Sequence record: LR745208.1
DNA length: 64,000 nucleotides
Strand: one strand, 5' to 3'
Position numbers and translations under genes: made by a program. This document shows positions 1 to 64,000 of the stretch, one piece after another (positions within the stretch are counted from its first letter, which is position 1; every line of letters begins with the position of its first letter). The notes beneath the pieces were generated by a model that was not told the origin of the DNA, searched no databases, and was given only the letters and a program-made list of their open reading frames with translations.

Positions 1-363
1 CGGAAGGGTGGTGTCCCACCTGACACCGAGGATGGCTAGGTGGTGGCAGATCGTACCAGCAACCCGGCACCACACCTTGGCTTGGTTCAGGTGATTGAGG
101 CGGGTCTCTTCCCTACGTGCGTTGACGATTGGGTCCTCATGGTGCTCCAAGTGGTCAAAGAACTCGGCATTGCTGGCGGCTTCCTTCTGCTTGTGCATTG
201 CCTCCCGGGCCAGTGCAATCAGGAACTCCTCATGGGACAGCATTGCTGGAGCCCGTGTCAGGCGTTCCGCTGCTTGAACGATTTCCTGGTTGGGGACAAA
301 GGGGATCTGGAGTGTCACCACTGGTTCCTTGAAGGGAGCAAATGGATCAGGCATCTTGGGCAT
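1..363 (-). CDS. Hypothetical protein, partial (runs off the left edge)
   Basis: Manual translation from ATG at 363 (MPKMPDPFAPFKEPVVTLQIPF...) stays open to position 1; overlaps the end of 347..1219. Confidence 0.6.
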   Translation of the reverse strand, partial: MPKMPDPFAPFKEPVVTLQIPFVPNQEIVQAAERLTRAPAMLSHEEFLIALAREAMHKQKEAASNAEFFDHLEHHEDPIVNARREETRLNHLNQAKVWCRVAGTICHHLAILGVRWDTTLP

Positions 364-1219
364 TCCGTTCATTACGCAACTCCTGCAATTCCCGTTCGTA
401 GTTGGCCAGCATTTTTTCGTACCTCTGGATCCTCAAATTGGCAATGTCCAGGTCATCATACTGCCTTGGTAGGCAATACCGACAGGCCCCACAGGGGCCG
501 TTCCCTGCTGCCTGCTCCTCCTCACATGCTTTGCCGGACCAGACATGGATTTCGGTTCGGGCTGCCTCAAGCTCTTGCGTGAGTCGTGCGACATCTTTGC
601 GAAGCAGGTTTCTCTCACCCCGCGCCATTGCAAGGGATCCCTCACTCGCCTCCGCACGCCACGTCATGCTCTCAAGATTTGCAAGAAGGGATGGGATTCT
701 CGGCAGGACCAGTACTGCATAGCTGGCCTGTTCATGTCGGTCTTTGGCCTGAAGGGCGGCATTGAGATCCTTGCGGAGTTCAGTCAAGCATTGTAGCCCA
801 CCACACCCCGGAGTCTCATCAGATGTGTGCCCACAGCCACATGGCTCCCCGCCCATCTGTTCCTCCCGGAATGCCTTGGCGGACTCAGGACTGGGCTCAG
901 GGATAGGATGGTGAACCTTCTCGTAGGCGTCCACCACTTCAGCAAGGATCTGTAGACGCTCGAAGGCTGGCGTGCCTGGAGGGGCCTCCCAGAGGCGTTC
1001 TACCTCATGAAGCGCCGCCGCATGCTCGGTGTCATTGGTGATGCCCTCCAGTACAGGTTCCACCTTGGACTCATGGAGCCACACCGTGACTGGTCCTACA
1101 AGCTCACGCCACTCGACCTGCACCATCTCACCCCGGAGGGCGGTCACTTTGCCAGTGTAGGTGGGTCGAGGCCAATGCTCAACATGGAACCTAACTTGGT
1201 CACCTATCTTGTGGGCCAT
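347..1219 (-). CDS. Mosaic protein: SH3-like N-terminus, HigA-like antitoxin N-terminal segment, coiled coil
   Basis: ITNDTEHAAALHEVERLWEAPPGTPAFERLQILAEVVDAYEKVHHPIPEP resembles the N-terminal helical region of HigA (COG5499-type) antitoxins; no HTH follows. Confidence 0.6.
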   Translation of the reverse strand: MAHKIGDQVRFHVEHWPRPTYTGKVTALRGEMVQVEWRELVGPVTVWLHESKVEPVLEGITNDTEHAAALHEVERLWEAPPGTPAFERLQILAEVVDAYEKVHHPIPEPSPESAKAFREEQMGGEPCGCGHTSDETPGCGGLQCLTELRKDLNAALQAKDRHEQASYAVLVLPRIPSLLANLESMTWRAEASEGSLAMARGERNLLRKDVARLTQELEAARTEIHVWSGKACEEEQAAGNGPCGACRYCLPRQYDDLDIANLRIQRYEKMLANYERELQELRNERNAQDA

Positions 1220-1222
1220 GCC

Positions 1223-1471
1223 TTACTTACGCCCCGACACCCCAGAGTTGGGCCACGAATGCACCAAGCAGACCTGTTCCCAGCCCTTGCTCCTTGGGGG
1301 AGGGGCGTCACATTCGATGCAGTAGGGTTTGACCCGGCGTGACTCCGGTGGCCTATTGATGACCATACGTGTGGTGTCACGCTCTTTGGTTGCGGTTAGG
1401 GCCCTAACCTCGGTGGCAGACTCCTGGAGCAAGTCATTCAGGTCGTACCAGTCCCAACGGTCTATCACCAT
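1223..1471 (-). CDS. Small hypothetical protein
   Basis: ATG lies just inside the end of the release-factor gene; CxxC motif. Confidence 0.55.
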   Translation of the reverse strand: MVIDRWDWYDLNDLLQESATEVRALTATKERDTTRMVINRPPESRRVKPYCIECDAPPPRSKGWEQVCLVHSWPNSGVSGRK

Positions 1472-2122
1472 TCACCCCGCATGTATGCCTTCAGGTTCCA
1501 TTTGGTACCAAGAATGTGATCCGTTACAACTCCGTCCTGCATCCTGACTGTCCTTCTCTTATCCGCTTTGGATCCCGCCCCAACCTGTTGCTTACGGTCG
1601 GCTGCCCGGGTTGACGTGGCCTGGGTGTTCGCAGCCTCCCAGAGGCGTGCCCGTAGTAGGGACAGGGCAGATGCCAAGTTCTGCTTCTGGCTACGCTCGG
1701 TCTGGCATCGAACCATGAGCCCTGTAGGCAAATGTCTTACTTGTACGGCGCTATCAGTAGTGTTGACTCCTTGTCCGCCACATCCGCTCGCTCTCGTAGC
1801 TGCCCATTCAATATCCTGGGGCCGAATCACGAGTTGGGTCTCGTTCGGAGGTTCAAGGGTTGCCACCGTAATTGTGCTACTGTGGATTCTCCCATTGCTG
1901 GTCCGCTGCACCCTGTGGCCACCTGCCTCATTGGCGAAGGCATCCTTGGCGCCCTTCCCTGATACCTCTATGATGCACAGCCCTGGGGATTGCTCAATGA
2001 TAGCAAGGTCAAAGACCCCTCCGCAGCCCCCGCTTGGTATAGATGCCGAGGTACACATTCACTAAGTCCTTGGCGTCTGAGCCACCTTCGGCCGCTCTGA
2101 TTTCAACAATGATGGTTTCCAT
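1465..2122 (-). CDS. Class I release factor-like protein (RF1-like, no domain 1, PxT loop deleted), made via a +1 programmed frameshift; about 218 aa
   Basis: ORF1 2122-2009 METIIVEIRAAEGGSDAKDL...RRGL* (SD AAGGA) matches the start of RF domain 2. The +1 frame continues DLAII...EAGGHRVQR...GGQGVNTTDSAV...HLPTG...ERSQ...VTDH. Confidence 0.9.
2008..2022 (-). promoter_or_regulatory. prfB-type +1 ribosomal frameshift signal
   Basis: Minus strand reads GGAGG GGT CTT TGA C: internal SD, 3-nt spacer, CUU-UGA-C shift site, as in RF2 genes. Confidence 0.85.
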
Positions 2123-2131
2123 GGTGTGTCC

Positions 2132-2650
2132 TTACTTTACCCGGGTTTCGATAGTCAGCTTACTGAGTTGTTGGCCCTCAGGGCACAAAGTACCCTTCTG
2201 GCATGCCTGACAGGCGTGGCAATGTTTGAGTAGTTCCTGTGCTGATTTGAGAACCTCTGTGGATCCCGTGAAGAGTTTGTCAAAGGTGGCTTGGGCCTCC
2301 TGGAAGAAGGTGGCTGACGTGATGTTTATGTGGTTGGAGAACTCCTGCCATTTCTTCGGGAATGCTTGGAGGGACTCCTGGTCAATGACCCATGAGGTTG
2401 TGGTTCGCTCGGTGTAGGTTGTGGTCCTATCCGTGATGTATTCTGTGGCTTGGGCCTCTGGTTCCTCTGGGGCTGGCTCTAGCTCCGGGAAGAGAAGCTG
2501 GGTACCACACCTTGGGCAGTTGGGATATTGGTATTGAAATGGGCTGTCAGGCCAATAATCCCCCCTGTCTGTCTTGTGCCCGAATACACGGCACCACCAA
2601 GGGATTCTCTTGGGGGGTTGGTGAGATGGGTCTCGGTAGGGGTGGTTCAC
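2132..2650 (-). CDS. Hypothetical protein (WCxxFGHK and CxxC motifs)
   Basis: Fits the minus-strand gene run; 9 nt before the RF start. Confidence 0.6.
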   Translation of the reverse strand: MNHPYRDPSHQPPKRIPWWCRVFGHKTDRGDYWPDSPFQYQYPNCPRCGTQLLFPELEPAPEEPEAQATEYITDRTTTYTERTTTSWVIDQESLQAFPKKWQEFSNHINITSATFFQEAQATFDKLFTGSTEVLKSAQELLKHCHACQACQKGTLCPEGQQLSKLTIETRVK

Positions 2651-2699
2651 GTGGCAGTTACGCCAATCCTCGGTTTATACCCACCCCTACGTAGAGACC

Positions 2700-3779
2700 A
2701 TGTCAACCAACCTTGTAGACCGATATATTGGAGCCATCAAGGTTGCGGACCGGTTCCTGACCGCCAAGGAATTCACAGACCCCAGGGGCCTGTTTGAGGC
2801 ATACCAGATGGCCTTGGAGGATTTACGGAAAGAGGTACCACTGTCCCTGGCGGAGCCCCGTCGGAGACTCATTGTGGGGCACTACTGGCAACGAGTGATT
2901 CGGGCGGGCAGGGCCTTGTCCGAGTGGGTGATCCAGACCCGGTCGATCCCGGCGGGGAAGACCAAGGCCCTTGAGTTGACGGCCAGGGTCTTCAATGCCC
3001 AACGTACCTCAGATGTCCCGGGCTGGTTCGAGAAAAACCAGAAGGCGTTGGCCTTCCTGACTGAGGCAGCCTCATGGGGAGAGAAGGATGCCAGTGCAGA
3101 GGGTGGGTTGGAGCTAGCCATGGTGGGACCGTTCAAGGTCCACAACACCATTGGGGCAGATGCAAAGCAGTTCAAGGAGCTACAAGGTCTAGTTGAGAGT
3201 GCTGCCAAGGCATTGAACACAACCCGAGACTTCAAGAAGACCCTTTATGGGGACGTGTTTGTGGTGGGTCAGATAGCCAGTTCCCGCTATGCAGCTTGGT
3301 ACAACATCAAAGGGGACGATGTGTACCTCCGGTCTATGGCCAAGAAGGGCGTGGACGACCTACAGAGCTTGATCCACGAGCTAGGTCACAGGTACTTCAA
3401 GCGGTTCACAACCCCTGTCCAGCGGTCAATGGTCCACAGGCTGTTCTCAAGGTTGTCCTACAAATCAGTTGAGGTAGAGGAGCCCAAGGTGGGGGACATC
3501 TTCCCTTTGCCCATCCATGGCCTGAAGGGGAAGGTCATTACCATTACCAGCATGGAGGGGAACACAGTAGGGATCTCAACTGGTGGGTCTGTCAAACGAG
3601 ATTCCATGATGCAACTGCTAAAGCAGAATGCCAGGAACTCAGCCCACTTCCCCTCCAGCTATGCCTCCAAGGACCCTGAGGAGTTCTTCTCAGAGTGCTT
3701 CGCATTCTTCACAATGGGCAAGCTCAAACCGGATCTAGCCGAGTCGTTTCAGCAGTGTCTGGATGAGGCCCTGGTTTAG
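2700..3779 (+). CDS. Zincin-like metallopeptidase domain protein
   Basis: LIHELGHRYF (HExxH) and downstream YASKDPEEFFSECF third-ligand motif; the only plus-strand gene left of 44.7 kb. Confidence 0.75.
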   Translation: MSTNLVDRYIGAIKVADRFLTAKEFTDPRGLFEAYQMALEDLRKEVPLSLAEPRRRLIVGHYWQRVIRAGRALSEWVIQTRSIPAGKTKALELTARVFNAQRTSDVPGWFEKNQKALAFLTEAASWGEKDASAEGGLELAMVGPFKVHNTIGADAKQFKELQGLVESAAKALNTTRDFKKTLYGDVFVVGQIASSRYAAWYNIKGDDVYLRSMAKKGVDDLQSLIHELGHRYFKRFTTPVQRSMVHRLFSRLSYKSVEVEEPKVGDIFPLPIHGLKGKVITITSMEGNTVGISTGGSVKRDSMMQLLKQNARNSAHFPSSYASKDPEEFFSECFAFFTMGKLKPDLAESFQQCLDEALV

Positions 3780-4645
3780 CGGCGCCTCTCCAAAACCTCT
3801 ATACGACGTTCCAAGTCCTGTTCCCTTTTGGTGGCTTGTAGCCTCTGACGCAGAGAGGCAAATGCTTCTACTTCCAGCATGGCTTCCTCCTTGTCGGGGA
3901 AGGTGACGCTGGATCCAGCATCCCAGGTGCCCGTACGGCAACGCCAGAACCAGAATTCTCCTGAGCTATATACCTCCAGATTCAGGTCCTCATCCATGAT
4001 GGCTTGGTACCTCCGGTGCTCTGGAAAGCCATCGGAGGGTGGCCGGGAGACATCCTCCCATTCCAATGTTGTGGTTGGTTTAAGGTTCTCGTGCTCGAAT
4101 ATCTCTACAGGAACCTTTCCAAACAGGTTTGGCCTTCCCACATCCATGTCGAAGTTGTAGGGACGGTACTCTGCGTCCTCCTCCCCGTCATCATTAATCC
4201 GCACCTGCCACGGGTTAGTGTTTACGGAGGTCTGGTTGAAACAAGCCCCACGAAATGAAGTGTCCTGTGCCAGTTTTCGCAGAACACTGACAATACCTGG
4301 AATGGTGGCAGTGACCTTCCATTTCTCGCCCGTGTACTTGGATGTGGCTTGATGGTGGTGCTCCCAGAAGGTGTCCAGGGCCGCACACACTCGGGAGAGG
4401 TTCTCTCGCTTGATCCAGGTGCCATCCCTCGTGAAGTCCAGGGCGATGTGCTCCCACTCCTCCATTTGTCTGGCAGGGAGTTGGAAAAGTTCCTTGTAGC
4501 CATTCATCAGGTTGGCTTTGGGGGTGTGTTTCTGACTCAGGCATTCCCAGATATGCAGGGCTCCAGCACATGCATTGTGGACATCCCCATCATAGAAGCA
4601 TACCTCTCCATTGTGTCTAATGGCATAGATCTCAACGTGGCTCAT
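3776..4645 (-). CDS. Hypothetical protein
   Basis: 289 aa ORF; ATGA overlap with the upstream gene. Confidence 0.7.
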   Translation of the reverse strand: MSHVEIYAIRHNGEVCFYDGDVHNACAGALHIWECLSQKHTPKANLMNGYKELFQLPARQMEEWEHIALDFTRDGTWIKRENLSRVCAALDTFWEHHHQATSKYTGEKWKVTATIPGIVSVLRKLAQDTSFRGACFNQTSVNTNPWQVRINDDGEEDAEYRPYNFDMDVGRPNLFGKVPVEIFEHENLKPTTTLEWEDVSRPPSDGFPEHRRYQAIMDEDLNLEVYSSGEFWFWRCRTGTWDAGSSVTFPDKEEAMLEVEAFASLRQRLQATKREQDLERRIEVLERRR

Positions 4646-5583
4646 GGAACCACCTTGGCGGTTGCCATCAACTTTTCGTTGTCTTCCTTCAGGGAAGCTA
4701 GGTGCTGTTCACTGTGGGTGAGGGCAAGGCGCAATGCCTCTTCATCGGTAGCCCCCTCGCCCTTGACCCACTTCCCACATGGGTGGGTCAGCAACCAGAA
4801 TGTGTGGAATTCCCTTCTCGTGGTAGTCATTGTGGACAGCAACCGTCCATCCCTCAGCACGCAGGGCAGCAAGTCGAGTGCTGGCCGTGTCCCGGATGGG
4901 AAGGCTTCCGCGAACTTGTTGAAGGCGTCCTGCTCCCGGTCAGGCCCATCCACATGGGCCAGCATGTAGCTGTGGGCACATGTCCCCGACACGGGGATCC
5001 CATACAGGTACCCAGCATCCTCAAAGGAGGTGTTTTTGCACCCGGCAATGTAGGCGGCTCTGGAGGCATACTCGGCCGCAGCCGGGTCAATTCGACGGGC
5101 ACCAAACTCGGACACGGGAAGTCCCTGTGCGGCCAGGACTACACGGGCAGCTTTGCTGGCGACCTTGGTCTCGTGGTTGATCACACCGAGCATGAAGGTT
5201 TCGAGGATCTGTGCCTCCCCCAGGGAGGCCTCCACGCGCAGGATAGGCTCCCCCCCGAAGGCAATCTGCCCCTCCAGCATCGAGTCAACGTTCCCAGTGA
5301 ACCGGTAGTGGCGGAGGTAGCTGACCATCTCTGTGGTCATCACATCCTTGAGCCCAGGTGCCCCACACAGGTAGTCGATGTCCTGTTCATCGAACCCAAG
5401 ATGCCAGATGTAGTCAGAGATCCTGTCAATGCCCACTACCAGCATGAAGTTGCGGTGCTTGGGGAGCTTGCGTACGTAAAGCTCGAAGACTGCTCGCCTG
5501 TCCGCGATCCCCTCGCGCAAGTAGGCACCAAGCATGGCCAGTTCGTATCGGTCCGTCATCAACGCAGAATGCATGTTCAACAA
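4642..5583 (-). pseudogene. pncB: Nicotinate phosphoribosyltransferase, C-terminally truncated and fused to an unrelated gene
   Basis: LMTDRYELAM, AVFELYVRKLP, EAQILET, SEFGARR, AYIAG, GTCAHSY motifs; similarity stops at AFPSG (about aa 235), before the LVDTYD region. Confidence 0.8.
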
Positions 5584-5633
5584 TTCCGTTCAGGGTGGGT
5601 CAGGTTACGTCATCCAGCTCGCTGGGAAGGCTA

Positions 5634-5822
5634 TCAGTTCAGTTTCGGGTTCTTGCGGAGTTGTTTGATCGCAGTTCGTGCATTGGCTATCTGCCAAGCC
5701 TCTTTTGCTGATCCCTCAACTTGATTCGGGCTCTTACAGAGCCAGCATTGAGGACCTTGCGTGGCCGCATAGATGGCCCCACAGGCTTGGCAGTATTGAA
5801 CGATGTCATCTGGCTTGGTCAT
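5634..5822 (-). CDS. Small Zn-ribbon hypothetical protein
   Basis: CxxC...CxxC. Confidence 0.55.
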   Translation of the reverse strand: MTKPDDIVQYCQACGAIYAATQGPQCWLCKSPNQVEGSAKEAWQIANARTAIKQLRKNPKLN

Positions 5823-5847
5823 GCCTGTACTCTACAGCGGATAGGGC

Positions 5848-6402
5848 TCAGGGCGAGTCCTCTTCGAGAAGGATGCTAGGATCGAAGTTGGTCATTCGTG
5901 TCATTCGTTTGGCCCGACGCCGTGCCGTATAGGCGTCGAGTCGTTGTGCATATTCCAGTGGTAGGTCCGTAAGGTCCGACCATTTGGTGGGCTCTTCGTG
6001 GCTGGCAATGTCCTCCTCAATCAGATCAACATAGTATTGGATGCGCAACTCTTTTCCGGTTGGGCGGTGATCCATCATTTCCTCGGCCAAGTCCCAGCTG
6101 GTCACATCGTCTGACTTCTTGGGGGCCTGCAAGCCAAGCCCGTCGCTTTTGGGACTGTGGGATTCTGCGTCCGGAGCACTGAGCTCCCCTTTGGCGTCCG
6201 CCACGAACAGCAGGAAGACGGCAACGTTGGCCGCCTCTTCCAGGATCCGGTTGGCATCCCCAACATGGACCGCGCCTCGAAGGTCAAACAGCTTGTCTGA
6301 TACCCGCCCCAGGAGATGCTCATAGCTATCCCCCGGCTTGCGTGCATTGCGGTCCATGGCGACCTCTATTGCCGAAGCGAAGTGATGTACTTTTGGATTC
6401 AT
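5848..6402 (-). CDS. Hypothetical protein with a possible MazG-like helical N-terminus
   Basis: ILEEAANVAVFLLFVAD resembles the EaaDva motif of all-alpha NTP pyrophosphatases; weak match. Confidence 0.45.
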   Translation of the reverse strand: MNPKVHHFASAIEVAMDRNARKPGDSYEHLLGRVSDKLFDLRGAVHVGDANRILEEAANVAVFLLFVADAKGELSAPDAESHSPKSDGLGLQAPKKSDDVTSWDLAEEMMDHRPTGKELRIQYYVDLIEEDIASHEEPTKWSDLTDLPLEYAQRLDAYTARRRAKRMTRMTNFDPSILLEEDSP

Positions 6403-6731
6403 TCCTCAATCTCCTCAACCATCAGGTTTACACACCGCCCTCGGCCCAGAGCTGTTTCGGCATCCGGACCATACGGGAAGCACATGTCAAGTTGCATTTT
6501 GGAGGGCCAAATCATTGTGTATGTGTCTGGTTTCTTCGTGTCCAACCAGCCCCAGTAGTTGGACTCCGGGTCGCCATCTATCCGCTCACGAACCCGCAAG
6601 GGAACAATGGGCTTGTTCACCCCATGGATCTCTACCCACCACTGATTGGGGCTCAGGTGGAAGTACCACACCTTGCCCTCTTGGCTTGTGTCCTTGTGGC
6701 CATAGTAGATTGGTTCGTTGGGGGGGATCAT
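6399..6731 (-). CDS. Hypothetical protein
   Basis: Stop overlaps the next start. Confidence 0.65.
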   Translation of the reverse strand: MIPPNEPIYYGHKDTSQEGKVWYFHLSPNQWWVEIHGVNKPIVPLRVRERIDGDPESNYWGWLDTKKPDTYTMIWPSKMQLDMCFPYGPDAETALGRGRCVNLMVEEIEE

Positions 6732-6851
6732 GCGATATTACTCTGCGCGTCCCAGATTAGAGCCAGCTCCTGTTGAGCTAGGAGGGATTTGAGCTGCTTG
6801 ATCATGAGCTTCCGGTCAATGGCCCCAGTTGGCTCAATCTCATGTCTCCCC

Positions 6852-7103
6852 TCAGCACAACTGAAGACCGGCGTCAATGAAGTCTTGCAAGGTCATCGTC
6901 TTGAGGCGGTCCACAGGGATTGGGGCAATGACCTTGGCATTGTCGGAGTGCTCACTTGGGGAGCTCATGCGGCGCCCAAGCTGAAGCTCCGTGAAGATGA
7001 AGAAGTGCGGAAATGCCTCACGGTCGAAGTTGTCAGGGTCCGGTGGGACCAGCATCCCGGCATCCTCAGCGACGCCAACTAGCATTCCTGGAAAAGCGAG
7101 CAT
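6852..7103 (-). CDS. Hypothetical protein
   Basis: SD-like GGAG upstream; may continue to about 6728 through a frameshift. Confidence 0.45.
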   Translation of the reverse strand: MLAFPGMLVGVAEDAGMLVPPDPDNFDREAFPHFFIFTELQLGRRMSSPSEHSDNAKVIAPIPVDRLKTMTLQDFIDAGLQLC

Positions 7104-7140
7104 GCGTTACTTACTCCTTGGCAGATATAGATTGTCAATA

Positions 7141-7590
7141 TTACTCCTGCTTGGGGATATTGGGTTCGTCCTTGTCCCCATGGTGCGGAGGTGACCGGTA
7201 GGGACCCTGGCCGGGCATCTTCTGAACCTTCTCAAACCAGAACCGGGCCTTTCGGACCAGATAGGTTACCCCCATGTCAACATGCACCACAATCCACCGG
7301 GGTGCCGTGAACACCAGAAAGGCGAGTCCCCCCAGGACCAACCAGCATCCCACCTTGTAGAGCAAGGTGCAGACCCCATAAATGGGTGCTATGGGCCAGA
7401 AAAGGGCCATGAAGATACGGTCTACATGCACATTGGCTCTGTCAGGTTCGCCAAAAGTCATGTCACAACGCTCGTAGACCCTGAAGCTAGCATGGGCTGA
7501 CATCACATAGAAGGCAAGCACCAGGAGGGAGCCCACACGATGATGCCACAACCAAACCGTTAGGTTCCACGGATTATCCCACGGCCCCAC
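7141..7590 (-). CDS. Membrane protein
   Basis: Two or three hydrophobic segments; GPYRS motif in the tail. Confidence 0.65.
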   Translation of the reverse strand: MGPWDNPWNLTVWLWHHRVGSLLVLAFYVMSAHASFRVYERCDMTFGEPDRANVHVDRIFMALFWPIAPIYGVCTLLYKVGCWLVLGGLAFLVFTAPRWIVVHVDMGVTYLVRKARFWFEKVQKMPGQGPYRSPPHHGDKDEPNIPKQE

Positions 7591-7592
7591 GG

Positions 7593-7802
7593 CTACTTAC
7601 CCTTCTTGACAGGGCGTTCCACCACGGTCAGGGTAGCCTTGGTCTTGGCTTGGACCATTGCACAGTCCTTCTCCGCTGCACTGCGGATGTGGTACTGGTC
7701 TGCCTCATCAAGGTCTCGGACCCACTCAGAAGCAACCCCCTCATCGTCGCTGCACCACCACTCGGAACGGCCCCGGTCTTTGCGTTCAATCAGAAAACTC
7801 AT
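7593..7802 (-). CDS. Hypothetical protein
   Basis: Tight head-to-tail packing. Confidence 0.6.
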   Translation of the reverse strand: MSFLIERKDRGRSEWWCSDDEGVASEWVRDLDEADQYHIRSAAEKDCAMVQAKTKATLTVVERPVKKGK

Positions 7803-7809
7803 CGTTTTG

Positions 7810-8058
7810 TTACCACTTTGGTGGGGTTGGAAGTTCGGGATAGGGCTCGGACCACCACCAGCCCGCCCATTGACGGCCCTGATGGATCAGCTCAAACACC
7901 GAGACGACCACCAAGGGATTTCTTGGGTCCTGGACCACAGCTTGATCTCTGGCCCTCTCCCTAAGTCTGTCGGCCGTGGGGTAGTTACCCACTTTGCCGG
8001 GCATTTCTGTTTGCCAATGTCCCTTGGCAAACTTTTCCCAGGGACTCACGCGAACCAC
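7810..8058 (-). CDS. Hypothetical protein
   Basis: Tight head-to-tail packing. Confidence 0.55.
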   Translation of the reverse strand: MVRVSPWEKFAKGHWQTEMPGKVGNYPTADRLRERARDQAVVQDPRNPLVVVSVFELIHQGRQWAGWWWSEPYPELPTPPKW

Positions 8059-8468
8059 CGTGAGCCAATCTTGGAGGTCTTCAGCAGGATTTTGGCAATC
8101 CCGGCGGAGTCCGTGACTGCCCCAACTGCCAGGGCCTTGAGAAACTCCTCTCGCATGTCATCTTCAACCCCATGGGCGGCCTCGGAATCGTTCTTGAGGC
8201 GCTTGACCTTGGCTACCTGCTTGCGAGCCCAGCCCAGTGTGAGCACCTTGGGAGCCTTCTTCACCAACTCCAGGCATCCCGGGTTAAACACCCCCAGTCC
8301 CATCGGGAACCTGACACAAACTGAAGTGGGCTCAACCTTTGTGATGGTCCCAATATCTCCTACGGTCAAGTCTCCGCTGTAGACGGTCCCACTATGGTCC
8401 AGGTCGCTCAAGCATACCTGATCCCCAACAGTGAACTTGAATGCCTTGATCTTCTTCGACATTTCCAA
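8046..8468 (-). CDS. Hypothetical protein with SH3/KOW-like N-terminus
   Basis: FTVGDQVCL...GDIGTITKV. Confidence 0.65.
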   Translation of the reverse strand: MEMSKKIKAFKFTVGDQVCLSDLDHSGTVYSGDLTVGDIGTITKVEPTSVCVRFPMGLGVFNPGCLELVKKAPKVLTLGWARKQVAKVKRLKNDSEAAHGVEDDMREEFLKALAVGAVTDSAGIAKILLKTSKIGSRWFA

Positions 8469-8478
8469 TCCCTTTCAA

Positions 8479-8988
8479 TTACGCTCCGAAGATGTCTCGG
8501 AGTGCTTCATGGAGCTTGCGGGCCTGTTCCTCAGTACACCGGGTGTGTCGGACTTCGATGGCCATTTCTCCCTGGCTGTCGATACAGGTGTTTCCCCTGC
8601 CCCCGGCAAACTCCTTGTTGAGGGCAGCCACAAGGGGCGCGACAGTCATTCTGGCATCAGCGGCCTTCTGGTTCATGGCCCTTTTGGCCAACTCGCTGGC
8701 TACGAACTGCTCGGTCTCCCCGACGATCTTGGGGACGTTGAACCCCGTCTTGGGCTCCGGAAACATGCGCTTGCTGCCATAACACCCGAAGTGGATCCGA
8801 AGCTTGTCCTTGCCCCGGTAGGGCCAGCTGGTACTTTGGTCCTCCTTGAGTTGGAACTGGATGTTGATTCCGTCAACGGTGACCCCACGCCAATCGTCAA
8901 CCTCCACCTTGTGGCCATTTGTGGTGAGGGTGGCAATAAGGGCCACTCGGACCTGGGTGATACGTTCGTTGGCAGTGGTGGTGCTCAT
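8479..8988 (-). CDS. Hypothetical protein, first gene after a sigma28-like promoter
   Basis: ATG 8988 with SD AGGA just downstream of the promoter motif. Confidence 0.7.
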   Translation of the reverse strand: MSTTTANERITQVRVALIATLTTNGHKVEVDDWRGVTVDGINIQFQLKEDQSTSWPYRGKDKLRIHFGCYGSKRMFPEPKTGFNVPKIVGETEQFVASELAKRAMNQKAADARMTVAPLVAALNKEFAGGRGNTCIDSQGEMAIEVRHTRCTEEQARKLHEALRDIFGA

Positions 8989-9007
8989 GTTCGACTTCCT
9001 ACACACC

Positions 9008-9034
9008 CTATCGGCACAGCCAGGGCAAGTTTTA
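9008..9034 (-). promoter_or_regulatory. Sigma28/FliA-like repeated promoter
   Basis: TAAA-ACTTGCCCTGGCTGT-GCCGATAG. Confidence 0.8.
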
Positions 9035-9045
9035 GTGAAATCAGC

Positions 9046-9339
9046 CTACACATCAAGTCCGAGACGATGATCTTCTGCGTCTTCCCACGTCTTGATTGCC
9101 CGGCGCAGCTCCGGCTCGAAAGCATCCCCCCGCCACTTGTTGCCATGCCCAACACCTTCCGTAGGGACAAGGTCCAGGGCAATGACCGCACAACAGCCCT
9201 GTTCCTTGAACACGGTCGCAAGAAATTCATGCGAGTCAACTTGGGTTGTGCCCTTGAAATGCACGGCATAGAAGCCCACGCCGCCTGACCCGTTCCGGTG
9301 GTACGCCACCCCATACACCACAGCGATTCGATTTCCCAT
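9046..9339 (-). CDS. Hypothetical protein
   Basis: Start abuts the upstream stop. Confidence 0.6.
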   Translation of the reverse strand: MGNRIAVVYGVAYHRNGSGGVGFYAVHFKGTTQVDSHEFLATVFKEQGCCAVIALDLVPTEGVGHGNKWRGDAFEPELRRAIKTWEDAEDHRLGLDV

Positions 9340-9665
9340 CAGTCATCCCCGTTGCGAGGAATGTGTGTAGTCACGAACTTGAACTGCATCTTTTCCATCT
9401 TCAGCTGCTGCTTCTGGATCGACTTGATCTTGGCCCGGCGCATCTCTTCGGCCCGCGCCAGGGCTTCAGCTTCCGTGGTGTGCCAGTCCGGTCGGTGGAA
9501 GTAGGACTTGTACTGGCCCAGCCTCGCCTCAATCATCTTCTCGGAGACGTTTCGACAGTGCGTGGCATTGTGACACACCAGGATACCCTGGGTGAGGGCA
9601 TACTTGGTCACGTAGACCACGGGAAGGATCACGTCGTTCTCGGTTGGGTCGGTTTTGGTCTTCAT
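9339..9665 (-). CDS. Hypothetical protein
   Basis: Head-to-tail packing. Confidence 0.65.
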   Translation of the reverse strand: MKTKTDPTENDVILPVVYVTKYALTQGILVCHNATHCRNVSEKMIEARLGQYKSYFHRPDWHTTEAEALARAEEMRRAKIKSIQKQQLKMEKMQFKFVTTHIPRNGDD

Positions 9666-9691
9666 GGTTCTGTTACGCCCTTTCGGGGCAG

Positions 9692-9934
9692 TTAGCCCAC
9701 CACCCTGGTGACGTGCTTCAGATTTAGGGCCCGCGCACCATCCAGGATAATGTAGGTTGAGCCCAATTCGAGAGCTGGATGGAAGCGCCCCTCTTCAGTC
9801 AGGGCCTCAACTTTATCCATCACCAGCCCGTACACCATCCCCTTGAAGGGGGTAATCCACGGCTGCCAGGAACGGTCAGGTCGAACCCGTACCGTTTGCC
9901 TACTTGGACGTGAGTGATCATAGATGTCTCTCAT
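9692..9934 (-). CDS. Hypothetical protein
   Basis: SD AGGA; head-to-tail packing. Confidence 0.55.
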   Translation of the reverse strand: MRDIYDHSRPSRQTVRVRPDRSWQPWITPFKGMVYGLVMDKVEALTEEGRFHPALELGSTYIILDGARALNLKHVTRVVG

Positions 9935-9937
9935 GTC

Positions 9938-10192
9938 CTAGCCCTTTGTGTTGATATCTACTGTGAAGCCCAGTTTCTCAAGCTCGGCCCCGAGTTGGAC
10001 GGCATCGTTCTCACCTTGTTTGGTTGGCCAGAACTTCAGTTCCCGCTCCTTCACGGTTGCCTTGACCTTCGCAGTGTCCATGGCTGTAATCCACATGTGG
10101 GTTCCACATACGAACTTGGACACTACCAACGCAACTTCTCGGTCCAGGTCCAACTGTTCCCAGGTCTCAATATCCCATGTCACAACGATCAT
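9938..10192 (-). CDS. Hypothetical protein
   Basis: Start revised to ATG 10192, 1 nt after the upstream stop. Confidence 0.6.
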   Translation of the reverse strand: MIVVTWDIETWEQLDLDREVALVVSKFVCGTHMWITAMDTAKVKATVKERELKFWPTKQGENDAVQLGAELEKLGFTVDINTKG

Positions 10193-10193
10193 G

Positions 10194-10397
10194 TTACACC
10201 TCTGGGTCGGGTACGGGTTTGCCATCCTGGTCAACCCTAAGGTAGAGGGTGGCCCCAGCAGGGCAGGGGCAGTTGCGAAGCTCCAACTGGGCATCCTCAT
10301 CGTCCTGGTGACCCAACAGGGGGAGTTCCCGCCATGCTGTCAAGGTGTAGAGGGCACCACAGCAGGTGCAACGCTTGACGTATTCATGGTCGTGCAT
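10194..10397 (-). CDS. Small Cys-rich hypothetical protein after a sigma28-like promoter
   Basis: CTCCG...CPC; start follows the promoter motif. Confidence 0.65.
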   Translation of the reverse strand: MHDHEYVKRCTCCGALYTLTAWRELPLLGHQDDEDAQLELRNCPCPAGATLYLRVDQDGKPVPDPEV

Positions 10398-10412
10398 GGG
10401 TCTTACACCACC

Positions 10413-10439
10413 TTATCGGCACAGGGGAGGCAAGTTTTA
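10413..10439 (-). promoter_or_regulatory. Sigma28/FliA-like repeated promoter
   Basis: TAAA-ACTTGCCTCCCCTGT-GCCGATAA (exact sigma28 consensus). Confidence 0.85.
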
Positions 10440-10449
10440 GCAAAATCGC

Positions 10450-10677
10450 CTAGGCAGTTCGACGATCGTTGTCCGCAGGGCATTCCACAACCCGCATGGG
10501 TCGTGTCTCGGTCAGCGTGGCATGATGGGCCAAGGCCAGCTCCGCAGTGGTAAACCTCGCCCAATCGAGGTACCGCCAACCCCACTGATCTCGAACCTCA
10601 ACCGCCCACCATGTGCCAAACCGGGCCTCTAGATCCGTGTTCCAGCAACAGTCCGTACGTCTCATGGGTGTGGTCAT
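10450..10677 (-). CDS. Hypothetical protein after a sigma28-like promoter
   Basis: SD AGGA; stop directly precedes the next promoter. Confidence 0.65.
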   Translation of the reverse strand: MTTPMRRTDCCWNTDLEARFGTWWAVEVRDQWGWRYLDWARFTTAELALAHHATLTETRPMRVVECPADNDRRTA

Positions 10678-10695
10678 GTTCCTGTCCTCACAACC

Positions 10696-10722
10696 CTATC
10701 GGCACAGGATGGGCAACGTTTA
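10696..10722 (-). promoter_or_regulatory. Sigma28/FliA-like repeated promoter
   Basis: TAAA-CGTTGCCCATCCTGT-GCCGATAG. Confidence 0.8.
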
Positions 10723-10731
10723 GGGAAATCG

Positions 10732-12116
10732 TCACTCGGGGTCATTTTCCGGGTACATGACCATACGTATGATGTCAGGGTCGCCCGTCTGAAAAGCTAC
10801 GATGAGGAGACAGGTCGGAGATACCATCGTGAGGACAGACCGGGCATGCTTCTTGGAATTGCAGACTTGCAAGCCACAGTGAGGTTCTCAGCGGTGTTGG
10901 GGCCACCCTTGGCAAGGGGGAAAATGTGGTCCAGGGTGACCCTCTTACCACACGGTTTGCCACAGTAGGTGCACAGGTCCCCAGACGCCTTCGATTCCTT
11001 GAGGATCAGTTTGACTTCATCTGGGGTGAGGGTGTCCTCCACATCGTTGAGTCGGGCCATGCGTCGTGTGTTGTGGGCCGCTATCTTCTCTGGGTTGGCT
11101 TTCCGATAGGCAATGCCCATGGCCTTGATTTCATCCGGGTGGGCAGCACGCCAAGCTTCTCCGACTGCCTTAGACCTAGCCGCCCCAATGGGAGTATCCC
11201 GGTATTTTTTCTGCCACGCAATGGCACATTCCTTACAGCGTGGCTGCCTCTTATTGGATCTGGCGTCTGGTGAGAACTCTTCAAGGGGTTTCTGGACCCC
11301 ACATCCATTACACATCTTCATACCTAATGCCCGCAAGGCCTTCCGTTGGGCCATTGCCTCGACAATGGTTGGGTCTGGGTTACGGGCGGCATTGAGGCAA
11401 GCCCGGCATCTGGCCGTGTGCCCCTTCTCACTGTGTTTTCCAAAAGCCGCAATTGGCTTCAGTAGGTGACACCCCAGGCATACCTTTTCGGTGGGTGGGG
11501 GCTTGGGGGTGGGTGGATTGGCAATGTGGTCTGCCTCCCGTTCCGTTCTACGGGCAGCCCTTTTGGCCTTGTCCTTGATCTTTTTTCTCTCCTGAAGTTC
11601 TTCATACTTCTCAGGGTTTGCCTCTACCCAAGCCACATGTTGGGCGGCCAATTTCTCGGAATTCTTTTCCCTCCAGGCTCTTCTTGCAGCTTGGTCCCGA
11701 GTGGCATTATTCTTCCTCCAAGCCCTGTTGTTGTCTAGGTTTCTAGCTTTGAGGGCTTCCGCCTCCTCAGGGGCTTCCGTTTTGAGCTTTTCGAGCCTAG
11801 CATCTCGCTTGGTCTTTTTGCATGCCTTACAGTAGACGTCCAGTCCTCCCAGTTTGGTTGAGTCCCGGTAGAACTCAACATCTATCCTTCCACAGGCAGC
11901 ACAACACTTGGACCCCTCCTGAGAGATGTCTACCTCATATCGTAGCTTGCCCCTGGCAGCTACCTCTTCTGGATGGTCCTCCCGCCAGGACTTGGATCTA
12001 ACTCGTACACAAACCTTGCAGTGGGTCTTGTATCCATCTCGTGAGGTTGGGTCTGCGTAGAATTCATTGGTGGGCTTTGTAGCCCCACACTTGGTACATG
12101 TCTTTTCGGTGGGCAT
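10732..12116 (-). pseudogene. HNH endonuclease with several N-terminal Zn-finger repeats, frameshifted in the CxxCN motif
   Basis: CTYCG...TLDHIFPLAKGGPNTAENLTVACKS; CNSKKHAR continues in another frame from about 10863. Confidence 0.75.
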
Positions 12117-12149
12117 GCCCACTATACCACGGGCATGTTCCCCCGTTAC

Positions 12150-12884
12150 CTACTCTCGGAATTTTTCCCGAAGCTTCCGGATCACCCCGTCCCCCCAAGT
12201 AGCTGACTCCTCCAGGGTTTCCAGGGCATCTCGACGGCTGTAGCCTGCCTCCAGGAGCATTAGGAACCTGCCTGCACGCTGTTGTTCCTCCTCCATGGGG
12301 AAGGCACGCGTGAGCAGATCTTCACGTTGAAGGATAACTTCCTCATCATCAGTTCCCACGAGCAACTCCGGGGCATCGCCATTTTCTGTTAGACTCTCAA
12401 TTGACGTGCGCCGACGGTCCCGGCGAAGCATATTGGAGATGACACACCTAGCAATTAAATGCACCATGTGCCCCATAGAGGACTTCTTATGGTCCCACCT
12501 ACATGTGCCCCTATTCCTCACAAGTATGGCTCGGAACAGTTCCTGGATGAAGTCCTCGATATCTATACCCTCTTTGGCCAGCACAGATGTGAACCCACCC
12601 CCCGCATAGATCAGCTTCCTCACCTCGTGTCCGCGAAGCTCTAAATCGATACCGAGGGGGCTGCCATTGAGGCCACCATTTGGGCGCATGTTACGGTCGG
12701 TTGAGAGTTCCTTCAGCATGACTCGCAAGGGCAGAGATGGATTCCCTGGTAGGACCCGGACCCGGCGCTGAGTATGTCGAATGTATCGAACGGGACGGTA
12801 GACATACCGGCTTTGGCTTCTTGCTTCACCCGCCCAAGTGGTCCAGATTGGTTCTACCGTGGAAAGCTCGATTGGTTCTGGCAT
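12150..12884 (-). CDS. Sigma70-family (ECF-like) RNA polymerase sigma factor
   Basis: Region 2-like EDFIQELFRAIL...WDHKKSSMGHMVHLIARCVISNMLRRDRR and a C-terminal helical region 4-like segment. Confidence 0.6.
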   Translation of the reverse strand: MPEPIELSTVEPIWTTWAGEARSQSRYVYRPVRYIRHTQRRVRVLPGNPSLPLRVMLKELSTDRNMRPNGGLNGSPLGIDLELRGHEVRKLIYAGGGFTSVLAKEGIDIEDFIQELFRAILVRNRGTCRWDHKKSSMGHMVHLIARCVISNMLRRDRRRTSIESLTENGDAPELLVGTDDEEVILQREDLLTRAFPMEEEQQRAGRFLMLLEAGYSRRDALETLEESATWGDGVIRKLREKFRE

Positions 12885-12915
12885 AGCACACTCCTGGAAA
12901 CGGCGGGGATTGGGG

Positions 12916-12943
12916 AATATAGCACAGGCTTGGGGCCTGTCAA
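12916..12943 (-). promoter_or_regulatory. Housekeeping sigma70-type promoter for the sigma gene
   Basis: TTGACA-16 nt-TATATT with an extended -10 TG; SD AGGAG before the ATG at 12884. Confidence 0.7.
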
Positions 12944-13021
12944 GGCATTGGGGCTATTGGAACCAGTCATCAATCAGGTAGGCAATAACGACCATGAACA
13001 TGAACCCACCAATTAGGGCGG

Positions 13022-13489
13022 TCATATGTCACCAAAGGGAAGGTCTGTGGGCATGGGACTGGTGTCTTCTTCCAGGTCTTCTAAGGCGACCCGTACAGTC
13101 CCACCTTTGTCGGATCCTTGTGAGTAGGTGATTGTGGCGATCTTGGGGAGGTCAGTGATGACACCACCGGATTGGGCCCCCTTGAGTCGGACTCGGTCGC
13201 CTACTTTGAAAGGGGTTCGGCCGACCGCCCTCCATAGCTTGTCGGTTTTGTCTTGGAGCTCGGATGCTTGTTTCTCTATAGCACGGACCAGCAATTTGTG
13301 TAGTTCAGCCATTGCATCTTCCGCAGTTGGGGCCGTGGCGTGCAAAGGGACCCCTTGGCGTATGACGGTTTGGTTACTTGTCTCGGTACGGATGTAAATG
13401 CCTACACAGGATTCGGCCGGACAGACTAGGATCCTGTCGAACATGCCCATGGACTTCATTAGCTGGAGGCAATCATCGAGTGTGGCCAT
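13022..13489 (-). CDS. Hypothetical protein with KOW/SH3-like C-terminus
   Basis: FKVGDRVRLK. Confidence 0.65.
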   Translation of the reverse strand: MATLDDCLQLMKSMGMFDRILVCPAESCVGIYIRTETSNQTVIRQGVPLHATAPTAEDAMAELHKLLVRAIEKQASELQDKTDKLWRAVGRTPFKVGDRVRLKGAQSGGVITDLPKIATITYSQGSDKGGTVRVALEDLEEDTSPMPTDLPFGDI

Positions 13490-13492
13490 TGG

Positions 13493-13669
13493 TCAGGTAT
13501 CCTTGCCATGTGAGGCCATGAGGGCATTGCTAATAGCGTCCAGGGCACACCACACGGCAATCCCGACACTGAAGCCCACCCACCACATATGGTGCTGCTG
13601 AAAGCTGTGGATGGCTGCCCAAGTATTCAGTCCTGCTAGGAAGGAGTTCCAATCGTGTCGCTTTTTCAT
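13493..13669 (-). CDS. Small membrane protein
   Basis: Hydrophobic segment; start revised to ATG 13669. Confidence 0.5.
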   Translation of the reverse strand: MKKRHDWNSFLAGLNTWAAIHSFQQHHMWWVGFSVGIAVWCALDAISNALMASHGKDT

Positions 13670-13677
13670 GGACCGTG

Positions 13678-13917
13678 TTACTCTTTCGAAGCATCTTCCC
13701 GCTCGTGTTCTAGTGCCTTGTTGGCCGCTCGCCAACGGGCGCGATTTGCCTCAAGATCACGGGCCTTGTCAATTCGGAGTTGTTGCCAGATGTAGTATAC
13801 GTCCCATGCGGCAAACATGAGATACACGGAACTGAGCCACTGGGACCTGTTGTATACCCACGCCGCTAGTAGGATGGGGACACTCAACATGAGAGCCAAA
13901 TAGGGCAGTCGGTTCAT
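13678..13917 (-). CDS. Small membrane protein
   Basis: Two hydrophobic segments; start overlaps the upstream stop. Confidence 0.6.
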   Translation of the reverse strand: MNRLPYLALMLSVPILLAAWVYNRSQWLSSVYLMFAAWDVYYIWQQLRIDKARDLEANRARWRAANKALEHEREDASKE

Positions 13918-14432
13918 GGGGCCTTGAGGAACTTGAAAAGGCTAGCGTTCCACCGGGCATCCTCCAAGGCATCATGGGCTTTGTCGGCTGGCTGGGTGGG
14001 ATGAGTAGGGCTCCCAAGCATGACCGAATGTTGTTTCAGGTCCATGCAATACATGGGGAGTTTGGACGGTAGGTCGATCATCCGACCGTAGAGCTGGCAG
14101 AACACTACCCAATCGTAATCCGCATAATAGGCCCAAAGTTCTGGCTGGTACTTGTGGAGGGGAGTTAGGAACAACAGCACCTCAGCAGCAATGGTGGCCT
14201 TGGACTTCCACATTGGGTCCCCGTGCTTGGGCAGTTGTGGTAGGACATTCTGCCTGACCCACGGGTTGGCCTTGTGGAGCTTGGCCTCTTGATTGATCGC
14301 ATAATACTCACGACCATCTTCGCAGACTAGACCAATGGATATCAGGTCAATGGTCTTGCCGTCCTCCATGAACTCGGTGTCCAGGAAGTAGCGGGTCACA
14401 TCGTCTCGGTACACAAGCGTCTGAGTCGTCAT
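13914..14432 (-). CDS. 3'-5' exoribonuclease, DEDD family (RNase AS/Rv2179c-like)
   Basis: YFLDTEFMEDGKTIDLISIG, WAYYADYDWV, HDALEDARW. Confidence 0.85.
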   Translation of the reverse strand: MTTQTLVYRDDVTRYFLDTEFMEDGKTIDLISIGLVCEDGREYYAINQEAKLHKANPWVRQNVLPQLPKHGDPMWKSKATIAAEVLLFLTPLHKYQPELWAYYADYDWVVFCQLYGRMIDLPSKLPMYCMDLKQHSVMLGSPTHPTQPADKAHDALEDARWNASLFKFLKAP

Positions 14433-14455
14433 CTTGGATGCCAGACATTACCCTT

Positions 14456-14668
14456 TCAAGTGCCTAGCAGGGCACAAATAGGGCAGGGGATGTACCCACG
14501 GCGAGGACGTTTGTGTAACCTGTCCAGGTCCTTGACCCAGGCATAGTACTTGAACCACGTTGCTTTGGGCTGGTGGATGTAGTTGAGGACGAAAAAGAGA
14601 ATGCAATGAGCTGGATACCTGTACTGGAACCCACGTCTCGTCTCCTCAACGATTCGAGAGAACTTCAC
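14456..14668 (-). CDS. Hypothetical protein
   Basis: Start overlaps the upstream stop; CPIC motif. Confidence 0.5.
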   Translation of the reverse strand: MKFSRIVEETRRGFQYRYPAHCILFFVLNYIHQPKATWFKYYAWVKDLDRLHKRPRRGYIPCPICALLGT

Positions 14669-15348
14669 TTGTGTGGGATCCTACCACCGTACTTGCGATA
14701 TTCGGCACGGGTCACAGCCAAGGTCTTCTCAAGGTCTCGGATCTTCTCCTCCAAAACCGCTTGCTGGATCACCCGGTACACATGAGTAGGTGGCTTGTTG
14801 CTGAATTCGATCTTTGCAGACTCCGCAGCCCGCATGGCCCACCGAATCCCTTCCGGGAGGGAATCCCGAGGAGCCGTGTCCATGTGCCCCCAGAACCGGT
14901 GGGCTTCGCCATACTTGCCCTGTAGGAGCAGCTCATAGACTATTTTGGTATCCTTGGCATCCTCTCGGTACATGTCACGGAGGTCCTCTTCCCCCATACG
15001 AGAGTCCTCTTCGAGGGACATGTAGAGCTTCTTGAGTTCCCGCATGAGTGGGTCACGGGCGTTGTTTGGCTTGACGTTGGTGGTCTTGGATTTGGTCATT
15101 ATACACCTGCATGCGTTGGTGGGTGCGAAGTCGCCCTGTTTCAAATCGGAAAAGGATGCTTGTGCATACCAGTTTTTCATGGCAATGGGCTTGCCACACC
15201 GCTCACATTTGGCGGACCAACATTCCCACAGAACCTCTTGGTCGGTCATACCGGCCCGCATGACCCATGGCATCGGAGTGGTCTGGTACTTGTGCCATCC
15301 CAGCTTGTGACACCGAAGATGGTCAAGGAAACTGAGCTTGACCGGCAA
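14665..15348 (-). CDS. Hypothetical protein (possibly two fused units)
   Basis: 227 aa ORF in the gene run. Confidence 0.6.
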   Translation of the reverse strand: MPVKLSFLDHLRCHKLGWHKYQTTPMPWVMRAGMTDQEVLWECWSAKCERCGKPIAMKNWYAQASFSDLKQGDFAPTNACRCIMTKSKTTNVKPNNARDPLMRELKKLYMSLEEDSRMGEEDLRDMYREDAKDTKIVYELLLQGKYGEAHRFWGHMDTAPRDSLPEGIRWAMRAAESAKIEFSNKPPTHVYRVIQQAVLEEKIRDLEKTLAVTRAEYRKYGGRIPHK

Positions 15349-15375
15349 AGTCTCTAGGGGGGAATCGGTAGGGCA

Positions 15376-16026
15376 TCAATCGACCTCCTGTTCGAGACGT
15401 ACCAGAGCCTTCTCAGCCTCATGCCTACGGGCCGCACAGGCGATTACCAGGGTATCAGCGATGGTGAGTTCCCCCAGTTTTCTGGCCAGAGCCACATCAT
15501 TGAAGTCCGACCGGCCATCTTGAATCTCTTTGGAGATACGGGTCATGGCCATGACAGCGGACCCATGTTCCTTGTTGGCTTTTTCCAGGGCATCCCTGAG
15601 CACCTTCCGGGTCGCCGTTTGTTTTTGACCCCGCTCAAAGGCTTCAAATAGGGTGCTCCGCTCGTTTTCACTGAGGGGAATTGACCACTTAACATCCTGA
15701 AGGTCTGAGACTTCCCCATGGCCATGGGAGGCAATGGCGCGACCCATCTCCTCAAGGGTCTCCCATTCAAGTTCCGTGTGCATATCAGAGCCATGGCAGT
15801 TACAGCCATCCCACCACTCGATTTTGCCAATGAGTTGGACACCCGGGTAGGGGGTGGAGAGCCGGAGTGCAGCCATGGCAACTGCCCGAAGGGATGCCTG
15901 GGTTGCATCATCGGGGTCGTCATTGGGGTCCCCACGGTTCAGGGACTCAATCATCGTTCGCAACTGGTCTGCAAGTTCCTTCAAGTTCATTTGGCACCCT
16001 TTGTTGTCAGCAGTTCCATTCTGCAT
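15376..16026 (-). CDS. Hypothetical protein (true start probably 15990)
   Basis: 216 aa ORF in the gene run. Confidence 0.65.
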   Translation of the reverse strand: MQNGTADNKGCQMNLKELADQLRTMIESLNRGDPNDDPDDATQASLRAVAMAALRLSTPYPGVQLIGKIEWWDGCNCHGSDMHTELEWETLEEMGRAIASHGHGEVSDLQDVKWSIPLSENERSTLFEAFERGQKQTATRKVLRDALEKANKEHGSAVMAMTRISKEIQDGRSDFNDVALARKLGELTIADTLVIACAARRHEAEKALVRLEQEVD

Positions 16027-16211
16027 CGTCGGATGAATGTCCGGGCATCGTCAGGCTCCAGTTCAAGGTATGCCGCGGTAGCCTGGGCGTCCAGACGACG
16101 AAACCCTTCCATAGGTTTGATCCCGGCCAGAGCCAGCTCACACAGGTGGGCAGCCTGTCGGCGGAGTTTGATGGCCTTGTCCAGCGGGGTCATTCTTTTC
16201 TTTTGAGCCAT
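15987..16211 (-). CDS. Hypothetical protein
   Basis: Start revised to MAQKKR. Confidence 0.5.
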   Translation of the reverse strand: MAQKKRMTPLDKAIKLRRQAAHLCELALAGIKPMEGFRRLDAQATAAYLELEPDDARTFIRRCRMELLTTKGAK

Positions 16212-16405
16212 TGCTGGTGGCGTTCTTCTCCAAGTCGGCACAGGCCAATGAGACTTCCGAATCCTCCCAGTGCCCAGCCCACAATCAGGTAGGCCAGAGT
16301 CCAGGGACTCGTCATCCAGGCCAGCATAGGCCACCCCGTCAGGAACATCAGGAACCCCACAAGGACCACAATGACATTGACGACGTCGGTCTTCTTCATG
16401 GTCAA
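16190..16405 (-). CDS. Small membrane protein
   Basis: SD AGGAG; two TM-like segments. Confidence 0.65.
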   Translation of the reverse strand: MTMKKTDVVNVIVVLVGFLMFLTGWPMLAWMTSPWTLAYLIVGWALGGFGSLIGLCRLGEERHQQWLKRKE

Positions 16406-16413
16406 TCTCCTGT

Positions 16414-16719
16414 TTACTTACGCCCGTCGGACCACTTGACCTCACGCCAAGTGTCCCGGACCTGAACCTGGGAACTCATTTGGAACCCGTCCCGACCGAT
16501 CGGGTGGGTGGTGTGGAGATCCTTGAGGCGCGGTTTCCCCACCCTCCAGCATACCGTGACCACACCTGACGTGGACTCCGTAGTGACCCCGAAGGCACCC
16601 GTGGTGGTTTGCTGCGTCCAGGTCTCCCCGGTGATGACCCCAGTAGCACCATGGTTGACAACCACACCCTCCTGTTGGAAGGTACATCTGGCAACCACAG
16701 GTGTGTTGGGGGCATACAT
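16414..16719 (-). CDS. Hypothetical protein
   Basis: TAATG stop-start overlap at 16719. Confidence 0.55.
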   Translation of the reverse strand: MYAPNTPVVARCTFQQEGVVVNHGATGVITGETWTQQTTTGAFGVTTESTSGVVTVCWRVGKPRLKDLHTTHPIGRDGFQMSSQVQVRDTWREVKWSDGRK

Positions 16720-16934
16720 TATGTCTTCCTCTTCGCTGCCTGACCGGCCCGGACCACGAGGTTGATCCGGCGCCCAAGGTCCCCCCATCCGTCCGGCCTC
16801 TCACTCCAGGTTACCCGTGACCCGTAGTTGATATCGTCCCGTAGGGACCTAGCATGGGTCTTGGCATCGTAGTAGTCGAATGCCTTGGCCATCTCAAGGG
16901 ACAGGGACTCGACGGTATCTTGGGGCTTGCTCAT
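16719..16934 (-). CDS. Small protein consisting of one copy of the DTVESL repeat of the giant proteins
   Basis: DTVESLSLEMAKAF...W...DLGRRI resembles repeats in 36076..39837; SD AGGA. Confidence 0.6.
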   Translation of the reverse strand: MSKPQDTVESLSLEMAKAFDYYDAKTHARSLRDDINYGSRVTWSERPDGWGDLGRRINLVVRAGQAAKRKT

Positions 16935-16953
16935 GGCTGAAATCCTTCGGGAA

Positions 16954-17184
16954 TCACTCGGCATTGTTGACCATTTCGGCTTCCGCCTCACCCGCCTCGA
17001 AGTCCCGATCCTCTTCCAGGTTGTCGCCCGTACCAGCGTACATCTCCCGAACGTTGTCATACCGCGAGTTGAACTCGTGATCCTCGTGTTCGGCGAGGGG
17101 GTTGCCCGCGTAGGGGTCCTGCATCGGGCAGATCAGGTAGCAGGGATTTGAGCCACAGACGTGGCAGACTGCTTGGGTCTTCAT
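16954..17184 (-). CDS. Small acidic Cys-containing protein after a sigma28-like promoter
   Basis: Start follows the promoter motif. Confidence 0.65.
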   Translation of the reverse strand: MKTQAVCHVCGSNPCYLICPMQDPYAGNPLAEHEDHEFNSRYDNVREMYAGTGDNLEEDRDFEAGEAEAEMVNNAE

Positions 17185-17205
17185 GTTGGTCTCACTCTCA
17201 ATACC

Positions 17206-17232
17206 CTATCGGCACGAGAAAGGCCATTTTTA
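17206..17232 (-). promoter_or_regulatory. Sigma28/FliA-like repeated promoter
   Basis: TAAA-AATGGCCTTTCTCGT-GCCGATAG. Confidence 0.8.
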
Positions 17233-17247
17233 GCGAAATCATACCCG

Positions 17248-17775
17248 TCAGGAATTTTTGGCCCGCTGGGCAGCGTACCAGCGGTCATTTTCCTCGATGT
17301 ATGCCTTCAGGTCGTCAGGTAGCCGCTGGCCCATCTCATCACACACGGGTCGGCCATCGTGGGCGCGGTGGTACAGGTCCAGCTGTGGAACCTTCCACCC
17401 CGCGGTACGCCAACCTTCAGTGATGGCTCGGTCAAGACCCTCGATGTACGCCTGTTCGGTCAGGTGCCTACACTGGAGTACCTCCCGGACCTGTTCGGGG
17501 GTTAGGGGTCGGGACACACATCCCCCTCCAGGACAGGTGTGTTGGTATCCGTCTGTAGTCTGCACGACTACCTCGGAGACGAAACTGCCCTTGCCCTGCC
17601 AGGGCTGGTTTCGGTCAATCTCAATGCTCTTGACAATGGTGTTGAATGGCCATGTGGTGCACCCGCTGATCAGGTCACCGGGCTTCAGGGCCACGGCCCA
17701 CTTGAGCAGGGCAATGTTGTACTTGTTGAACAGACGGTGGTATCGGAGTCGAGAGATGCCTTTGTAGAGTCTCAT
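17248..17775 (-). CDS. Hypothetical protein
   Basis: ATGA overlap with the ligase stop. Confidence 0.65.
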   Translation of the reverse strand: MRLYKGISRLRYHRLFNKYNIALLKWAVALKPGDLISGCTTWPFNTIVKSIEIDRNQPWQGKGSFVSEVVVQTTDGYQHTCPGGGCVSRPLTPEQVREVLQCRHLTEQAYIEGLDRAITEGWRTAGWKVPQLDLYHRAHDGRPVCDEMGQRLPDDLKAYIEENDRWYAAQRAKNS

Positions 17776-18818
17776 GTCGGATATATCCTCAGGTAGGCCG
17801 GAAATCTTGGAACCCCGTCCTTGGAAAGCTCCTGGTAAGAGATGGTCACTCGGGACCCGATTGAGGGTGGGTTCTCCCGCTCATGGTCTGAGAGCCCAGT
17901 CCCCACGTTGAGGGTAATGCCATTATCCATGACCACATCAAGGGAGCCCACTCGGTCCTTGTGCTTCCCTTTGCCCTTCTTGTAGCCGGTGACGGTTACC
18001 TCACAGTCAAAAAAGTCCTTGACCTTGAGGAGGGTATGGGAACGACCAGCTTCATAGAGGCTCCCTGGCTGCCGGAGCATGATCCCCTCATATCCGTACT
18101 TCGTAGCCAGAGCCAAGTCCCACTCCAAAGCACGTTTGTTGTCCTTGACCGGAGATTGGTCAAGGAGATTGACCAGGGCCCCTTTTCGAGGGACATAGTA
18201 GCCCATGAACTCATCACGAAGAAGTTTGACCATGGCGTCCAAGCGATCCTCAAAGGGCCCTGGGTGATTGGGCATGTCGAAGACCATGAACTGGATTTCT
18301 TCCCACTCGGCGTCTACCGGGGTTCCCTTCCTGACATAGCTCACAGTCTTCTGGAACCTCCCATTTCCAGCGAACAACTCACCATCAAGGACCACCCCTT
18401 TTGGCATCTTGTCCTTGAACCACTGGGGAGCAAAATACTCATTCCCGAGTCGGCTCCAGAAGCGTTCCCCATCCCACCATGCGCGGACCCCATCTAGCTT
18501 GTAGCTGGACCACCATCCAGAGACATCTACATCCCTGTCCCAAGTATGGGCTAAGAGACATGGAGGTACGTTCTTGGGTTTAGTTGGGGTCTTGGGCGCT
18601 GTTCCATTGACCACAGATCCACTCTGGTGGACGCTGGCAGCAGCTCCATTAGAAACGTTGGCTTTTATGTGCTTGCAAATCCGCTGGTCGATGGGTAGGC
18701 TTTGGTTTTTCCAGGCGGGGCATGAGCAGTTCACCACCCCCCCGGAATTCTTCACCACATAGGGTTTCTTGCCAGACCCCTGAACTTCGATGGACTCGCC
18801 TTCGTTGAGGTGGATCAT
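17772..18818 (-). CDS. ATP-dependent DNA ligase with an N-terminal SWIM-like Zn finger
   Basis: CSCPAW...CKHI; motif I YKLDGVRA, LDGELF, FMVFD, EGIMLR, LLKVK; OB domain ending PRFP. Confidence 0.92.
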   Translation of the reverse strand: MIHLNEGESIEVQGSGKKPYVVKNSGGVVNCSCPAWKNQSLPIDQRICKHIKANVSNGAAASVHQSGSVVNGTAPKTPTKPKNVPPCLLAHTWDRDVDVSGWWSSYKLDGVRAWWDGERFWSRLGNEYFAPQWFKDKMPKGVVLDGELFAGNGRFQKTVSYVRKGTPVDAEWEEIQFMVFDMPNHPGPFEDRLDAMVKLLRDEFMGYYVPRKGALVNLLDQSPVKDNKRALEWDLALATKYGYEGIMLRQPGSLYEAGRSHTLLKVKDFFDCEVTVTGYKKGKGKHKDRVGSLDVVMDNGITLNVGTGLSDHERENPPSIGSRVTISYQELSKDGVPRFPAYLRIYPT

Positions 18819-19150
18819 TCTTCCCCCACAGGCTCGCCATTTTCCCACACCAATTCATCCTGCCCCTGCCATGCCTGGACGGGGGTTCCAGGAGGGCAGT
18901 CTACAATGGCAACAATCGTGTATCCTCCCGCTTCGATACGTACGGGCCAAGGAATGGGCACCCCCTCTTTGAGGGGAGACAGCGTGGCCATCCAAACCCC
19001 AAGGTCTGAATAGGCCATACCAACTCTCACACCACCCTCTGGGGTCCCGATTACGAAGTCTGTGGACTCGCGATCATAGGCTAGGATTTCATCCTCATAA
19101 TCGCCCTCGATTTCAACATTGTCATCACTGTAGCCGCTCAGTTTGATCAT
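18815..19150 (-). CDS. Hypothetical protein
   Basis: Overlapping stop and start on both sides. Confidence 0.65.
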   Translation of the reverse strand: MIKLSGYSDDNVEIEGDYEDEILAYDRESTDFVIGTPEGGVRVGMAYSDLGVWMATLSPLKEGVPIPWPVRIEAGGYTIVAIVDCPPGTPVQAWQGQDELVWENGEPVGEE

Positions 19151-19449
19151 GGTGTCTTTACACCAATTCGAATCATGTTCATGGCATCATTGGGATAGGT
19201 TCGCTTGTGGTGGGCGAGAATGGCCCGGGATCCCAGGTGCCCCTCACAGGCATGGAACCTCTCTTCGACGATTATCTTGCAGCGACGGCAATCACAGGCG
19301 TAGGCCACAGGATTGGCACAGCCAGCCCCAGGATAGTCGGCGTCGGACTTCCAGAAGTGGTCACAAGCAGGTTCAGGTTCACTCACGGTGGTCCCCGCGG
19401 GGATCATTCTGTCCCTCGGTGCCAAACATGTCCTCCCCCAACATGTCAT
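19147..19449 (-). CDS. Cys-rich hypothetical protein
   Basis: Overlaps the next start; start position uncertain. Confidence 0.5.
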   Translation of the reverse strand: MTCWGRTCLAPRDRMIPAGTTVSEPEPACDHFWKSDADYPGAGCANPVAYACDCRRCKIIVEERFHACEGHLGSRAILAHHKRTYPNDAMNMIRIGVKTP

Positions 19450-19573
19450 CCAGCCAATTGTTGAAGGCCGGACAGAACATCACAGCATCGAGGTACCCGG
19501 CCGCAATCAGCTTGGGGATCTCTTCCAGGACCTTCTGGAGATTCTTGGGGGTCACTTTTTTGATCTTAGCCAT
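19379..19573 (-). CDS. Hypothetical protein
   Basis: Start revised to MAKIKK, 4 nt after the upstream stop. Confidence 0.6.
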   Translation of the reverse strand: MAKIKKVTPKNLQKVLEEIPKLIAAGYLDAVMFCPAFNNWLDDMLGEDMFGTEGQNDPRGDHRE

Positions 19574-19577
19574 CACA

Positions 19578-19805
19578 TCACCTACATGGCCGATGGAGTA
19601 CTTTTTCCGCCGCATCCACATCTCCCTTACACTTCTCAAGGGCTCTTTTGCAGTCCAAAATGCCCACATTGGTGCGCTTTCGGAGTTCTTTGACCATTTC
19701 TGGAGTGACCAAGACCGCAGGGGGCTCCACAATAGCCCGAAGCCTCACCACCTCAGCGCGCAAGACGGCTACTTCCTGTCTGAGTTCCTGCATGGCAATG
19801 AGCAT
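19578..19805 (-). CDS. Coiled coil fused to an EF-Ts N-terminal (UBA-like) domain
   Basis: VTPEMVKELRKRTNVGILDCKRALEKCKGDVDAAEKVL is the EF-Ts N-terminal signature; SD GAGGA. Confidence 0.8.
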   Translation of the reverse strand: MLIAMQELRQEVAVLRAEVVRLRAIVEPPAVLVTPEMVKELRKRTNVGILDCKRALEKCKGDVDAAEKVLHRPCR

Positions 19806-19807
19806 TG

Positions 19808-20065
19808 TCAATCCTCTCGGTGGATTAGGTAGGTGGTCGACACTTTGACTTGGACTCGGTAGTGGGAGGTCACATCGGACCCGCCAACGCCACACACGGC
19901 TACCCGAAGATCCACAGGAGTGGGGGGGTCCTGGTCTCGGAATCTGTTCCTAGTAAATGTCTCGGCGGCGATGCCAGCAGTTTGCTCCGCAACCAGGACA
20001 GCATCGGTTCGAGCTTCTCCCTGCCCCGGCATCCAGCACAAGAAATCCGTAAGTCTAGTAGTCAT
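19808..20065 (-). CDS. Hypothetical protein
   Basis: Head-to-tail packing. Confidence 0.6.
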   Translation of the reverse strand: MTTRLTDFLCWMPGQGEARTDAVLVAEQTAGIAAETFTRNRFRDQDPPTPVDLRVAVCGVGGSDVTSHYRVQVKVSTTYLIHRED

Positions 20066-20073
20066 TGGTGTAG

Positions 20074-20382
20074 TTACACTTTTGGTGCGTCTGGGGAATA
20101 TTGAGACTTCTCACCCCTTCGGGCTGCGGCATACCCAAGGGACATCTCACGGGCAAGGTTGCTGGCCATCTCCAAGATGTGTTCAACGGTTTCGTATCTC
20201 TCGACTGCCTCTACGGTTGCTCCGGGATAGTGGACGGAGATTTTCCAGTTGGACAGGTTGCCCTCCTCATCACTCACTCCGGTCTCAGTCACCGTTACGG
20301 TCATCCCATGAATGGTCCCCTGGTATTGGCGGAGAGACCGGGCATACCAGTCATCACCCAACTGGATCCACTTGTTAGACAT
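20074..20382 (-). CDS. Hypothetical protein
   Basis: Start revised to MSNKW. Confidence 0.55.
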   Translation of the reverse strand: MSNKWIQLGDDWYARSLRQYQGTIHGMTVTVTETGVSDEEGNLSNWKISVHYPGATVEAVERYETVEHILEMASNLAREMSLGYAAARRGEKSQYSPDAPKV

Positions 20383-20869
20383 CACTTGCCTTTTCGGCCC
20401 TTCGGAGCTTCTTATCTGTTGCTCGCAAGCGGGGAAGGTACTTCTTCTCAATATAGTAGTCGTCCTCGTCTACCGATTCCCCCGTCTTGAGGGACCACTC
20501 GGAACGCCAATTTCCAACTCGGAGATCACAGCGCCCCTTGGGCAAAGGTTCCTCCCAGACAACATCCTGCTCGCGAGGCATGGGAATGATGGCCAGCATC
20601 TCACACAACGGAATAGGCTCCCCCTCGAAGTCCTCCGCCCAATAGTCGGGTCCTTTCACGATGACAAGGAGGTCTGGGTACTTGTCACACAGATCATGGG
20701 CACACTTGACCGAACAGGCACGAAGTCCCGGTGGGAGGCGGATATCTTCAGTACTCACCCCAAGCCACCCCACAGGATGCAGGTTCACATGCTCATCATA
20801 GTCGCGGTTGCGCTCAAGGTGTTTGGTGGGTTCCCGTTTTCCACAGGTGTCACATACTAGCTCGATCAT
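20375..20869 (-). CDS. Hypothetical protein with CxxC motifs
   Basis: Start overlaps the upstream stop. Confidence 0.6.
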   Translation of the reverse strand: MIELVCDTCGKREPTKHLERNRDYDEHVNLHPVGWLGVSTEDIRLPPGLRACSVKCAHDLCDKYPDLLVIVKGPDYWAEDFEGEPIPLCEMLAIIPMPREQDVVWEEPLPKGRCDLRVGNWRSEWSLKTGESVDEDDYYIEKKYLPRLRATDKKLRRAEKASDV

Positions 20870-22017
20870 GGGCTTACCTTTGTGTTGCGGATCTCTGTCG
20901 AGCTGATATCCCATCGTCCCGGGACTGCTACACACAGGTCCCTGAATACGGATGGCATATCAATGTTCTCCAATTGGACAAGCCTTCCCTCGATGACTCG
21001 TCCGGCTACGTAGAAGCGGGTTCCCAATGCCAGGAACTCGTCAATCATCGGGTCCACAGGGCACCATCGGGGGTCCAGCATGCGGGCCAGAGCATCCGCA
21101 CCAAGCACGATGCCAGCACCTGGATGCTGACGGGCCTTCTCGATGTAGAGGGCATTGTCAAACCCGAACAGCACATCATGACCCCGGAGGGCACGGGCTC
21201 TGGCGAGCATCTCCGGAACGGTCAACGCGGTCTTGTGTAGAGTCTGTTGAGTGATATGGAAGACCACGGGCCTACCAGACACTCGTTCTGCCTCACGGGC
21301 GAGCCCCAGGTGGCCTTTGTGGGGAGGATTGAAGGCACCGGGGTACAGGAGCATACTGGGGCCCTCTGGTGCCTTAGAGCGGCTCCCGTCGGCGTGAAAC
21401 ATGGGATACTGGTGGAACACATCGTGACTGACCGATGTCATGGTGCGAGGACCATGAGTTACTCCATTCATGAAGGTCCGGGTCCCATAGTTGGGCATAG
21501 GGACAAAATGGTTACCTGTCATGTCCAGCACTGAGTTGAGGGCTTCCCCCTCAATGGCAAGGTCATCGGCCAAGCGGGCATCCATCCCAACACCCTTGGG
21601 GAGAGTCAGACAACGAAGGCCAACCAGGGTAGGGGTGGTGGTGGCAATCCAGGCCCGATGGTCCCCACGGTGCTCTCGAAGGGAAGCCACTGAACCTGTC
21701 ACCCCAAGACCAATGGGGGTTCCTGTCCGGGGGGAGGCAAGCGCCTTCATGTAGGCGGTGTGGGCCAGTCCCATTGCGGTCTCCGCGGAGACATACGATT
21801 CGGGGATGTATCCAAGAGTCTCAGTCGTTGCGGCGATGTCGTAGGGGAAGGATGCCCCAACCAGGAGCCCTGAGATCCCTGGAACGGACCATAGGGTTTT
21901 CTGGAGACCCGCGCATGCCCCAGTGCAGATCGCGTAAAGCCGTGGGGGCTCCTGTTGGTCCAGCAATGTCTGGATATAGGGCAGGGCTCGCTTCTCATAT
22001 TCAATTCGGTCGCTCAT
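20866..22017 (-). CDS. CinA/PncC-like domain fused to a NadD-like nucleotidyltransferase
   Basis: N-terminal CTGAC...LWSVPGISG...YVSAETAMGLA...GLGVTGSVA (CinA fold); C-terminal YPGAFNPPHKGH (HxGH) and DISSTEIR. Confidence 0.8.
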   Translation of the reverse strand: MSDRIEYEKRALPYIQTLLDQQEPPRLYAICTGACAGLQKTLWSVPGISGLLVGASFPYDIAATTETLGYIPESYVSAETAMGLAHTAYMKALASPRTGTPIGLGVTGSVASLREHRGDHRAWIATTTPTLVGLRCLTLPKGVGMDARLADDLAIEGEALNSVLDMTGNHFVPMPNYGTRTFMNGVTHGPRTMTSVSHDVFHQYPMFHADGSRSKAPEGPSMLLYPGAFNPPHKGHLGLAREAERVSGRPVVFHITQQTLHKTALTVPEMLARARALRGHDVLFGFDNALYIEKARQHPGAGIVLGADALARMLDPRWCPVDPMIDEFLALGTRFYVAGRVIEGRLVQLENIDMPSVFRDLCVAVPGRWDISSTEIRNTKVSP

Positions 22018-22024
22018 GTCTCAG

Positions 22025-22273
22025 TTACCCCCATTTAAGGCCATCATGATGGTTTTCCAGATCAAACACGAAGACACAGGTGCCCGTTTTCCACGGCTGG
22101 AAGTGCAGTTCCATGTTTCCATACTGGTAGCAGGAGGGGGTGGGGTACTTCCTCGACGTGGCCCCCTTGTGCTGAGGCTCTCCAAGGAGGGCAACAACTT
22201 CTTCCCGGGTTTTGCCCAACATTTCCTGCCAGGGGGTCATATGCCTATGTCCAGAGTAGGTGGCGGAGTTCAA
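22025..22273 (-). CDS. Small hypothetical protein (BamE/SmpA-like motif)
   Basis: GKTREEVVALLGEP. Confidence 0.5.
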   Translation of the reverse strand: MNSATYSGHRHMTPWQEMLGKTREEVVALLGEPQHKGATSRKYPTPSCYQYGNMELHFQPWKTGTCVFVFDLENHHDGLKWG

Positions 22274-22943
22274 TCAGGCGGGCGAGCCTTTTGGTCTCCG
22301 CAACCTCGTAAGCTGCCTCAAGGTCCTTGTGGAGTTTGTCCGCCTCAGCAAGTCCAGGAGTAACTTCTGCCTCTTCCTTAGACTGTACGGGCCTATACAG
22401 ATCATGCCACTTCGTCAGAGCCTCACTGATTGCCTTGTTGGTGGCAGGACGGGTCTCCTTCCACCACAGGTAGATGTCAAGGATCTCCCGCTGGTTCCGA
22501 CACTTCTCTTGCCACTCGGGAAACTCCTGGCTACAGTCTTCCTCCTGGAATGCAATGTACTCTAGGTACTTGTCTTTTCCGCCATGCTCCCTCTCGATGA
22601 ACCGCACGAGGATATTGAAGCAGCTATAGAGGATCTGGCGATCTGAGTCAATCCACCCATACCGATACGGATAGCCTTCCTCATCCTTGGGCTGTCTCAG
22701 GTCCAGCATGTGGAAGCGCCTGCTAGGAACGACATGGCACACCACCCAATCGGTGAAGTGCTCGATGGGGAGGCTTACATGCACCCGCCACCAGTGAGGC
22801 AAGTCATGGGACAGGAAGTAGCGGACGGGGTACTTCTTCTTGGCCTCAGCGTAGAAGTCCTCCCAGGTCAATTCCCCTTTCTCGCACCAGGGGCGCATCG
22901 GGAGTGCATGGGGGATGTTGGGGATTTGGAAGGGGTTTTTCAC
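22245..22943 (-). CDS. Hypothetical protein
   Basis: 232 aa ORF in the gene run. Confidence 0.7.
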   Translation of the reverse strand: MKNPFQIPNIPHALPMRPWCEKGELTWEDFYAEAKKKYPVRYFLSHDLPHWWRVHVSLPIEHFTDWVVCHVVPSRRFHMLDLRQPKDEEGYPYRYGWIDSDRQILYSCFNILVRFIEREHGGKDKYLEYIAFQEEDCSQEFPEWQEKCRNQREILDIYLWWKETRPATNKAISEALTKWHDLYRPVQSKEEAEVTPGLAEADKLHKDLEAAYEVAETKRLARLIELRHLLWT

Positions 22944-22946
22944 TGA

Positions 22947-23684
22947 TTAGTCCTCGACCTGTAGGTCAAACCGAAGGCCCGGTTCTTCCACTCGTGTCGG
23001 TGGGAGGGTTGGAGGCAGCATAGCCGCTACAGCAACGTTGAGGTCATTGATGGCTGTGAGCAGGGATGCCAGTTCCCGATATGGAAGCCCATAGGCCCTA
23101 CCTGAGCATGGGCCGATCTGGTTCCCACGATTGGCAACAAATCCAAGTAGCTTGGACACCGTCATGTCCATACTCTCTGGGGGCGAAAAGGATGCTACAA
23201 TCCAGGGCACGTCCAGGGACTTGGCAAGAGCCCTCAGGCTTTTGTGGGTCCGATTTAGGGCATCAATCACTGGGATTGAGTCAATTCTGGCCACACTTTT
23301 GAAGGTGCAGCGGAGGTTTTCATATAGTCGAGTGATGGGGTTGTCCACGGGGGGGAAAACGTGTATCCCCGGGAAAACGTCCCCATTCTTGTTGGGCTTA
23401 GATTTGATCGTCACCAGCTTCACCTCCATAGTAGGGATATACTGGAGGGACTCTCCACCTGGGGTGGTGACATACGGAACGATCCCCCGCTGCTCCGGGG
23501 AGTCTGAATCAAGACTTGTCGCGCATAGGCTCCACACCGGAGGGCCCTCATCAAATGACACCTTTACACAATCAGCCCAAGTGGAGGCTGAAAATACGAT
23601 TCCTCGTCGCCCCCTCAGCTCTGTGATTGCACAGCTCTCATTTACAACAATGTTGGTCCCGGGAACCAATTCGGTCATCCTCAT
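22947..23684 (-). CDS. Mosaic hypothetical protein
   Basis: SD AGGA; contains PNKNGDVF and LRALAKSLDVPWI segments. Confidence 0.65.
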   Translation of the reverse strand: MRMTELVPGTNIVVNESCAITELRGRRGIVFSASTWADCVKVSFDEGPPVWSLCATSLDSDSPEQRGIVPYVTTPGGESLQYIPTMEVKLVTIKSKPNKNGDVFPGIHVFPPVDNPITRLYENLRCTFKSVARIDSIPVIDALNRTHKSLRALAKSLDVPWIVASFSPPESMDMTVSKLLGFVANRGNQIGPCSGRAYGLPYRELASLLTAINDLNVAVAAMLPPTLPPTRVEEPGLRFDLQVED

Positions 23685-23727
23685 GTGGTTTCCTTGGGTT
23701 CAGGGTGCTTCGTGTTTATGTTGAATG

Positions 23728-24236
23728 TTACTCCCTATCGTAGGCTGCTTGGAGTCTTTTCTGCACAGCAAGCCAGTATGGAGCATCATATTGTGTAGGC
23801 CCCTGGGGATACTTGACCAAGTTCCTGTGGGTGAAATGCTGGTTGTATTCGGTGCTCGGCATGATCCCGATGTTCTTCTGGCACCACAGGAGCTTCTCGG
23901 CCCATGCCTGTGGGGTGTGGCGGGGGCCCTTGGTCAGGATGCGGATTTTGAACCCAATCTCTCGGGCCATGTCCAAGACCTTGAAGCCTGACTCAATTCG
24001 TGGGAGGTTGAACCACCAATCCCTCTGTGACTTGATGAGCCGGATCCGGTTCTCCAGGTAGGGGGCATCTCTGCCCCCACCGTTCCCTTGGGACCCATCA
24101 TGGCCCAGTCCAGTTGGGGTGGGGGTTCCCCGGGGAACGCCAGCTTCTGTAGGTCCAACAGCATCTGCTGACTGTAGCCCACCAGGGTCCCGTCCATATC
24201 GAACAAGCAAACCTTTTCTACCTTGTCAGTCTTCAT
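23728..24236 (-). pseudogene. HAD-family 5'(3')-deoxyribonucleotidase-like, frameshifted
   Basis: LFDMDGTL motif in one frame and ILTKGP...AWAEKLLWC in another; shift near the C-run at about 24125; no acidic motif IV seen. Confidence 0.65.
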
Positions 24237-24502
24237 AGTGACCTTGCCCATGATTGTTTGGTTTCCCCCACGCTTGCAACGCACACTGAACAGGGTCGGG
24301 GAACTGCGATTCCTTCCCAGTCAACAGCCCCACAGGTACAGCCCACTGGCCTGTTGTGAAGGAGCCGCTCATCACAATATGCAACACTGTTCCCACCGCC
24401 CGCGAGGCCTATGCGTACCAGAGCCGCCGTGCATTTGCGGACATGGCGCTTGAACCAACGGGAGTAAATCTGGCGACCACATGCACACAGGTCGCGCATC
24501 AT
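24233..24502 (-). CDS. Cys-rich hypothetical protein
   Basis: Overlapping stop and start. Confidence 0.5.
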   Translation of the reverse strand: MMRDLCACGRQIYSRWFKRHVRKCTAALVRIGLAGGGNSVAYCDERLLHNRPVGCTCGAVDWEGIAVPRPCSVCVASVGETKQSWARSL

Positions 24503-24699
24503 TTGCCCTTACACAGCACGGAGAGGTCTTTTGTGGCCTTCCCACAATCGCAATAGGCGATGGTGACCCTATCCCATCCAGCACCAAGAATCTTCGTTGC
24601 CTTGAGTCTCAGTTGGCCTTTGTTGACATGGTGAAATGCCTCTGCTGGCAGTTCAACAAACAAGGAGACCTGGAACTTCCATTGGTGCTGGTGGGCCAT
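24499..24699 (-). CDS. Hypothetical protein
   Basis: SD GAGG; overlaps the next gene. Confidence 0.55.
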   Translation of the reverse strand: MAHQHQWKFQVSLFVELPAEAFHHVNKGQLRLKATKILGAGWDRVTIAYCDCGKATKDLSVLCKGK

Positions 24700-24716
24700 A
24701 GGCGGTAACCTCTTCT

Positions 24717-24938
24717 CTACCAGCCGCCAGGACCGCGTTTACCTGTGCGGTTCGCCCCAGTGGCCAGTGCTGTACTGCTGATGTGGGTTTGCCCAAGTCT
24801 ATGGTAATCACGGGGCTTCTTGTGTTCCCGAATTGGCTCCCCGAGACTGCGCCGGAAGCCAGTTTTACCACAGTTACAGGTGTAGCAACGAAACTCGTTC
24901 GGGACTGGCTTCCAGTTATGCTTGTGTTCGTCAGCCAT
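24717..24938 (-). CDS. Small HxHxW...CxC protein
   Basis: Similar pattern to 57703..57972 (HEHTW...CACG). Confidence 0.6.
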   Translation of the reverse strand: MADEHKHNWKPVPNEFRCYTCNCGKTGFRRSLGEPIREHKKPRDYHRLGQTHISSTALATGANRTGKRGPGGW

Positions 24939-24941
24939 GTG

Positions 24942-27050
24942 TTACCCCCACGTCGCTCGTGGCAATCCCAATGCCTTGCGCTGGCTGTGAATGTAGTTCT
25001 TGCTCAGCATGATCCAGATTTCGAGCTCAAGGCTCTTCCATGGGTTGTCGAGGTTCCACTCCTCGGGGTCCAACCGGTTCAGGATGGGGTTCCCAACGTA
25101 AGGCTCTTCGGTGCTCCAATGTCGAAGCTGCCAGGGGAGTTCCTCCACCGAGGACAGCCCACACAGGACCGCAAGAGCCTCAGGGCAATCTGGTTTGATC
25201 TTGGTGTACACCGAAGCAACCGTGAGACCCTCCCCATAACAGTAGAAGTTGGTGGCTCCAGAATAGGGATTCCTGGACCCACCACAAATGAACAGGGATC
25301 CACTGTTGTACCTGGACAGGTGGCACCCCTTGTCCATGCCCACTTTGCTGTAGGCATGGAAGTGCATGTTCTTGCGGGTTCCTTGATCCAAGCACTCTCG
25401 GGTTACCATAACCAAATCCCGTGCCCAGGCCCACTCACCGTTCTTAGGTTGCAGTGATGGCAGCACAAACGTCCCCCGCACCGCAGCCTCAACTAGGGGC
25501 CCAACATTCTTGGCAACCGCCTTTTGGTACCACTGGAGAACAGCATCCTTGGTCTCGTCAAACTCCTTCAGGGCCAAGGCCTCAACAACCTTGACTTGGT
25601 TCATCCTGGCCACCCAGAGGCGATCCCGGACCAGCGTTTCTTTGGTCCCGAATGTGATGGGGTCCATGGTCTCGAACTCCACTGGGTACCGTTGAAGGCA
25701 AGACCCATTGAGGTGCCCACCCTCAAGGGTATTGTGTCCGGTCTCTTCCGACTTGGAGAAAGTGAGCCCAGTCTCTCCAGATCCCAAAGTCAGCAGTTGC
25801 TCAGCCCCAACCGGGTTGAGAACAGCCTCCGGGACCTGACTGGCATACCGCTCCATCATCCATCGATTGTAGTGCCGGGGCTCCTCTACCCACTGGTCCG
25901 CCGTAGTCTCGGCCGTAACATCTTCCCCCCGGAGGGGTGGGAGTTCAATGGGCTGGTACTGCCCGTCCTTCACAAGTGCCCCATGTGTGTCCACAAGGGC
26001 ATGGGGGTTCACAATCATCTCTCCAGTGTAGGATGTCTCTGGAAGCTGGAGGTTCTGGGTCCCATACCGCTCCTTGATCAGCTCGAAGAGCATCGTCAGC
26101 CAGACAAAGGTGTCCGGGTGCAGCTCCCCAAGAGAAGTCAGTTTGACCCCAGTGACATTGATGGGGACCAGTTCCTTCGAGTCCTTGATGTACTGGTCCT
26201 TGCCATCAGCGGGGGTCTGAAGGTCCAGGAGATCATAGGGGAACCGGTGCCGCTCTGCTCGTTTGCTAAGTATTCGGTCTGGTCGCCTGGACATCCGCTT
26301 GGCCCCTGGGTGCGGGAGGGACTCCTGGTCACAGAGAACCGTCAGGCTCTGCCCGTTCCGGATGGCAATACAGAAGAACGAGAACATGGGCTCCCCTGGG
26401 TCCCGAACCATACAGAGGGTGATCCCGGACAGCAGCTGCGCTTGCATGGCCTTGACGAGGCTGTTGACGTTCCAGAACTCATAGACCCCAGGATTGTACT
26501 TGAGGTCCTTGGTGTCGGCCTTCCCGTGCACGAATTGGTTGGCCTGTAGTGTCTCGATGGAGCGGAGGGCATCCCGACGCACATAGGCCAGTTGCAGCTT
26601 GTTGGCCATGAGCTTGTCAAGGGCCTTGTTGTGCTGCTCAGACAGACCATAGTGGGCGGAGGCAGCCCGGATCCAGCCCATGAAGTCTTCAATGGTCTGG
26701 ATCACATGCTCGTTCTCAAGGAGTTCCCGCAGTTCACGGAGGGGGGCCACTTTGGCCTCAACCTCCAGGGGCTTGGTGAGAAAGTCCATGGCCGAGATGT
26801 TGAGGTCCTTCAGGTAGGACTCGGCGGCACCCCTGAGGAGCATGAAGGTGGTGATTCCAGACGGGTCCAGCTCTTGGGCCTGATTGATGTCCTTCAAGAA
26901 GTGGTCAAGGTCCAGGTCATCCCAACCCCCATCGAAACGGACCCGGAAAGAAGTTCGGTCAGGGTTCGTTCCTGTGACGGCCATCCACTTGGTGGCCGCC
27001 TCGTTGAGGAGTTGATGGATGATGGGATCAAGCATGGCTACTTGGCCCAT
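24942..27050 (-). CDS. Large hypothetical protein (702 aa)
   Basis: Long ORF with natural composition; no motif recognised. Confidence 0.8.
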   Translation of the reverse strand: MGQVAMLDPIIHQLLNEAATKWMAVTGTNPDRTSFRVRFDGGWDDLDLDHFLKDINQAQELDPSGITTFMLLRGAAESYLKDLNISAMDFLTKPLEVEAKVAPLRELRELLENEHVIQTIEDFMGWIRAASAHYGLSEQHNKALDKLMANKLQLAYVRRDALRSIETLQANQFVHGKADTKDLKYNPGVYEFWNVNSLVKAMQAQLLSGITLCMVRDPGEPMFSFFCIAIRNGQSLTVLCDQESLPHPGAKRMSRRPDRILSKRAERHRFPYDLLDLQTPADGKDQYIKDSKELVPINVTGVKLTSLGELHPDTFVWLTMLFELIKERYGTQNLQLPETSYTGEMIVNPHALVDTHGALVKDGQYQPIELPPLRGEDVTAETTADQWVEEPRHYNRWMMERYASQVPEAVLNPVGAEQLLTLGSGETGLTFSKSEETGHNTLEGGHLNGSCLQRYPVEFETMDPITFGTKETLVRDRLWVARMNQVKVVEALALKEFDETKDAVLQWYQKAVAKNVGPLVEAAVRGTFVLPSLQPKNGEWAWARDLVMVTRECLDQGTRKNMHFHAYSKVGMDKGCHLSRYNSGSLFICGGSRNPYSGATNFYCYGEGLTVASVYTKIKPDCPEALAVLCGLSSVEELPWQLRHWSTEEPYVGNPILNRLDPEEWNLDNPWKSLELEIWIMLSKNYIHSQRKALGLPRATWG

Positions 27051-27135
27051 GTCCAGATGTGCTCACGCACCATCTTCTCCGCCTGTTTGGCAAAAGAGAG
27101 GTGAGCCCGGATGACCAGTACCTCGGTTCCGAATT

Positions 27136-27573
27136 TCACGAGGGCGCCTCGATGTCCCAGACGGACTCGAACTTGTAGCACCTGGGCTCCACCTCAATTT
27201 CGGTGAGGGGAGCCTCCCAGGCGAGGAGCACACGGGCCCGGAAGTCCGTGGGGGTTGAGCCTGTGTCGTTCATGCCGATGGTGCCATCCTCGCGCTTGCG
27301 GGCGAACCCCCAGGGCTCCAGTGCCAGGGTATGGCCACAGCTGTTGGACAGATGACGGTAACGGCCTTTGCTCAAGTCCGTGATGTAGCCGGAGTCCGCG
27401 ATGCCCAGCTCCGCGGCGGCCTTCAGGGCACCCTCCCGCCATCGGGCCTCCGCAAGCGAGACGGCCCGCTGACGCACATCTGTGTTGGTCCGCAGGGACT
27501 TGCCCCGCTTGCCAATCAGCGTGAATGTCACTCCCTCGTTGGTCTTGCGAACCAGTACCTGCAACGTCGTCAT
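27136..27573 (-). CDS. Hypothetical protein after a sigma28-like promoter
   Basis: SD AGGAG; ATG 27573. Confidence 0.7.
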   Translation of the reverse strand: MTTLQVLVRKTNEGVTFTLIGKRGKSLRTNTDVRQRAVSLAEARWREGALKAAAELGIADSGYITDLSKGRYRHLSNSCGHTLALEPWGFARKREDGTIGMNDTGSTPTDFRARVLLAWEAPLTEIEVEPRCYKFESVWDIEAPS

Positions 27574-27590
27574 GTGCTCTCCTACACCCC

Positions 27591-27617
27591 CTATCGGCAC
27601 GGGGAGGCAACTTTTTA
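27591..27617 (-). promoter_or_regulatory. Sigma28/FliA-like repeated promoter
   Basis: TAAA-AAGTTGCCTCCCCGT-GCCGATAG. Confidence 0.8.
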
Positions 27618-27619
27618 GT

Positions 27620-27931
27620 TCAATCGGCCGAATAGACCCGAAGGGGGTCCGTTTCGTCCTGGGTCGGGACCCGAAACACCTCCTCGGAGATCACATGTTT
27701 GTGCCCCAGGTTGCAAGTCTGCGTGATTGCAGAACAAACCAGGAACTTTTCATGGATGACCCGGAAGGGGATTTCCCCATAGTTGTCGCAGTTGGTCTGG
27801 TCCACCCTGTTGGCCCAAGCGATATCCGCCTCACAGACGCAGCAGGGGGCCAGTTCTTCCCCGTAAGGCTCCGGCTGCTCTTCGTAGTGGCCGGACTTAC
27901 AAATGCATTGGACATAGCCTTCGTAGCTCAT
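27620..27931 (-). CDS. Cys-rich hypothetical protein
   Basis: Overlap with the upstream stop. Confidence 0.65.
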   Translation of the reverse strand: MSYEGYVQCICKSGHYEEQPEPYGEELAPCCVCEADIAWANRVDQTNCDNYGEIPFRVIHEKFLVCSAITQTCNLGHKHVISEEVFRVPTQDETDPLRVYSAD

Positions 27932-28176
27932 GATATCCTCTTCGTGTAGTCAGGTGGGTTGGAACCCCACAGAATGTATACAAGAATCCGGTGGCGGTAG
28001 CTGTCGTTTGGCTCATCCAGGAATCGGGACACGCCCCAGGTGGCACCCCACTGGTCCAGGTGCTCTGTTTCCTGTTGGATCAGTCGCTTGGAGATGTGAT
28101 TTGACACCTGCCAGGGGATCAAAACCACGACAAGACTCAGGAATATGGCTGCCAGGAAAATGTGTTGCTCAGTCAT
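27928..28176 (-). CDS. Small TM protein with an LD.WG...GV.R..E..D.YR.RI motif
   Basis: Start revised to MTEQHIFL. Confidence 0.55.
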   Translation of the reverse strand: MTEQHIFLAAIFLSLVVVLIPWQVSNHISKRLIQQETEHLDQWGATWGVSRFLDEPNDSYRHRILVYILWGSNPPDYTKRIS

Positions 28177-28192
28177 GGCATTCCCCCAAGGC

Positions 28193-28435
28193 TTACCAGT
28201 CGTTCCGTTGCACCGATGTGGACCCCATGGCCACATGGATGGCGTCCACCAAGGAACCCATTTGCTCTTCTTCCCAGGCAATGCATCGGCTTCTGTAGAA
28301 GGAATAGTCCCAGAACCAGCCTGTATCCGGATCCCTGGATACCTCAGCAACCTTGAGGCCACCTAGGCGGATGGAATACCGTGAGGATCCTTGGATTCGA
28401 GTGGCTGTAACGGGCAGTGTAACTTGAGCTTTCAT
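28193..28435 (-). CDS. Hypothetical protein
   Basis: Head-to-tail packing. Confidence 0.55.
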   Translation of the reverse strand: MKAQVTLPVTATRIQGSSRYSIRLGGLKVAEVSRDPDTGWFWDYSFYRSRCIAWEEEQMGSLVDAIHVAMGSTSVQRNDW

Positions 28436-28448
28436 GCTCTACTTACAC

Positions 28449-29324
28449 CTAAGCTCGGAACTTTTCTAGAGATTCCTTGCACAGAGCCTTGAAAAGCTGG
28501 GCTGATTTCTGGCCAATGGCCTTGCGGGCTTCTTTGCTGTCCACAATCTCCCCCTTGGCCTCCCGGATGACATCCTCGATCATGGCCGCGATCACATCCC
28601 CAGTCTTCTCGATCCCAATACCCTGTGGGAGCTTGTCCAGGACATGCTGAAGACGGGTGGGGGTGACCCATTCCTCGGCGATCTCGGTGGCCTTGGTCAG
28701 GACCTCAAGCTGGGAAGGGTCCACAACCTTACGGATTTTGGTGGTTTCCCGCTCGGCATCTCGCTTGTGCTTGGCCATTACCCGCTCGCCATCGTTCAGG
28801 GTCACCTCAACCAGCGGGCGCAGCACTACTCCCTCCCGAGGCTGGTCACCAACGACTCCGTTGCGCCGGGCCTGCTCGGAGGGTGCGTCCCTCTCTGCAT
28901 CGATGGCAGCTAGGTCTGTGGAGATCTTCACATAGTGGACGAACTCCAGGCTCAGCTTCTTGGCCACATCATCCGCGGAGGGGACCGACAACCAGCTGTC
29001 ACCTACCTTGACCTCAAAGGCAATGAACTTGGAGTTCGGCCCATAGCGCCACGATTGTCCCTGTTGGTTGCCCCCGTAGGCTTCCCCAAACACAACCACC
29101 TCCGGATGCCCCATGGCCTCGAAGGCTGCCACCAGAGCCACCTCCTCGAACAGGGAAACGAACTTGTTGTGGGACTCCCCACCTGACGAGAAGTGGAGCT
29201 TCCCTTCCTTCCACGAGATATGTGCTGAAGTTCCATGGATTTTTTCCATGGAATAGCACTCGCGGAACAGCAGGATGGTCTGACCCTCGGGTCGGTATAG
29301 ATTGGTCAAATGCATGTATGACAT
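28449..29324 (-). CDS. RNA ligase (Rnl2-like nucleotidyltransferase)
   Basis: Motif I EKIHG, VFGEAYG, FIAFEVK, EGVVLRP, AKHKR; SD AGGAG. Confidence 0.85.
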   Translation of the reverse strand: MSYMHLTNLYRPEGQTILLFRECYSMEKIHGTSAHISWKEGKLHFSSGGESHNKFVSLFEEVALVAAFEAMGHPEVVVFGEAYGGNQQGQSWRYGPNSKFIAFEVKVGDSWLSVPSADDVAKKLSLEFVHYVKISTDLAAIDAERDAPSEQARRNGVVGDQPREGVVLRPLVEVTLNDGERVMAKHKRDAERETTKIRKVVDPSQLEVLTKATEIAEEWVTPTRLQHVLDKLPQGIGIEKTGDVIAAMIEDVIREAKGEIVDSKEARKAIGQKSAQLFKALCKESLEKFRA

Positions 29325-29339
29325 TGGTTTCTCCTGGTT

Positions 29340-29744
29340 TCAGCCCATCCCACAGCCCACCACGTCCACGGGGTTGAGGGCCGTGAGGGTGACACGAGCG
29401 TGGGGGGCGGCCCCATCCCGGGGTCCCGGAGGCCCTTGCCGGTAGGGGCCGCCAACTCCCTGGCCCAGAACCATGTCCGTGGGCTCACGGGTCATGTTGG
29501 GTTCCATGTGGTCATACACCATTTTGGTGATGGCCCAGTGGCCCGAACTTGTGATCCAGTTTTCCAGATGGTCCCGCACCCGGTAGGAATGGGACGTAAA
29601 CGTGACGTCCACCGGATCCATGCCGTTGAACCGCTTGCGCAGGGTCATGTTGATGGTCTGGATTTCACTGGCGAGGGTCTCCTCTTCCTTCTCGGTAAGG
29701 GAGATGGCCTGGGCTGGGGTCAAGATCGGTTCATAGCTTCGCAT
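29340..29744 (-). CDS. Hypothetical protein after a sigma28-like promoter
   Basis: SD AAGGA; ATG 29744. Confidence 0.6.
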   Translation of the reverse strand: MRSYEPILTPAQAISLTEKEEETLASEIQTINMTLRKRFNGMDPVDVTFTSHSYRVRDHLENWITSSGHWAITKMVYDHMEPNMTREPTDMVLGQGVGGPYRQGPPGPRDGAAPHARVTLTALNPVDVVGCGMG

Positions 29745-29779
29745 GTGCCGTGGTCCTTGGGTGATGATCCTTACACCCC

Positions 29780-29806
29780 CTATCGGCACGAGAAGACAAC
29801 TTTTTA
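29780..29806 (-). promoter_or_regulatory. Sigma28/FliA-like repeated promoter
   Basis: TAAA-AAGTTGTCTTCTCGT-GCCGATAG. Confidence 0.8.
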
Positions 29807-29814
29807 GGGAAATC

Positions 29815-32800
29815 CTAGGATGCCTGCATTTCCCCTAGTTCCACTTCAATCTCGTCGAATTCCAGCTCGGGTTCCTCAACCTTAGGCTCGACCTTGACTC
29901 GAACCCGCTTGGTCTTCTTGGCTGGGGCATCCTCGGAAGCCACACTTACCCTAATCTTCTCAACTGCCTTCTCAACTGCCTTCTCACCCCCGACAGCGGG
30001 CTCATCGGCCATAGCATTGATGGTGGCCAACAGGACACCTGCACGCTTGAACAGGGGGCTGGTGATCAGGTCCAGGGCGTTGTCTCCAAGGTCGGCCATG
30101 CCATCGTCACGCATCACGGAGGCAATGAGGGCCAGTTTGTTGGCAGGCAGGAAGGCGTCCCCAGTGTCCTGATATTGGGACATGGGAAGCATGCCCAGTC
30201 CTGTACCCAGCAGGAGCTTGGTGATTGCGAGTCCGGAGGGGCTGGCCAGGAAGGCCATCGCCTTGCGCTTATTGGCCCCCAGGACCTGTGTCAGGAACTC
30301 CAGTAGCGGGTCTCTGACCGCCTTGGCGAGCTGCCTTGCTGCCACCCTGTTAGCTGCCCTACCGGCTTCAGTCTTGGCCGTCGCCATGACCCGTTGAGTT
30401 TTGGTCTTTTTGGCTACTTGTTGGGCAATCCCTGTGGCAGGCTCACAGGAGGGGTTGGCGGTCCCCATGTACACTTGAGCCTGTTGGATGGCTTTCTTCA
30501 GCTTGGTTTCTGCAAACTCTATTTCATCGGATAGCTGGTCTTCATTGGTCAGACCTTCGTCAGAGATGTCAGACCATTTGAATTCCCCACAAAGATGCTG
30601 GATCCGATCCTTCAATCTGGGAAGGCTACAGGGATCCACACTGTACTTCTCTGTTTCCAGGTCCCACAGTCCATACCAGACATCTCCCGTATCGGTTTTG
30701 ACCGCCTCAACAATCAGGTCATTCTCGGCCAAGAAACCGGTAACCGTCATTTTGAGGCCTTGGCGGATCTCCAGGTCTTCAATTGCCTTATCCAACTCCT
30801 TATCCAAATGTTTCAGATTACTGGGGATCCACTCCACGCCATATTGAGCGTGGAGACATTCCTTCAGGGGTATAAGGTAGGTGGCCCTCTTCGGCGGGAG
30901 TACCCACACTCCGGTATGTGGTTCCCACAGACCTATCAGTGAAACATCATTTTCGTTTTTGTCAGCTCGAATAACAACTTGATGTTCACGGAGGATGTCG
31001 GGCAGGCTCATTATGGAGTCCTGGGAGGCCTTAACAGCCCATTTGCCACCAGCATACCACCTACGTGCCTCATACAACAGGGTTTTTAGGTCTTCTTGGG
31101 AGTTGGCCAGCCCAGTGTAGGGGAGCTGGGCCTGCACCCAGTCAGTAACCTCATTGATGCCGAGAGTGCTGGGGTTACGGAGCCACTGGGTTTGGGCATG
31201 GCCAGATTTGGGGGACCAAACCTGATATTCCCAAATGTTTGCATCGGAAGGAGCCTTTCGTGCCCGAAAGGCATGCCCTTTGGCCAGCATCCGGTCCCGT
31301 AGATTGTCAACCGGGCTTGTGCGGATATAATGTGCGCGGGCTGAGGGTAGACGAGTGAAGCTGTCAATTCGAGTCAGAAGGTCTGCCGGAAGATCCGAGG
31401 CGGTCCCTGCCCAGGACTGCCAAGTTCTGGCACTGAGGTCCCACTCAATTTCCGTAGCATAGTAGGCGTCATTTTTGTCCCCACGGAATTTGGCAATCTC
31501 CTTAGCCAAATTCCTAATAGTCTCCTCAGGAGGGACTTGGCCACGGTCTTGATCTTTTGCAACTCTGGCCTTAGTTCGCTCTTCTGCACAAACCGTGTCC
31601 AGCCTTAGGGACCGATGTTTGGGGATATTCTTGGAAAGCTCCGTCCAAGTTGCCCATGCAGGAGTGGCAATGTAATCCTGGATCAGCTCCAAGTAGTGGC
31701 TCAGTGGAGGCGGGTCCCCTTTGGTCACCAAGGCATCCGCGGTGGAAATCTCTTGGGCAAATGCTTCAATTGTATCGGTAGGGCTCATGGGTGTATTAGT
31801 TACCCCCTTTCCCCTTTCGAGGCGGACAATATCCTGGATCTCCTCCCCATTATCATCCTCAGACAAGGCAAAATGTCGCCCTGGTCTTCCGCGTACATAG
31901 AAGCCACCCTGGCCGTCTTTTATGATTTCCGCCTCCCCTTTGATTAGCCAGTCGAACCATTCCCGCATCCAATCAGAATTAAGGTATGGGTGCTTTTTCT
32001 GTTCCCGTTGGATGTATGCCTCTACATGCGGCCTGTGGGAAGGTGGGCTCATGTGGGTAACCCTTGGCAGTGCCTCCTCCTTGGACCGCGCAATGAAAGC
32101 TTCAGTGCGGGCAATAGCGTCCGCAGGAACATGGTAGTGGGCTCCCATATCCTTGGGGGTTCCGAGAAACGGGGTGGTCTCCTTGATGAGGCCGGAGAGC
32201 CATTGGCCCATCTCCGTCCCACATACGGTTGACCAGTAGTTGCCCATAGATGTTAAGGTGTCTTCTTTTACCGGACCGAGCACCTTGACCCGTTCCTTGG
32301 CAACATAGGTTTCAGTGCGGGTAATCAGATCGTGGGTCACTTCCAAATCGGCCCCCACCTTTTGAATGGCTTTCCCGGCATCGCCCTGGCTCTTGATAAG
32401 ATGACCAACCCAGTTGGTCGACCATTGAAGGATCTCCGCTGAATTCTTTGAGGCATTAAGGATGTCCGAATGATCCCGATAGAACCCCCACAGGGACTTT
32501 TTGATATTAGCTGATTTCTCTTTGAGGGCAGCCCACTCCTTGGCTAGGGACTCCAAGTTATCAGTGACCCTGACACTACCCCACTCAGAAATTCCCATGG
32601 CCCCCGTAGAAGACAATAAGTTCTGTCGTGGAGGTTCAAATCCCACCAGAGCAGCAGCCTGTTGATTCGTTAGAGTCTGAGACGGGGTTTGAGACTGCTT
32701 CCATGTTCCCCATGCCTCAATCTCCGCTTTCACCTCGGCATGGGACATCTGCCGGGGGAACAGGAGGAGCCTGTTTTGTGTTAGGTAAGCTTCCCAGTTC

Positions 32801-33369
32801 CGGAAGGTCTTATCGGATTCGACCGCCCTGAAATCGGTGATGGATTGCGGAATACCTCCCGGGAAAACCCCTTTGAGCAATTTGGTTAGTGTGGCCTCAT
32901 CGGATTGTGCCCAAGAGCCATCGTCAAATCTACTGATCTGATTCCCCAACCATGCCCTGAGAGCTACGAAGTCCACCTTGAAAATGTCCGCCGGGTCCCT
33001 GGTAACTGAGAAGATGATGGTATCCACCGCTAGGACATCCTGGATGAATAATGGCTGGATGAATAGTGGCCCGTGATTGGCCAGCAACTCTGCCAATGAT
33101 GGCAAAGTCTTCACTGTGGCCGGAGCTTTGGAATCATCGGCCCTCTTGAGCACGTGGCACAGAAGAAAACCAGTGTCACCAGAGAAGGCAAAGTCCTCAA
33201 CAGGACCCAGTTGCTCAGTGCTGGCCTCACTAGGTGGGTTGGTTACCACCACTATATCAAAGGGCCCACCAGCATCCAAGGTGTTCTTCAGGCTGTCAAG
33301 TTGCTCGCGCGTGCCTACAACCTTGACCCCCCTGGAGCCATCTCTCAGTTTGGACCATGTAGCATTCAT
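29815..33369 (-). CDS. Giant modular protein A (1184 aa)
   Basis: Internal helical repeats; C-terminal domain paralogous to that of 36076..39837. Confidence 0.85.
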   Translation of the reverse strand: MNATWSKLRDGSRGVKVVGTREQLDSLKNTLDAGGPFDIVVVTNPPSEASTEQLGPVEDFAFSGDTGFLLCHVLKRADDSKAPATVKTLPSLAELLANHGPLFIQPLFIQDVLAVDTIIFSVTRDPADIFKVDFVALRAWLGNQISRFDDGSWAQSDEATLTKLLKGVFPGGIPQSITDFRAVESDKTFRNWEAYLTQNRLLLFPRQMSHAEVKAEIEAWGTWKQSQTPSQTLTNQQAAALVGFEPPRQNLLSSTGAMGISEWGSVRVTDNLESLAKEWAALKEKSANIKKSLWGFYRDHSDILNASKNSAEILQWSTNWVGHLIKSQGDAGKAIQKVGADLEVTHDLITRTETYVAKERVKVLGPVKEDTLTSMGNYWSTVCGTEMGQWLSGLIKETTPFLGTPKDMGAHYHVPADAIARTEAFIARSKEEALPRVTHMSPPSHRPHVEAYIQREQKKHPYLNSDWMREWFDWLIKGEAEIIKDGQGGFYVRGRPGRHFALSEDDNGEEIQDIVRLERGKGVTNTPMSPTDTIEAFAQEISTADALVTKGDPPPLSHYLELIQDYIATPAWATWTELSKNIPKHRSLRLDTVCAEERTKARVAKDQDRGQVPPEETIRNLAKEIAKFRGDKNDAYYATEIEWDLSARTWQSWAGTASDLPADLLTRIDSFTRLPSARAHYIRTSPVDNLRDRMLAKGHAFRARKAPSDANIWEYQVWSPKSGHAQTQWLRNPSTLGINEVTDWVQAQLPYTGLANSQEDLKTLLYEARRWYAGGKWAVKASQDSIMSLPDILREHQVVIRADKNENDVSLIGLWEPHTGVWVLPPKRATYLIPLKECLHAQYGVEWIPSNLKHLDKELDKAIEDLEIRQGLKMTVTGFLAENDLIVEAVKTDTGDVWYGLWDLETEKYSVDPCSLPRLKDRIQHLCGEFKWSDISDEGLTNEDQLSDEIEFAETKLKKAIQQAQVYMGTANPSCEPATGIAQQVAKKTKTQRVMATAKTEAGRAANRVAARQLAKAVRDPLLEFLTQVLGANKRKAMAFLASPSGLAITKLLLGTGLGMLPMSQYQDTGDAFLPANKLALIASVMRDDGMADLGDNALDLITSPLFKRAGVLLATINAMADEPAVGGEKAVEKAVEKIRVSVASEDAPAKKTKRVRVKVEPKVEEPELEFDEIEVELGEMQAS

Positions 33370-33398
33370 GATTATACTGGTTACGCCTTAAAGTTGGT

Positions 33399-34289
33399 CT
33401 AGCTTGACACCATCTCGCGCCATCGGGCCTCAATAACTTGGGCGTAACGGGTAAAGGACAGGTTGTAGTTGCCTACCGAGAAGCCGTCGTTGACCTCTAC
33501 GAGGGCATAGGGTCCGTCCTCTATTTGGGCGATGTCCAACCCGTAGGAGATGGGTTGGTTTTTGAAGTCCCGGACCATCTGCTCGGCTACCCGACGGGCT
33601 TGAGTGAACCCCCTACACCCACCCAGACTCGTGGGCAGGATCTTCTTCTTGACCACGTAGATTCGGTGCTCAGGGGATGTGGAGATATCGACCACATCCG
33701 AAACCATCACCGGAAAGTCAGGGGGGAACCCGGTTGTTTCGTGATCATAAGATAGCCCACCCCAGGTGCCATTTCTCGGGTTGTACTTGTTGGGGTCCCA
33801 ATATACAACATGGCCATTGAATGCCTTCTGCCACCGGAGGGGTTTGATGAACAGTGACGTCTTGGTTTCCTCAACTTCCTTTCGGACATCCCCAAGAGTA
33901 GAAGACCAAACCTTACGGTGCCGGTACTTGCGTAGGCTCCATGGAAGGTCCACGTTCTTGGGCTGCCGGACCCCCAGAAGGTCAAGGGCTTTTCGGGTAG
34001 TGCGAATATCTGCCTTCACGATTGTGTGCTTGGAGAGAGGCAGCTCAGGTAGCCTATCGCTGTCAAAGTCAAAGGCACAAACCTCATATCCTAGCCGTCT
34101 AAGCCCTTGGGCAGCGTCTGCACAGTTGTCACTCCACCAGCAGACATCCACAAAGGGGATGTATGCGGGATCCTTCTGGTCTGTATTGTAGTATGGAATC
34201 CTCCCACGCCCTGGAGTCTTGTCGGGCAGGTATGGGAACCCACGTGTTTTGGGAGATGCCCTAACGAAAGCAATTTTCTTGCGGCTCAT
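33399..34289 (-). CDS. ATP-grasp protein (DUF4343/R2K-like)
   Basis: LFIKP, EHRIYV, YGLDI, LVEVNDGFSVGNY. Confidence 0.8.
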   Translation of the reverse strand: MSRKKIAFVRASPKTRGFPYLPDKTPGRGRIPYYNTDQKDPAYIPFVDVCWWSDNCADAAQGLRRLGYEVCAFDFDSDRLPELPLSKHTIVKADIRTTRKALDLLGVRQPKNVDLPWSLRKYRHRKVWSSTLGDVRKEVEETKTSLFIKPLRWQKAFNGHVVYWDPNKYNPRNGTWGGLSYDHETTGFPPDFPVMVSDVVDISTSPEHRIYVVKKKILPTSLGGCRGFTQARRVAEQMVRDFKNQPISYGLDIAQIEDGPYALVEVNDGFSVGNYNLSFTRYAQVIEARWREMVSS

Positions 34290-34299
34290 GGTCCCGGCG

Positions 34300-35121
34300 T
34301 TACACTCCTAGAGGCTTTTCAAAGCCCACAAGGGCCAACTGGCCTTCTGCCACCCCCCTGCACAGCATTAACCTGACATTGGCTAGTTTTGAGTCCAGCA
34401 CTGCCCATGGAGCAAAGACCTGACGGGCCATTTCTGCCTCCTCCATGGTGATGGGCTGGTCATCATCGTTGACCATGTCCCTGGACACAGACACCAGCAA
34501 AGAGTCACAGACAATACTCAAGGACGCATGGAGCCCGCCTGGATCTCCCTTCAAGTAGTAGTCACAGAGACCCCCCCGTGGGTTAGCTTCCACTTCCCAT
34601 ACATCTGGTACCGTTTCTGGCAGAAGGGGAAGGAGGGTCGCCCTCTCTCTGGCCAAAGACTCCTCGTGCCGTCGGTTGGAATCCTCTTTCCAGTTGGGAT
34701 TGTAGACCTCCTGGGACCCAGTCATGTCGTCCCATACGGCAGGAGGAATCTTGAAGGAGTCAAACAGTTCCTTCAGGCACCCCTCGCAAATCGAGAAGGT
34801 ATAGGTGGTCATATCACACAGGGAGTCAGAGTGGTATCCCCCAGACACCTTGGCCTTAATGAGCCCATAGGAGTCATGTCGGGGAGGAAAATTGAGGTTG
34901 GGATTGATGTCTCCCTTGTCACAGGTCTTCCCACAACGGTTGCAGAAGACCTCCTCGGGCAACTTTTCACGCCCGGTTCCGTCGCATGCCTCGCAGGGAG
35001 GGCCTACGGGTGGTGCCCCCGGAGTTCCTGAGAATGTACCCATTCCCTCACAGGCTGGGCAGGCCACGTCAGGACACTTGGGATCACAGCCATTGCCCTG
35101 GCACTCTTTACAGACAATCAT
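34300..35121 (-). CDS. Protein with a DnaJ-type Zn finger (CxxCxGxG repeats)
   Basis: CKECQGNG, CPACEGMG, CEACDGTG. Confidence 0.7.
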   Translation of the reverse strand: MIVCKECQGNGCDPKCPDVACPACEGMGTFSGTPGAPPVGPPCEACDGTGREKLPEEVFCNRCGKTCDKGDINPNLNFPPRHDSYGLIKAKVSGGYHSDSLCDMTTYTFSICEGCLKELFDSFKIPPAVWDDMTGSQEVYNPNWKEDSNRRHEESLARERATLLPLLPETVPDVWEVEANPRGGLCDYYLKGDPGGLHASLSIVCDSLLVSVSRDMVNDDDQPITMEEAEMARQVFAPWAVLDSKLANVRLMLCRGVAEGQLALVGFEKPLGV

Positions 35122-35900
35122 GGAGTCCTCTTCGCTTGGGTCCTACCACACTTGGGGCATTTGGGCAGCCAGCATTTGGATTGCGCACACAAGACCCAGT
35201 TCTTGGGGTCATAGTTGTTTTCCCAAGACTCCCCATGCAGTCGGATACGATCAACCTCGTATTCGTGCGAGCACCCACGGCATTTGTAGGTATCCGTTTG
35301 AACACATTCCTGCCGGTTGTCTGGGTCTGGCGGGATCAAGATGGCAAGGCTCCGGTCCTCATCGAATGTCTCAATGATCTGCCGGTCACACCACAGGTCC
35401 AATAATGTCTGGAGTAGAGAGATATCCTCTACCCGATCAATAGCATCTTCGTGGTGCTCATCCAAGGCACTCTCAAGGATGGAAACAGCATCCAGCCTCA
35501 ATGTGCGTGATGTGGTCCCCCACACCCACTCGGGTACCTCAAGGCCCTTACGGAAGCAGTAATCATAGAGGTCTTCGACGTTGCAGAAAAACCCCTCCTC
35601 TCCAGCATCCTCCCAGCACAGCCAGGGGCCCATTTCGGATGAGTATCGCTGCTTGGTGGCTCGCTCGAAGTCGGCTGCCTTCTTGGTAGCCGTTGCCTTG
35701 GCGTCACAGTCGGAACACACCATATGGTATTCCTTGGCCAATGCCCCACAGGCACATTTGCGGGGCTGACAACAGGAGTCCGCAAGGTCCCTGTTGCTAT
35801 GGTCGTAGATCCGTGAGCACTTTCCACAGGCGTAAGCGAAGTTCGCAGGATTCGGAAGATCCCTCACAACTAATGGGATAGCAGTCATCTTCACTCCCAA
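35118..35900 (-). CDS. Cys-rich hypothetical protein
   Basis: 260 aa; overlapping stop and start. Confidence 0.7.
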   Translation of the reverse strand: MGVKMTAIPLVVRDLPNPANFAYACGKCSRIYDHSNRDLADSCCQPRKCACGALAKEYHMVCSDCDAKATATKKAADFERATKQRYSSEMGPWLCWEDAGEEGFFCNVEDLYDYCFRKGLEVPEWVWGTTSRTLRLDAVSILESALDEHHEDAIDRVEDISLLQTLLDLWCDRQIIETFDEDRSLAILIPPDPDNRQECVQTDTYKCRGCSHEYEVDRIRLHGESWENNYDPKNWVLCAQSKCWLPKCPKCGRTQAKRTP

Positions 35901-36076
35901 TCATGCTTGTCCAGTTCGATGGCCTCGATCTGGAAGGAAGGTGGCTCCAGACCCCGCATCTCGCTGACCCCAACCAAGGTGACCCACCGGCTATCTGCAA
36001 GTTTGAGTTGCCAGACTCCAGATCGGGTGGGGTGGGGGGTCATGAGAGTGACCTTGTGGGAGGTGAAGTGATCCAT
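35891..36076 (-). CDS. Small hypothetical protein
   Basis: TAATG overlap. Confidence 0.55.
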   Translation of the reverse strand: MDHFTSHKVTLMTPHPTRSGVWQLKLADSRWVTLVGVSEMRGLEPPSFQIEAIELDKHDWE

Positions 36077-39000
36077 TAAGCGTGTGCCCGAGCCCCAGCT
36101 TCGGCGGCCACTTCCTCTTCGCCCTCTTCCGCAGCCCCAGCAACATCCACCCGGACCTTCTCGTCAGCCATGGTGTTGATCGTCGCCAGGAGGCTACCAG
36201 CCTTCTTGAAGAGGGGGCCCGTCAGAAGGTCCATGGCGCCATCCCCAAGGTCCGCAAGGCCATCCTCGCGCATTACAGAGGCTACCTGGGCCAGCCGGTT
36301 GGCAGGGATCAGCTCGTCTTCGTTCTGTTCGTACTTGGACATGGGGAGTGCGCCGAGGCCTGAACCCACCACCAGCTTGGTGATGGCAAGGCCTGTGGGA
36401 GAAGCCAGGAACTTCGTGGCCTTACGCTTGTCGGCCCCCAGGCTCTGGACCAAGAACTCCAGGAGGGGGTCTCGGACGGCCTTGGCAAGCTGGCGGGCGG
36501 CAGTCTTGGTAGCGGCGCTTCCAAGCTCGGCCTTGAACGTGTTTGCAACTTTTCGGGTCTTGGTTGTCGGCATCTTCTTCTCGGTGTTCGTGGGCATGTT
36601 GTGGGGCTCAATTGTTTCGGGAGGCTTGTTGGTACTTACACCCGTCTCCGGGCTGCTCGTGAGGGATTCGGTGAACGCGTAAGGCCCCCAGACATTGTTC
36701 CGCTCCTGGGTGATGAACTGATCCAATTCTGTCTTCAGGGCGGGGGTGAGGTTGTCCGACCAGACAATATGGGAGGGGATGACCCTCTGGATATTGTCAC
36801 GTATGGTACGGGCGAATGACTCAACCGGGGCAGTTGGAACTGTTGAGGGTAGGTCAGATATCTTCCTACGGCTCGCGGCTGCCAGGGAGATGATCCGGTG
36901 CTCCCGTTCTGTGAAGGCTTGGAGCCTCTTGGAAAGCTCTACAGGAAGGGTTCCCCAGTCCGTTCGGTCCCTGTCTTTCTGGATGTTCTCAAGGATCTCA
37001 TCCTTGGCAAGTTCCACGGAGAAGGGGGACGCATATCCCTTGGCTTTGACCATCTCATTGGCCAAAGATTCCACCGTGTCAAAAATGACTCCCGTGGCGA
37101 ATATGGGGGAGGCTGCCCTGGGAAAACTTGTGACACCCTTCCAAACCTTGTCCCGCTCTAGGGTGATGAACTGATCCAATTTTGTCTTCAGATCAGCAGG
37201 TAAGTAGTAGGACCAATCCAGAGGGGTGGGGTGGCAGGCTTGGATGTTGGCCAGTATGGCTGCACCGTATCCAAACTCTCTAAGTGGAGATGCCCACCCC
37301 TGCGTTGTCCGCCACTTAACGATCTCCTCATCCAAGGCCCCGATTGCCCAGGCAAGATCCAGGAAATTGCCCAGCCGAACAGATAGATCCTTAGGCAGGA
37401 ATGCCCACTTGGGGTTTACCTTGACGCCTGTAATGTCCTCCAAGATCAATGTCTTGGCAGTCTCTACGGGGGTGCTCAAGTACTTGGAGGCTTCATTGGC
37501 CAGTGACTCCACTGTATCGAAGGCCACAGCATTGGGCTTGGTTTCAGCAACCCCCATTGAATGCGTAGAGGCAATTGAGGATGCCTTCCCTATAGCCTTC
37601 TTAACCCGCTCGTTGTAGATGAGACCTTCGACCCTGGAGTTGAGTTCAGCTCCCAAATCAGTCCGCGACACTGCCCAAGTTACTGGTTCAGTAGGGTCAT
37701 CAATGTAATCTTGAAGGAGCTCCTCATAGGTTTTGCTGTCTGTCTGCACTTGACCCTTGAGGCTCCCATTGGCACTGGCTACGGCGATCTCCTTGGCCAG
37801 AGACTTTACGGTATCCGTGTCTTTGGGGACCGTGTAATGGAGCCTCTTCCGGAGTACCTCATTAACCGTTGCTTGAATCTTCTCGTGGGCGGCTGGGGTG
37901 TAGGTAAAGTTGAATTGGATGTCCTTGAGCGCCTCCTTCATATGCTGCTGGATGTGGTCAGCCAGGGTATCACGGGCTGTTTGAGCAATGTGGTTTTGAG
38001 TCTTCTGAGGCTCCCACGGCGTGCCTGGATCCAAGAAAATCTGCAACCTATGGAGCACCTCCCTCTGGCCCTCTCCATCTCCTTTGAGGACGACTTGGGT
38101 TTCGGTACCCGCCTCGTTTTCGGTCTGGGACCATTGGGCTATATGTACCCCAGCAAGGCTTTCCTGGGTAGGTGTCTTCACACCGTTTGTCACTGCCCAC
38201 TCCAGGAGTCCAGGTGTCGCGAGTAGTACCTGCTGCACCTCTTGGGGGGATGTGCCTCCCTCATGTGGGCCGATATAGTCAATAATGTATTGGGTCAAGT
38301 CTCCGTGAAAACAGCCAGCATGCTCCCCGTTTTTGATGTCCGCAGCAATAGCGCGAATGTACTGGTGCCGTAGGTTCGCAACTTCCTTGGCTTCCGTTAC
38401 TTCGGCTTGAGTGGGTTCCTTATCCGCTTCTTTGTCTGGTTCCTTCTTGCCCACAGAATGGAGTTCTTCCAAGTAGTCAGACTGCATGCCCTTGATGGTA
38501 TCGATGTGAATAGGGTCCCCGACCATCTTCTGGAGAATCTGGTTGGGGCTGTCCCCCTTGTTTTTGTCCCTGGCTGCCGCCATCCGCTTATTGACATAGA
38601 CTTCTGGAGAGATGCCATGGAGGTCCCACAAGGCCCGGTCTAGTGCCTCCCGCTCTGCATTACTGGCTTCGTAATTGGCGCGAAGGTGGATGTACCGCTG
38701 GAGGGCAGGGACGTAGTCTTTGCTGATGCTAGCTTCCCAAAGATAGGGTTTCTTCGGCTCCATGCCCAGAAGGGTATAACCATTGGAAATAGCGGTACTT
38801 CCTATTGTAAAGGTGGTGGTGCTATCAGTTACGAGCGTATCAGACATGGGTGTGTCTTCTTTCTTGGGGCCCACCAGATAAGGTAGGATTTCCGCTTCCG
38901 TCCAAAGGGAGTCAGAGGTATTGTAGGTGTCCCAACAAATTCGGTAGCGTGATTTGCTATTACGGGCATAACCAGTCACAGTACCCTGAATGGTAGCAAA

Positions 39001-39837
39001 CGACACCCGCCGTCCAATTAGACTGGACTGAACAGCCCCTTCCTTCACTGGCCCCAGGAAAGGCAACAAGTCGGAATCCAACCACGTGGATTTTGGGGAA
39101 TGGGCTGTCGCGGCGTCGTAGATCTTCGCCCCAGTATCCAGGGACTTCCAATCAACATCCAATACAAAAGGGCCCCCAGTATGTCCCGGGTAGGGTCTGG
39201 CAGCCGTGACAGTCCCAGACCATCCAAACCACTGTACAGACATCCCAATGAAGTCTGTGACTTTAGACGGTATGCCTTTGGCATCTTCTTTTTCCAACAG
39301 GTCGACTTTTTTCTTGTAGTCTGATACGGAGGACACCACCCGGGATTCAGGCTTGGTAACCTTGGCCTTTGCAAGAGACAGATCTGGGTCTCCAACCTGG
39401 GTGTCATCGTCAGAGAGCGGATGCCATGGGAGTTCCGCGACGAAGTCCTTTGCCCCAGCGGGCATCGACTCTACTGGCACCAGGGCCTTGGCCAAATCTG
39501 TCATATGTAACACTGTGGACCTAGCCCCAGACGTGAGGATGAACTCACCGGGCCACTTCCCTGTTTCCACTTGGGCATTCCAAACGAACTGTTCCCCCGG
39601 GAGTTTGGGTAGGGTCCGGTACTCACTGGTCCTGGATTTCTCCATGATGAGCCCTTGGGGGGGCATTGTCTGTGGGGTCTGTAGGGGGACCCAAGGTTGA
39701 CCTATCTTGTGCTCTGGGTCTGCGGGGTGCCCATCAAATGAGAAGGTTTTGACCTGTCCAAAATGGGCACAGCCAGGGGGCATATCTACCCCACTAACCG
39801 CCCCACATACGGAACATGTGATATCATCGAGACTCAC
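36076..39837 (-). CDS. Giant modular protein B (1253 aa)
   Basis: Several DTVESLA(N/K)E repeats; shared C-terminal domain; acidic tail. Confidence 0.85.
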   Translation of the reverse strand: MSLDDITCSVCGAVSGVDMPPGCAHFGQVKTFSFDGHPADPEHKIGQPWVPLQTPQTMPPQGLIMEKSRTSEYRTLPKLPGEQFVWNAQVETGKWPGEFILTSGARSTVLHMTDLAKALVPVESMPAGAKDFVAELPWHPLSDDDTQVGDPDLSLAKAKVTKPESRVVSSVSDYKKKVDLLEKEDAKGIPSKVTDFIGMSVQWFGWSGTVTAARPYPGHTGGPFVLDVDWKSLDTGAKIYDAATAHSPKSTWLDSDLLPFLGPVKEGAVQSSLIGRRVSFATIQGTVTGYARNSKSRYRICWDTYNTSDSLWTEAEILPYLVGPKKEDTPMSDTLVTDSTTTFTIGSTAISNGYTLLGMEPKKPYLWEASISKDYVPALQRYIHLRANYEASNAEREALDRALWDLHGISPEVYVNKRMAAARDKNKGDSPNQILQKMVGDPIHIDTIKGMQSDYLEELHSVGKKEPDKEADKEPTQAEVTEAKEVANLRHQYIRAIAADIKNGEHAGCFHGDLTQYIIDYIGPHEGGTSPQEVQQVLLATPGLLEWAVTNGVKTPTQESLAGVHIAQWSQTENEAGTETQVVLKGDGEGQREVLHRLQIFLDPGTPWEPQKTQNHIAQTARDTLADHIQQHMKEALKDIQFNFTYTPAAHEKIQATVNEVLRKRLHYTVPKDTDTVKSLAKEIAVASANGSLKGQVQTDSKTYEELLQDYIDDPTEPVTWAVSRTDLGAELNSRVEGLIYNERVKKAIGKASSIASTHSMGVAETKPNAVAFDTVESLANEASKYLSTPVETAKTLILEDITGVKVNPKWAFLPKDLSVRLGNFLDLAWAIGALDEEIVKWRTTQGWASPLREFGYGAAILANIQACHPTPLDWSYYLPADLKTKLDQFITLERDKVWKGVTSFPRAASPIFATGVIFDTVESLANEMVKAKGYASPFSVELAKDEILENIQKDRDRTDWGTLPVELSKRLQAFTEREHRIISLAAASRRKISDLPSTVPTAPVESFARTIRDNIQRVIPSHIVWSDNLTPALKTELDQFITQERNNVWGPYAFTESLTSSPETGVSTNKPPETIEPHNMPTNTEKKMPTTKTRKVANTFKAELGSAATKTAARQLAKAVRDPLLEFLVQSLGADKRKATKFLASPTGLAITKLVVGSGLGALPMSKYEQNEDELIPANRLAQVASVMREDGLADLGDGAMDLLTGPLFKKAGSLLATINTMADEKVRVDVAGAAEEGEEEVAAEAGARAHA

Positions 39838-40277
39838 CGGTCCCGGAGCTTCTTGAATTCATCCCACAGTTCACGCACGCAAGGGTCCTCGTGGTTACTG
39901 AACTTCTCTTCTGCCCATGGGGCCGTAGTGGTGTTATCCCATTCAGGGGTGGGCTCCGGGGCATCCTCCCCACCAACACCAACAACCCCCAAACATATCT
40001 CTCCTATCTGGTGCTCAAAACACGCCAGATCGGGCAAGGCGGGGTCCCCTTGAAGCCTTCCCTCTTGAACAGCCTGACGCCACTGTTGGTGGATCAAACC
40101 CGCCAGGGCATATGCGGTGCGGGGGGTCAGTAGCTCACGAAGAAACCCCTCCAGGGGCTCCATGTCTGGCATCCAAGCCACCTTGTTCCGTTGGAGCCAT
40201 TCTGCCAGGGGCATCCAACGGTCCCAGTGGCCCTTGTCCTGGTATGCATAGAGGGACTTGTAGTTGTGGTCAACCAT
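39834..40277 (-). CDS. Hypothetical protein
   Basis: Start revised to MVDHNY. Confidence 0.6.
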   Translation of the reverse strand: MVDHNYKSLYAYQDKGHWDRWMPLAEWLQRNKVAWMPDMEPLEGFLRELLTPRTAYALAGLIHQQWRQAVQEGRLQGDPALPDLACFEHQIGEICLGVVGVGGEDAPEPTPEWDNTTTAPWAEEKFSNHEDPCVRELWDEFKKLRDR

Positions 40278-40596
40278 TGGTGAGTTTCCATCCCTGTGGG
40301 CCAGCAAGGTAGTCGCGAATTGTGCCAAAGTAGAGAAGCCATCGACCATCTGGTTGCTTCTGGCTTGGGTCCGATGCCCACCAACCATTACCAATGGTCC
40401 ATCCTTTGGGAAGGGCTGCTTCCACGGCACACGGATCATCTACAGGGGCAATGACATAAGGGGGGTCGGTGTCTGTCTTGGAGTAGACATCAATGTCCCC
40501 TATGGAGTACAGAAACCTTCCCGCTGGGGTGTGGGTTGCTGTAGGGGAGCCAGAGAGGTCCAGTTCCTGTATTCTCTTGTCAATCTCGCCTGCCAT
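40270..40596 (-). CDS. Hypothetical protein
   Basis: Head-to-tail packing. Confidence 0.6.
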   Translation of the reverse strand: MAGEIDKRIQELDLSGSPTATHTPAGRFLYSIGDIDVYSKTDTDPPYVIAPVDDPCAVEAALPKGWTIGNGWWASDPSQKQPDGRWLLYFGTIRDYLAGPQGWKLTNG

Positions 40597-40599
40597 GGG

Positions 40600-41109
40600 T
40601 CACGCCGCCTTCAGGAATTCTTGGAACTTGTCCCACACGTTCACGATGGGTTTGCCCACCCGCTCAGTGTACCGGACACAATTGAATGTCCCGCCCCGGG
40701 TTCCGTCCCACAAGGCCAACATGGTATCACACCGGTCGGCCATCCAGACGTTACGCTTTTGGAGCTTCTCTGCCCCATACCCGGGCTCCGACACATACAC
40801 GATCCTGGTAGCCTTTGCAAGCAATTCGTGATAGTGGACCTGCGATTGCGCGGGCCACATTGATTCCTGGCCCAAGAAAGGTACGGCTGCGATGAGGGGG
40901 AGACCCAGGTCAAGAGCGGCTTCCGCTATGGCTTGGTCCCACCCCAAGGCCATTCCACTAATGACGTGGGTGGTCTCGGGGATCTGTCGGAGGCATTGGG
41001 TGGCAAATCTCCGAAGGCGGAGAGCAACCTCTAGGCTGTACCCACCGATTTTTTCCGGCCTATGACCCGTTGCAGCTACCAGGAAGTAGCCAGGATGGTT
41101 GTTGGCCAA
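40600..41109 (-). CDS. YspA-like SLOG family protein
   Basis: ATGHRP, ISGMALGWDQ, KRNVWMAD, ALWDG..GGT.NCV. Confidence 0.85.
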   Translation of the reverse strand: MANNHPGYFLVAATGHRPEKIGGYSLEVALRLRRFATQCLRQIPETTHVISGMALGWDQAIAEAALDLGLPLIAAVPFLGQESMWPAQSQVHYHELLAKATRIVYVSEPGYGAEKLQKRNVWMADRCDTMLALWDGTRGGTFNCVRYTERVGKPIVNVWDKFQEFLKAA

Positions 41110-41112
41110 GGG

Positions 41113-41832
41113 TCACCCCCCGGTCTGACTACGGGGCAGTGTTTTGAACCGGGCCACCCCGAAGTTGCCCTGTAACTCCACCGTGTCATCCGCCTCAATG
41201 TTCCTGGTCCCATTGGGCAGTTGCTGAATGAGCTTGTGGGTCTCAGGGGTCTTGTTGGCGAGGGTCAGAAGCTGTCTCCCCGTCATGGTCACCGGATGCG
41301 GAAGAACCTCTGAGTACATGTTCTTATCGAGCTTGATGGATGCTCGCACCATGACTGGCGGAGACACAGACGCCTTGGCTGCCCGCGTCAGGTCATCCAT
41401 GGTGGGGATTCCTGGGAGGAAGGGGAGGAAGGGTTCCGCGATACTTGCTGCCGTTGGGGCCTTGGCCACAGGGGGCTTGACTGGGGTGCCCTGTTGGGAC
41501 TGGTCCAGCATTCCATCCAAACGTTTCAGGGTGTTTTGAAGCCTGAGGATGAGGTCAAACATCCGAAACCCCGACTGAGACCAGTTGTGGAGGTCCGTTA
41601 GGTCCCGGAGGACCCGACGCTGCCACGCAATCTTCCTGTGAAGGACAGCGTAGCAGGTACCCGCATTGTTGGTCAGGGCCTCCTGTAGCATGTCTCTTTC
41701 GGCGGTAACCGCTTGAAGGCTGTTCTTCAGGTTCTGGTTCTCCTGGTAGAGGGAGTTCCGTTCGCGTTCGAGCTTCAAGGTCTGGGCCTCTTGCTCATCG
41801 TTATTTCCAAACCATCCAAACAGTGGCTTCAT
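41113..41832 (-). CDS. Coiled-coil protein with a C-terminal multiubiquitin-type Ubl domain ending in GG
   Basis: IKLDK...MTGRQLLTLA...HKLIQ...NIEADDTVEL...RFKTLPRSQTGG*. Confidence 0.7.
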   Translation of the reverse strand: MKPLFGWFGNNDEQEAQTLKLERERNSLYQENQNLKNSLQAVTAERDMLQEALTNNAGTCYAVLHRKIAWQRRVLRDLTDLHNWSQSGFRMFDLILRLQNTLKRLDGMLDQSQQGTPVKPPVAKAPTAASIAEPFLPFLPGIPTMDDLTRAAKASVSPPVMVRASIKLDKNMYSEVLPHPVTMTGRQLLTLANKTPETHKLIQQLPNGTRNIEADDTVELQGNFGVARFKTLPRSQTGG

Positions 41833-41835
41833 GGT

Positions 41836-42672
41836 CTACTTCTCCTCGGTAAGATTCAGGGCCATTGCCCGGTACAGGTCTTCAGGGGGAATACACGACA
41901 GCCCACTCATCTGGCCATCGTTCAACTCAATCACAATCCACCGACCATCCATGGTCTTGGCCACATCCACCACCACAAACGTTACATGGTCCTTGACCCG
42001 GTTCCCTACCTGAAGCAGGAACTCCTGGGGGACCTCCGATGCCTTGGGGTCAATACCCACCGCGTTCAGGTCCTCCAGATAGTTGGACCAGTAGTAGCCA
42101 CCTACAAGGGGCTTCCCCCGCAGGAAGAAGAACCGGAACTCTCGGGTGATGGGTTGCTTGTTGATGGGGTCCACCAGAAACGTCTCAAGCTCTACGAATT
42201 GACGGACGTATATCTGCTGTTGCCCAATGAGCCCATCCGCCATGAGCACTTGGGCCACCTCAATGGCTTCGGTCTTGTTGCGCGCGAAACAATGGGTAGA
42301 CCATTTGTCTTTTCTGGAATTGGTTTCCCCCTTGACTACAAACGGGCCCCCAGAGTCAGGAACATCTGATAGTTGGGTCCACGTCTTAGGGGTCAACTCA
42401 TCCAGGATACCCACGTAGTTCTGTAGGTCCGCCACGAACCTGTGCTCCCGGTGGCTGTTGATAAGGGTGGAGCCAGCGTCTCTCAGATCCTCCTCCAGTT
42501 CCTTGTAGAAGGGGAGGACTGAATAGCGCCCAACCACGGTAGCCTTATGAGGCACCTGGGATCGTCTGGTAACTACCTTGAAGTATCGGTTGGCTGCCTC
42601 TTCCTCCCCTTCGGATTCCCCTACACAACCAGGACGGAACAAAATGACTGGAGGCATGGGAGGGGACATCAA
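41836..42672 (-). CDS. ATP-grasp protein (R2K-like)
   Basis: FVVKG, EFRFF, VVVDVA, IELNDGQMSG. Confidence 0.8.
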   Translation of the reverse strand: MMSPPMPPVILFRPGCVGESEGEEEAANRYFKVVTRRSQVPHKATVVGRYSVLPFYKELEEDLRDAGSTLINSHREHRFVADLQNYVGILDELTPKTWTQLSDVPDSGGPFVVKGETNSRKDKWSTHCFARNKTEAIEVAQVLMADGLIGQQQIYVRQFVELETFLVDPINKQPITREFRFFFLRGKPLVGGYYWSNYLEDLNAVGIDPKASEVPQEFLLQVGNRVKDHVTFVVVDVAKTMDGRWIVIELNDGQMSGLSCIPPEDLYRAMALNLTEEK

Positions 42673-43046
42673 ATCCTCTTGGCGATCCGCCGAAGTTCAT
42701 GGGTTGGCATGCCAATGAGCTTGGCCAGGGCATCATCGTAATCCCGAAACGCCTGATAGACCTGTCGACCCGCAGCTGCATAATAGCCGGGATGGTGCTT
42801 GTGGACACCACTAAAGGTGTACTCAAATATCTCCCATAGACATCGGGCCGCCGTGAGTGCCGAACGAATACGGTACTCAGAACCTGCAAGCATCATGATC
42901 TCATGGCTATATTCCCCCTCAGGGGCACCCATTGCACGGAGTCCCATGGGGTCCAGCTCCGTCACAATGGCCCGAAGCTTCTGGGCATGCTGGTCATCCA
43001 TCTCCTTGCCTGCGGCGATCATCTCCAACTTGCGCTGACTTGTCAT
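42669..43046 (-). CDS. Hypothetical protein
   Basis: ELDPMGL...PEGEYSHE; overlaps at both ends. Confidence 0.65.
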   Translation of the reverse strand: MTSQRKLEMIAAGKEMDDQHAQKLRAIVTELDPMGLRAMGAPEGEYSHEIMMLAGSEYRIRSALTAARCLWEIFEYTFSGVHKHHPGYYAAAGRQVYQAFRDYDDALAKLIGMPTHELRRIAKRI

Positions 43047-43351
43047 GGCCCTTTTACACCCTTCAGGGAATCTTGAAGGCGTTTCTTTTCCGCCTTGACG
43101 CCAGCCGCAAATCCAGAATGGAATCCATCAGCAATGGACTGGGACTCCAGTTGAGTCAGGGCAAATCCAATATGAGCCCTGGCATCGATTGGGTCCACCT
43201 TGTGTAGTATGAGAGTAGCTTTGAGCCACCTAGCATCCTCCTCATTCGTGAGGGCAGCCACTTCGTACCAGCCTGACCCTGGGGCCACCGTCAGGTCGTA
43301 TGCCTGGACGCTCCACTTGGAGCCATTGAAGTGAGCTCTCAGCTGTAGCAC
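43043..43351 (-). CDS. Hypothetical protein
   Basis: Overlapping stop and start. Confidence 0.6.
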   Translation of the reverse strand: MLQLRAHFNGSKWSVQAYDLTVAPGSGWYEVAALTNEEDARWLKATLILHKVDPIDARAHIGFALTQLESQSIADGFHSGFAAGVKAEKKRLQDSLKGVKGP

Positions 43352-43363
43352 TTGGACTTGCGC

Positions 43364-43744
43364 TTACTTGAAACTCTTCGTTTCAGTGCTGATCTTGTTG
43401 ATGAATGCCCTCTCACATTTGCCAGACTGCCACTGTACTGGGACAAACCTGTTCCAGCTAACCCCGGAGGCCACCCACTCCATGACGGGCTCCCGGCCTT
43501 CCTTGGGGCTTCGACGGACCTCATAGACCACGGTGTCCCACACCCGGTCCACGTCACACCACCACAAAAGCGCCACCCACCCCCGACCCATGAACGAGAA
43601 GGGAACCTCGTGGGCAGGGGGGGTCACGGTTGCGGTGCACTGGCTATGGGAATCACTCTCCTGGAGGTCCGTCATGCGAAAGTTCCTGGTTGCTACCTTG
43701 CTGGCCACGTCCCTATTACGCTCAGGGGACACCTTGGCGACCAC
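43364..43744 (-). CDS. Hypothetical protein (start uncertain)
   Basis: In the gene run; follows an in-frame TGA. Confidence 0.45.
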   Translation of the reverse strand: MVAKVSPERNRDVASKVATRNFRMTDLQESDSHSQCTATVTPPAHEVPFSFMGRGWVALLWWCDVDRVWDTVVYEVRRSPKEGREPVMEWVASGVSWNRFVPVQWQSGKCERAFINKISTETKSFK

Positions 43745-43896
43745 TCAAAATGTATTGCGGCCACATGCCCACTGGTGGTGGCACTGCACCTCCTCGACGG
43801 CTACGAACGGCGCTCCCATCGAGATATGCGGCCGAACCAGGGCACTCTGCGAAAATGCCAGGGAAGCCCTACGGCAAGGCAACCCAAGTGCAATCC

Positions 43897-44142
43897 CTAC
43901 GGCTTGCCTTCACGTTTATCGGTAGGTTCCTGGGGTTCCTTTGATTCCCGCCTGTCCGAGATGTAATCGCGGATCACTTCCCCAACATGGTGGACCAAGG
44001 GACTCAAGATAGCCGGGATGGCAGCAATAAGCAGCTCCTCCCAGAAAATGGAGTGTCGTTTCGAGTGGTTACTCATCAGCGTCTTCCTTTTCATAGCAGT
44101 GTTGGCAGATCCGTGGGTTAACCAGCCCAACCACCAGCTCAT
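43897..44142 (-). CDS. Small hypothetical protein (likely start MSNHSK)
   Basis: Hydrophobic core. Confidence 0.45.
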   Translation of the reverse strand: MSWWLGWLTHGSANTAMKRKTLMSNHSKRHSIFWEELLIAAIPAILSPLVHHVGEVIRDYISDRRESKEPQEPTDKREGKP

Positions 44143-44213
44143 ATAGAATAAGCAGCAGAAATGCCGTGATCCATGGGTGGTTGGTTACGAAAATGTCTAG
44201 TCCCTGCATGGCC

Positions 44214-44477
44214 TTAGAACCGATCCCCAGGACCCAAGTCCCCTAGAAGTTGCTCGAAAACAGTCACGATTTTCTGAACACCAGGGGGCCAGGAAGCTTT
44301 GTTGGTAATGACCTGTCCCCAATGGTCTTGGACCCTGAGGTAGACACAGTCTCTCGAACATATGGTCAAGTTAGCATACTTGGCCTCAACGGACCACTTG
44401 CAGGCCACGCCACTACCCGGGCTCTCCTCGTAGAAGGTGGCCTCCAAGGTCCCAACCGATGTCCTACTGGTGCTCAT
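44214..44477 (-). CDS. Hypothetical protein
   Basis: Head-to-tail packing. Confidence 0.55.
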   Translation of the reverse strand: MSTSRTSVGTLEATFYEESPGSGVACKWSVEAKYANLTICSRDCVYLRVQDHWGQVITNKASWPPGVQKIVTVFEQLLGDLGPGDRF

Positions 44478-44485
44478 GCCACAAC

Positions 44486-44671
44486 TTACGCTTCTGTGAC
44501 AGGGGCACGTACGATTTTGTAGCCCTTCAGGGCCAGCTCACGTTCAAGGAGATCGACCAACTCCAACATCGCCCGTTGGGAGGGATGGGAGTCCCCATGC
44601 TTGAGTATCTCACGCAGAACTTGAGTGATGTCGTACTGTTGGAGGGCATCGGGGGAGTTGGTGGCGTTCAT
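44486..44671 (-). CDS. Small hypothetical protein at the divergence point
   Basis: Last minus-strand ORF before the strand switch. Confidence 0.55.
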   Translation of the reverse strand: MNATNSPDALQQYDITQVLREILKHGDSHPSQRAMLELVDLLERELALKGYKIVRAPVTEA

Positions 44672-44731
44672 GAAGGCAAATTCCTCGTTGGGGGTGTAAC
44701 AACCTTACCGCTATTGGCCTGACGATTTCTC

Positions 44732-44758
44732 TAAAAAGTTGTCCCCTCGTACCGATAG
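44732..44758 (+). promoter_or_regulatory. Sigma28/FliA-like repeated promoter
   Basis: TAAA-AAGTTGTCCCCTCGT-ACCGATAG, then SD AGGA and ATG 44773. Confidence 0.8.
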
Positions 44759-45035
44759 GGTGTAGGAACACCATGAAGACCTCGCCTTCCCGTATCGAAG
44801 ATCATCCCCTGACTGGCAAATGGGACGGGAGCTATCCGGGTGTGCCCTGGCCGTTTTTGACAATGGCCGGGCGGAAGTAGCCCTGAACCCTGCCCAGCTG
44901 AAGCGGGCCCGACCCTACGTAAATCGACTGACCGTGAAAGGTTGAGCATTTCCCTGGTGATTGGCGGAAAATGGCCAAGGAAGCCAGGGAGCCACTCAAA
45001 ACCAACTTCGGGGACATCCTCAAGAAGATGATGCC

Positions 45036-45542
45036 ATGACGATTGTAGCAGCGCGGGCGGTACCCTACTCGGTGATGGCGGACTTCCTTGCGGGCGTTAA
45101 CCCCACCAACAGCATTGCCTCGATGGCCCATCAATTCGACCGGGTTTGGATCATCTCGGTCACGAATGGGGTCTGCGATGGCACCTACAAGCTCCTGATC
45201 ACGGAGGAGTTGGAGGACCGTATTGCTCTCCAATTCGACGACATCCAGGACAAGTACACCCCAAACGGGGTTCAGTTGCCACGAGACCCCCAGCTGGTCT
45301 ACTTCAATGACACCATGGCCAAAAAGGTCATGGACTTCATTCGTCGCGCCCATGAATCTCGCCCCGAGAGTCAAGACCTCCTCGTGGTCAATTGCCACAT
45401 GGGTATCTCACGGTCGGGGGCCATATCGGACTTCGCTCGCACGGTATGTGGACAGGACTACGACGAGTGGAAACGGATGAACCAGGGTGTCATTCCCAAC
45501 ATGCACGTCAAATCTCTGCTCATGGGGGCCTGGAAAGGATGA
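45036..45542 (+). CDS. Protein tyrosine/dual-specificity phosphatase-like protein
   Basis: LVVNCHMGISRSGA (CX5R); IALQFDD. Confidence 0.8.
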   Translation: MTIVAARAVPYSVMADFLAGVNPTNSIASMAHQFDRVWIISVTNGVCDGTYKLLITEELEDRIALQFDDIQDKYTPNGVQLPRDPQLVYFNDTMAKKVMDFIRRAHESRPESQDLLVVNCHMGISRSGAISDFARTVCGQDYDEWKRMNQGVIPNMHVKSLLMGAWKG

Positions 45543-46189
45543 GTACCAAGCATAGCCGCCGCAAGGAATCCCAAAGTGTTCAGGCCACGCTTCGGGATTG
45601 TTTCTCCCACTGGAAGACCCTGTACCGCACCCGATTGGATGTCATCAATAGCCTTTTCTTCGGGTATGGCAACGGGTATGTGTGGCACGATGGGGCCCTG
45701 GTGAACTGTGAGCCCAACGCATACTTGGAGGAACCCGCCCGAAGGGCCGACGAACTTGAGGAGTATTCCAAGGATCCCAAACTTGCAGGAATTCTCAAAG
45801 ACAAGTTGGCCCACTATGCCAAAGTCGATGCCTTGCCCGAAGGTCCCGTAAAAGGTCCTATGCGGGGTATGTGCCTGATGAGCAAGTACTCCCATATCAT
45901 GTACGTACCCGACAACGTGCGTCCCGACTGGCTGGCTTTTGCCTATGATGCCGCGCATGTCCTCTGTAATTTGCCAAAGCCGCGCCATGCGAAGGGCACG
46001 GGCTTCAGACTGGCCCATGAACGTCTCGCAGAAATACTCGGGGAGCGTCCAATGAAGAAGGCTACCTGGGATGCCCGGGAACTCGCGAAACAGAAGGCTG
46101 CTGACAAGGAAGTAGAGGAAAACCGAAAACTCGGTCGACAGTTGGTGGCCGATCTCGAACGTCGATTCCCACAATTGAGGCACCCATGA
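45539..46189 (+). CDS. Hypothetical protein, paralogue of the next gene
   Basis: Shares TLYRTRLDVI, NGY.W.DG, VP..V.PDWL.FAY and DLERxFPQL with 46186..47031. Confidence 0.75.
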   Translation: MSTKHSRRKESQSVQATLRDCFSHWKTLYRTRLDVINSLFFGYGNGYVWHDGALVNCEPNAYLEEPARRADELEEYSKDPKLAGILKDKLAHYAKVDALPEGPVKGPMRGMCLMSKYSHIMYVPDNVRPDWLAFAYDAAHVLCNLPKPRHAKGTGFRLAHERLAEILGERPMKKATWDARELAKQKAADKEVEENRKLGRQLVADLERRFPQLRHP

Positions 46190-47031
46190 ATCGCTACGGA
46201 GCATCCTGGACCAAGGACTGTGGGGACTACTGGCATGGGACCTATAAGGATCGGTTCCACCCAGTAGTTTGGCAGTTTGGGTCTATTTGGCAGTGCACGG
46301 TGGGCGTTGACTATCCCGGCGGGAAACGGGATGGGACTGTCCATATGTGTCTCCAGTACCAGAAGACCCGAACGGCTGCCATGAAGCATGCGATCGAGTG
46401 GGTGGAGTACTACATTGGGCAGGGCAGTAAACCTCCCGGCGTGGAGGCCACCCTACACGCCTGCTTCACCTATTGGCACACTATCTACAAGACCCGGCTG
46501 GACGTGATTGCCCACATCTTCTCCAGCGGCGGCAACGGCTACGACTGGCTCGATGGGGGCATCACATGCACTAGCCCCGAGGACTACCTCGAAGTTGTGG
46601 CCCGTGAAGCCCAGGAGGCCCCCAAACGGGAGCTGTACAAGCAGTGTGCTGCCCTCCTGGTAAGCCTGGGGGAGGTCTACATGGAGGAACCAGAGCATGA
46701 GACATCCTGGACCCATGTGAGTGAGTCCTCCCTGATCAATCGAGTGCCTGACGATGTGCAGCCCGATTGGTTGCGTTTTGCCTATGAGGCAGCCAAGACC
46801 CTACGGGACCTTCCTGATCCTGACCGGGCCACCCGGGCTTGGAAACAGGCCGAAGAGAGGAACCTTGGGAAGCGATATGACGGCATGGACGACGCCACTT
46901 GGGAAGCACAAACGGCCCGACAGAACGCTTACGTGGAGGGTGCCCTCATCCACAACCGGTTGGAGGGGGCCAGGATTGTTGAGGACCTCGAACGTCAGTT
47001 TCCTCAGCTAGTAGGTGCCCTCCAGGTGTAA
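46186..47031 (+). CDS. Hypothetical protein, paralogue of the previous gene
   Basis: Same shared blocks, plus an extra N-terminal domain. Confidence 0.75.
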   Translation: MNRYGASWTKDCGDYWHGTYKDRFHPVVWQFGSIWQCTVGVDYPGGKRDGTVHMCLQYQKTRTAAMKHAIEWVEYYIGQGSKPPGVEATLHACFTYWHTIYKTRLDVIAHIFSSGGNGYDWLDGGITCTSPEDYLEVVAREAQEAPKRELYKQCAALLVSLGEVYMEEPEHETSWTHVSESSLINRVPDDVQPDWLRFAYEAAKTLRDLPDPDRATRAWKQAEERNLGKRYDGMDDATWEAQTARQNAYVEGALIHNRLEGARIVEDLERQFPQLVGALQV

Positions 47032-47038
47032 CAAACCC

Positions 47039-47587
47039 ATGACCCCCCAACACCTCATGCTGAAAAGTATTGAGAAGGCCCTGGTGGATGCCGGGGAACT
47101 GGCATGCCCCACACATCGGTCCCGCACCACAGGGCGCCTACGGTTCATTCCCGATGCTGAGGGGTTCCGGATCACCACATCGTTCGACCCGGCATTTGTG
47201 CCCGACAACTTGTGCACATCCGCTCGAAGTCGCTTGTGTGTGGGCCATGCTGGGCATCCCCGTAGAGTCCTGGAGCGATACCAGGATATCCTGCGCACAG
47301 CCGGGTTTGATGTGAGGATTGATGGGGTCCACCACTACAAGACCCGCCAGTATGTGTGGATCAACCGGGTCTATGATGAATACGAGAACGAAACCGTGAA
47401 CGATGACGAGCTCATGGCCAAGAAGATCCTTCAGGTCAAGAAGCTGTCTGACGCGGCCAGTGCCTTCGCGGACGCCACCCTCGAATGGGACAAGCTATCC
47501 AACTCTCAAGCGGACAAGAGTGACGTAGCAGCTGCCCTCAGCCGGTTCAAGCGAGCCAAAGAGGCATTCGAAAAGGCCCGGAAGTAA
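47039..47587 (+). CDS. Hypothetical protein
   Basis: TAATG overlap with the next gene. Confidence 0.65.
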   Translation: MTPQHLMLKSIEKALVDAGELACPTHRSRTTGRLRFIPDAEGFRITTSFDPAFVPDNLCTSARSRLCVGHAGHPRRVLERYQDILRTAGFDVRIDGVHHYKTRQYVWINRVYDEYENETVNDDELMAKKILQVKKLSDAASAFADATLEWDKLSNSQADKSDVAAALSRFKRAKEAFEKARK

Positions 47588-47868
47588 TGGCAACTCTCAG
47601 TAGTATCGCGGCCCGCATGGTTGTTGAGGGAGTTCGTCAAATCGGATCTGGGGTGCGGGAGTACCTCCGTGACCAACGAAAGGCAGCTACAGCAAAAAAG
47701 CCTGAGCCAAGGCCCTCTTTGCTTCATGATGCCTTGATTAACCTCGGGTTCAAGGAGCAAGAGGTTCGTGCTGCCCTGGCATCCCCCGAAGTCAAACAAA
47801 CTGCGCATGCACCACTTGGCGATCAAGTACGGATGGCCCTGAAGGTTTTGACGGGGAAAAGAGTATGA
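47587..47868 (+). CDS. Small protein with a RuvA C-terminal (domain III)-like module
   Basis: DALINLGFKEQEVRAAL...GDQVRMALKVL. Confidence 0.7.
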   Translation: MATLSSIAARMVVEGVRQIGSGVREYLRDQRKAATAKKPEPRPSLLHDALINLGFKEQEVRAALASPEVKQTAHAPLGDQVRMALKVLTGKRV

Positions 47869-48491
47869 AGACCCTGGCGGCTAGTACCGGCAAATGGCGT
47901 TGGATTGTGGAGATGTCTTCCATGGTCAACAACGCCGAATATGTGACGCATGTTGAACGGGAAGTCAACTGGAGAACTTTCAGTGAGAACAAGGAATTAA
48001 CGTCCCTTTTCCGCCGTGTTTTTAGCGACTTCTCCTCTAAACCAAAACTCGTGATGTGCCGACCCGTGCTGGCCAGGGAAATCCAGGAGGGCCTGAACCT
48101 TAGTTACATGGGCAGTGTCTGGGACGAGGAAGGGGCTCCCAAGATCACCCACATCCTCGATGGGCTTTGGGCACTTGTCCAACGTATCCAGATTGACATG
48201 GAGCTGTTCAACGAGGCGGGTAGGAACCCCACGAACATCATCAACGAGATCGTTGCCTACAACTACTACGACTGCATGAGTGGTGGGATGCCCACAGGGA
48301 TGCTCCTTGGGTGCAGGTATATCATCGAGACCTACAACTGCGACCTGACCACACCCTGTTATCCTGGCCACGGGGAAAACCCATGGTACACTTTAGGGGA
48401 CTGGATGGATTCTACGAAGGGGGCATCTCTTGAGCAGGTACTGCCCGAACTTGATTTATCCAAGATCCTGGGGCTGCCAGCCGGAACCTAG
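47865..48491 (+). CDS. Hypothetical protein
   Basis: ATGA overlap. Confidence 0.7.
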   Translation: MKTLAASTGKWRWIVEMSSMVNNAEYVTHVEREVNWRTFSENKELTSLFRRVFSDFSSKPKLVMCRPVLAREIQEGLNLSYMGSVWDEEGAPKITHILDGLWALVQRIQIDMELFNEAGRNPTNIINEIVAYNYYDCMSGGMPTGMLLGCRYIIETYNCDLTTPCYPGHGENPWYTLGDWMDSTKGASLEQVLPELDLSKILGLPAGT

Positions 48492-48501
48492 TCGATTTTG
48501 C

Positions 48502-48528
48502 TAAAAAGTTCCCTCCTGGTACCGATAG
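48502..48528 (+). promoter_or_regulatory. Sigma28/FliA-like repeated promoter
   Basis: TAAA-AAGTTCCCTCCTGGT-ACCGATAG. Confidence 0.8.
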
Positions 48529-48545
48529 GGGGTAAGGAACCAACC

Positions 48546-48746
48546 ATGAGCACCCCCGTCCGTCTCGGCTACGTTGAGGAGCGCACCCTGCGGGAACTGG
48601 CTCAAGGTGCCACAAACTGCCCCCACGACAACACCTGGAAGCGTACCGTGCGAGCCCTGGCCAAGAAGGGACTCGCCCGTCCCGTTCCCGGAATGCCAGA
48701 ATTTTATGATGTCACAGAAGCCGGGCGAGTTTGGATGGCCAAGTAG
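48546..48746 (+). CDS. Small winged-helix-like protein
   Basis: TVRALAKKGLA...YDVTEAGR; SD AAGGA. Confidence 0.6.
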   Translation: MSTPVRLGYVEERTLRELAQGATNCPHDNTWKRTVRALAKKGLARPVPGMPEFYDVTEAGRVWMAK

Positions 48747-48986
48747 ATGGAGACCACGATGAGACAAATCCACATCAACGAGACAACGTGGCAGTACCAG
48801 ATCGGGGCGTCCACGGTCAAGATACGCTCTCCTGAAGGAAAGTGCTCCTTCCCTGGCGTAAACGAGGTAAAAGGTGGGGGTGCCGATGTGGAGCGCGGGC
48901 GCCACAAGGGCACGTCTGAGGGGATGGTCAAGCCAAGCGATGTCCGTGCCTACATCGAAACCCACCTCCTGCTGGTAAAAGGATAG
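48747..48986 (+). CDS. Hypothetical protein
   Basis: Abuts the upstream stop. Confidence 0.6.
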   Translation: METTMRQIHINETTWQYQIGASTVKIRSPEGKCSFPGVNEVKGGGADVERGRHKGTSEGMVKPSDVRAYIETHLLLVKG

Positions 48987-48989
48987 GCT

Positions 48990-49829
48990 GTGCAAACCCT
49001 CACGATCATTACCGGAACTGGCGAAAAGTCCCGTTCCTTCTCGGCCATGCTGTTGGGAAGCCTTCAGGCTGACTCCCTGTGGGAAGGGGGTGAGGCCAAC
49101 ACCAAGGCTATCCGTCCCGTGTGGGCACAGTTCGGGACCACCGAGGACGAAATGCGTCCCTTCCTGGCCAATTTTCGGTCAGGTCGCAAGGCCCAGACCT
49201 TGTCCCGACATGGCCACAAGGAGTCCGAGATCGAGCTGCTCAAGACCGCTGGGTACCAGTTTGCCACAACCAAGACCAGTGTAGGCACAGTTGTAACGGC
49301 GTTCCTACCTGACCTATTCCGGATGGACCCTGGCATGGTGGACCCCAAGGGGGTCAGGTTCGTGGTCCTGCCACCTCAGGCATGGCTGGACCAGCAAGCT
49401 GCCCACCTGGACACCAAAGCTGCGGTCACCCATGTGCGTCGTTTCTACAAGCCATCAGCCCTGGGTGTCTCTCAAGATTGGAACCAGAAGGGGACGGAAC
49501 CGGCCCTTGTGGCGAAGCGGGACCAAATCCTGGAAGGGCTCCTGCCCCTGTCCACCCTGTTCACAGCTTACCTGGACCGTCGCACACGGAGCCCTCTCAT
49601 CCCTGATGTGCGCTTCCAACTTCAGCTCCTGGCAGCTGCCCTATCGAACGGTTTTGCATCCCTCCCAGGGGATGGGTACCGTCAGGGCTGGGGCCATGGG
49701 GGGCACCGGTTCAAATTCGATACCGATGATGCCCTGGGGTATGGGACCCCGCTGGCCTTCAAGGCCAACCACACGGACCTGGAGACATTCCTGGCCGAGC
49801 AGGTAGCCATCTTTTTTCAAGGGGCATGA
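48990..49829 (+). CDS. Hypothetical protein
   Basis: 279 aa ORF; SD AGGA. Confidence 0.75.
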   Translation: MQTLTIITGTGEKSRSFSAMLLGSLQADSLWEGGEANTKAIRPVWAQFGTTEDEMRPFLANFRSGRKAQTLSRHGHKESEIELLKTAGYQFATTKTSVGTVVTAFLPDLFRMDPGMVDPKGVRFVVLPPQAWLDQQAAHLDTKAAVTHVRRFYKPSALGVSQDWNQKGTEPALVAKRDQILEGLLPLSTLFTAYLDRRTRSPLIPDVRFQLQLLAAALSNGFASLPGDGYRQGWGHGGHRFKFDTDDALGYGTPLAFKANHTDLETFLAEQVAIFFQGA

Positions 49830-49838
49830 CGAATTCAC

Positions 49839-49865
49839 TAAAAAATCGCCTGCTTGTGCCGATAG
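49839..49865 (+). promoter_or_regulatory. Sigma28/FliA-like repeated promoter
   Basis: TAAA-AAATCGCCTGCTTGT-GCCGATAG. Confidence 0.8.
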
Positions 49866-49882
49866 GGTGTTGAGGCTACTAA

Positions 49883-50071
49883 ATGAACATTGAACAACGC
49901 TATGACCTGATTGCAACCAAGGTGACGCTGGACGGCAGACCCGCCCGTATCTGTGGGGCAAAATGCCAGTTCGCAGTTGTGCGAGCCCTGGACGGGTCCA
50001 CCGGGGACTTTCAGTGGGCTTGGGAGACCGTGGCTCATGTGGTCGCCAATGGGGGGAGGTTTCGGAGCTGA
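49883..50071 (+). CDS. Small hypothetical protein
   Basis: SD GAGG right after the promoter. Confidence 0.7.
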   Translation: MNIEQRYDLIATKVTLDGRPARICGAKCQFAVVRALDGSTGDFQWAWETVAHVVANGGRFRS

Positions 50072-50467
50072 TGCACGACAACAGTCAGACGTGCCTGTGG
50101 TGTGACCGTCTCCGATCACGTACTCATTTATCCCTTGGGATCAAGTCCTTCGGATGAGCCTTATAGGGACCGATTTGACGCTGTGCAGGTGAGGCGCTTA
50201 CGCGCCATACCCCTACAGTAAGCCTCGGGCCAGACGGTGCTGGCTCCAACTAACGGGGATCTCGAAGAGTCTGGGCCCGGAGGCATCGACTAAATCAACA
50301 TCGCCAACACTCTGATTTCAATAGAGTTTTTATGACCCAACCTGTTTTACCCACGGAACGTCCGGGCAAGTTAGGTCCCCCACTGAAACTTTGGTGCTTG
50401 AATCATATTACCCCACTTTCCGGTGATGGTGGGATAAATCGAGACCCCCAAAGGTCGATTTCCATAA

Positions 50468-50641
50468 ATGAGGACAAATGCGTACACTCATTCAACTGTT
50501 GACTACCCCACCGAGGAACCAAAGCGTTACTGCCGGGACTGCACCCGGGAGGTATACCTCTGGCTCGCCACTGGGCTCCAGTTCGATGCCCCCGGTACCA
50601 ACGCTAGTAGGTGGAAGGCCATCTGGGAGATTGCCCCATGA
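50468..50641 (+). CDS. Small CxxC protein (not in the ORF track)
   Basis: Manual translation MRTNAYTHSTVDYPTEEPKRYCRDCTREVYLW... Confidence 0.45.
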   Translation: MRTNAYTHSTVDYPTEEPKRYCRDCTREVYLWLATGLQFDAPGTNASRWKAIWEIAP

Positions 50642-50753
50642 CGCACCGAATGATGTTTGAGGCATTCCTGAAGGTAGCCAATGTGCCCTGGCTGGGGACT
50701 GCCATTTTCACTTTTGGTACACGGGGCAAACTTACCCTGATCCGATTGCACGG

Positions 50754-50872
50754 ATGAGGGGCTACTCCGCCATCGGCCTTCACTTGGCCAAGAACCCACA
50801 CAACGTGGGATCCGCCCTCAGGGCTGCCTATGCCTATGGGGCTACCATGTTGGCCGTGTCGGGTAAGCGAGA
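50754..50872 (+). pseudogene. SpoU/TrmH RNA methyltransferase, N-terminal fragment
   Basis: MRGYSAIGLHLAKNPHNVGSALRAAYAYGA is SPOUT motif 1; interrupted by an antisense HNH gene. Confidence 0.7.
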
Positions 50873-51574
50873 TGCAAGGTGCCACTGTCCATTTATGATG
50901 ATGAATGGTCGCTCAGGAGTTTCTGGGGGTAATTCCCTCTGCGGTTCCGGCTGCATCTTGACATTGAGCATTGAGAAGGTTGAGCGGTTGCCCTTCTTGG
51001 AGTTGCAGCTCAAGCAGGCAATTACGACATTCTCTGGAACCGTTCTGCCCCCCTTGGTCCTTGGGATGACATGATCCACAGTTCGCTTACTCTTGGCGGT
51101 TTCACCAAAGGGCTTGAAGCAATAAGCACAGATTCCAAGGGCCATGTTGTTAGCATCCCTAATGGTCTCCCGCATCTCCGTATCCGAGATACCAGCATCA
51201 TTTTTGGAATCGAGGTCCCGACGGCGTTGGTGCGCGATTGCTGTGACTTCTGGATTTGCCACCACCCAGGCTGCCACCCTGGCCCGGATCTTTTCGGGGT
51301 TGGTCCTGTAATTGGCAGCACTTATAGCTTTGAACTTTTCAGGGTTGGCTTTGTAGTCGGCTGCCCACTTAGCCCGGACCTTCTTGGTGTTGCTCCTGTA
51401 GTAGGCATTACTCCTCGCTTTGTCCTTCTCCGGGTTGGCTTTGTAGGAAGCTTTTCTTGCTGTGCTCCGGCACACTTTACATTGGGCACAATGTCCATCG
51501 TGGCTAGATGTCTTGACGTTAAACTCCCCCAATGGTTTTACGTCCCCACACGTTGAACATTTCTTTTCATCCAT
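50834..51574 (-). CDS. HNH endonuclease with an N-terminal Zn finger
   Basis: CSTCGDVKPLGEF...CKVC; CAYC...TVDHVIPRTKGG...NVVIACLSCNSKKG. Confidence 0.85.
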   Translation of the reverse strand: MDEKKCSTCGDVKPLGEFNVKTSSHDGHCAQCKVCRSTARKASYKANPEKDKARSNAYYRSNTKKVRAKWAADYKANPEKFKAISAANYRTNPEKIRARVAAWVVANPEVTAIAHQRRRDLDSKNDAGISDTEMRETIRDANNMALGICAYCFKPFGETAKSKRTVDHVIPRTKGGRTVPENVVIACLSCNSKKGNRSTFSMLNVKMQPEPQRELPPETPERPFIIINGQWHLASRLPDTANMVAP

Positions 51575-51650
51575 GAACACGGGGGCCTATGGGCACTTTA
51601 CCACTGGGAAACAGGGCACAGAAGCGTAACGAGTGGTTGGGGGAACGAAC

Positions 51651-52205
51651 ATGAAGAACGAAGATGCCAGACTGGGGATGTGTGTCCGGCTCAAGCCAGG
51701 ATACGGTGACCATGATTTCGAGAAGGAAATCGGGAAGGCGTTGAATGTCTCCTGGTCCACGGATGGAGGGAACTACCCGGTCACCGTTAAGGTAAAGTGG
51801 CCTGACGGGACAATCAGGAACTACACCCCTAGTATCCTGATTGAGGATCCCCCACTCGTTGTTTTCACGTCCAAGAACATGGATGGGACCACCTTCGCGT
51901 TTGCTCCTGAGAGCCAGGGACGGGTCCGGGAGGCATTCCCCGACCAACCCCGGTTCCCTGGTCGAGTGTTCGTGGCCCATCCCAACCCTCCCCTCCCCAA
52001 CGCATGGGAACTCACCTACCAGCAAGTAATTGCTTGCATCGAGATCCTGGCAGGCGGGGCCTCCGCGAAGGAACTGGCCGAGAAGTTCGGTTGGGTTTCG
52101 TTCCAGGACCCAGTGTCGGAACAGGAAACCTCGAAGCCCCTGAGCCTGACGGGCAAGAACGAAAAGAACGAAAAGAACGAAAACACGGGACTCCCCCTGC
52201 GTTGA
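51651..52205 (+). CDS. Hypothetical protein
   Basis: SH3-like N-terminus; KNE x3 tail. Confidence 0.65.
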   Translation: MKNEDARLGMCVRLKPGYGDHDFEKEIGKALNVSWSTDGGNYPVTVKVKWPDGTIRNYTPSILIEDPPLVVFTSKNMDGTTFAFAPESQGRVREAFPDQPRFPGRVFVAHPNPPLPNAWELTYQQVIACIEILAGGASAKELAEKFGWVSFQDPVSEQETSKPLSLTGKNEKNEKNENTGLPLR

Positions 52206-52350
52206 CTGTGGAGCCAAGGGGATAAGATGGAGCTGGTTGTCCAGCTTAGCCTGTCCATACCCAGGGCCGAAGCCAAGCGAGAGATCGCTGGGCTGGTCAA
52301 GCTCCTGAAGATGTTCGCCAAGTAATCGGTCAAGTAGCCGTCGATTTCCC

Positions 52351-52377
52351 TTAAAAGTCGCTTCCTCGTACCGATAA
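52351..52377 (+). promoter_or_regulatory. Sigma28/FliA-like repeated promoter (variant -35)
   Basis: GATTTCCC-TTAA-AAGTCGCTTCCTCGT-ACCGATAA. Confidence 0.75.
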
Positions 52378-52393
52378 GGTGTAAGGAAGAGAC

Positions 52394-52972
52394 ATGGCCA
52401 GCAAAATCGTCAAGAATGTCGTTGATCGCTTCCGGGACAAAACAGCGATGGCTGTGGTTCTCCGTGGCGTGGTCAACCATGACTGGGGATGGTTCTCTCG
52501 GGAAGACCCCAGGATGCACCTTCAGACCGTGGACCAAAAATCCCGTGGGGGAAGGGGCCGGGCCAAGGTGTGGTTGGAAACCCAAGGGCAGCGCACTTTT
52601 GAATGGGCCGAAGGCCCCATTTCCGGCCCCGACCGGAAGAAGCTTCAGGCCAAAGTTGTGGCAGATCGCCAGAGCATCGAGGCCCTGTGGGTGGAGTTTA
52701 TGATTAGGAACCGATGGCTCAAAGCTGAGGTTTCTGGATCCATTGTAACACTCACGGCATACCCTGGGCAACACAATGCTTTCGTTCGTAGGATCGACCT
52801 GACCAAAGAGCTCCCTGGGGCCTATGACCCCCAGACTCAACCAAACTGGGCCGAGCAAACTCTCCTAGTCTCCCTCGATCCTACAACCTCCCTCTTAGCT
52901 GTGGGACCCAACCCTGAGATGGATCACCGGGACCATTTTGACCTGGGACCAATCCTCTGGGGGAATTCCTAA
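52394..52972 (+). CDS. Hypothetical protein, DUF4160-like N-terminal half
   Basis: REDPRMHLQ...AKVWLE...SIEALW; SD AAGGA. Confidence 0.6.
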   Translation: MASKIVKNVVDRFRDKTAMAVVLRGVVNHDWGWFSREDPRMHLQTVDQKSRGGRGRAKVWLETQGQRTFEWAEGPISGPDRKKLQAKVVADRQSIEALWVEFMIRNRWLKAEVSGSIVTLTAYPGQHNAFVRRIDLTKELPGAYDPQTQPNWAEQTLLVSLDPTTSLLAVGPNPEMDHRDHFDLGPILWGNS

Positions 52973-55900
52973 TGGCACGCATAGCCTCCGTAGCCGTAGG
53001 CGGTTTCTGGCCTACACCCCCCCACCTTGTCCCACACATAGCCAAATTGGTGGCTGCTCCTCGCTCGCCCATGAAGGGTGTGGTGGAATTCCTGGACCCG
53101 TGTGCTGGTGAGGGGGATGCGGTCTTGGCCCTCATGGAAGCCATGATGCCCGGGAAGCATGGGAATTCCCACGTTCACACCGTTGAAATGGAGCGGAGGC
53201 GGTTCGAGGCCCTCACAACTAACGTGAGGGAGCGGGCCGGGTGGCGGAGTCATCCCCTCCAGGGGGACGCCTTCCGTGTCGCCTACAAAATCAGCCGGGG
53301 GATCCAGGTTCTGTTCGCAAATCCTCCTTACGATACCGACCACCAGTTCAAGCGGCTAGAGCACCGGTTTCTCTCACGGTTCACGGGAACCCTAATGGAG
53401 GATGGGGCACTGTTCTTCGTGGTCCCCTTCTACGCCCTGAAGGCATCCGCAGACCTGCTTGCCCAAGAATATTCCAGACTGTACTGCTTCCGATTCCCGG
53501 AACCGGATTGGGATGCCTACAAACAAGTAGTGCTCGTGGGTCGCAAGGGTCCCACACAGATGACCCCGGATGCGGGTCTACGAGACCAAGTCCTTGGTTG
53601 GGCCAATGATGCAGATTCCATCCCTGTTTTGACGGACAACCCCCGTCCCCTCTGGACCCTGCCCGACGATACCGTCAACTATTCTAGGGATGCCTTCACG
53701 ACCTGGGAAATGCGCCCCGTCGACACGGCTACCATGATGGCCGAACTTAAGCCCTGGACGATGTCCGACCGGTCCGGCAAACAGTTCCCTATCTACGGGG
53801 TCATCCCTGAAGTCGGGGAGTTAATTGCCAGAACGTACCCAACTGCTATGCCACCGAGGCCCGCCCACATTGCCGCCGGGATCGCGGCGGGTGTCTTCAA
53901 CGGGGCCCGAATTGTCCCTAATGACCCTGCCTCGAAGCTCCCCCCGCTTCTTGTGAAGGGCGTGTTTGATAAGGAATTCCGTACGGTTGACGAGAAGACC
54001 AACAAGGACGGGGAAGTCACGGGGCTGGTCCAAATCCAGCAACCCAAACTGGTTGTGTCGGTCCTGGACTTGAACCAGTGCTGCTACCACACCATGAAGA
54101 TGGAAGCGGCTACCTCCAAGGCCACGGAGATCTCTGAGTTTACCACAGGTGACTTGCTCGCCCATTACAGCCGGAGTCTCCTGGACACCCTACTGGATCA
54201 CTGCCCGGTCCAGCATGACCCGTCCAATCCCGACCACAGGATGGCCCTTCCTTTCACGATCATGGGGGAGGTAACCCCCCTGGACCCAACTGCCACACGG
54301 GTAATCCCACGGCTCCTGTTCCCAGCACAGGCCCATTGCGTAATGAGTGCAATCAAGCTCCTGGGAGGCTTGAAGGCCAAGAAGCGTGGGCGCATCGGTA
54401 AGACAGCCCTGGTACTGGGCGAGCTTGGGTCGGGAAAAAGTACGATTTCTCTCGCCACGGCTCATTCGATTGGGGCCAAGCGCATCCTGATTCTGTGCCC
54501 CCCGCACCTGCTTGATAGCTGGCAGACCCAAATTGCTGCTGTGACCCCATGGGCCAAGGCAACGGTGCTCAAGGACATCCCCTCCATCGAGGCGTTCTCG
54601 GCCGATGCATCTACTCCGGTGGCCATTGCCATCCTGTCCCGTGAGACGGCCAAGCTCGGGCATGCCATCGAGGGAGTCACCGGGTGGTGCCCCAAGTGTG
54701 GGTCCGAGCTTCCCGAAGAAGACTTGGCCAAGAAGCGGTCTCGCTGTGAAGCAACCCACCGGATGCCCCTCAACGAGGAAGCCCAGATTATGCTGGACCT
54801 TGGGCGCCTGTTGATGGCTCGCTTCCCCGGGGACTCCCGCACCAACGCCCTGGCGATGACCCGACACATGCGCAAAGTCATCCAGGCCTGGGAAGCCCTT
54901 CCCAGGACGGGGGCGATGGAGACCAAGGCAGAGATGGACCTGCGGTCTAGCCCCCGCCTTACGGGGGCAATTTGGAGCCTTGCGGGGATGTTCTGTAAGT
55001 CGGCCCGGAATCAGTATGGTAACCAGGACAACAAGCACCTTCAGGCGTTGCAGCTTCTGCTGGCGGGGCTCAATGACCAGGACCTGATTGCCCAGGTGGC
55101 CCTGTACCTGTACACGTTTCAATCCACTTCTCCTGAGGAAGACTCCACATCACAACAAAGGCAATGTGGGGAGGCAGTTCGTACTGCGGCCCGCGGGCTC
55201 CTGTTGCTCATGGCTCCCGGTTCGGCCAAGTTGTTGGAAATGGTTAGTGAGTTCAAGGCGGTCAAGCTCGAAGAGCAGGAGTCCTCCACGTATTCCTACG
55301 GGCGCCCACAAGACCCCTGGAAGGAGTGGGCCATCATTCAGGATGCCTTGTGCAACAAAACTGAATACCTTAACTGGTATTCTTACCACGGCATGGCGTT
55401 CAGTGAGAGTGGGGTTATGCTCCGTGACCGGTCGGTTGGGGACTCCAGGTCTTTCCTGGACGCGATCAGCCAGCTGTCCCCAGCTGCCTCATGGGCAACG
55501 TCGGAAGTGTGTGGAGAGGTACTTTTCCAGGCTATTCCGGAACCGCGGAGGGTCCCGCTGGCCAAGCACATCGCCAAGAAGTACCCGAAACTGTTCGATA
55601 TGTTGTTCATCGACGAGAATCAGGATTTTTCCTCAGCCGGGTCAGCCCAATACTTTGCTTCCAGTGCCTTAGCCTCCCTTGGCCTTCCCACGCTTCGGTT
55701 GACTGGCTCAGTGATGAACGGCTATGCCGAGTCACTCTTCAACACCCTGTGGGAGAGTTCTCCCGCCTTTCGAGAGGAGTTTGCCCGGGATCAAAGGACT
55801 CTGTTCACGGATCGGTATGGCTACAAGAAGCGGATTCTTGAACAGAAGGACATGGATACGGGTAAGCCTGTAGCTTATGGGGCAGTGACGGACCGTATTG

Positions 55901-56943
55901 AGGAACGTGGGCGGGACGTGGGTCATGCGCCCGGGGTCCTGCCCCTACTCATTTTGAAGCACCTGTTGCCCATTGCGGTGACTCTCCACAAGACTGACTT
56001 GGCCCTCAACCTCCCTGTATGCCGTGAGATTGTCGAGAAGATCCAGCCCACCAGTGAGCAGTTGGCACGGCATGAAAGCATGTTGGCCGACTTGCTGGCT
56101 GCGATCAAGGCAGACCGCTTTGATGAGGTTCTCTCGGGCAAGCTATTTGGCCAGCTGAGTGAGGCACCCTCGCATTTGGACCGATGCACGGACGATGTAG
56201 GTAACTGTGATGACGGGGCCTTTGAGATCAGGTACCCCGAGTCTGTGGGTGGGTCCCTGGTTCATCGAGCCGAACCCTTCTCCAGCACTACCCTACTCCC
56301 CAAAGAAGAGTGGATGTTGAACAAGGTCGAAGCCGAGTTGGCTGAGGGTCGCAACGTGATGGTCTTCTCGTGGCATGTGAGTCTTCTCCCCCGGCTGGCC
56401 CGGCTCATTGAGGCCAGGATCGGTGAGAAGGTCGTAGTGCTGAATCCGGCCAAGGTTGGGACGGCCAAGCGTGAGGCGTGGATCAACAAGGAGGTTGTGG
56501 GGAAGGGTCGCCGGGTCATGCTCACCAATCCAGTGGCAATCATGACTGGTCTCAATAACCTTGTTTGGTTCGCCACGGAGGTATTCTTCGAGGGCCCCAA
56601 CTGCGCCGCCATAGTGGCGAGGCAGGCAATTGGCAGAGTAGATCGGATTGGCCAGACCAAAGAGACCCGTATCTACTTCCCTCTTTACGAGGTTGACACC
56701 CAGGTAGGGATGCACGAACTACTGATGACCAAAGTTGCTGTGAGCATGTCCGTGGATGGTTTGGATCCTGAGGGTGCTCTGGCGGCTGCGGGCGCATCAG
56801 AAGGTTCCGCCTACACGGGAATCTCCGTTGGGAAGCACCTGTACGACCTGCTCTCGGAACGGGCAGCAAGAGTCCGGCCCGTGTCTGGATTTTCATCCCC
56901 CAAGGCCAGCTTGGGGGGTGTCTTGGATTTGCTTGGGTCATAA
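52972..56943 (+). CDS. DNA methyltransferase (DUF6094-like) fused to an SF2/SNF2-like helicase
   Basis: GGFWPTP, LDPCAGEG, NPPY; GELGSGKST, DENQD, LTGS, QAIGRVDRIGQ. Confidence 0.85.
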   Translation: MARIASVAVGGFWPTPPHLVPHIAKLVAAPRSPMKGVVEFLDPCAGEGDAVLALMEAMMPGKHGNSHVHTVEMERRRFEALTTNVRERAGWRSHPLQGDAFRVAYKISRGIQVLFANPPYDTDHQFKRLEHRFLSRFTGTLMEDGALFFVVPFYALKASADLLAQEYSRLYCFRFPEPDWDAYKQVVLVGRKGPTQMTPDAGLRDQVLGWANDADSIPVLTDNPRPLWTLPDDTVNYSRDAFTTWEMRPVDTATMMAELKPWTMSDRSGKQFPIYGVIPEVGELIARTYPTAMPPRPAHIAAGIAAGVFNGARIVPNDPASKLPPLLVKGVFDKEFRTVDEKTNKDGEVTGLVQIQQPKLVVSVLDLNQCCYHTMKMEAATSKATEISEFTTGDLLAHYSRSLLDTLLDHCPVQHDPSNPDHRMALPFTIMGEVTPLDPTATRVIPRLLFPAQAHCVMSAIKLLGGLKAKKRGRIGKTALVLGELGSGKSTISLATAHSIGAKRILILCPPHLLDSWQTQIAAVTPWAKATVLKDIPSIEAFSADASTPVAIAILSRETAKLGHAIEGVTGWCPKCGSELPEEDLAKKRSRCEATHRMPLNEEAQIMLDLGRLLMARFPGDSRTNALAMTRHMRKVIQAWEALPRTGAMETKAEMDLRSSPRLTGAIWSLAGMFCKSARNQYGNQDNKHLQALQLLLAGLNDQDLIAQVALYLYTFQSTSPEEDSTSQQRQCGEAVRTAARGLLLLMAPGSAKLLEMVSEFKAVKLEEQESSTYSYGRPQDPWKEWAIIQDALCNKTEYLNWYSYHGMAFSESGVMLRDRSVGDSRSFLDAISQLSPAASWATSEVCGEVLFQAIPEPRRVPLAKHIAKKYPKLFDMLFIDENQDFSSAGSAQYFASSALASLGLPTLRLTGSVMNGYAESLFNTLWESSPAFREEFARDQRTLFTDRYGYKKRILEQKDMDTGKPVAYGAVTDRIEERGRDVGHAPGVLPLLILKHLLPIAVTLHKTDLALNLPVCREIVEKIQPTSEQLARHESMLADLLAAIKADRFDEVLSGKLFGQLSEAPSHLDRCTDDVGNCDDGAFEIRYPESVGGSLVHRAEPFSSTTLLPKEEWMLNKVEAELAEGRNVMVFSWHVSLLPRLARLIEARIGEKVVVLNPAKVGTAKREAWINKEVVGKGRRVMLTNPVAIMTGLNNLVWFATEVFFEGPNCAAIVARQAIGRVDRIGQTKETRIYFPLYEVDTQVGMHELLMTKVAVSMSVDGLDPEGALAAAGASEGSAYTGISVGKHLYDLLSERAARVRPVSGFSSPKASLGGVLDLLGS

Positions 56944-56977
56944 TCCATCGGAATTCCAACCACTTAGGTGAATTCAC

Positions 56978-57004
56978 TAAAACTTGTCTCCGCCGTACCG
57001 ATAG
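56978..57004 (+). promoter_or_regulatory. Sigma28/FliA-like repeated promoter
   Basis: TAAA-ACTTGTCTCCGCCGT-ACCGATAG. Confidence 0.8.
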
Positions 57005-57038
57005 GGAGTGTAAGCTATCAACACCAGGAGGCAGCATC

Positions 57039-57350
57039 ATGGACCGGGACACCTACCAACTGACCCAGCATTCCAATATCCGCCAGCAGCAGCGAGGCTT
57101 GAAGGAAGAGATTCGAGATCTGATCTTCTGGTATGGGCAGGAGTTCCGTGGTGCCCATGGGGCCACCCACATGGCACTTGTTGAGCGGGAGCTTCCGCCA
57201 GAAATCCAGGGGGATCCGATGGTTGTCGGGGCCCGTGATTGGGTTCTGGTGGTGAGCAAGGGAATCCTGATCACCTGCTACCGGCGGCGAAATGCCGTTC
57301 AGGCGCTTCGCCGCCAAAGCGAAGCTAGGGCCAAGCACCACAGCCACTGA
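57039..57350 (+). CDS. DUF4258-like small protein
   Basis: LTQHSNIRQQQRG...LVVSKGILITCY; SD AGGAGG. Confidence 0.6.
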   Translation: MDRDTYQLTQHSNIRQQQRGLKEEIRDLIFWYGQEFRGAHGATHMALVERELPPEIQGDPMVVGARDWVLVVSKGILITCYRRRNAVQALRRQSEARAKHHSH

Positions 57351-57361
57351 GGGGGCTACAA

Positions 57362-57643
57362 ATGATCAACGGCGTCTACGATTCCACCGATTGTTATGTG
57401 ATCGTAACTGATGCAGATAATGGGACCATTCTGACGGATGTGCACATCGCCAGTGGGGTGACGCAGGTGCTTGATGAAATGGGGTGGGACGTGGAGATCC
57501 GTGCCCCCCGTCGTGGTGAGGCTCCTGGCACGTATGCACGGCGATCGGATGGGACCCTTCAGATTCTTGGGTTCTCGATCCCGGTGCCCGAGGCACTGGA
57601 TCATGTGCTCAACAAGGCACTGGATGCCTATTTCGAGGGGTAG
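57362..57643 (+). CDS. Hypothetical protein
   Basis: SD GAGG. Confidence 0.65.
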   Translation: MINGVYDSTDCYVIVTDADNGTILTDVHIASGVTQVLDEMGWDVEIRAPRRGEAPGTYARRSDGTLQILGFSIPVPEALDHVLNKALDAYFEG

Positions 57644-57656
57644 CAGTCGAATTCGC

Positions 57657-57683
57657 TAAAAATTTGGCCGCCCGTGCCGATAG
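57657..57683 (+). promoter_or_regulatory. Sigma28/FliA-like repeated promoter
   Basis: TAAA-AATTTGGCCGCCCGT-GCCGATAG. Confidence 0.8.
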
Positions 57684-57702
57684 GGTTGTGAGGTAGCCAA
57701 AC

Positions 57703-57972
57703 ATGAGCGAACACGAGCATACTTGGACTCCAGCGAGAGAAATGGCCGCTTACGAGTGTGCCTGCGGGGTCATGGGCCACAAGTCCGCGAAAACAGGGGT
57801 AGTCAAGGTGGTGACCACCATGAAGCCAGAGCCCAAGATGAGGGGCTCATGGAATTGGAACCATGCCCATGGTTGCCGCCGGATGCCTGCCATGGGGGCC
57901 ATGGGGTCTAATAGTGAGGATAGCAGCGCAGCCAACAATGGTGGGTACCTCTTTCACTGGTGGAGAAGATGA
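57703..57972 (+). CDS. Small HxHxW...CxC protein
   Basis: SD GAGG right after the promoter. Confidence 0.6.
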   Translation: MSEHEHTWTPAREMAAYECACGVMGHKSAKTGVVKVVTTMKPEPKMRGSWNWNHAHGCRRMPAMGAMGSNSEDSSAANNGGYLFHWWRR

Positions 57973-58922
57973 TGACTCGGCAGCACGACCTGAATCGCAC
58001 CCTCCTCCAGCCGGGGAGCCATGGCAAGCGGTTCTACCTGTCTTTTCTCGATGAAGCTCTGGCCCTCAAGTATCAGGATGGGGTGTACATTCTCAAGTGG
58101 ATTCGCAGCAGTAGCCAGTCGGGAGAGTCATCTCCCCGCATGTGCACCTGGAAGCACGACCTGACTGGTCGGACCCACGAAATCCTCACCGATTGCAACA
58201 AGGTAGATGCCCATCCATGGAATGGGCAGATTGAACCACCCAAGGCAGTTCCCAGCATCAACGAGGCGATCAACATGGCACTGATTACGATGACAACGGC
58301 TAAGAGCCCGATTCTCAAGTACCTTCTGGCCCATGGGGGCAAGGCCCCCGCGGCGGAAGTCGTGGAGGCAATGGTCCTGGCCTTGGGGGGCACCTTGGAA
58401 GGGGAAGAGAAGAAGCGGGCCAAGCAGGCCCTCACCAACTCGGCTTTCGAGCTTCGCCAGCGGATGGTACTGGTCAGCAACGGCAAGATTTGGGCACTGA
58501 CCGGGCTGGGCTTTCGGGTTGCCAGTGGGGAAATCCTGTTGCCAGCCAGGGATTACAAGGCCCCACTGGTTCGGGTTCGTGAGGCCCGGAAGTCCACCCC
58601 TACCCAGGCAGTGCCACTGGTGGCTGAACCGGTCAAGGCAGGAACCAAGGTTCGGGTGGCTGAGGGGCAGGACCTTCAGGTCGTCAAGTTGGAGGCCAAG
58701 CTGGCGAAGGGATTGAAGTCCCTGGTGGAGTACCAGCATCGGCAGCGCATTCTGGAGGCCAAGGTGGCTGCCCATACGTCCGAGCTGGCTGAAGCCCATG
58801 CCGAACGTGCGGTGCTGAGGGAGATGTACGTCAGGGATTCCGGTATCTCCCCAGAGGAACTCGCCAAGAAGATTCGTCGGGCGGTGCTCCAGCGCGAAAT
58901 GGATGCCTTGGACGGTGGGTAA
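57960..58922 (+). CDS. Hypothetical protein (possible winged helix plus coiled coil)
   Basis: 320 aa ORF; WALTGLG wing-like motif. Confidence 0.7.
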   Translation: MEKMMTRQHDLNRTLLQPGSHGKRFYLSFLDEALALKYQDGVYILKWIRSSSQSGESSPRMCTWKHDLTGRTHEILTDCNKVDAHPWNGQIEPPKAVPSINEAINMALITMTTAKSPILKYLLAHGGKAPAAEVVEAMVLALGGTLEGEEKKRAKQALTNSAFELRQRMVLVSNGKIWALTGLGFRVASGEILLPARDYKAPLVRVREARKSTPTQAVPLVAEPVKAGTKVRVAEGQDLQVVKLEAKLAKGLKSLVEYQHRQRILEAKVAAHTSELAEAHAERAVLREMYVRDSGISPEELAKKIRRAVLQREMDALDGG

Positions 58923-58947
58923 GAAACTGATCCCACCGTGCCGATAG
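58920..58947 (+). promoter_or_regulatory. Degenerate copy of the sigma28-like promoter with no SD or substantial ORF downstream
   Basis: GTGCCGATAGG present; weak -35. Confidence 0.45.
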
Positions 58948-58979
58948 GTATTTGAATGCCCCCACCTGAGCTTCCCTGA

Positions 58980-59034
58980 GGATGCCCGCTTACAGTGGGC
59001 CTACGAGCTTCTGGCCCACTGTAAGCGGGCATCC
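58980..59034. repeat. Perfect 22-bp inverted repeat with an 11-nt loop
   Basis: GGATGCCCGCTTACAGTGGGCC-TACGAGCTTCT-GGCCCACTGTAAGCGGGCATCC. Confidence 0.95.
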
Positions 59035-59081
59035 CACTGGAAGTAGGGTCACGAGAAAAACATAGCCTCCTCTGAATTCGC

Positions 59082-59108
59082 TAAAAGTTCCCCTTCTCGT
59101 ACCGATAG
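59082..59108 (+). promoter_or_regulatory. Sigma28/FliA-like repeated promoter
   Basis: TAAA-AGTTCCCCTTCTCGT-ACCGATAG. Confidence 0.8.
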
Positions 59109-59123
59109 GGAGTAGAGGTTCCG

Positions 59124-59597
59124 ATGAACAAGATTGAACATGTCGCCCCCCCAGTTGGTTCCAAGTTCACCAAGATCCACAAGAAGGTGCTCTACACCCT
59201 GGACGTGGTGGAGGGGGGATACCTCGTTTTGGGAAAGTTGTTTGATTCCCCCTCGGGGGCCGCGAAGTTCTGTACTAACCGCCCCACATCAGGTTGGGAC
59301 TGGTGGAAGATTGAGAAGGTGGGTGTGGCCAAGGTGTGCTCCACCCCTCAGGGGGGGCCTCCTCTTCAACTCGGGCCTGGAAGACAGGAGACATCAGGGG
59401 GTACTCCGGACCCCGAGGATGCCAGGGACCCGGAAGAGGGGGATGACGAGACCGTGGGGGACCTACTCCAACAGTTGGAAAGGGAGCTTGCCAAGAACAA
59501 GTCTCTGGAGATAATCACCCAGCAGCGCAACGAAGCGGTCATTGCGCGCAAGCGGGAAGAGCTGGCGAAGCTGATTCAAGAATCCGGAGGAACATGA
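59124..59597 (+). CDS. RAMA/DUF4357-like domain protein
   Basis: GKLFDSPSGAAKFC...SGWDWWK; acidic linker and coiled coil. Confidence 0.55.
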   Translation: MNKIEHVAPPVGSKFTKIHKKVLYTLDVVEGGYLVLGKLFDSPSGAAKFCTNRPTSGWDWWKIEKVGVAKVCSTPQGGPPLQLGPGRQETSGGTPDPEDARDPEEGDDETVGDLLQQLERELAKNKSLEIITQQRNEAVIARKREELAKLIQESGGT

Positions 59598-59634
59598 TGT
59601 ATCCCTGAAGGTCTGTCCCCGAACCTCAAACCAG

Positions 59635-59868
59635 TTGGTGGTTTGCCACGACCATGAGGGAGAGGATTGTAACTGCCCCCTCAATGGGGACCCCCTGGCT
59701 GGTGCCATGGTCCGGATTGGGTGCCTCCTTGTTCCCTTCACGCCCTGGCATGTTGCGGTTGTTCCCCTGCAAGTGAAGCTACCTGCTCGATTCTGGGACA
59801 AAAGGGCGGGCCACCCCGCCCGGCCTTGGAGTGCAGGGTATGCTCGGTGGGAAATCGGGGGTTGGTAG
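59635..59868 (+). CDS. Cys-rich hypothetical protein (probably starts at 59594 via an indel)
   Basis: CHDH...CNC; nearest ATG with SD is out of frame. Confidence 0.45.
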   Translation: MVVCHDHEGEDCNCPLNGDPLAGAMVRIGCLLVPFTPWHVAVVPLQVKLPARFWDKRAGHPARPWSAGYARWEIGGW

Positions 59869-59907
59869 ATTTCCTTCGCAAAAGGGTCCCGCGGGTGTAA
59901 ATCCAAC

Positions 59908-61074
59908 GTGACCCCTTCCCGACTAACAGGGGCCCACCAACTTGGAGTTGAGCTTCTCCGGGCCCTGGGGGTCGCTGCCCGTATCACCAGCTACATTCGA
60001 TGCACCACCAATGTGGGGCATGATTTGAAACGCATGAACTCGAAAGTGAGCAAGAAAATGGCCAAGATCGAAGACAACAACATGGAGCGAAACATGAGCA
60101 GCAATGCCGTAGACACCAAGGACTCGGGATGCCATGCCTGTGCGGGGTCCATCGAGGAAGAGCTGAAGATGAACAAGCCCAACCCTGACATCCAGCCTGT
60201 CAAGATTCCCGTCAACCTCAACCCCCTTTTCCCATGGGTGGTGCAGATTGAGCACATCACCCCCACCCTGGCCCTGGTGTATCTTGCTTCGCAGGAGAAC
60301 ACCAATCGAAGAGTGAACAAGCGCCGGGTCAGCGCATATGCCCCCATCATGCGGGAGCACAAGTGGCAGCTGACCCCCCAGGGTATCGCTTTCGATACAC
60401 GAGGACATCTTGTGGATGGGCAGCATCGTCTCTGGGCCATCATTGAGTCTGGTGTGACCGTTTCCTTGCTGGTTGTGTATGGCCTGAGTGATGATGCCAT
60501 TCGGGCACTAGACCGCGGATGGATCCGCTCAGTTAGCGAGGCACTTCGGAGGGGGTCATCTATTCCGGCGACCTTGAAGCCAGATTTGGCCCGCATTGGG
60601 TCTTGGGCTACCTCCGAGTACTTGATGCTGACAGGAACAAACCTACAGTCAGATCCCGAACAGGTAGAGGCATATTTTGGGAAGAACAGTGGGGCTATTG
60701 AGGAGCTCCTTCCGATGCTGAGTGCTCGTTGGCTGAAGGCTGCCTCAATTGGCGCCTCCCTGGTTTTCGCCATGCAGGAGTACCCAGATCAGACCTACCA
60801 ATTCCTGGGAGCCATGATCAAGGGAGCGGATCTTGCTGAGGATTCCCCTGCGCTGGTACTGAGGAATCTTCTGGAGCATTCTGTCGGGAAGGTGGCTGAA
60901 CAGCGCCGATCCCTGGCTCTCAGGATTCTTCAGGCCCTCAAGGTGCATATCCAGAATGGAACCCTCAAGGACTCGGACTCCCTGCGAGCGGATCGGCTCA
61001 TCTCCAAGGGACAGCTCACCAAGCTGGGGACAGAAGTGATCGCCTTCTTCCAGCCGGAATCCCCTGCCGCCTAG
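59908..61074 (+). CDS. ParB/Srx-like (DGQHR) N-terminal domain protein; start uncertain
   Basis: NRRVN...WQLTPQGIAFD..GHLVDGQHRLWAI. Confidence 0.75.
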   Translation: MTPSRLTGAHQLGVELLRALGVAARITSYIRCTTNVGHDLKRMNSKVSKKMAKIEDNNMERNMSSNAVDTKDSGCHACAGSIEEELKMNKPNPDIQPVKIPVNLNPLFPWVVQIEHITPTLALVYLASQENTNRRVNKRRVSAYAPIMREHKWQLTPQGIAFDTRGHLVDGQHRLWAIIESGVTVSLLVVYGLSDDAIRALDRGWIRSVSEALRRGSSIPATLKPDLARIGSWATSEYLMLTGTNLQSDPEQVEAYFGKNSGAIEELLPMLSARWLKAASIGASLVFAMQEYPDQTYQFLGAMIKGADLAEDSPALVLRNLLEHSVGKVAEQRRSLALRILQALKVHIQNGTLKDSDSLRADRLISKGQLTKLGTEVIAFFQPESPAA

Positions 61075-61108
61075 GACCACAATTCTTCCCATGGAAGTGG
61101 ATTGAAAC

Positions 61109-62113
61109 ATGCGTGACACACGTCCCGTCGAAGTCATCGTCAAGCAGAACCAAGAGATCCGGGATGCCCGTGTGGCTCTTGGGCTGTCCTCGAAGTGTCA
61201 TGAGTGGCGGGAACCCAAGGAGCCAGGACACCGGTACAGCCATGACCGGGGGCCTCAGTACTACCTGAACCACGTCCTGTTCATGAACAGGTTCTTCACG
61301 CTGCTGTTTCTGGACGGGGCATACCCGAACGGTGTCTATCAGCTTCTGTGGGTCGACAAGAATGGCCCCCATCTGAAGGAAAACGATGCCAGGAAGTCTG
61401 TCTGGCGCAGCATGGATGACTCGGGCCTTGGTGTAATCCATGAAATCCTCATGGATTACACCAGGGTTGATATCTGGCCTGTCTACCCTGATGTGGCACG
61501 AGAACCCCGCCGAGACCCGGTGGACCCCCACAATTGGGAAGTCATTCACAACGAGGAGAATCCAAAAGCATGGTGGGGCAGAGCTTGTGGGGCATATGAC
61601 CAGGGGTACCCATTTCGGGCCCAAAACGGGTTTGAGGAATTCTTATTCCACTGTGACCGAGAGCCCAAGGCTGCCTTCAACCTTGGCCGGATTGCGGAGC
61701 AACAGAACCGGATTGAGGAAGCGGGGGTCTGGTACCGTTGTGCACTCTCAATCCAGCCCAATTATCCCAGGGCCACGGATGCCCTAGCTGCCCTTAAGAA
61801 GCTGTGGGTGGCCCCTGTGATTTCCATTCGCAGGCAGGAACCCCAACCGCTTAACACTGGGCTGTCGATGATGGATGTCCTCAGGATTTGTGGCGCCCCC
61901 AAAGAGTACCTCACCAGGGGGCACACGGCTTTTCTATCCAAGGAAGCAGTCAAGAGGATGGGTGATAACACTCAAGGGCTCACCCGGGATTCCACCAACA
62001 TCTCTGACATGTACAGGTATGATGGGCAGGCATTGAACATCGCTGAGAACATAGTCTTGGGGTGGCTTCAGTGGAAAAGAGCTGGTTTGATGGGTGTCCC
62101 GGCAGTCCGGTAG
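61109..62113 (+). CDS. Hypothetical protein with TPR-like repeat
   Basis: AAFNLGRIAE...AGVWYRCALSIQPNYPRA. Confidence 0.7.
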   Translation: MRDTRPVEVIVKQNQEIRDARVALGLSSKCHEWREPKEPGHRYSHDRGPQYYLNHVLFMNRFFTLLFLDGAYPNGVYQLLWVDKNGPHLKENDARKSVWRSMDDSGLGVIHEILMDYTRVDIWPVYPDVAREPRRDPVDPHNWEVIHNEENPKAWWGRACGAYDQGYPFRAQNGFEEFLFHCDREPKAAFNLGRIAEQQNRIEEAGVWYRCALSIQPNYPRATDALAALKKLWVAPVISIRRQEPQPLNTGLSMMDVLRICGAPKEYLTRGHTAFLSKEAVKRMGDNTQGLTRDSTNISDMYRYDGQALNIAENIVLGWLQWKRAGLMGVPAVR

Positions 62114-62126
62114 AGTAACTGCACCA

Positions 62127-63053
62127 ATGCTCAAACCCCCCTTCAAATGGCCCGGCGGCAAACGCCGCATGCTCCCTCAAATTCTGCCTCTCCTTCCCGA
62201 ATCCTACGGCACGTATATTGAGCCCTTCTTGGGCGGAGGGGCAGTCCTGCTGGCCTTGTTGCCCCCAAGGGCACTGGTAGGGGACTTCAACCCCAAGCTC
62301 ATCGAGGTTTTCGAGGCCCTCCGGGATGAATGTGAGGATGTCATCCAACTAGTCGGGTCTCTGACTACCAAGACAGCCCCAGGAGGGGAGTGCCTGAGCG
62401 AGGAGGAGTTCCTGAGCCTTGCTACGGAAGCTAGTGCTGACTTGGCTGTTGGGGAAGCGGACTACTACAGAGTCCGAGCGGATATGCCAACGACTAGGGC
62501 GGGCAGGGCAGCTAGATTCATCTACCTTAATCAGCATGGTTTCAACGGGCTCAATAGGGAAAATTCCAAAGGTGAGTTCAATGTCCCTTTTGGGCATCGA
62601 CTAAATGTTGCCTTGGATGTGGACAACCTTCGCAAGGTTGCAAAGTACCTTGGGTCTGGGCAGGTCAAGTTGACCTGTCAGGATTGGAAGGTTTTGACCG
62701 GGCTGGCCCAACCAGGGGACCTAGTATTTATGGATCCCCCCTATTTTGAGGGGTTCACGGATTATTGTGCTGGGGGTTTTGAGGGCAGGGACTTGGATGT
62801 CCTCTACCGAGAAGTCCATCGGCTCCACGAGCAGGGGATTCATGTGATCCTGACCAACTCCCATTGTCAAGAGGTCCTGGACCGATTTCAAGAATTCACC
62901 CTCATACCTGTTGGGGGGAGCTACAGAATCGGAGGGGGTCATGGGCGCAAGAACAAGAAAATGGAGGTCATCATCTCCAACTTGGCTCCCGAGCCACCAC
63001 CTCAAGGGGCACTGGACTTCTTCAGCCTGGGGAAAAATCACGAGGAGCCATAG
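62127..63053 (+). CDS. dam: Dam-family DNA adenine methyltransferase
   Basis: FKWPGGKR, YIEPFLGGG, FIYLNQHGFNGL, DPPY. Confidence 0.9.
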   Translation: MLKPPFKWPGGKRRMLPQILPLLPESYGTYIEPFLGGGAVLLALLPPRALVGDFNPKLIEVFEALRDECEDVIQLVGSLTTKTAPGGECLSEEEFLSLATEASADLAVGEADYYRVRADMPTTRAGRAARFIYLNQHGFNGLNRENSKGEFNVPFGHRLNVALDVDNLRKVAKYLGSGQVKLTCQDWKVLTGLAQPGDLVFMDPPYFEGFTDYCAGGFEGRDLDVLYREVHRLHEQGIHVILTNSHCQEVLDRFQEFTLIPVGGSYRIGGGHGRKNKKMEVIISNLAPEPPPQGALDFFSLGKNHEEP

Positions 63054-64000
63054 GTGACCCCCGTTCCACCCGTCCCCACACCTGTCTCCACATGGGCAGC
63101 CTTAAAGGGCTGGACCCTTCGGGCACGGATCAATCCCGTGGGGGATGTATGGGAATACAACTTTTGGGACCCCAAGGTGGCCAATTATGCTCTCCCATGG
63201 AGTGCGGACTCCCTGAAGAACAATGTTTTCCGTCGGATGGCAGATGGCTTGGCCCTGGGAGACAGCCTGTCTTTTGACCAAGTCCACATCGATGACCTAA
63301 GTTCAATGACGCTCAAGGCCCGGAAGGAATATGACCGTGACGGTGACGATGGGGACAAGGAGCCTTCTTACGGGTTGGCCCCGGGGGCTGCCGTTTGGCT
63401 GGTCAACCCGGTTTTACCAAAGGAGACATGGGTTTCTATGTCCGTCCATTCGGTTAACGGGGAAAACGCCACCTGTGACTGGTTTGATGAGCGTGGTGGC
63501 TTCCACCGAGTAGAATTCCGACAGTCCTCACTCAAGATCATAGACCCAAAGGAAGCGGCGTCCAATGTCATCCTGGCCAAGGCCCATGCCCAGCAAGCAC
63601 GCCAGAACCTTGCAGACGTGGGGAGCAAGACCGCAGTCCGCGATGCCCTCTCGAACCTCACGGCGGCTGTGGAGCACCTTGCGGATGCCAAAACCGCTAA
63701 GCCCAATGAGATCAAGGAGAGGGCACTAGATCCCGATGTTAAGCGGATTGGAGAGTCTGTCGCGAAAGAGCTTGGGACAGATGACAGTAAGAGCACCGCC
63801 TACAAGGGCGATGGCCAAGATGGCTATGATGATATGACCCTTGCCCGTGAGTGGTTGTCACACATGACCTTGATGACCCACAAGGGAGTTCTGGAATTGA
63901 TCGAGTCGATTGTCAAGTCTCCTAAGGACCCACGGTGGATAATTCGGGATCTCTTTAATTGGGGAAACTCTAAGGACCCCATCCTGGTTGACCTGATTGA
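63054..64000 (+). CDS. Hypothetical protein, partial, with a DUF2158-like segment
   Basis: GTG 63054 with SD GAGGAG; frame open to the window end; MSVHSVNGENATCDWFD. Confidence 0.6.
   Translation, partial: MTPVPPVPTPVSTWAALKGWTLRARINPVGDVWEYNFWDPKVANYALPWSADSLKNNVFRRMADGLALGDSLSFDQVHIDDLSSMTLKARKEYDRDGDDGDKEPSYGLAPGAAVWLVNPVLPKETWVSMSVHSVNGENATCDWFDERGGFHRVEFRQSSLKIIDPKEAASNVILAKAHAQQARQNLADVGSKTAVRDALSNLTAAVEHLADAKTAKPNEIKERALDPDVKRIGESVAKELGTDDSKSTAYKGDGQDGYDDMTLAREWLSHMTLMTHKGVLELIESIVKSPKDPRWIIRDLFNWGNSKDPILVDLI

What the first reader, a model, noticed from the sequence alone, without database searches (positions are those of the whole stretch)
1465..2122. Phage mini release factor lacking the stop-codon loop, gated by an RF2-type +1 frameshift
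Seen in sequence: the ORF track misses the first 37 codons (ATG 2122, METIIVEIRAAEGG...). They end in CGG AGG GGT CTT TGA C, and the +1 frame continues the RF domains to an intact GGQ. This is the prfB autoregulatory cassette: SD, 3-nt spacer, CUU-UGA-C. Established: the prfB shift lies near codon 25 in domain 1 and is enhanced when UGA termination is slow. Here domain 1 is absent and the site lies inside domain 2, so it is at a non-homologous position. The backbone is RF1-like (VNTTDSA, EAGGHRVQR), but RF1's VPATESQ specificity loop is shortened to TSN, so PxT is gone. Inference: a codon-independent peptidyl-tRNA hydrolase made only when host RF2 activity falls, i.e. a termination-stress sensor coupled to ribosome rescue. 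The extra base is opposite in sign to the deletion-type indels elsewhere in the window.
Basis: partly seen in the sequence, partly recalled or inferred. Interest (0 to 1): 0.9.

Follow-up and report, generated by a model that had tools for sequence, protein, structure and literature searches.

The report
Frameshift-gated mini release factor of huge phages
A giant bacteriophage carries a shortened copy of the protein that ends translation. It can only be made if the ribosome slips one base at a signal previously known only from the bacterial RF2 gene, and hundreds of related phages share the arrangement.

Summary
On the minus strand, a 37-codon ORF (2122-2009) ends in GGAGG-GGT-CTT-TGA-C. The +1 frame (2010-1465) continues the same release-factor domain through an intact GGQ.

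This is not an assembly error. The same frame structure occurs in 23 contigs from at least 5 samples. In 82 related loci, mostly huge-phage contigs, 77 have a stop after CTT at the identical codon.
- The codon before the stop is CTT in 77 of 77, against 16% background use for Leu.
- GGAGG lies 3 nt upstream and is enforced through synonymous Arg codons.
- C is favoured over T after the stop, 53 to 1.

The site maps to domain 2, not to prfB codon 26, so it is an independent origin of the prfB cassette.

The protein is RF1-like domains 2-4 and lacks domain 1. It is not PrfH or ArfB.

The 4-residue loop deletion that removes PxT is real but specific to this allele. The closest relative and about 90% of the family keep a full P-x-T/N loop. 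Short loops have arisen at least 5 times.

Family stops are TGA 71%, TAG 25% and TAA 4%.

The claim of a codon-independent rescue factor made only when RF2 falls remains untested. I found no prior description of this family.

The parts
2129..2133 (-). Likely ribosome-binding site AAGGA, 6 nt upstream of the ATG. It overlaps the TAA stop of the upstream 172-aa ORF.
   Evidence: Read directly from the sequence. Inference only.
2009..2122 (-). Frame-0 ORF of 37 codons plus TGA. It encodes the first strand and helix of RF domain 2, including the helix-tip motif EGGSD at 2075-2089.
   Evidence: Weak but colinear PCRF/prfA/prfB matches. The motif xIVEIRAAEGG is conserved in this frame in 77 related loci.
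2018..2022 (-). Internal Shine-Dalgarno-like GGAGG, 3 nt (GGT, 2015-2017) upstream of the slippery codon.
   Evidence: A perfect GGAGG sits at this spacing in 37 of 71 unique relatives, and 4 of 5 bases match in 13 more. Arg codons are forced to CGG (51/61 against 16.5% background) and AGG (39/42 against 11%).
2011..2014 (-). Slippery CTTT: the P-site Leu codon CTT (2012-2014) plus the first T of the stop.
   Evidence: CTT in 77 of 77 frameshifted relatives against 16% background Leu codon use. Strain variants L162 and L165 have TTT TGA.
2008..2011 (-). Premature stop TGA (2009-2011) followed by C (2008), a weak termination context.
   Evidence: Family stops are TGA 63, TAG 12 and TAA 2. At the base after the stop, C-ending codons outnumber T-ending codons 53 to 1 at a synonymous site.
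1465..2010 (-). The +1-frame continuation: 181 codons plus stop. It covers the rest of RF domain 2, the GGQ domain 3 and domain 4.
   Evidence: Pfam RF-1 9.5e-31 plus the end of PCRF. NCBIfam prfA 175 bits, below the 423-bit cut-off because domain 1 is missing. PDB RF1 1e-36.
1891..1905 (-). Shortened codon-recognition loop (R-T-S-N-G). It is 4 residues shorter than in RF1 and PxT is absent.
   Evidence: HMMER alignment to RF1. A 12-nt gap relative to L166.
1771..1779 (-). GGQ catalytic motif (GGC GGA CAA).
   Evidence: Invariant in 32 and 62 aligned relatives.

Best explanation
The locus encodes one protein of 37+181 residues. It is an RF1-derived class-I release factor that lacks the N-terminal, RF3-interacting domain 1. 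It is made by a programmed +1 ribosomal frameshift.

How the shift works:
- A ribosome translating frame 0 reaches CUU in the P site with UGA-C in the A site.
- The GGAGG 3 nt upstream pairs with the anti-SD of 16S rRNA.
- Termination at the weak UGA-C is slow.
- Peptidyl-tRNA-Leu re-pairs from CUU to UUU, and GAC is read next.
- Output of the full protein therefore rises as decoding of that stop codon slows. That stop is read by RF2 for TGA here, and by RF1 in the TAG relatives.

What the product does: it binds the ribosomal A site as RF1 domains 2-4 do and hydrolyses peptidyl-tRNA through GGQ, without RF3 coupling.

The gene belongs to a large family in huge phages, often placed in tRNA gene arrays. 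It most likely tops up or replaces host termination capacity during infection. In this particular allele a 4-residue deletion removes PxT, so recognition of the second stop-codon base is probably altered or relaxed.

Shown: the frame structure, the cassette and its nucleotide-level selection, the fold class, and the loop deletion.
Inferred: that shifting occurs and responds to RF levels, what the protein releases, and its role in infection.
For: Not an error:
- The identical 37-aa and 197-aa ORF pair occurs on 23 contigs from at least 5 samples.
- The site is identical in L161, L163 and L164. L162 and L165 carry TTT TGA, which is still slippery.

Conservation:
- 77 of 82 related loci, at 43-86% amino-acid identity, place a stop after CTT at the same codon, with the RF body in the +1 frame.
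- IMG/VR holds 284 relatives.

Selection at synonymous sites:
- CTT in 71 of 71 unique genes, CGG 51/61 and AGG 39/42.
- C against T after the stop, 53 to 1.

Controls: members that do not shift lack both CTT and GGAGG. They use CTC, CTG, CTC, TTA, CTA or TAT at the equivalent codon. prfB genes without a frameshift behave the same way (PMC12421855).

Same logic, other solutions:
- L079 has the whole cassette in an 8-codon leader instead.
- L065 and L074 carry an in-frame TGA and TAG respectively at the same codon, while neighbouring orthologues have no in-frame stops.

Protein identity:
- RF1 scores exceed RF2, which exceed PrfH.
- An AlphaFold model of the uninterrupted relative P0011 has pLDDT 88. 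It matches ribosome-bound RF1 at TM 0.90, RF2 at 0.82-0.85 and PrfH at 0.66.
- Domain 1 is dispensable for codon recognition and hydrolysis, and truncated RF1 works in vivo (PMC1586002, citing Mora 2003).

Context:
- 31 of 60 scanned loci have tRNA or tmRNA genes within 8.5 kb, up to 32 tRNAs.
- The source genome has 36 tRNAs, including Leu(GAG), and only this one RF homologue.
- The window uses TGA as an ordinary stop: 24 of 58 long ORFs end in it.
Against: - There are no expression, proteomic or reporter data. Frameshifting is inferred from comparative sequence only.
- The host is unknown, so SD/anti-SD use and RF levels cannot be checked.
- An RF1-type factor with a TGA sensor is not a closed autoregulatory loop, so the purpose of the coupling is unclear.
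- The mix of TGA, TAG and TAA at the site shows no link to the tripeptide type or to GC content. A single simple regulatory story does not fit all members.
- P-values ignore shared ancestry.
- The tree is a quick search with only 10 outgroup RF1s.
- In the window itself the gene is not in a tRNA array: there are no tRNAs in 64 kb.
Confidence: 0.8

Rival explanations
1. The loop-less protein is a codon-independent peptidyl-tRNA hydrolase, made essentially only when host RF2 activity collapses. It rescues stalled ribosomes, acting as a termination-stress sensor coupled to rescue.
For: - PxT is deleted here.
- 4-residue-shorter loops recur at least 5 times in the family (7 changes on the tree), which suggests a selected second functional state.
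- The site stop is the RF2 codon.
- PrfH shows that a domain-1-less RF without a normal tripeptide can be a rescue factor (PDB 9mor/7sa4 titles; PMC6514570).
- The family sits with tRNAs, and once with a tmRNA gene.
Against: - The other decoding elements are retained: the Q of HRVQR, HSS, and the helix tip.
- The nearest relative (83% identical) has a full VPPT loop and the same cassette, so the cassette did not evolve for a loop-less factor.
- About 90% of members keep P-x-T/N.
- Similarity to PrfH is low: 71 bits against a 167-bit cut-off, and TM 0.66.
- No RtcB-, ArfA- or SmpB-like partner is conserved nearby.
- prfB-type sites shift substantially at normal RF2 levels, so 'only when RF2 falls' is too strong.
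Confidence: 0.2
2. True autoregulation, as in prfB. The mini factor itself terminates at the premature stop of its own mRNA. This would be obvious for TAG/TAA members, and possible for TGA members if specificity is relaxed, for example in SxT or loop-less forms.
For: - 37 of 128 frameshifted genes use TAG or TAA, codons an RF1-type factor should read.
- prfB never uses TAG in 8,164 genomes, because there the stop must match the encoded factor (PMC12421855). The presence of TAG here is therefore what an RF1-type autoregulatory loop would look like.
- TGA and TAG differ at two bases, yet they switch at least 3 times between close relatives.
Against: - 71% of sites, including the window, are TGA with a P-x-T/N factor that should not read UGA.
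- There is no association between tripeptide class and stop identity.
Confidence: 0.25
3. Part of a genetic-code or termination takeover. The phage lowers or bypasses host RF2 and supplies its own RF1-type factor, so that UAA and UAG still terminate. The TGA site then simply reports that RF2 is out of action.
For: - RF1 genes are reported in TGA-recoded phages as part of a 'code change module' (bioRxiv 10.1101/2021.08.26.457843).
- Three low-GC huge phages (L182-L184) carry mini-RF genes with 1-2 in-frame TGA codons at varied positions and TAA ends, as expected for code 4.
Against: - The window phage uses TGA as a normal stop, ending 24 of 58 long ORFs.
- No UGA suppressor tRNA was found among its 36 tRNAs.
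- TAG sites in a quarter of members do not fit this model.
Confidence: 0.12
4. The frameshift is a constitutive expression attenuator or fixed-ratio device that keeps a potentially toxic release factor low. It has no sensing role.
For: - RF overexpression reduces fitness (PMC12421855).
- Stop identity varies freely in the family.
- Uninterrupted members exist, so the shift is dispensable in some phages.
Against: - A weak promoter or RBS would achieve the same result more cheaply.
- The premature stop is kept even where the frameshift is replaced by readthrough (L065, L074) or moved to a leader (L079). This points to the stop codon itself as the selected element.
Confidence: 0.12
5. Artefact or decay: an assembly or sequencing indel, a pseudogene, or transcriptional slippage on the T run rather than a ribosomal frameshift.
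For: The frame change is a single extra T in a short homopolymer. The record is an unannotated metagenomic assembly.
Against: - The same structure occurs in 23 contigs and at least 5 samples.
- 77 diverged relatives have the same site.
- There are no other disruptions in the gene.
- Synonymous sites show strong selection for the cassette.
- A run of three T is far shorter than known transcriptional slippage tracts.
Confidence: 0.03

Closest known systems
prfB (RF2) autoregulatory +1 programmed frameshift
   Same: The elements and geometry are the same as described for prfB in PMC12421855:
- an SD-like purine tract 3 nt before CTT
- slippery CTTT
- a premature stop followed by C
- GAC as the first +1 codon
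- a short upstream ORF
- the rare TTTTTGA variant
- loss of SD-like tract and CTT in members that do not shift
   Different: - The host gene is an RF1-type paralogue of phages.
- The site is in domain 2, at about model position 150, not at codon 26 in domain 1. This is an independent origin.
- 25% of sites use TAG, which is never seen in prfB.
- The encoded factor probably does not read the TGA of its own site.
- Readthrough and leader-ORF variants exist.
Bacterial RF1 (prfA)
   Same: - Best sequence and structure match: 175 bits to TIGR00019 over positions 166-338, and TM 0.90 to ribosome-bound RF1.
- GGQ is present, as is the Q of HRVQR.
- The family consensus is RIPPTEKRGRVHTS against RF1 RVPATESQGRIHTS.
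   Different: - There is no domain 1.
- There is a 6-residue deletion in a domain-2 hairpin.
- Scores fall below the equivalog cut-off.
- The window allele lacks PxT.
- prfA is not known to use frameshifting (PMC12421855).
PrfH (RF-H) of the RtcB-PrfH ribosome rescue pair
   Same: A class-I RF homologue of about 200 aa, without domain 1 and without a normal tripeptide, and with GGQ (PMC1586002, PMC6514570).
   Different: - TIGR03072 scores 71 bits against a cut-off of 167.
- Only the GGQ domain aligns to PDB PrfH.
- TM is 0.66, against 0.90 for RF1.
- There is no RtcB neighbour.
ArfB / ICT1 / C12orf65 GGQ-only rescue factors
   Same: GGQ peptidyl-tRNA hydrolase domain.
   Different: Those factors lack the codon-recognition superdomain and use a C-terminal tail. 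Here domains 2 and 4 are complete. ArfB scores 45 bits against a cut-off of 100.
Release factors reported in huge and recoded phages (Al-Shayeb 2020; Borges 2021)
   Same: Phage-encoded RF1/RF2 homologues are listed among translation genes of huge phages. This record comes from that type of data set (PMC7162821; bioRxiv 10.1101/2021.08.26.457843).
   Different: In the passages I searched, those papers mention neither a truncation nor a frameshift. PHROGs has only a full-length RF1-like family, labelled unknown function.

Membership tests
prfB-type +1 PRF cassette | A premature in-frame stop, with the protein continuing in the +1 frame | tested here: met
   The N and C pieces are colinear on one RF model.
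prfB-type +1 PRF cassette | Slippery CTT immediately before the stop (CTTT) | tested here: met
   Window 2011-2014. 77 of 77 relatives, against 16% background.
prfB-type +1 PRF cassette | SD-like tract 3 nt upstream of CTT (6 nt from the stop) | tested here: met
   GGAGG at 2018-2022. Enforced by synonymous Arg codon choice in relatives.
prfB-type +1 PRF cassette | Weak stop context: C after the stop | tested here: met
   TGA-C at 2008-2011. C against T is 53 to 1 at a synonymous site.
prfB-type +1 PRF cassette | Homologous position: codon ~26, in domain 1 of RF2 | tested here: not met
   The site maps to about position 150 of the prfA/prfB models, inside domain 2. Domain 1 is absent. It works like the prfB cassette but is not descended from it.
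prfB-type +1 PRF cassette | The stop is specific for the factor encoded (autoregulation) | tested here: inconclusive
   The window pairs TGA with an RF1-type body lacking PxT. The family has TGA 91, TAG 32 and TAA 5, with no link to tripeptide class. Specificity of the factor is unknown.
prfB-type +1 PRF cassette | Measured frameshifting that responds to RF level | not testable with these tools
   Needs reporter or proteomic data.
RF1 (prfA) | GGQ domain plus the codon-recognition superdomain (domains 2/4) | tested here: met
RF1 (prfA) | PxT tripeptide | tested here: not met
   Deleted in the window. Present as PPT/PPN in most relatives.
RF1 (prfA) | N-terminal domain 1, and the full-length equivalog score | tested here: not met
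   The protein starts at domain 2. 175 bits against a 423-bit cut-off. No domain 1 anywhere in the genome.
PrfH | TIGR03072 equivalog score | tested here: not met
   71 bits against a 166.65-bit cut-off.
PrfH | Operon with RtcB | tested here: not met
   No RtcB among the window neighbours or among conserved neighbours of 82 loci.
ArfB | GGQ domain alone with a basic C-terminal tail and no domain 2/4 | tested here: not met
   Domain 2/4 is present. NF006718 scores 45 bits against a cut-off of 100.

The most novel reading that the evidence does not exclude
Huge phages carry a self-contained sensor and effector for host termination capacity. It is a domain-1-less RF1 paralogue whose synthesis is coupled to stop-codon decoding speed. 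The coupling uses a cassette that evolved independently of prfB, at two different positions in the family and with readthrough variants. The recurrent loop-less alleles, such as the one in this window, would be codon-independent release or rescue factors switched on when host RF2 is depleted or attacked.
Probability: 0.2. Interest if true: 0.9.

Novelty: new variant of a known kind. Interest (0 to 1): 0.8.

Why it matters
The CUU-UGA-C frameshift of prfB is the textbook bacterial +1 recoding signal. It has been treated as unique to RF2. In RECODE, all +1 frameshifts with the CUU-stop motif are prfB (PMC10885494). A 2025 survey of more than 12,000 genomes found no programmed shift in prfA and no TAG in any prfB site (PMC12421855).

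Here the same cassette has arisen independently in an RF1-type gene in viruses. It comes with natural variants at the premature stop:
- TGA, TAG or TAA
- CTT or TTT before the stop
- frameshift or readthrough
- domain-2 or leader position
- full or shortened recognition loop

Together these amount to a ready-made mutational series. They make several questions directly testable:
- why release factors in particular attract this control
- whether the signal senses RF1 as well as RF2
- what a minimal RF without domain 1, and without PxT, can do on the ribosome

There is also an annotation problem. Gene callers report these genes as a 37-aa ORF plus an N-terminally wrong ~197-aa protein, so they are mis-annotated in public sets.

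Tried and rejected
- **Conserved partner gene.** All-against-all clustering of ORFs in 82 loci found no protein family consistently next to the mini-RF. The best were seen in only 8-9 loci: an unannotated ~200-aa protein, an HNH endonuclease and a NADAR domain. My guess that the ~200-aa protein is an RNA ligase got no Pfam support.
- **Window neighbours.** The 172-aa upstream ORF and the 82-aa overlapping downstream ORF have no family hits and are not RF domain 1.
- **Stop identity against tripeptide class or GC content.** No association.
- **Crude ORF-coverage test for alternative codes.** Uninformative at this GC content. It was replaced by stop-codon usage of long ORFs and by orthologue comparison.
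- **Cultured phage carrying the family.** None in INPHARED. Other hits are bacterial RF1/RF2 in contaminated records, or distant huge-phage genes.
- **ARAGORN 'ttta' tRNA in the source genome.** It is an ordinary Lys(UUU) by Infernal.
- **Literature.** Six searches found no description of a phage RF1-type frameshift. The library does not cover most subscription journals.
- **Not used.** The metagenome-contig scan and the 1.84-billion-protein HMMER search were not used, because IMG/VR already gave 284 relatives.
Full report
**What is in the sequence.**
- The window is bases 62001-126000 of LR745208.1, an unannotated 485-kb 'uncultured phage' assembly.
- On the minus strand an ATG at 2122 opens a 37-codon frame that ends CGG AGG GGT CTT TGA C. 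CTT is at 2014-2012 and TGA at 2011-2009.
- The +1 frame, starting with GAC at 2010, runs 181 codons to a stop at 1467-1465.
- The 37-residue piece matches release-factor models at prfA positions 113-140 and prfB positions 117-145.
- The 181-residue piece matches prfA 166-338 with 175 bits, plus Pfam RF-1 at 1e-30.
- The two pieces are therefore consecutive parts of one domain, split by a single extra base.
- The exact string GGAGGNNNCTTTGAC occurs once in the window (0.00 expected from shuffles) and once in the whole phage genome.

**It is not an error.**
- The +1-frame ORF that spans the site, and the 37-codon ORF, occur unchanged on 23 contigs from at least five samples and assemblers.
- Aligned DNA shows the same site in three of these contigs. 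Two strain variants have TTT TGA C instead of CTT TGA C.
- That change is synonymous in the +1 frame and keeps the site slippery. A rare TTTTTGA variant is also reported for prfB (PMC12421855).

**The site is conserved across a large family.**
- A protein search returned 314 short (170-230 aa) relatives. IMG/VR holds 284, mostly on contigs of 50-620 kb.
- I examined 82 loci: the window, 78 IMG/VR contigs, two MAG contigs and the nearest relative L166.
- In 77 of them the conserved N-terminal motif (xIVEIRAAEGG) lies in one frame and the GGHRWQ...GGQ body in the +1 frame. The first frame ends at exactly the same codon.
- The codon before the stop is CTT in 77 of 77. The stop is TGA in 63, TAG in 12 and TAA in 2. 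The next base is C in 57, G in 16, A in 3 and T in 1.
- Among 71 non-identical genes, CTT is used 71 of 71 times, against 16% of Leu codons elsewhere in the same genes.
- The two preceding Arg codons are CGG (51/61, background 16.5%) and AGG (39/42, background 11%). This creates GGAGG three bases before CTT.
- C-ending codons beat T-ending codons 53 to 1 at the synonymous position after the stop.
- These probabilities ignore shared ancestry. However, the proteins are only 43-60% identical, so synonymous sites are otherwise free to vary.

**Members that do not shift.**
- They have CTC, CTG, CTC, TTA, CTA or TAT at the equivalent codon and no GGAGG.
- prfB genes without a frameshift likewise lose the SD-like tract and slippery sequence (PMC12421855).

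**Variants that speak to mechanism.**
- Adding gene calls whose out-of-frame N-termini betray the site ('...GGVF-D/E/S/N') gives 128 distinct frameshifted genes. Of these, 91 use TGA, 32 TAG and 5 TAA.
- Stop identity changes at least three times between close relatives, although TGA and TAG differ at two bases.
- Two sister phages (L065 and L074, 72% identical) have no frame change. They carry an in-frame TGA and TAG respectively at the very same codon. Their neighbouring orthologous genes contain no in-frame stops. L031 is similar.
- L079, the earliest-branching member, has the entire cassette in an 8-codon leader: ATG ACA AAC ACA AGG AGG TCT CTT TGA C. The whole RF body follows in the +1 frame without a start codon of its own.
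- The constant feature is thus a premature stop that must be bypassed. This argues for sensing of termination speed rather than a frozen accident.
- Uninterrupted forms are nested among frameshifted ones.

**What the protein is.**
- Sequence comparison ranks RF1 at 125-130 bits, RF2 at 73-89, and PrfH at 40-45 with only the GGQ domain aligning.
- An AlphaFold model of P0011, a natural uninterrupted short-loop relative, has pLDDT 88.
- That model superposes on ribosome-bound RF1 with TM 0.90 and rmsd 2.6 A over its whole length. RF2 gives TM 0.82-0.85 and PrfH 0.66.
- The protein begins at domain 2. The upstream ORF is unrelated. A tblastn of a full RF1 against the whole phage genome finds only this gene and no domain 1.
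- Domain 1 contacts RF3. It is not needed for codon recognition or hydrolysis, and truncated RF1 functions in vivo (PMC1586002, citing Mora et al. 2003).
- In a tree with 10 cellular RF1s the family forms one clade (SH-aLRT 100, quick search).

**The recognition loop.**
- In the window the loop reads RVQR-TSN-GRIHSS. RF1 has RVQRVP(A/V)TE(S)xGRIHTS, so a 4-residue gap removes PxT.
- This is not the family state. 74 of 82 loci have a full-length loop, typically RIPPTEKRGRVHTS.
- Across 128 genes, 75 are PxT, 30 PxN, 8 SxT and 8-9 short.
- The nearest relative (L166/P0002, 83% identical) has VPPTERSG with the identical cassette.
- Exactly 4-residue-shorter loops recur. The tree needs 7 changes, and at least 5 are forced by well-supported branches.
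- The window gene is mosaic relative to L166. Identity is 98% over nt 1-120, 55-75% over 121-480 and about 85% thereafter. Recombination may therefore spread loop types.
- The Q of HRVQR, HSS (for HTS) and the helix-tip GGxD are kept.
- The deletion probably changes or relaxes reading of the second stop-codon base. Nothing here shows codon independence.

**Context.**
- No protein-coding neighbour is conserved across the family.
- 31 of 60 scanned loci have tRNA genes within 8.5 kb, up to 32 in one locus, and one sits beside a tmRNA gene.
- The window itself has no tRNA in 64 kb.
- The source genome has 36 tRNAs elsewhere, including tRNA-Leu(GAG), a tRNA type that can decode CUU.
- The window uses the standard code. 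58 long ORFs covering 82% of it end in TGA (24), TAG (18) or TAA (16).

**Mechanism and function.**
- Shown: one RF1-type gene split by +1; a cassette with all sequence elements and spacing of the prfB signal; purifying selection on those elements at the nucleotide level; and independence from the prfB site, which is at codon 26 in domain 1 (PMC12421855).
- Inferred from the prfB paradigm: the ribosome pauses at UGA-C, the SD-like tract pairs with 16S rRNA, tRNA-Leu slips CUU to UUU, and the yield rises as RF2-dependent termination slows.
- Inferred from fold and motifs: the product occupies the A site and hydrolyses peptidyl-tRNA without RF3 coupling.
- The biological purpose is open. Candidates are supplementing termination during a heavy phage translation load, autoregulation in TAG/TAA members, a response to loss of RF2, or rescue by loop-less alleles.

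**Comparison with the literature.**
- Al-Shayeb et al. list RF1 and RF2 among huge-phage genes (PMC7162821).
- Borges et al. report RFs in recoded phages (bioRxiv 10.1101/2021.08.26.457843).
- Burroughs and Aravind survey RF diversity (PMC6514570).
- My term searches of these three papers found no mention of a truncated, frameshifted phage RF.
- PRFect notes that all CUU-stop cases in RECODE are prfB (PMC10885494).
- Within the searchable library the family appears undescribed. The library lacks most subscription journals.

**Limits.**
- There are no expression data and the host is unknown.
- Only the best 80 of 284 IMG/VR relatives were examined.
- Among protein calls, the uninterrupted fraction is higher (15 against 57 informative frameshifted calls) than among the DNA loci.
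- The tree is a quick search, and recombination is evident.

Noticed in passing
L079:3845-3871: A second, different location of the same cassette in the family. An 8-codon leader ORF (ATG ACA AAC ACA AGG AGG TCT CTT TGA C) is followed by the whole RF body in the +1 frame, with no start codon of its own. This member branches first in the tree.
   Followed up: partly
L065:~3960, L074:~3750, L031:~3990 (the codon equivalent to window 2009-2011): Three relatives have no frame change but carry an in-frame stop at exactly the shift codon (CTA TGA CTG, TAT TAG ATG, CTC TGA CTG). L065 and L074 are sisters with different stops, and neighbouring orthologues have no in-frame stops. This looks like programmed readthrough replacing the frameshift.
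   Followed up: partly
L182 (LR745206.1), L183 (LR756501.1), L184 (LR756504.1), genes starting near locus position 1390-1400: Distant mini-RF genes in 27-31% GC huge phages of 634-735 kb contain 1-2 in-frame TGA codons at varied positions (codons 39/52, 46/54 and 44) and end in TAA, as expected if these phages read TGA as a sense codon. L183 and L184 also replace the Q of GGHRWQ with I or N.
   Followed up: partly
L162:1546-1552, L165:1546-1552 (equivalent to window 2009-2015): Strain variants of the window phage carry TTT TGA C instead of CTT TGA C. This is synonymous in the +1 frame and still slippery.
   Followed up: yes
window 1465-2122 compared with L166:4-670: The gene is mosaic relative to its nearest relative. 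Identity is 98% over the first 120 nt (up to and including the shift site), 55-75% over the loop and GGQ region, and about 85% at the 3' end. This suggests recombination between mini-RF alleles with a breakpoint at the cassette.
   Followed up: partly
L003:1401-1478, L005:2339-2413 (about 2.5 kb upstream of their mini-RF genes): Two diverged phages encode a tRNA-Leu-like gene whose anticodon loop reads CUUAAGCA. That is one base longer than the CUAAGCA of the homologous tRNA-Leu(AAG) in L009. Expanded anticodon loops are typical of +1 frameshift-suppressor tRNAs, and AAG reads CUU, the shift codon. The Infernal tRNA score is only 33.5 bits.
   Followed up: partly
LR745208.1 7631-7701 (L168), outside the window: A marginal tRNA (Rfam 29.5 bits against a threshold of 29) with anticodon UUA, that is ochre-suppressor-like, in the source phage genome. 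The genome has 36 tRNAs in all and no tmRNA.
   Followed up: partly
window 1223-1471 (-): An 82-aa ORF starts at an ATG overlapping the mini-RF stop (ATGGTGA), which suggests translational coupling. It has no family hit and is not found next to other mini-RFs.
   Followed up: partly
window 4645-5583 (-): A 313-aa ORF has only the N-terminal domain of nicotinate phosphoribosyltransferase (Pfam 2.4e-25). Its last ~100 residues do not look like the catalytic domain. It may be truncated or frame-disrupted.
   Followed up: no
L014, L044, L051/L053, L056, L067; P0003, P0005, P0028: Some members have S instead of P at the first tripeptide position (SPT or SPL). From memory of the tripeptide-swap work of Ito et al. 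(2000), not checked here, S at the first position would permit G at the second codon base. I saw no clear link to the stop used at the shift site.
   Followed up: partly
L002:3106-3464: A tmRNA gene (tag ANDNATASPALLAA) lies about 450 nt upstream of the mini-RF start in one relative.
   Followed up: no

What the first reader, a model, noticed from the sequence alone, without database searches (positions are those of the whole stretch)
9008..59108. Thirteen-copy sigma28/FliA-type promoter regulon that partitions the region into cassettes
Seen in sequence: the motif G(A)WTTYNCTAAA-N15(ending GT)-RCCGATAR-GG occurs on the minus strand at 9008, 10413, 10696, 17206, 27591 and 29780. It occurs on the plus strand at 44732, 48502, 49839, 52351, 56978, 57657 and 59082, with a degenerate copy at 58920. 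Each copy faces the coding direction, usually just after a stop codon and shortly before an SD and ATG. Established: the sigma28 (FliA/SigD/WhiG) consensus is TAAA-N15-GCCGATAA, matched here with the exact spacing. Inference: the phage either uses a host motility/developmental sigma to start early genes, linking infection to host state, or reads these promoters with its own sigma. The near-identical promoters could also act as recombination points for shuffling small-gene cassettes.
Basis: partly seen in the sequence, partly recalled or inferred. Interest (0 to 1): 0.85.

Follow-up and report, generated by a model that had tools for sequence, protein, structure and literature searches.

The report
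Phage sigma-factor promoter set, sigma28 look-alike
A 485-kb groundwater phage carries about fifty near-identical 50-base promoter-plus-ribosome-site modules (13 in this window) that resemble bacterial flagellar sigma-28 promoters but are most likely read by the phage's own, previously unannotated sigma factor, encoded in the same window.

Summary
All 13 copies and the degenerate one at 58920 exist within 1 nt of the stated positions, against 0.35 expected by chance.

The motif is larger and more widespread than reported. It is a ~48-nt, ~61-bit element, CGATTTC-N-CTAAAAAKT-(pyrimidine spacer)-GTRCCGATA-GGG-TnTTGAGGA, with the ATG about 20 nt after CCGATA. The complete genome (GWB1_PHAGE_COMPLETE_CIR-CU-CL_55_23, LR745208.1) holds 50 strong copies. 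Forty-six lie in one non-structural third, and 49 of 50 point the same way as the next gene.

It aligns base-for-base with the sigma-28 consensus, but related huge phages keep the same architecture with a different -10 box (TTGTTA or CCGTTA). That argues against a conserved host sigma-28.

ORF 12150-12884, annotated "hypothetical", belongs to a large divergent sigma-70 family: the profile hits solved sigma-H at E=1e-8, and 23 of 75 members match Sigma70_r2. It sits behind the genome's best sigma-70-type promoter. Its unique substitutions cluster in sigma region 2, the part that reads -10 boxes.

Best model: host sigma-70 makes the phage sigma, which then fires about 50 delayed-early promoters. 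An RNA structure and duplicated or mobile cassettes were tested and rejected. This is a new member of a known kind, and it lacks transcription-start or biochemical evidence.

The parts
8995..9043 (-). Promoter-RBS module, followed by a 169-aa ORFan (8479-8988)
   Evidence: PWM 55 bits. Sequence and downstream ATG. No Pfam family for the product.
10400..10448 (-). Promoter-RBS module and the only exact TAAA-N15-GCCGATAA match, followed by a 67-aa ORFan (10194-10397)
10683..10731 (-). Promoter-RBS module, followed by a 75-aa ORFan (10450-10677)
17193..17241 (-). Promoter-RBS module, followed by a 76-aa ORFan (16954-17184). It heads the 6.5-kb array that contains the exoribonuclease gene, the sigma gene and the HNH gene.
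27578..27626 (-). Promoter-RBS module, followed by a 145-aa ORFan (27136-27573)
29767..29815 (-). Promoter-RBS module abutting the stop codon of the 1184-aa ORF, followed by a 134-aa ORFan (29340-29744)
44723..44771 (+). Promoter-RBS module and first promoter of the rightward gene block at the divergent switch, followed by a 35-aa ORF (44773-44880)
48493..48541 (+). Promoter-RBS module, followed by a 66-aa ORF (48546-48746)
49830..49878 (+). Promoter-RBS module, followed by a 62-aa ORF (49883-50071)
52342..52390 (+). Promoter-RBS module (CTTAAA variant), followed by a 192-aa ORF (52394-52972) and then a 1323-aa protein with a methyltransferase domain
56969..57017 (+). Promoter-RBS module, followed by a 103-aa ORFan (57039-57350)
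57648..57696 (+). Promoter-RBS module, followed by an 89-aa ORFan (57703-57972)
59073..59121 (+). Promoter-RBS module, followed by a 157-aa ORF (59124-59597) with weak DUF4357/RAMA hits
58920..58960 (+). Decayed copy that retains only the -10 half. It lies 161 nt upstream of the intact 59081 copy, like the tandem promoter pairs seen in relatives.
   Evidence: Core-only PWM 8.4 bits and sequence. Tandem pairs in relatives.
12150..12884 (-). Gene for a divergent sigma-70-family factor (sigma2 + sigma4, no sigma3; 244 aa), the candidate reader of the motif
   Evidence: - Weak sigma70-ECF HMM hits, E 1e-3.
- AF2 model. Sigma factors top the Foldseek hits in both PDB and BFVD.
- The family profile hits sigma-H 3mzy at E=9.7e-9.
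- 23 of 75 family members match Pfam Sigma70_r2.
- The authors annotated it as a hypothetical protein.
12916..12943 (-). Sigma-70-type promoter of the sigma gene: TTGACA, 16-nt spacer, (TG)c, TATATT. It lies about 35 nt upstream of the ATG.
   Evidence: 11/12 match with an extended -10 TG. It is the best such site in the whole genome and is intergenic. Sequence.

Best explanation
The 13 motifs belong to a class of about 50 phage promoters. Each is a compact transcription-plus-translation start module with these parts:
- an upstream box, CGATTTC (about -43 to -37);
- a -35 element, CTAAAAA (-35 to -29);
- a fixed-length pyrimidine-rich spacer;
- an extended -10, GT-R-CCGATA (-17 to -9);
- a GGG discriminator;
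- a predicted purine start about 8 nt after CCGATA;
- a Shine-Dalgarno block at the very 5' end of an ~11-nt leader, then the ATG.

The promoters are most likely read by the host's core RNA polymerase carrying the phage-encoded, highly divergent sigma-70-family factor made from ORF 12150-12884.

That gene has its own strong host-type (sigma-70) promoter, so the inferred order is:
1. Host sigma-70 holoenzyme transcribes the sigma gene.
2. The phage sigma replaces sigma-70 on the core enzyme.
3. The ~50 modules fire. They drive the small ORFan (host-takeover-type) and nucleic-acid-metabolism genes of the non-structural third of the genome, as a delayed-early or middle class.

The resemblance to sigma-28 promoters is real at the sequence level, but it is a property of this phage's own -10 box rather than of the promoter lineage.

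**Shown:** the motif, its statistics, its anatomy and orientation, the family-level sigma identity of the ORF, the sigma-70-type site, and the variant boxes in relatives.

**Inferred:** that the motifs initiate transcription, that this particular sigma reads them, and the timing.
For: **Promoter anatomy**
- 50 copies score 35 bits or more, against a background of -76 +/- 15.
- About 61 bits are organised as discrete boxes with a constant-length, weakly conserved spacer.
- 49 of 50 copies are co-oriented with the next called gene.
- The ATG lies within 27 nt in 40 of 49 copies, and the purine block ends a median 7.5 nt before the ATG.
- Aligned to a solved sigma-28 promoter, the predicted +1 falls on a conserved purine.

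**Alternatives to a promoter**
- Not RNA structure: RNAalifold gives 0 pairs, and the explicit helix shows no covariation. There are no Rfam hits.
- Not duplication: there is no flank homology or paralogy between copies.

**A sigma factor is present**
- The family profile hits sigma-H (3mzy) at E=9.7e-9.
- 23, 9 and 5 of 75 members match Sigma70_r2, Sigma70_ECF and Sigma70_r4_2 respectively.
- Foldseek ranks sigma factors first in two libraries.

**Pairing of this sigma with the motif**
- It is the only sigma2+sigma4 gene found.
- This is the only abundant intergenic motif in the genome.
- Relatives that carry the sigma homologue also carry the same promoter architecture upstream of genes and co-oriented with them, but with TTGTTA or CCGTTA in place of CCGATA.
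- The window's sigma deviates from 74 relatives at 6 near-invariant positions, all in sigma2. P129R, F137M and Y140M are unique. This parallels a private -10 box beside a shared -35.

**Cascade**
- The best sigma-70-type site in the genome sits in front of the sigma gene.

**No own polymerase detected**
- No RNA-polymerase domains appear in the 15 largest ORFs tested.

**Precedent**
- phiEco32 gp36 and phage 7-11 gp47 are diverged sigmas with different promoter consensus sequences. Jumbo phages that lack an RNA polymerase encode sigma factors.
Against: - No transcription-start, expression or binding data exist, and the phage is uncultured.
- The window protein itself is below every curated sigma threshold. 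Pfam finds no family, NCBIfam gives E 1e-3, and hhalign against single RpoE or FliA sequences gives probability of 1% or less. Its sigma status is therefore transitive, through the family, plus fold-level evidence with weak global E-values.
- The sigma-promoter pairing rests on co-occurrence and on a three-lineage parallel, not on statistics. Three other contigs that carry the homologue show no motif in the 2-21 kb available.
- The relatives' sigma genes lack a recognisable sigma-70 promoter.
- The sigma gene also lies 4.3 kb downstream of a motif copy (17207) with nothing obvious to stop read-through, so autoregulation or another order of events is possible.
- The motif matches sigma-28 well enough that host FliA, if the host has one, could recognise it.
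- The RNA-polymerase search was not exhaustive.
Confidence: 0.55

Rival explanations
1. Host sigma-28 (FliA/SigD/WhiG) holoenzyme alone reads these promoters. On this reading the phage starts this gene set only in hosts whose flagellar or developmental sigma is active, and the 244-aa sigma serves some other promoter set.
For: - 10-11 of the 12 consensus positions match, with the exact 15-nt gap, in all 50 copies.
- The alignment to the solved P. aeruginosa fliC promoter is base-for-base.
- The structural paper reports that single changes in the extended -10 GC do not significantly reduce transcription, so the G/A polymorphism is compatible.
- The authors' weak taxonomic signal (10% 'Spirochaetes', 4% Proteobacteria) points to phyla that are commonly flagellated, from general knowledge.
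Against: - Homologous promoters in relatives carry TTGTTA or CCGTTA, which are not sigma-28 boxes, while the rest of the architecture is kept.
- The motif carries about 35 bits beyond the sigma-28 consensus: the upstream box, the GT, the GGG and the fixed purine block.
- No other abundant motif exists for the phage sigma to read.
- Depending on a conditionally expressed, FlgM-inhibited host sigma for about 50 promoters would be a fragile strategy (inference).
- The host is unknown.
Confidence: 0.13
2. Dual recognition. The -10 box of this phage has converged on the sigma-28 consensus, so that host sigma-28 gives immediate expression in motile cells and the phage sigma then takes over or amplifies it.
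For: - This accounts both for the precise sigma-28 match and for the phage sigma with sigma2 substitutions unique in its family.
- It would also explain why the sigma gene lies inside an array headed by a motif copy as well as behind its own sigma-70 promoter.
Against: This is purely inferential, with no data on either holoenzyme. Convergence on CCGATA could be coincidental, since only 6-7 bases differ from the relatives' boxes. The host is unknown.
Confidence: 0.12
3. A different phage factor reads the motif. Candidates are one of the sigma-region-4-only HTH proteins (record 153886-154695 or 419691-420284) acting as an activator or appropriator on host holoenzyme, or an unrecognised phage RNA polymerase.
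For: - Two extra sigma4-type HTH proteins exist.
- A sigma4-only gene is also called in one assembly of a relative (L032).
- The conserved upstream box CGATTTC could be an activator site.
- Many large ORFs have no detectable domains.
Against: - The -10 box is unlike a sigma-70 -10, so a sigma-70 appropriator model fits poorly (sequence).
- The bipartite sigma-type layout argues against phiKZ/AR9-type or T7-type polymerases (general knowledge).
- No RNA-polymerase domains were found.
Confidence: 0.1
4. Not a promoter. Instead it would be a repressor or replication-protein binding site, an RNA processing or structural element, or a recombination or mobile cassette boundary.
For: High copy number and near-identity are also seen for operators, iterons and mobile promoter cassettes such as T4 PeSLs (general knowledge). 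The pyrimidine spacer and the purine block are complementary in composition.
Against: - There is no consensus RNA structure and no covariation, and no Rfam family.
- The copies are dispersed rather than clustered, and strictly co-oriented with genes at a fixed distance from the SD and ATG.
- There is no homology beyond the ~50 nt, and the downstream genes are not paralogues.
Confidence: 0.05

Closest known systems
phiEco32 gp36 and Salmonella phage 7-11 gp47: phage-encoded ECF-like sigma factors with their own promoter classes (PMC8948821, PMC12276001)
   Same: - The phage lacks an RNA polymerase and encodes a divergent sigma-70-family protein.
- Host sigma-70 promoters act first, then a conserved phage-specific promoter class takes over.
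- Related phages with diverged sigmas use different consensus sequences: tAATGTAtA versus GTAAtg-16-aCTA. This resembles CCGATA versus TTGTTA or CCGTTA here.
- The solved phiEco32 gp79-dependent RNAP complex (9m7y) appears among the fold hits.
   Different: - Those systems have 6-8 promoters that drive middle or late (structural) genes in ~77-kb podoviruses. Here there are about 50 promoters, absent from the structural region, in a 485-kb genome.
- The motif here is tripartite, with an upstream box, and is fused to a 5'-terminal SD.
- The sigma here belongs to a different, unannotated family (598 clusters).
- Nothing here has been tested experimentally.
Bacterial sigma-28 (FliA/SigD/WhiG) class-3 flagellar promoters, TAAA-N15-GCCGATAA (PMC12784957)
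   Same: The -35 CTAAA and the -10 (G/A)CCGATA sit at identical positions and spacing. There is an extended -10 upstream of CGATA and a purine start about 8 nt downstream.
   Different: - The last consensus A is G in 47 of 50 copies, and the T at -36 is not conserved.
- Extra conserved blocks are present: CGATTTC, GT, GGG and TGAGGA.
- Homologous promoters in relatives lack the sigma-28 -10.
- No FliA-type (sigma2-sigma3-sigma4) protein is encoded by the phage.
- Dependence on sigma-28 is untested.
Bacillus phage SPO1 gp28 / T4 early-middle cascades (general knowledge)
   Same: A temporal cascade in which a host-sigma-transcribed phage factor redirects host core polymerase to many near-identical phage promoters in front of small host-takeover genes.
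   Different: The sigma family and the promoter sequence are different. T4 uses appropriation of sigma-70 (MotA/AsiA) rather than a replacement sigma for its middle genes.
T4-type promoter-early stem-loops (PeSLs) as modular shuffling points (general knowledge)
   Same: Repeated promoter elements lie between small early genes.
   Different: Here there is no stem-loop and no flank homology or sign of cassette duplication. Recombination at these 50-nt repeats remains possible but is unsupported.

Membership tests
Sigma-28 (FliA)-dependent promoter | -35 TAAA and -10 GCCGATAA separated by 15 nt | tested here: met
   All 13 window copies and all 50 genome copies have (C)TAAA-N15-(G/A)CCGATA(G/A). 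This is 10-11 of the 12 consensus positions at exact spacing, and it aligns to the P. aeruginosa fliC promoter.
Sigma-28 (FliA)-dependent promoter | Transcription depends on sigma-28 holoenzyme | not testable with these tools
   This needs in vitro transcription or reporters in fliA+ and fliA-deleted strains.
Sigma-28 (FliA)-dependent promoter | A FliA-type sigma is available, encoded by the host or by the phage | tested here: inconclusive
   Phage: the best phmmer hit to E. coli FliA is E=0.07, and it is an isolated sigma4 HTH, so no FliA-type gene is present. Host: unassigned; the authors' profile is 75% unknown.
Sigma-28 (FliA)-dependent promoter | The sigma-28 -10 box is conserved in orthologous promoters, as expected if a conserved host sigma reads them | tested here: not met
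   Relatives keep the upstream box, the CTAAA, the spacing and the GGG, but have GTTGTTA (L032/33, L038, L040/52, L057) or CCGTTA (L030).
Phage sigma factor with a cognate promoter class (phiEco32 gp36 / 7-11 gp47 / SPO1 gp28 kind) | The phage encodes a sigma-70-family protein | tested here: met
   - The family profile hits sigma-H 3mzy at E=9.7e-9.
- 23 of 75 members match Sigma70_r2.
- Sigma factors top the Foldseek hits in PDB and BFVD.
- Caveat: the window protein alone is sub-threshold.
Phage sigma factor with a cognate promoter class (phiEco32 gp36 / 7-11 gp47 / SPO1 gp28 kind) | A conserved non-sigma-70 motif lies upstream of, and is co-oriented with, a set of phage genes | tested here: met
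   50 copies, 49 of 50 co-oriented, with the ATG a median 20 nt downstream.
Phage sigma factor with a cognate promoter class (phiEco32 gp36 / 7-11 gp47 / SPO1 gp28 kind) | The sigma gene is itself expressed by host holoenzyme | tested here: inconclusive
   At the sequence level the genome's best sigma-70-type site (11/12 plus TG) lies 35 nt upstream of the ATG. It is not conserved in relatives, and there are no expression data.
Phage sigma factor with a cognate promoter class (phiEco32 gp36 / 7-11 gp47 / SPO1 gp28 kind) | The phage sigma plus host core initiates at the motif | not testable with these tools
   Only indirect support exists: co-occurrence in relatives, and sigma2-specific unique substitutions that parallel the private -10 box.
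ECF-like (group 4) sigma architecture, for ORF 12150-12884 | Sigma2 and sigma4 domains joined by a short linker, with no sigma3 or sigma1.1 | tested here: met
   - The AF2 model has helical modules at 80-160 and 180-243 with a disordered 163-179 linker.
- Domain-level hits are to sigmaE region 2 (5or5) and SigC region 4 (2o8x, TM 0.64).
- An ~80-residue N-terminal extension of unknown role is an addition.
Structured RNA element or SD-sequestering hairpin | A conserved secondary structure with covariation | tested here: not met
   RNAalifold gives 0 pairs. The explicit spacer/SD helix pairs in 60% of cells against 63% in shuffles, and its covariation is below the shuffles. There are no Rfam hits.
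Mobile or duplicated promoter cassette (PeSL-like) | Homology extends into the flanks, or the downstream genes are paralogous | tested here: not met
   With the motif masked there are no flank matches apart from overlapping windows. There is one weak protein pair among the 49 first genes.

The most novel reading that the evidence does not exclude
This phage has remodelled both its promoters' -10 box and the -10-reading region of its own sigma so that they converge on the host's sigma-28 specificity. The same ~50 promoters would then be fired by host FliA in motile cells, giving immediate expression that senses host state, and by the phage sigma afterwards. That would be a sigma-mimicry strategy coupling a huge phage's takeover programme to host motility or development.
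Probability: 0.12. Interest if true: 0.8.

Novelty: new member of a known kind. Interest (0 to 1): 0.5.

Why it matters
Huge phages are known almost only from metagenomes, and their gene-expression programmes are essentially uncharted.

- **A ready-made regulatory map.** For a complete 485-kb genome we now have a defined class of about 50 promoters, a candidate reader, and a predicted cascade.
- **A newly recognised sigma family.** A large protein family (at least 598 clusters at 50% identity) currently labelled hypothetical turns out to be sigma-70 relatives. That helps annotation of many other huge-phage contigs.
- **A possible natural specificity experiment.** The lineage-specific -10 boxes (CCGATA, TTGTTA, CCGTTA), paired with substitutions at otherwise invariant sigma2 residues, form a small series on sigma/-10 specificity. 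It can be tested with simple reporters.
- **Possible orthogonal parts.** If the pairing holds, the module and its sigma are also candidate orthogonal expression parts.
- **The caveat.** The sigma-28 resemblance is a warning against assigning phage promoters to host sigmas by consensus alone.

Tried and rejected
- **RNA hairpin (anti-SD spacer pairing with the SD block).** Rejected.
- **Rfam families in the window or in the separate 85-nt repeat.** None found.
- **Exact extended motif in 2.9 million IMG/VR contigs.** It occurs only in this phage and in a 99.99%-identical 35-kb contig, so there is no independent conservation at that stringency.
- **A phage FliA homologue.** None found. The two sigma4 hits are HTH-only proteins.
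- **Direct sequence proof that the 244-aa ORF is a sigma.** These all failed: Pfam, PHROGs, PDB phmmer, the narrow-profile (A2) hmmsearch, and hhalign against RpoE or FliA. Only the 75-member profile and the fold searches succeeded.
- **A second, sigma-70-like promoter class (TTGACA-N-TAnACT at 144-200 kb).** Not significantly enriched: 8 found against 4.5 +/- 2.1 expected. Strong sigma-70-like sites overall number 33 against about 25 in shuffles.
- **The enriched TTGACA word.** It belongs to an unrelated 85-nt repeat.
- **A sigma-70 promoter upstream of the sigma homologue in relatives.** Not found.
- **More relatives' contigs (L060-L062, L034).** No motif in the short stretches available.
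- **A second motif copy at the divergent switch for the leftward 15-kb block.** None.
- **Host assignment from the source paper.** Inconclusive.
- **Cassette duplication or recombination.** No support.

Full report
**1.

A search for CTAAA-N16-CCGATA with at most one mismatch finds 15 sites in the window, against 0.35 +/- 0.54 in dinucleotide shuffles. Six are on the minus strand (9009, 10414, 10697, 17207, 27592, 29781) and seven on the plus strand (44731, 48501, 49838, 52350, 56977, 57656, 59081). The other two (17741, 31773) share nothing outside the pattern.

The strict textbook string TAAA-N15-GCCGATAA occurs only once, because this phage prefers G at the last position. The 'degenerate copy at 58920' is real. 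It keeps CCGTGCCGATAGGTATTTGA but has lost the -35 and the upstream box. With a 49-nt weight matrix the window is cleanly bimodal: the 13 copies score 49-62 bits and nothing else scores above -12.

**2. What the window is**

The window is bases 62001-126000 of LR745208.1. This is GWB1_PHAGE_COMPLETE_CIR-CU-CL_55_23, a complete, circular, manually curated 485,034-bp huge phage from Rifle groundwater, published in Al-Shayeb et al. 2020 (PMC7162821).

The authors' taxonomic profile is 75% unknown, 10% 'Spirochaetes' and 4% Proteobacteria. This gives no confident host.

**3. The motif is bigger and more numerous than reported**

I fetched the whole record in ten pieces and scanned it. There are 56 hits above 10 bits, and 50 of them score 35 bits or more, against a background of -76 +/- 15.

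Forty-three of the 50 lie between 1.6 and 159 kb, and three more lie at 464-483 kb, which is adjacent on the circle. So 46 of 50 occupy one arc of roughly 180 kb. The 249-372 kb region holds baseplate, tail, intein-containing PolA and UvrD genes, and it has only two copies.

Across the 50 copies the information is about 61 bits, in discrete blocks. Numbering is from the last A of CCGATA:

| Block | Positions |
|---|---|
| CGATTTC | -34..-28 |
| CTAAAAAKT | -26..-18 |
| Pyrimidine-rich spacer, weakly conserved and of fixed length | -15..-9 |
| GT-R-CCGATA | -8..0 |
| GGG | +1..+3 |
| TnTTGAGGA | +4..+12 |

**4. It behaves like a promoter fused to a ribosome-binding site**

- Forty-nine of 50 copies point the same way as the next called gene.
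- Copies usually begin 0-10 nt after the upstream stop codon.
- An ATG that opens an ORF of at least 30 codons follows within 27 nt in 40 of 49 cases, with a median offset of 20.
- The purine block ends a median 7.5 nt (IQR 5-10) before the ATG, which is normal Shine-Dalgarno spacing.

I aligned the motif to the P. aeruginosa fliC sigma-28 promoter, which has -35 (-36)TCTAAAG(-30) and -10 (-15)GCCGATAA(-8) (PMC12784957). The phage elements fall at C-35..A-31 and C-14..A-9. The predicted +1 is the conserved purine of TGAGGA, A in 39 and G in 9 of the 50 copies. This gives leaders of about 11 nt with the SD at their 5' end.

The ten promoter-proximal products tested in the window are small proteins with no significant Pfam family. 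Larger genes further downstream include an HNH endonuclease, an ATP-dependent DNA ligase, an Rv2179c-like exoribonuclease, methyltransferases and R2K ATP-grasp proteins.

**5. Non-promoter readings were tested**

- RNAalifold on 49 copies predicts no pairs.
- The one plausible helix, spacer TTCTC with GAGGA, pairs in 60% of cells against 63% in shuffles and shows no covariation.
- Rfam finds nothing in the window.
- With the motif masked, the copies share no flank homology apart from physically overlapping windows. The 49 first genes contain one weak paralogous pair.

Conservation is therefore confined to the ~50-nt element. That indicates selection on a site, not recent duplication or a mobile cassette.

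**6. Who reads it? The phage encodes a sigma**

On its own it fails Pfam, PHROGs and PDB sequence searches, and reaches only E about 1e-3 against sigma70-ECF models.

It has about 30 homologues at 45-55% identity, some of them on contigs of 170-350 kb. An AlphaFold model built from that alignment is confident for two helical modules, residues 80-160 and 180-243.

- **Foldseek against PDB:** sigma factors take 15 of the top 17 places (sigmaE, M. tuberculosis sigmaH and sigmaL, BldN, AlgU, SigW and the phiEco32 gp79-dependent complex). Global E-values are weak, at 0.085 or higher. Single-domain matches are to sigmaE region 2 and to SigC region 4 (TM 0.64).
- **Foldseek against BFVD:** phage sigma factors also rank first (E=0.013, probability 0.96).
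- **Profile search of 1.84 billion representatives:** 598 clusters at E of 1e-3 or lower, and 267 at 1e-30 or lower.
- **Profile of 75 diverse members against PDB:** it hits the solved sigma-H factor 3mzy at E=9.7e-9, from region 2 through region 4.
- **Pfam scan of those 75 members:** 23, 9 and 5 of them individually match Sigma70_r2, Sigma70_ECF and Sigma70_r4_2.

The ORF therefore belongs to a large, very divergent sigma-70-family clade. It has a sigma2-linker-sigma4 layout plus an N-terminal extension.

No FliA-type protein is encoded; the best phmmer hit is E=0.07, to an isolated HTH. No RNA-polymerase domains appear in the 15 largest ORFs examined.

**7. Evidence that links this sigma to the motif and disfavours host sigma-28**

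(a) *Relatives.* Related huge phages that carry the sigma homologue also carry the same promoter architecture, upstream of genes and co-oriented with them. The -10 box is different:

| Lineage | Promoter sequence |
|---|---|
| GC-64% clade (L032/33, and IMG/VR contigs L038, L040/52, L057) | CGAWTTCGCTAAAC-N-GAGAGTTGTTA-GGGGTTGGAGG |
| L030 | CGAWTKTNACTAAG-N-TTTTCCCGTTA-GGGGGTGAAGG |

A host sigma-28, whose specificity is conserved across bacteria, would not explain such lineage-specific -10 boxes beside an unchanged -35, spacing and discriminator.

(b) *Sigma2 substitutions.* The window's sigma differs from 74 diverse relatives at six near-invariant positions, and all six lie in sigma2 (residues 113-144). 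Three of them, P129R, F137M and Y140M, are found in no other member. It ties as the most deviant member of the family, with 7 deviations against a median of 1. Region 2 is the part of sigma factors that reads and melts the -10 element. So the protein and the promoter are each unusual in the corresponding part.

(c) *Only one abundant motif.* After masking, no other abundant intergenic motif exists that this sigma could serve.

(d) *Its own promoter.* Immediately upstream of the sigma gene lies TTGACA-16 nt-(TG)c-TATATT. This matches 11 of 12 positions and has an extended -10. It is the best sigma-70-type site in the entire genome, it is intergenic, and it lies about 35 nt from the ATG. The genome as a whole is not enriched for such sites (33 against about 25 in shuffles).

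Together these suggest a cascade: host sigma-70 makes the phage sigma, and the phage sigma then fires about 50 promoters.

The precedent is direct. phiEco32 gp36 and phage 7-11 gp47 are diverged phage sigmas with different cognate promoters, and they follow sigma-70-driven early transcription (PMC8948821). Jumbo phages without an RNA polymerase typically encode sigma factors (PMC7824862).

**8. Caveats**

- Nothing here is experimental.
- The sigma identity of the window protein is transitive.
- The pairing rests on three lineages, and three further homologue-bearing contigs show no motif in the 2-21 kb available.
- Relatives lack a recognisable sigma-70 site before their sigma gene and have iterated repeats there instead.
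- The sigma gene also lies 4.3 kb downstream of a motif copy.
- The motif is close enough to the sigma-28 consensus that a host FliA could use it.

I therefore put 0.55 on the own-sigma model, 0.13 on host sigma-28 alone, 0.12 on dual recognition, 0.10 on another phage factor and 0.05 on a non-promoter element.

**9. Verdict**

'Early' timing and cassette shuffling are not shown.

In kind, this is a new member of the known class 'phage sigma factor plus cognate promoter set'. It is notable for four things: its size (about 50 modules); its compact promoter-RBS design; the previously unrecognised sigma family of at least 598 clusters; and an apparent natural series of matched sigma2/-10 changes.

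Noticed in passing
L001:7629-7705 (record 7629-7705, outside the window): A suppressor-type tRNA with anticodon UUA, which would read the UAA stop codon, is encoded by the phage. The genome has about 36 tRNAs, mostly at record 141.8-201 kb on the plus strand.
   Followed up: no
L003:42532-42606 (record 142332-142406): ARAGORN reports a tRNA of undetermined identity with a four-base anticodon (ttta). It could be a frameshift-suppressor-like tRNA or an artefact.
   Followed up: no
Record 1545(-), 181559(+), 228026(+), 374415(+), 460763(+); e.g. L004:31859-31950: There are five dispersed copies of a separate ~85-nt conserved element: ACCGTTGACAATCTATACGC..TTTATCCC..GGGTATCGGTTGTTTTGGAGCTATGCGGGTGA. 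It has no Rfam match and none of the copies is in the window.
   Followed up: partly
window 29815-44671, minus strand: About 15 kb of leftward genes have no copy of the motif and no recognisable sigma-70 site at the divergent switch (44672-44722). They include ORFs of 1184 and 1253 aa with no detectable domains, two R2K ATP-grasp genes and a multiubiquitin-domain gene. Their promoter is unknown.
   Followed up: partly
L030:11028-12747 and L033:10856-16879 (relatives): The relatives carry a second repeated motif upstream of small minus-strand genes. Read on the gene strand it is GGGTTCCGYACC..CCGGAAGGAGA..ATG. On the opposite strand it contains GGAAC, which resembles the ECF -35 core. No equivalent abundant motif turned up in the de novo search of the window's phage; this word was not searched for specifically.
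   Followed up: no
L033:9880-9939 and L030:9839-9911 (relatives): The sigma-like gene of the relatives is preceded by iterated short repeats: CCCGGCGATCTT four times, and GGGAATCCGTGARGG three times. These look like binding sites for a regulator.
   Followed up: no
Record 284690-289966 (L006:35190-40466) and 300641-305866 (L007:1241-6466): The family-A DNA polymerase and a UvrD-type helicase each carry an intein, with LAGLIDADG/Hint and intein-splicing domains.
   Followed up: no
Record 153886-154695 (L004:4186-4995, +) and 419691-420284 (L009:20491-21084, -): Two further ORFs have only a sigma-70 region-4 type HTH (Pfam Sigma70_r4, E 5e-9 and 3e-10). Among their top NCBIfam matches is a Planctomycetaceae-specific sigma subfamily model. 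Their role is unknown.
   Followed up: partly
window 10797-12122, minus strand: An HNH endonuclease gene (with an Stc1 zinc-finger-like domain) lies directly downstream of the sigma gene. It may be a homing-type insertion.
   Followed up: no
Protein family of window 12150-12884 (alignments A2, A3): The family is large, with 598 representative clusters at E of 1e-3 or lower, and appears essentially unannotated. None of the 32 closest homologues had a precomputed Pfam domain or a name other than 'hypothetical protein'. It has an invariant G..D..Q..RN.G.C signature and a conserved N-terminal PGNPSLPLRVML block in the closer relatives.
   Followed up: partly

What the first reader, a model, noticed from the sequence alone, without database searches (positions are those of the whole stretch)
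41113..41832. Phage protein ending in a conjugatable ubiquitin-like domain (...QTGG)
The last 75 or so residues match the multiubiquitin/beta-grasp pattern of bacterial E1-E2-JAB operons and end in a free di-glycine. The N-terminal part is a long coiled coil. No E1, E2 or JAB gene is present in the window. Established: bacterial Bil-type systems conjugate Ubls to phage proteins to block virion function. Inference: a decoy Ubl that occupies host E1/E2, or a tag the phage attaches using host enzymes.
Basis: partly seen in the sequence, partly recalled or inferred. Interest (0 to 1): 0.7.

Follow-up and report, generated by a model that had tools for sequence, protein, structure and literature searches.

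The report
Orphan bacterial-type ubiquitin-like protein in phage
A 485-kb groundwater phage carries a lone copy of the ubiquitin-like tag that bacterial 'Bub' conjugation operons use, ending in the family's reactive glycine but with none of the enzymes needed to attach it, so it most likely mimics the host's tag; that mechanism is untested.

Summary
Window 41113..41832 (-) encodes a 239-aa protein with three parts:
- an N-terminal helical, coiled-coil-like region (residues 11-113);
- a disordered Pro/Ala linker;
- a C-terminal beta-grasp domain (161-233) matching Pfam Multi_ubiq above its cut-off and solved bacterial multi-ubiquitin/BubA structures at 1.6-2.6 Å.

The last glycine aligns with the invariant terminal Gly of 33 cellular relatives. 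The di-glycine itself is not conserved: the penultimate residue is E/D in all 33.

The relatives are Bub-type (6E/DUF6527), not classic Bil. Almost all sit beside Prok-E2_E, JAB-ThiF E1 and DUF6527 genes.

The phage (LR745208.1) has no detectable E1, E2, JAB or DUF6527 gene in its whole genome. No other phage record or viral contig searched carries such a Ubl, and the N-terminal half has no homologue.

The adjacent R2K.3 ATP-grasp and SLOG genes are not conserved partners.

Best reading (confidence about 0.4): a captured BubA mimic that engages host Bub E1/E2 as a competitor or is hijacked as a tag. A non-conjugated beta-grasp module or a drifting remnant remain live alternatives. The coiled-coil plus single beta-grasp architecture is already known in bacteria.

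New variant of a known kind; interest about 0.55.

The parts
41113..41832 (-). Whole ORF: 239-aa coiled-coil plus single beta-grasp ubiquitin-like protein (CC-Ubl1 architecture), stop codon TGA at 41113-41115
41842..41847 (-). GAGGAG Shine-Dalgarno-like motif 9 nt upstream of the ATG, lying inside the end of the preceding ATP-grasp gene
   Evidence: sequence read
41494..41802 (-). N-terminal helical, coiled-coil-like region, residues 11-113 (helices 11-55, 61-85, 91-113). No homologue found anywhere
   Evidence: Weak coiled-coil-type hits
41353..41493 (-). Pro/Ala-rich linker, residues 114-160. Residues 120-140 have pLDDT below 50. A short helix at 145-153 leads into the domain
41134..41352 (-). 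Beta-grasp (Multi_ubiq/BubA-type) domain, residues 161-233
41116..41133 (-). C-terminal tail RSQTGG, residues 234-239. G239 aligns with the invariant terminal Gly after which BubA is exposed and adenylated. G238 replaces the family's E/D
   Evidence: PMC11601596 read
41836..42672 (-). Context: upstream neighbour, ATP-grasp of the R2K clade (PF14243 R2K_3, 2.9e-21), 3 nt from the Ubl start. Not a conserved partner
40600..41109 (-). Context: downstream neighbour, SLOG-fold protein (YpsA 1.4e-9, DprA-like 3.3e-9, PADLOC ShosA 1.4e-9), 3 nt after the Ubl stop. Not a conserved partner
33399..34289 (-). Context: second R2K-clade ATP-grasp (PF18299 R2K_2, 2.8e-22). In a related viral contig the R2K.3 and R2K.2 genes are separated by only one gene

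Best explanation
Identity (well supported): the gene is a phage-borne, orphan member of the bacterial Multi_ubiq/BubA ubiquitin-like family. It is most simply explained as captured from a Type I Bub (6E/DUF6527) operon and now joined to a lineage-specific helical N-terminal half. The result is the 'coiled-coil + one beta-grasp' (CC-Ubl1) architecture already described for a few bacterial BubA/BilA proteins.

Mechanism (inferred, not shown):
- The phage encodes no E1, E2 or peptidase of its own.
- It keeps the beta-grasp, a tail of the same length as in cellular BubA, and the terminal Gly that Bub E1 (BubCD) adenylates.
- The protein therefore most likely acts on the host's Bub-type machinery as a molecular mimic of the host Ubl.

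Preferred version: a competitor or decoy. It occupies the E1 (a homodimer, which a dimeric coiled-coil Ubl could bind bivalently) and the E2. It then either gets conjugated in place of the host Ubl or stalls the enzymes, blunting whatever the Bub pathway does during infection.

Less likely version of the same idea: the phage uses the host enzymes to attach its own coiled-coil tag to host or phage proteins.
For: Family membership:
- Pfam Multi_ubiq above the gathering score.
- All 12 significant HMMER hits in 1.84e9 proteins fall on the C-terminal domain only, and the eleven retrieved are BubA-like.
- The profile matches solved BilA/BubA multi-ubiquitin structures.
- The AF2 beta-grasp superposes on them at 1.6-2.6 Å, including BubA in complex with its E1.

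The reactive end is kept: the terminal Gly is invariant over 34 sequences, the tail has identical length, and all 7 invariant columns are retained. BubCD cleaves after this Gly and positions it for adenylation (PMC11601596).

Cellular relatives are embedded in Bub operons: 33 E2, 34 JAB-E1 and 33 DUF6527 hits among 35 loci.

The phage copy is an orphan:
- Profile HMMs of those three enzymes find nothing in any of 5,098 six-frame ORF segments of the 485-kb genome; best E-values are 1 to 3.4.
- A Pfam scan of 450 further ORFs shows no ThiF, UQ_con, Prok-E2, JAB or DUF6527 among the listed families.

The architecture has precedent in real conjugation Ubls: 3 Bub and 5 Type II Bil Ubls have N-terminal coiled coils, and one forms a homodimer (PMC11601603).

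The neighbourhood is compatible with host manipulation: two R2K ATP-grasps predicted to modify host proteins (PMC4431377, PMC7824862), and a SLOG protein with ShosA-like similarity.
Against: - No experiment or complex model tests binding or charging.
- The host is unknown, so it is not known to carry a Bub operon.
- Bub operons had no demonstrated anti-phage phenotype in the describing preprint.
- The gene is a singleton. There is no orthologue in any other phage record, IMG/VR contig or protein cluster. All contigs compared carry identical DNA. Selection on the tail therefore cannot be assessed.
- The phage copy keeps only 16 of 28 columns that are at least 85% conserved in cellular BubA. It has lost the invariant Tyr of RYRIRID (A164), the invariant Glu of ERF (A227) and the acidic penultimate residue (G238). 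That could mean loss of E1/E2 recognition.
- The GGG GGG codons overlap a possible ribosome-binding site for the next gene, which could explain the second Gly without any role in conjugation.
Confidence: 0.4

Rival explanations
1. A non-conjugated beta-grasp module. The captured Ubl domain now serves only as a protein-protein interaction or scaffold domain on a phage coiled-coil protein, for example in assembly, localisation or as an adaptor. The terminal Gly is an inherited leftover with no chemistry.
For: - Loss of family-invariant residues Y164, E227 and the acidic penultimate residue; only 16 of 28 conserved columns are kept.
- No cognate enzymes in the genome.
- Beta-grasp domains are widely used as non-conjugated binding modules; the Foldseek list beyond rank 9 is Ras-binding, FERM and UBX domains.
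- The second Gly can be explained by overlap with a ribosome-binding site.
Against: - At about 38% identity the ORF still stops exactly at the family's reactive Gly, with an unchanged tail length, and keeps all 7 invariant columns.
- A flexible tail has no structural reason to be preserved.
- The CC-Ubl1 architecture occurs in bona fide conjugation operons.
Confidence: 0.3
2. A decaying remnant. The gene is a recently captured or formerly operonic bubA whose partner genes were lost. It is drifting and has no function.
For: - Singleton distribution with no orthologues.
- Several family-invariant residues are lost.
Against: - The 239-codon ORF is intact in a tightly packed same-strand block, with a GAGGAG motif 9 nt upstream.
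- The beta-grasp is modelled confidently.
- Divergence to about 38% identity without any stop or frameshift argues against neutral decay.
- No E1/E2/DUF6527 remnants were found in any frame.
Confidence: 0.12
3. E1-independent ligation by the neighbouring ATP-grasp. The R2K.3 ATP-grasp encoded 3 nt upstream activates the Ubl's C-terminal carboxylate as an acyl-phosphate and ligates it to amines on target proteins. This would be a phage-autonomous ubiquitin-like tagging system.
For: - The two genes are immediately adjacent on the same strand.
- R2K-clade enzymes were predicted to be ATP-dependent protein-peptide ligases acting in phage-host conflict (PMC4431377).
- ATP-grasp chemistry acts on carboxylates (established knowledge).
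Against: - The linkage is not conserved. Four viral loci with R2K.3 homologues (39-50% identity) contain no Ubl-like ORF.
- In one of them R2K.3 and R2K.2 are one gene apart, so the Ubl looks inserted into an older R2K module.
- None of 35 cellular BubA loci contains an R2K ATP-grasp within 8 kb.
- 3-nt gene spacing is common in this genome: 5 cases in the window.
Confidence: 0.05
4. A phage-carried piece of a defence or superinfection-exclusion system. It works with host-encoded Bub enzymes against competing phages, rather than against the host system.
For: - Bub operons tend to lie on mobile elements and defence loci (PMC11601596).
- The phage copy retains the reactive end.
Against: - No phage-borne E1/E2.
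- A lone Ubl would depend wholly on the host's enzymes.
- No precedent was found in the library searches.
Confidence: 0.08

Closest known systems
BubA, the ubiquitin-like protein of Type I/II Bub (6E/DUF6527) operons (Pfam Multi_ubiq PF14452; Ye et al. and Gong et al., bioRxiv 2024, PMC11601596 and PMC11601603)
   Same: - Beta-grasp fold and sequence family.
- Tail of equal length ending in the invariant Gly.
- 31-43% identity to 33 cellular members.
- The coiled-coil plus single beta-grasp architecture exists among bacterial BubA/BilA.
   Different: - Encoded by a phage.
- No E2 (Prok-E2_E), JAB-E1 or DUF6527 gene beside it or anywhere in the genome.
- The penultimate residue is Gly instead of Glu/Asp.
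- The invariant Tyr (RYRIRID) and Glu (ERF) are lost.
- The N-terminal half has no homologue.
BilA of Bil (bacterial ISG15-like) anti-phage systems (Hör et al. 2024; Chambers et al. 2024)
   Same: A ubiquitin-like protein with a reactive C-terminal Gly used in phage-bacterium conflict. Some Type II BilA proteins belong to the multi-ubiquitin structural group and some have N-terminal coiled coils.
   Different: - Every close relative recovered here lies in a Bub-type operon, not a Bil operon.
- Type I BilA has two beta-grasp domains.
- Bil works through thioesters, Bub through oxyesters.
[quoted passage not shown]
   Same: A phage-encoded ubiquitin-like beta-grasp domain with a conserved glycine at the end of the domain.
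   Different: - TAPI is ThiS/MoaD-like and carries a C-terminal extra domain.
- It sits in the tail gene cluster next to a JAB/NlpC peptidase (TAPK) and TAPJ.
- Here the domain is Multi_ubiq-type and C-terminal, with no JAB gene and no tail genes adjacent.
Virus-encoded ubiquitin homologues of eukaryotic viruses (for example baculovirus v-ubi)
   Same: A virus carries its own copy of the host's conjugatable tag without the full enzyme cascade. These are the top, non-significant BFVD hits.
   Different: They are eukaryotic ubiquitin proper, closely similar to host ubiquitin and used by the eukaryotic cascade. The match here is at fold level only (best E 3e-3, rmsd 16 Å over the whole model).

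Membership tests
Multi_ubiq / BubA-type ubiquitin-like proteins | Sequence match to PF14452 above the curated gathering score | tested here: met
   30.4 bits against a cut-off of 24.5, E 4.6e-7, residues 182-233. The alignment profile matches solved multi-ubiquitin proteins at 1.4e-14 to 0.015.
Multi_ubiq / BubA-type ubiquitin-like proteins | Beta-grasp fold | tested here: met
   AF2 model with strands 161-233 at pLDDT mostly 84-97. Foldseek's top nine PDB hits are bacterial multi-ubiquitin/BubA, rmsd 1.6-2.6 Å.
Multi_ubiq / BubA-type ubiquitin-like proteins | Conserved glycine at the C-terminal end of the last beta-grasp domain, exposed either as the natural end or after cleavage | tested here: met
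   G239 is an invariant column in 34 sequences and is followed directly by the stop codon. Its role is described in PMC11601596.
Multi_ubiq / BubA-type ubiquitin-like proteins | Subfamily-invariant residues (Tyr of RYRIRID, Glu of ERF, acidic penultimate residue) | tested here: not met
   A164, A227 and G238 in the phage against Y, E and E/D in 33 of 33 cellular relatives. Overall 16 of 28 conserved columns are kept.
Bub operon (system-level membership) | Ubl encoded with Prok-E2_E (BubB), JAB-ThiF E1 (BubCD) or E2-E1 (BubBD), and DUF6527 protease (BubE) | tested here: not met
   Profile HMMs built from 33-34 operon proteins give no hit in the whole 485-kb genome; best E-values are 1 to 3.4. 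No such family appears among the listed Pfam families for 450 ORFs (each list is truncated at 25 families, so weak hits could be hidden).
Bub operon (system-level membership) | ATP-dependent adenylation and oxyester transfer of the Ubl by E1/E2 | not testable with these tools
   Needs biochemistry or at least a modelled complex. The structure tool takes single chains only.
Bil (BilA) systems | Ubl in an operon with BilB (E2), BilC (JAB) and BilD (E1) | tested here: not met
   No ThiF-like or JAB-like ORF was detected in the genome. The closest relatives are in Bub-type, not Bil-type, operons.
Lambda-type tail assembly protein I (TAPI) Ubl | ThiS/MoaD-like Ubl at the N-terminus, TAPI-C domain, flanked by TAPK (JAB/NlpC) and TAPJ | tested here: not met
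   No Lambda_tail_I or ThiS hit at E up to 1. The Ubl is C-terminal. The neighbours are an ATP-grasp and a SLOG protein.
R2K ATP-grasp plus substrate module (considered as a possible partner system) | Recurrent gene linkage between R2K.3 and a Ubl | tested here: not met
   Four viral loci with R2K.3 homologues lack any Ubl. 35 BubA loci lack any R2K gene.

The most novel reading that the evidence does not exclude
The Ubl and the ATP-grasp encoded 3 nt upstream form a phage-autonomous tagging system. The R2K.3 ATP-grasp would activate the terminal Gly carboxylate as an acyl-phosphate and ligate the coiled-coil Ubl to host or phage proteins without any E1/E2. That would be a new chemistry for ubiquitin-like conjugation.

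The evidence does not exclude this for this one phage. It does show that the linkage is not conserved: the R2K genes occur without a Ubl in relatives, and BubA loci occur without R2K genes.
Probability: 0.05. Interest if true: 0.9.

Novelty: new variant of a known kind. Interest (0 to 1): 0.55.

Why it matters
Bacterial ubiquitin-like conjugation (Bil, Bub, CBASS Cap2) is a recently opened field. For Bub, the describing preprint reported no biological role and no phage phenotype.

A phage that carries only the tag of such a pathway, with the reactive end intact, would matter in two ways:
- It would be the first candidate viral mimic of a bacterial Ubl.
- It would be circumstantial evidence that Bub pathways act in phage-host conflict.

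It also offers a concrete reagent. One can ask whether a Bub E1/E2 charges it, whether it competes with the cognate Ubl, and whether a Gly-Gly instead of Glu-Gly tail changes charging or removal.

The value is limited because this is a single gene in one uncultivated phage with an unknown host, and because the architecture itself is already known in bacteria.

Tried and rejected
Searches for relatives:
- Full-length homologues: the word-indexed search of 5.8e9 proteins found only the protein itself. IMG/VR found only the same genome. Full HMMER found no hit to residues 1-129.
- Other phage-borne BubA-like Ubls: tblastn of the target and of a cellular BubA against 50,697 phage records found only this phage. 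An IMG/VR pattern scan with a BubA alignment found none. BFVD fold search had nothing with E at or below 0.001.

Searches for partner enzymes:
- A phage-encoded cascade elsewhere in the genome: rejected by HMMs of Bub E2, JAB-E1 and DUF6527 and by Pfam scans.
- Regex screens for JAMM and HPN motifs were too unspecific to use.

Gene-neighbourhood hypotheses:
- ATP-grasp as a conserved partner: rejected as a conserved linkage.
- SLOG protein as a conserved partner: absent from the 35 Bub loci.
- Operon boundaries: promoter and terminator consensus scans were at or below shuffle expectation.

Coding and population checks:
- Stop-codon recoding or read-through into the in-frame SLOG gene: all three stop codons are used normally (31 TGA, 27 TAG, 21 TAA). 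The 'stop + 1 codon + start' spacing occurs 5 times in the window, so it is not special.
- Population variation as a test of selection: the ten contigs compared are identical in DNA over the gene and its upstream flank. The one apparent downstream variant (L058) is a run of N in a scaffold; it was not filled.

Technical and literature dead ends:
- The first attempt to scan genome contigs with alignment A1 failed for lack of a conserved stretch.
- A literature search for the accession, and for phage-encoded BubA/BilA mimics, found nothing relevant.

Full report
**What is in the sequence**

The minus strand of window 41113..41832 carries a 239-codon ORF that starts with ATG and ends ...LPRSQTGG followed by TGA. 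A GAGGAG motif lies 9 nt upstream of the ATG. The ORF sits in a long, tightly packed minus-strand block of genes. The window contains no N.

The window is identical to part of GenBank LR745208.1, an unannotated 485,034-bp 'uncultured phage' genome; window base 1 is about record base 62001. The same protein is found on 24 contigs, and several sample records are labelled groundwater metagenome.

**Checking the observation**

- Pfam Multi_ubiq (PF14452) matches residues 182-233 at 30.4 bits, above the 24.5-bit curated cut-off.
- A filter-free HMMER scan of 1.84 billion representative proteins returned 12 non-self hits. All fall on residues 130-239 only, and the eleven retrieved and read are BubA-like proteins with the motifs RYRIRID, MTGR..L.LAGK.P and ERF.T.P...TEG.
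- I aligned the protein with 33 cellular relatives fetched from genomes. Seven columns are invariant, including the last residue, G239. The tail between the last strand and that glycine has the same length in all sequences.
- AlphaFold2 on that alignment gave three helices (11-55, pLDDT 92-96; 61-85; 91-113), a disordered Pro/Ala linker (120-140, pLDDT below 50) and a beta-grasp at 161-233 with pLDDT mostly 84-97.
- Foldseek's nine best PDB matches are all bacterial multi-ubiquitin/BubA structures, at rmsd 1.6-2.6 Å over about 75 columns. One is Citrobacter BubA(155-229) bound to its E1, BubCD. The sequence profile finds the same entries.

So the beta-grasp, the family assignment and the reactive-end glycine are real.

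- Only the final Gly is a family feature. The penultimate residue is Glu or Asp in 33 of 33 cellular relatives and Gly only in the phage.
- A GG end alone is not rare: 6 of 475 ORFs of this genome end in GG. Only this one follows a Ubl domain.

**Which system the domain belongs to**

In two loci checked with Pfam, the Ubl is followed by Prok-E2_E, then a Prok-JAB + ThiF fusion, then DUF6527. In some loci the Ubl is fused to the E2. Across the 35 loci there are 33 E2, 34 JAB-E1 and 33 DUF6527 homologues. The best HMMER hit is likewise a Ubl-E2 fusion sitting next to a JAB-ThiF gene.

This is the Type I Bub ('bacterial ubiquitination-like', formerly 6E/DUF6527) operon of Ye et al. (PMC11601596):
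- BubCD cleaves after the conserved Gly and positions it for adenylation.
- Transfer runs through Tyr and Ser oxyesters.
- BubE (DUF6527) is a serine protease.

The same preprint states that no Bub operon had yet been shown to protect against phage, although genomic context suggests immunity or stress response.

The coiled-coil plus single beta-grasp architecture is also not new. Gong et al. (PMC11601603) list three such Ubls in Bub operons and five in Type II Bil operons, one of which forms a homodimer.

**Is it an orphan?**

I fetched the rest of the phage genome in pieces. None of the pieces contains N.

I translated all 5,098 stop-to-stop segments of at least 50 aa in six frames. I searched them with profile HMMs built from the operon proteins of the 35 cellular loci.
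- There is no hit to the JAB-E1 (best E = 1), to DUF6527 (1.8) or to the E2 (3.4). The only E2-model match is the Ubl itself, which enters that model through Ubl-E2 fusions.
- There is no second Ubl.

A Pfam scan of 450 further ORFs of at least 100 aa in three batches listed no ThiF, UQ_con, Prok-E2, JAB or DUF6527. Those lists show only the top 25 of 29, 36 and 44 families found. A weak JAB or E2 match could therefore be hidden; a ThiF domain, which usually scores strongly, probably could not.

The Ubl is also unique among viruses searched:
- tblastn of the protein and of a cellular BubA against 50,697 phage records finds only this record.
- IMG/VR scans find only this genome.
- BFVD has no significant structural match.

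The N-terminal 129 residues have no homologue anywhere.

**Neighbours**

- Upstream, 3 nt away, is an R2K-clade ATP-grasp (PF14243, 2.9e-21).
- Downstream, 3 nt away, is a SLOG-fold protein (YpsA 1.4e-9, DprA-like 3.3e-9). It also matches the PADLOC model for ShosA, a DprA-like component of the ShosTA system (role from my own knowledge, not checked here), at 1.4e-9. That score is no better than its generic SLOG matches.
- A second R2K ATP-grasp (R2K_2, 2.8e-22) lies at 33399..34289.

Burroughs et al. predicted R2K.2 and R2K.3 enzymes to be protein-peptide ligases used in phage-host conflict, and noted that the two genes are often linked (PMC4431377). I tested whether the ATP-grasp is the Ubl's partner.
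- Four viral contigs with R2K.3 homologues (39-50% identity) contain no Ubl-like ORF.
- In one of them, R2K.3 and an R2K.2 homologue (30% identity, 6e-26) are separated by a single gene. In this phage the Ubl, the SLOG gene and a 1,253-aa ORF therefore look inserted into an older R2K pair.
- None of the 35 cellular BubA loci has an R2K or SLOG gene within 8 kb.
- Three-nucleotide spacing is common here, with 5 cases in the window. All three stop codons are in normal use. The in-frame 'stop + one codon + start' arrangement of the three genes is therefore not evidence for read-through.
- Promoter and terminator scans were uninformative.

**Interpretation**

The identity is secure. This is a phage-borne, orphan BubA-type Ubl with a lineage-specific helical N-terminal half.

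The mechanism is inference. The phage keeps the beta-grasp, the tail length and the reactive Gly, and it lacks every enzyme that could use them. The simplest functional reading is that the protein meets the host's Bub-type E1/E2 as a mimic of the host Ubl. I prefer a competitor or decoy role. BubCD is a homodimer (heading of section 7 in the outline of PMC11601596), so a dimeric coiled-coil Ubl could bind it bivalently. Hijacking as a phage tag is the less likely variant.

Points against this reading:
- The gene is a singleton in a clonal population: the ten contigs compared are identical in DNA. No selection test is possible.
- The host is unknown.
- The phage copy keeps only 16 of 28 columns that are at least 85% conserved in cellular BubA. 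It has lost the invariant Tyr, the Glu of ERF and the acidic penultimate residue.
- The GGG GGG codons lie 4-9 nt upstream of the next gene's TTG start. They could be kept as a ribosome-binding site.

Rivals and my confidence in each:
- a non-conjugated beta-grasp module, 0.30;
- a drifting remnant, 0.12;
- a phage-carried exclusion component, 0.08;
- ATP-grasp-driven, E1-independent ligation, 0.05.

**Comparison with known systems and novelty**

The closest family is BubA/Multi_ubiq. Fold, Pfam score and terminal Gly are met. The operon context and some invariant residues are not.
- It is not BilA in the strict sense.
- It is not the ThiS/MoaD-like TAPI Ubl of lambdoid phages, which sits with a JAB/NlpC peptidase in tail clusters (PMC1779556).
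- Virus-encoded ubiquitin of eukaryotic viruses is an analogy only.

I found no report of a phage-encoded BubA/BilA mimic in the held library. One 2026 preprint mentions in passing a phage E1-like structural match.

I rate the finding a new variant of a known kind, with interest 0.55. It is a clean, testable lead on a young question, namely what Bub pathways do and whether phages counter them. It rests on one gene in one uncultivated phage, and nothing yet supports the mechanism.

Noticed in passing
window 33399..34289 (-) and 41836..42672 (-): Two ATP-grasp genes of the R2K clade (R2K_2 and R2K_3) lie 7.5 kb apart. In a related viral contig (L004 4989..5825 and 6605..7372) the homologues are separated by one homing-endonuclease-like gene and lie directly after an intein-containing terminase-like ORF. 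This phage therefore seems to have acquired inserts between them.
   Followed up: partly
window 40600..41109 (-): The SLOG-fold protein next to the Ubl matches the PADLOC model for ShosA at 1.4e-9. That is about as strong as its YpsA and DprA Pfam matches. It could be a second mimic of a host defence component or simply a generic SLOG or ssDNA-binding protein.
   Followed up: partly
window 41107..41121 and 41830..41838: The ATP-grasp, Ubl and SLOG ORFs are all in one reading frame, each separated by a stop plus one codon (TAG ACC ATG; TGA CCC TTG). The GGG GGG codons of the terminal Gly-Gly lie 4-9 nt upstream of the SLOG TTG start and may double as its ribosome-binding site.
   Followed up: partly
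window 36076..39837 (-) and 29815..33369 (-): Two very large ORFs (1,253 and 1,184 aa) in the same minus-strand block have no Pfam match at all.
   Followed up: no
window 28449..29324 (-), 17772..18848 (-), 62094..63053 (+): An RNA ligase (PF09414, 1.1e-11), an ATP-dependent DNA ligase (OB domain 8.3e-25) and a D12-class adenine methyltransferase (4.6e-38) are encoded in the window.
   Followed up: no
LR745208.1 outside the window (loci L008-L017): The rest of the genome encodes an unusual set of families: Volactin-like actin (PF25216, 1.6e-68), eukaryotic-type topoisomerase I, a caspase domain, Cpn60, RtcB, Thg1, PTH2, RF-1, NAD synthase, a protein kinase, PP2C, Macro, NUDIX, ADP-ribosylglycohydrolase (5e-65) and an ART-PolyVal ADP-ribosyltransferase. 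Gene positions were not resolved because the batch scan reports families only.
   Followed up: no
LR745208.1 record 72..1532 (+) and 460776..462230 (-), and others: There are at least six IS605 OrfB/TnpB-like (Cas12f1-like TNB) ORFs. Two of them, in opposite orientation near the two ends of the record, share an identical 19-residue stretch.
   Followed up: no
L058 about 3883..3925: One scaffold of the same phage from another assembly has a run of N inside the SLOG gene, which made the gene caller split it. This is an assembly gap, not a variant. It was not filled.
   Followed up: yes
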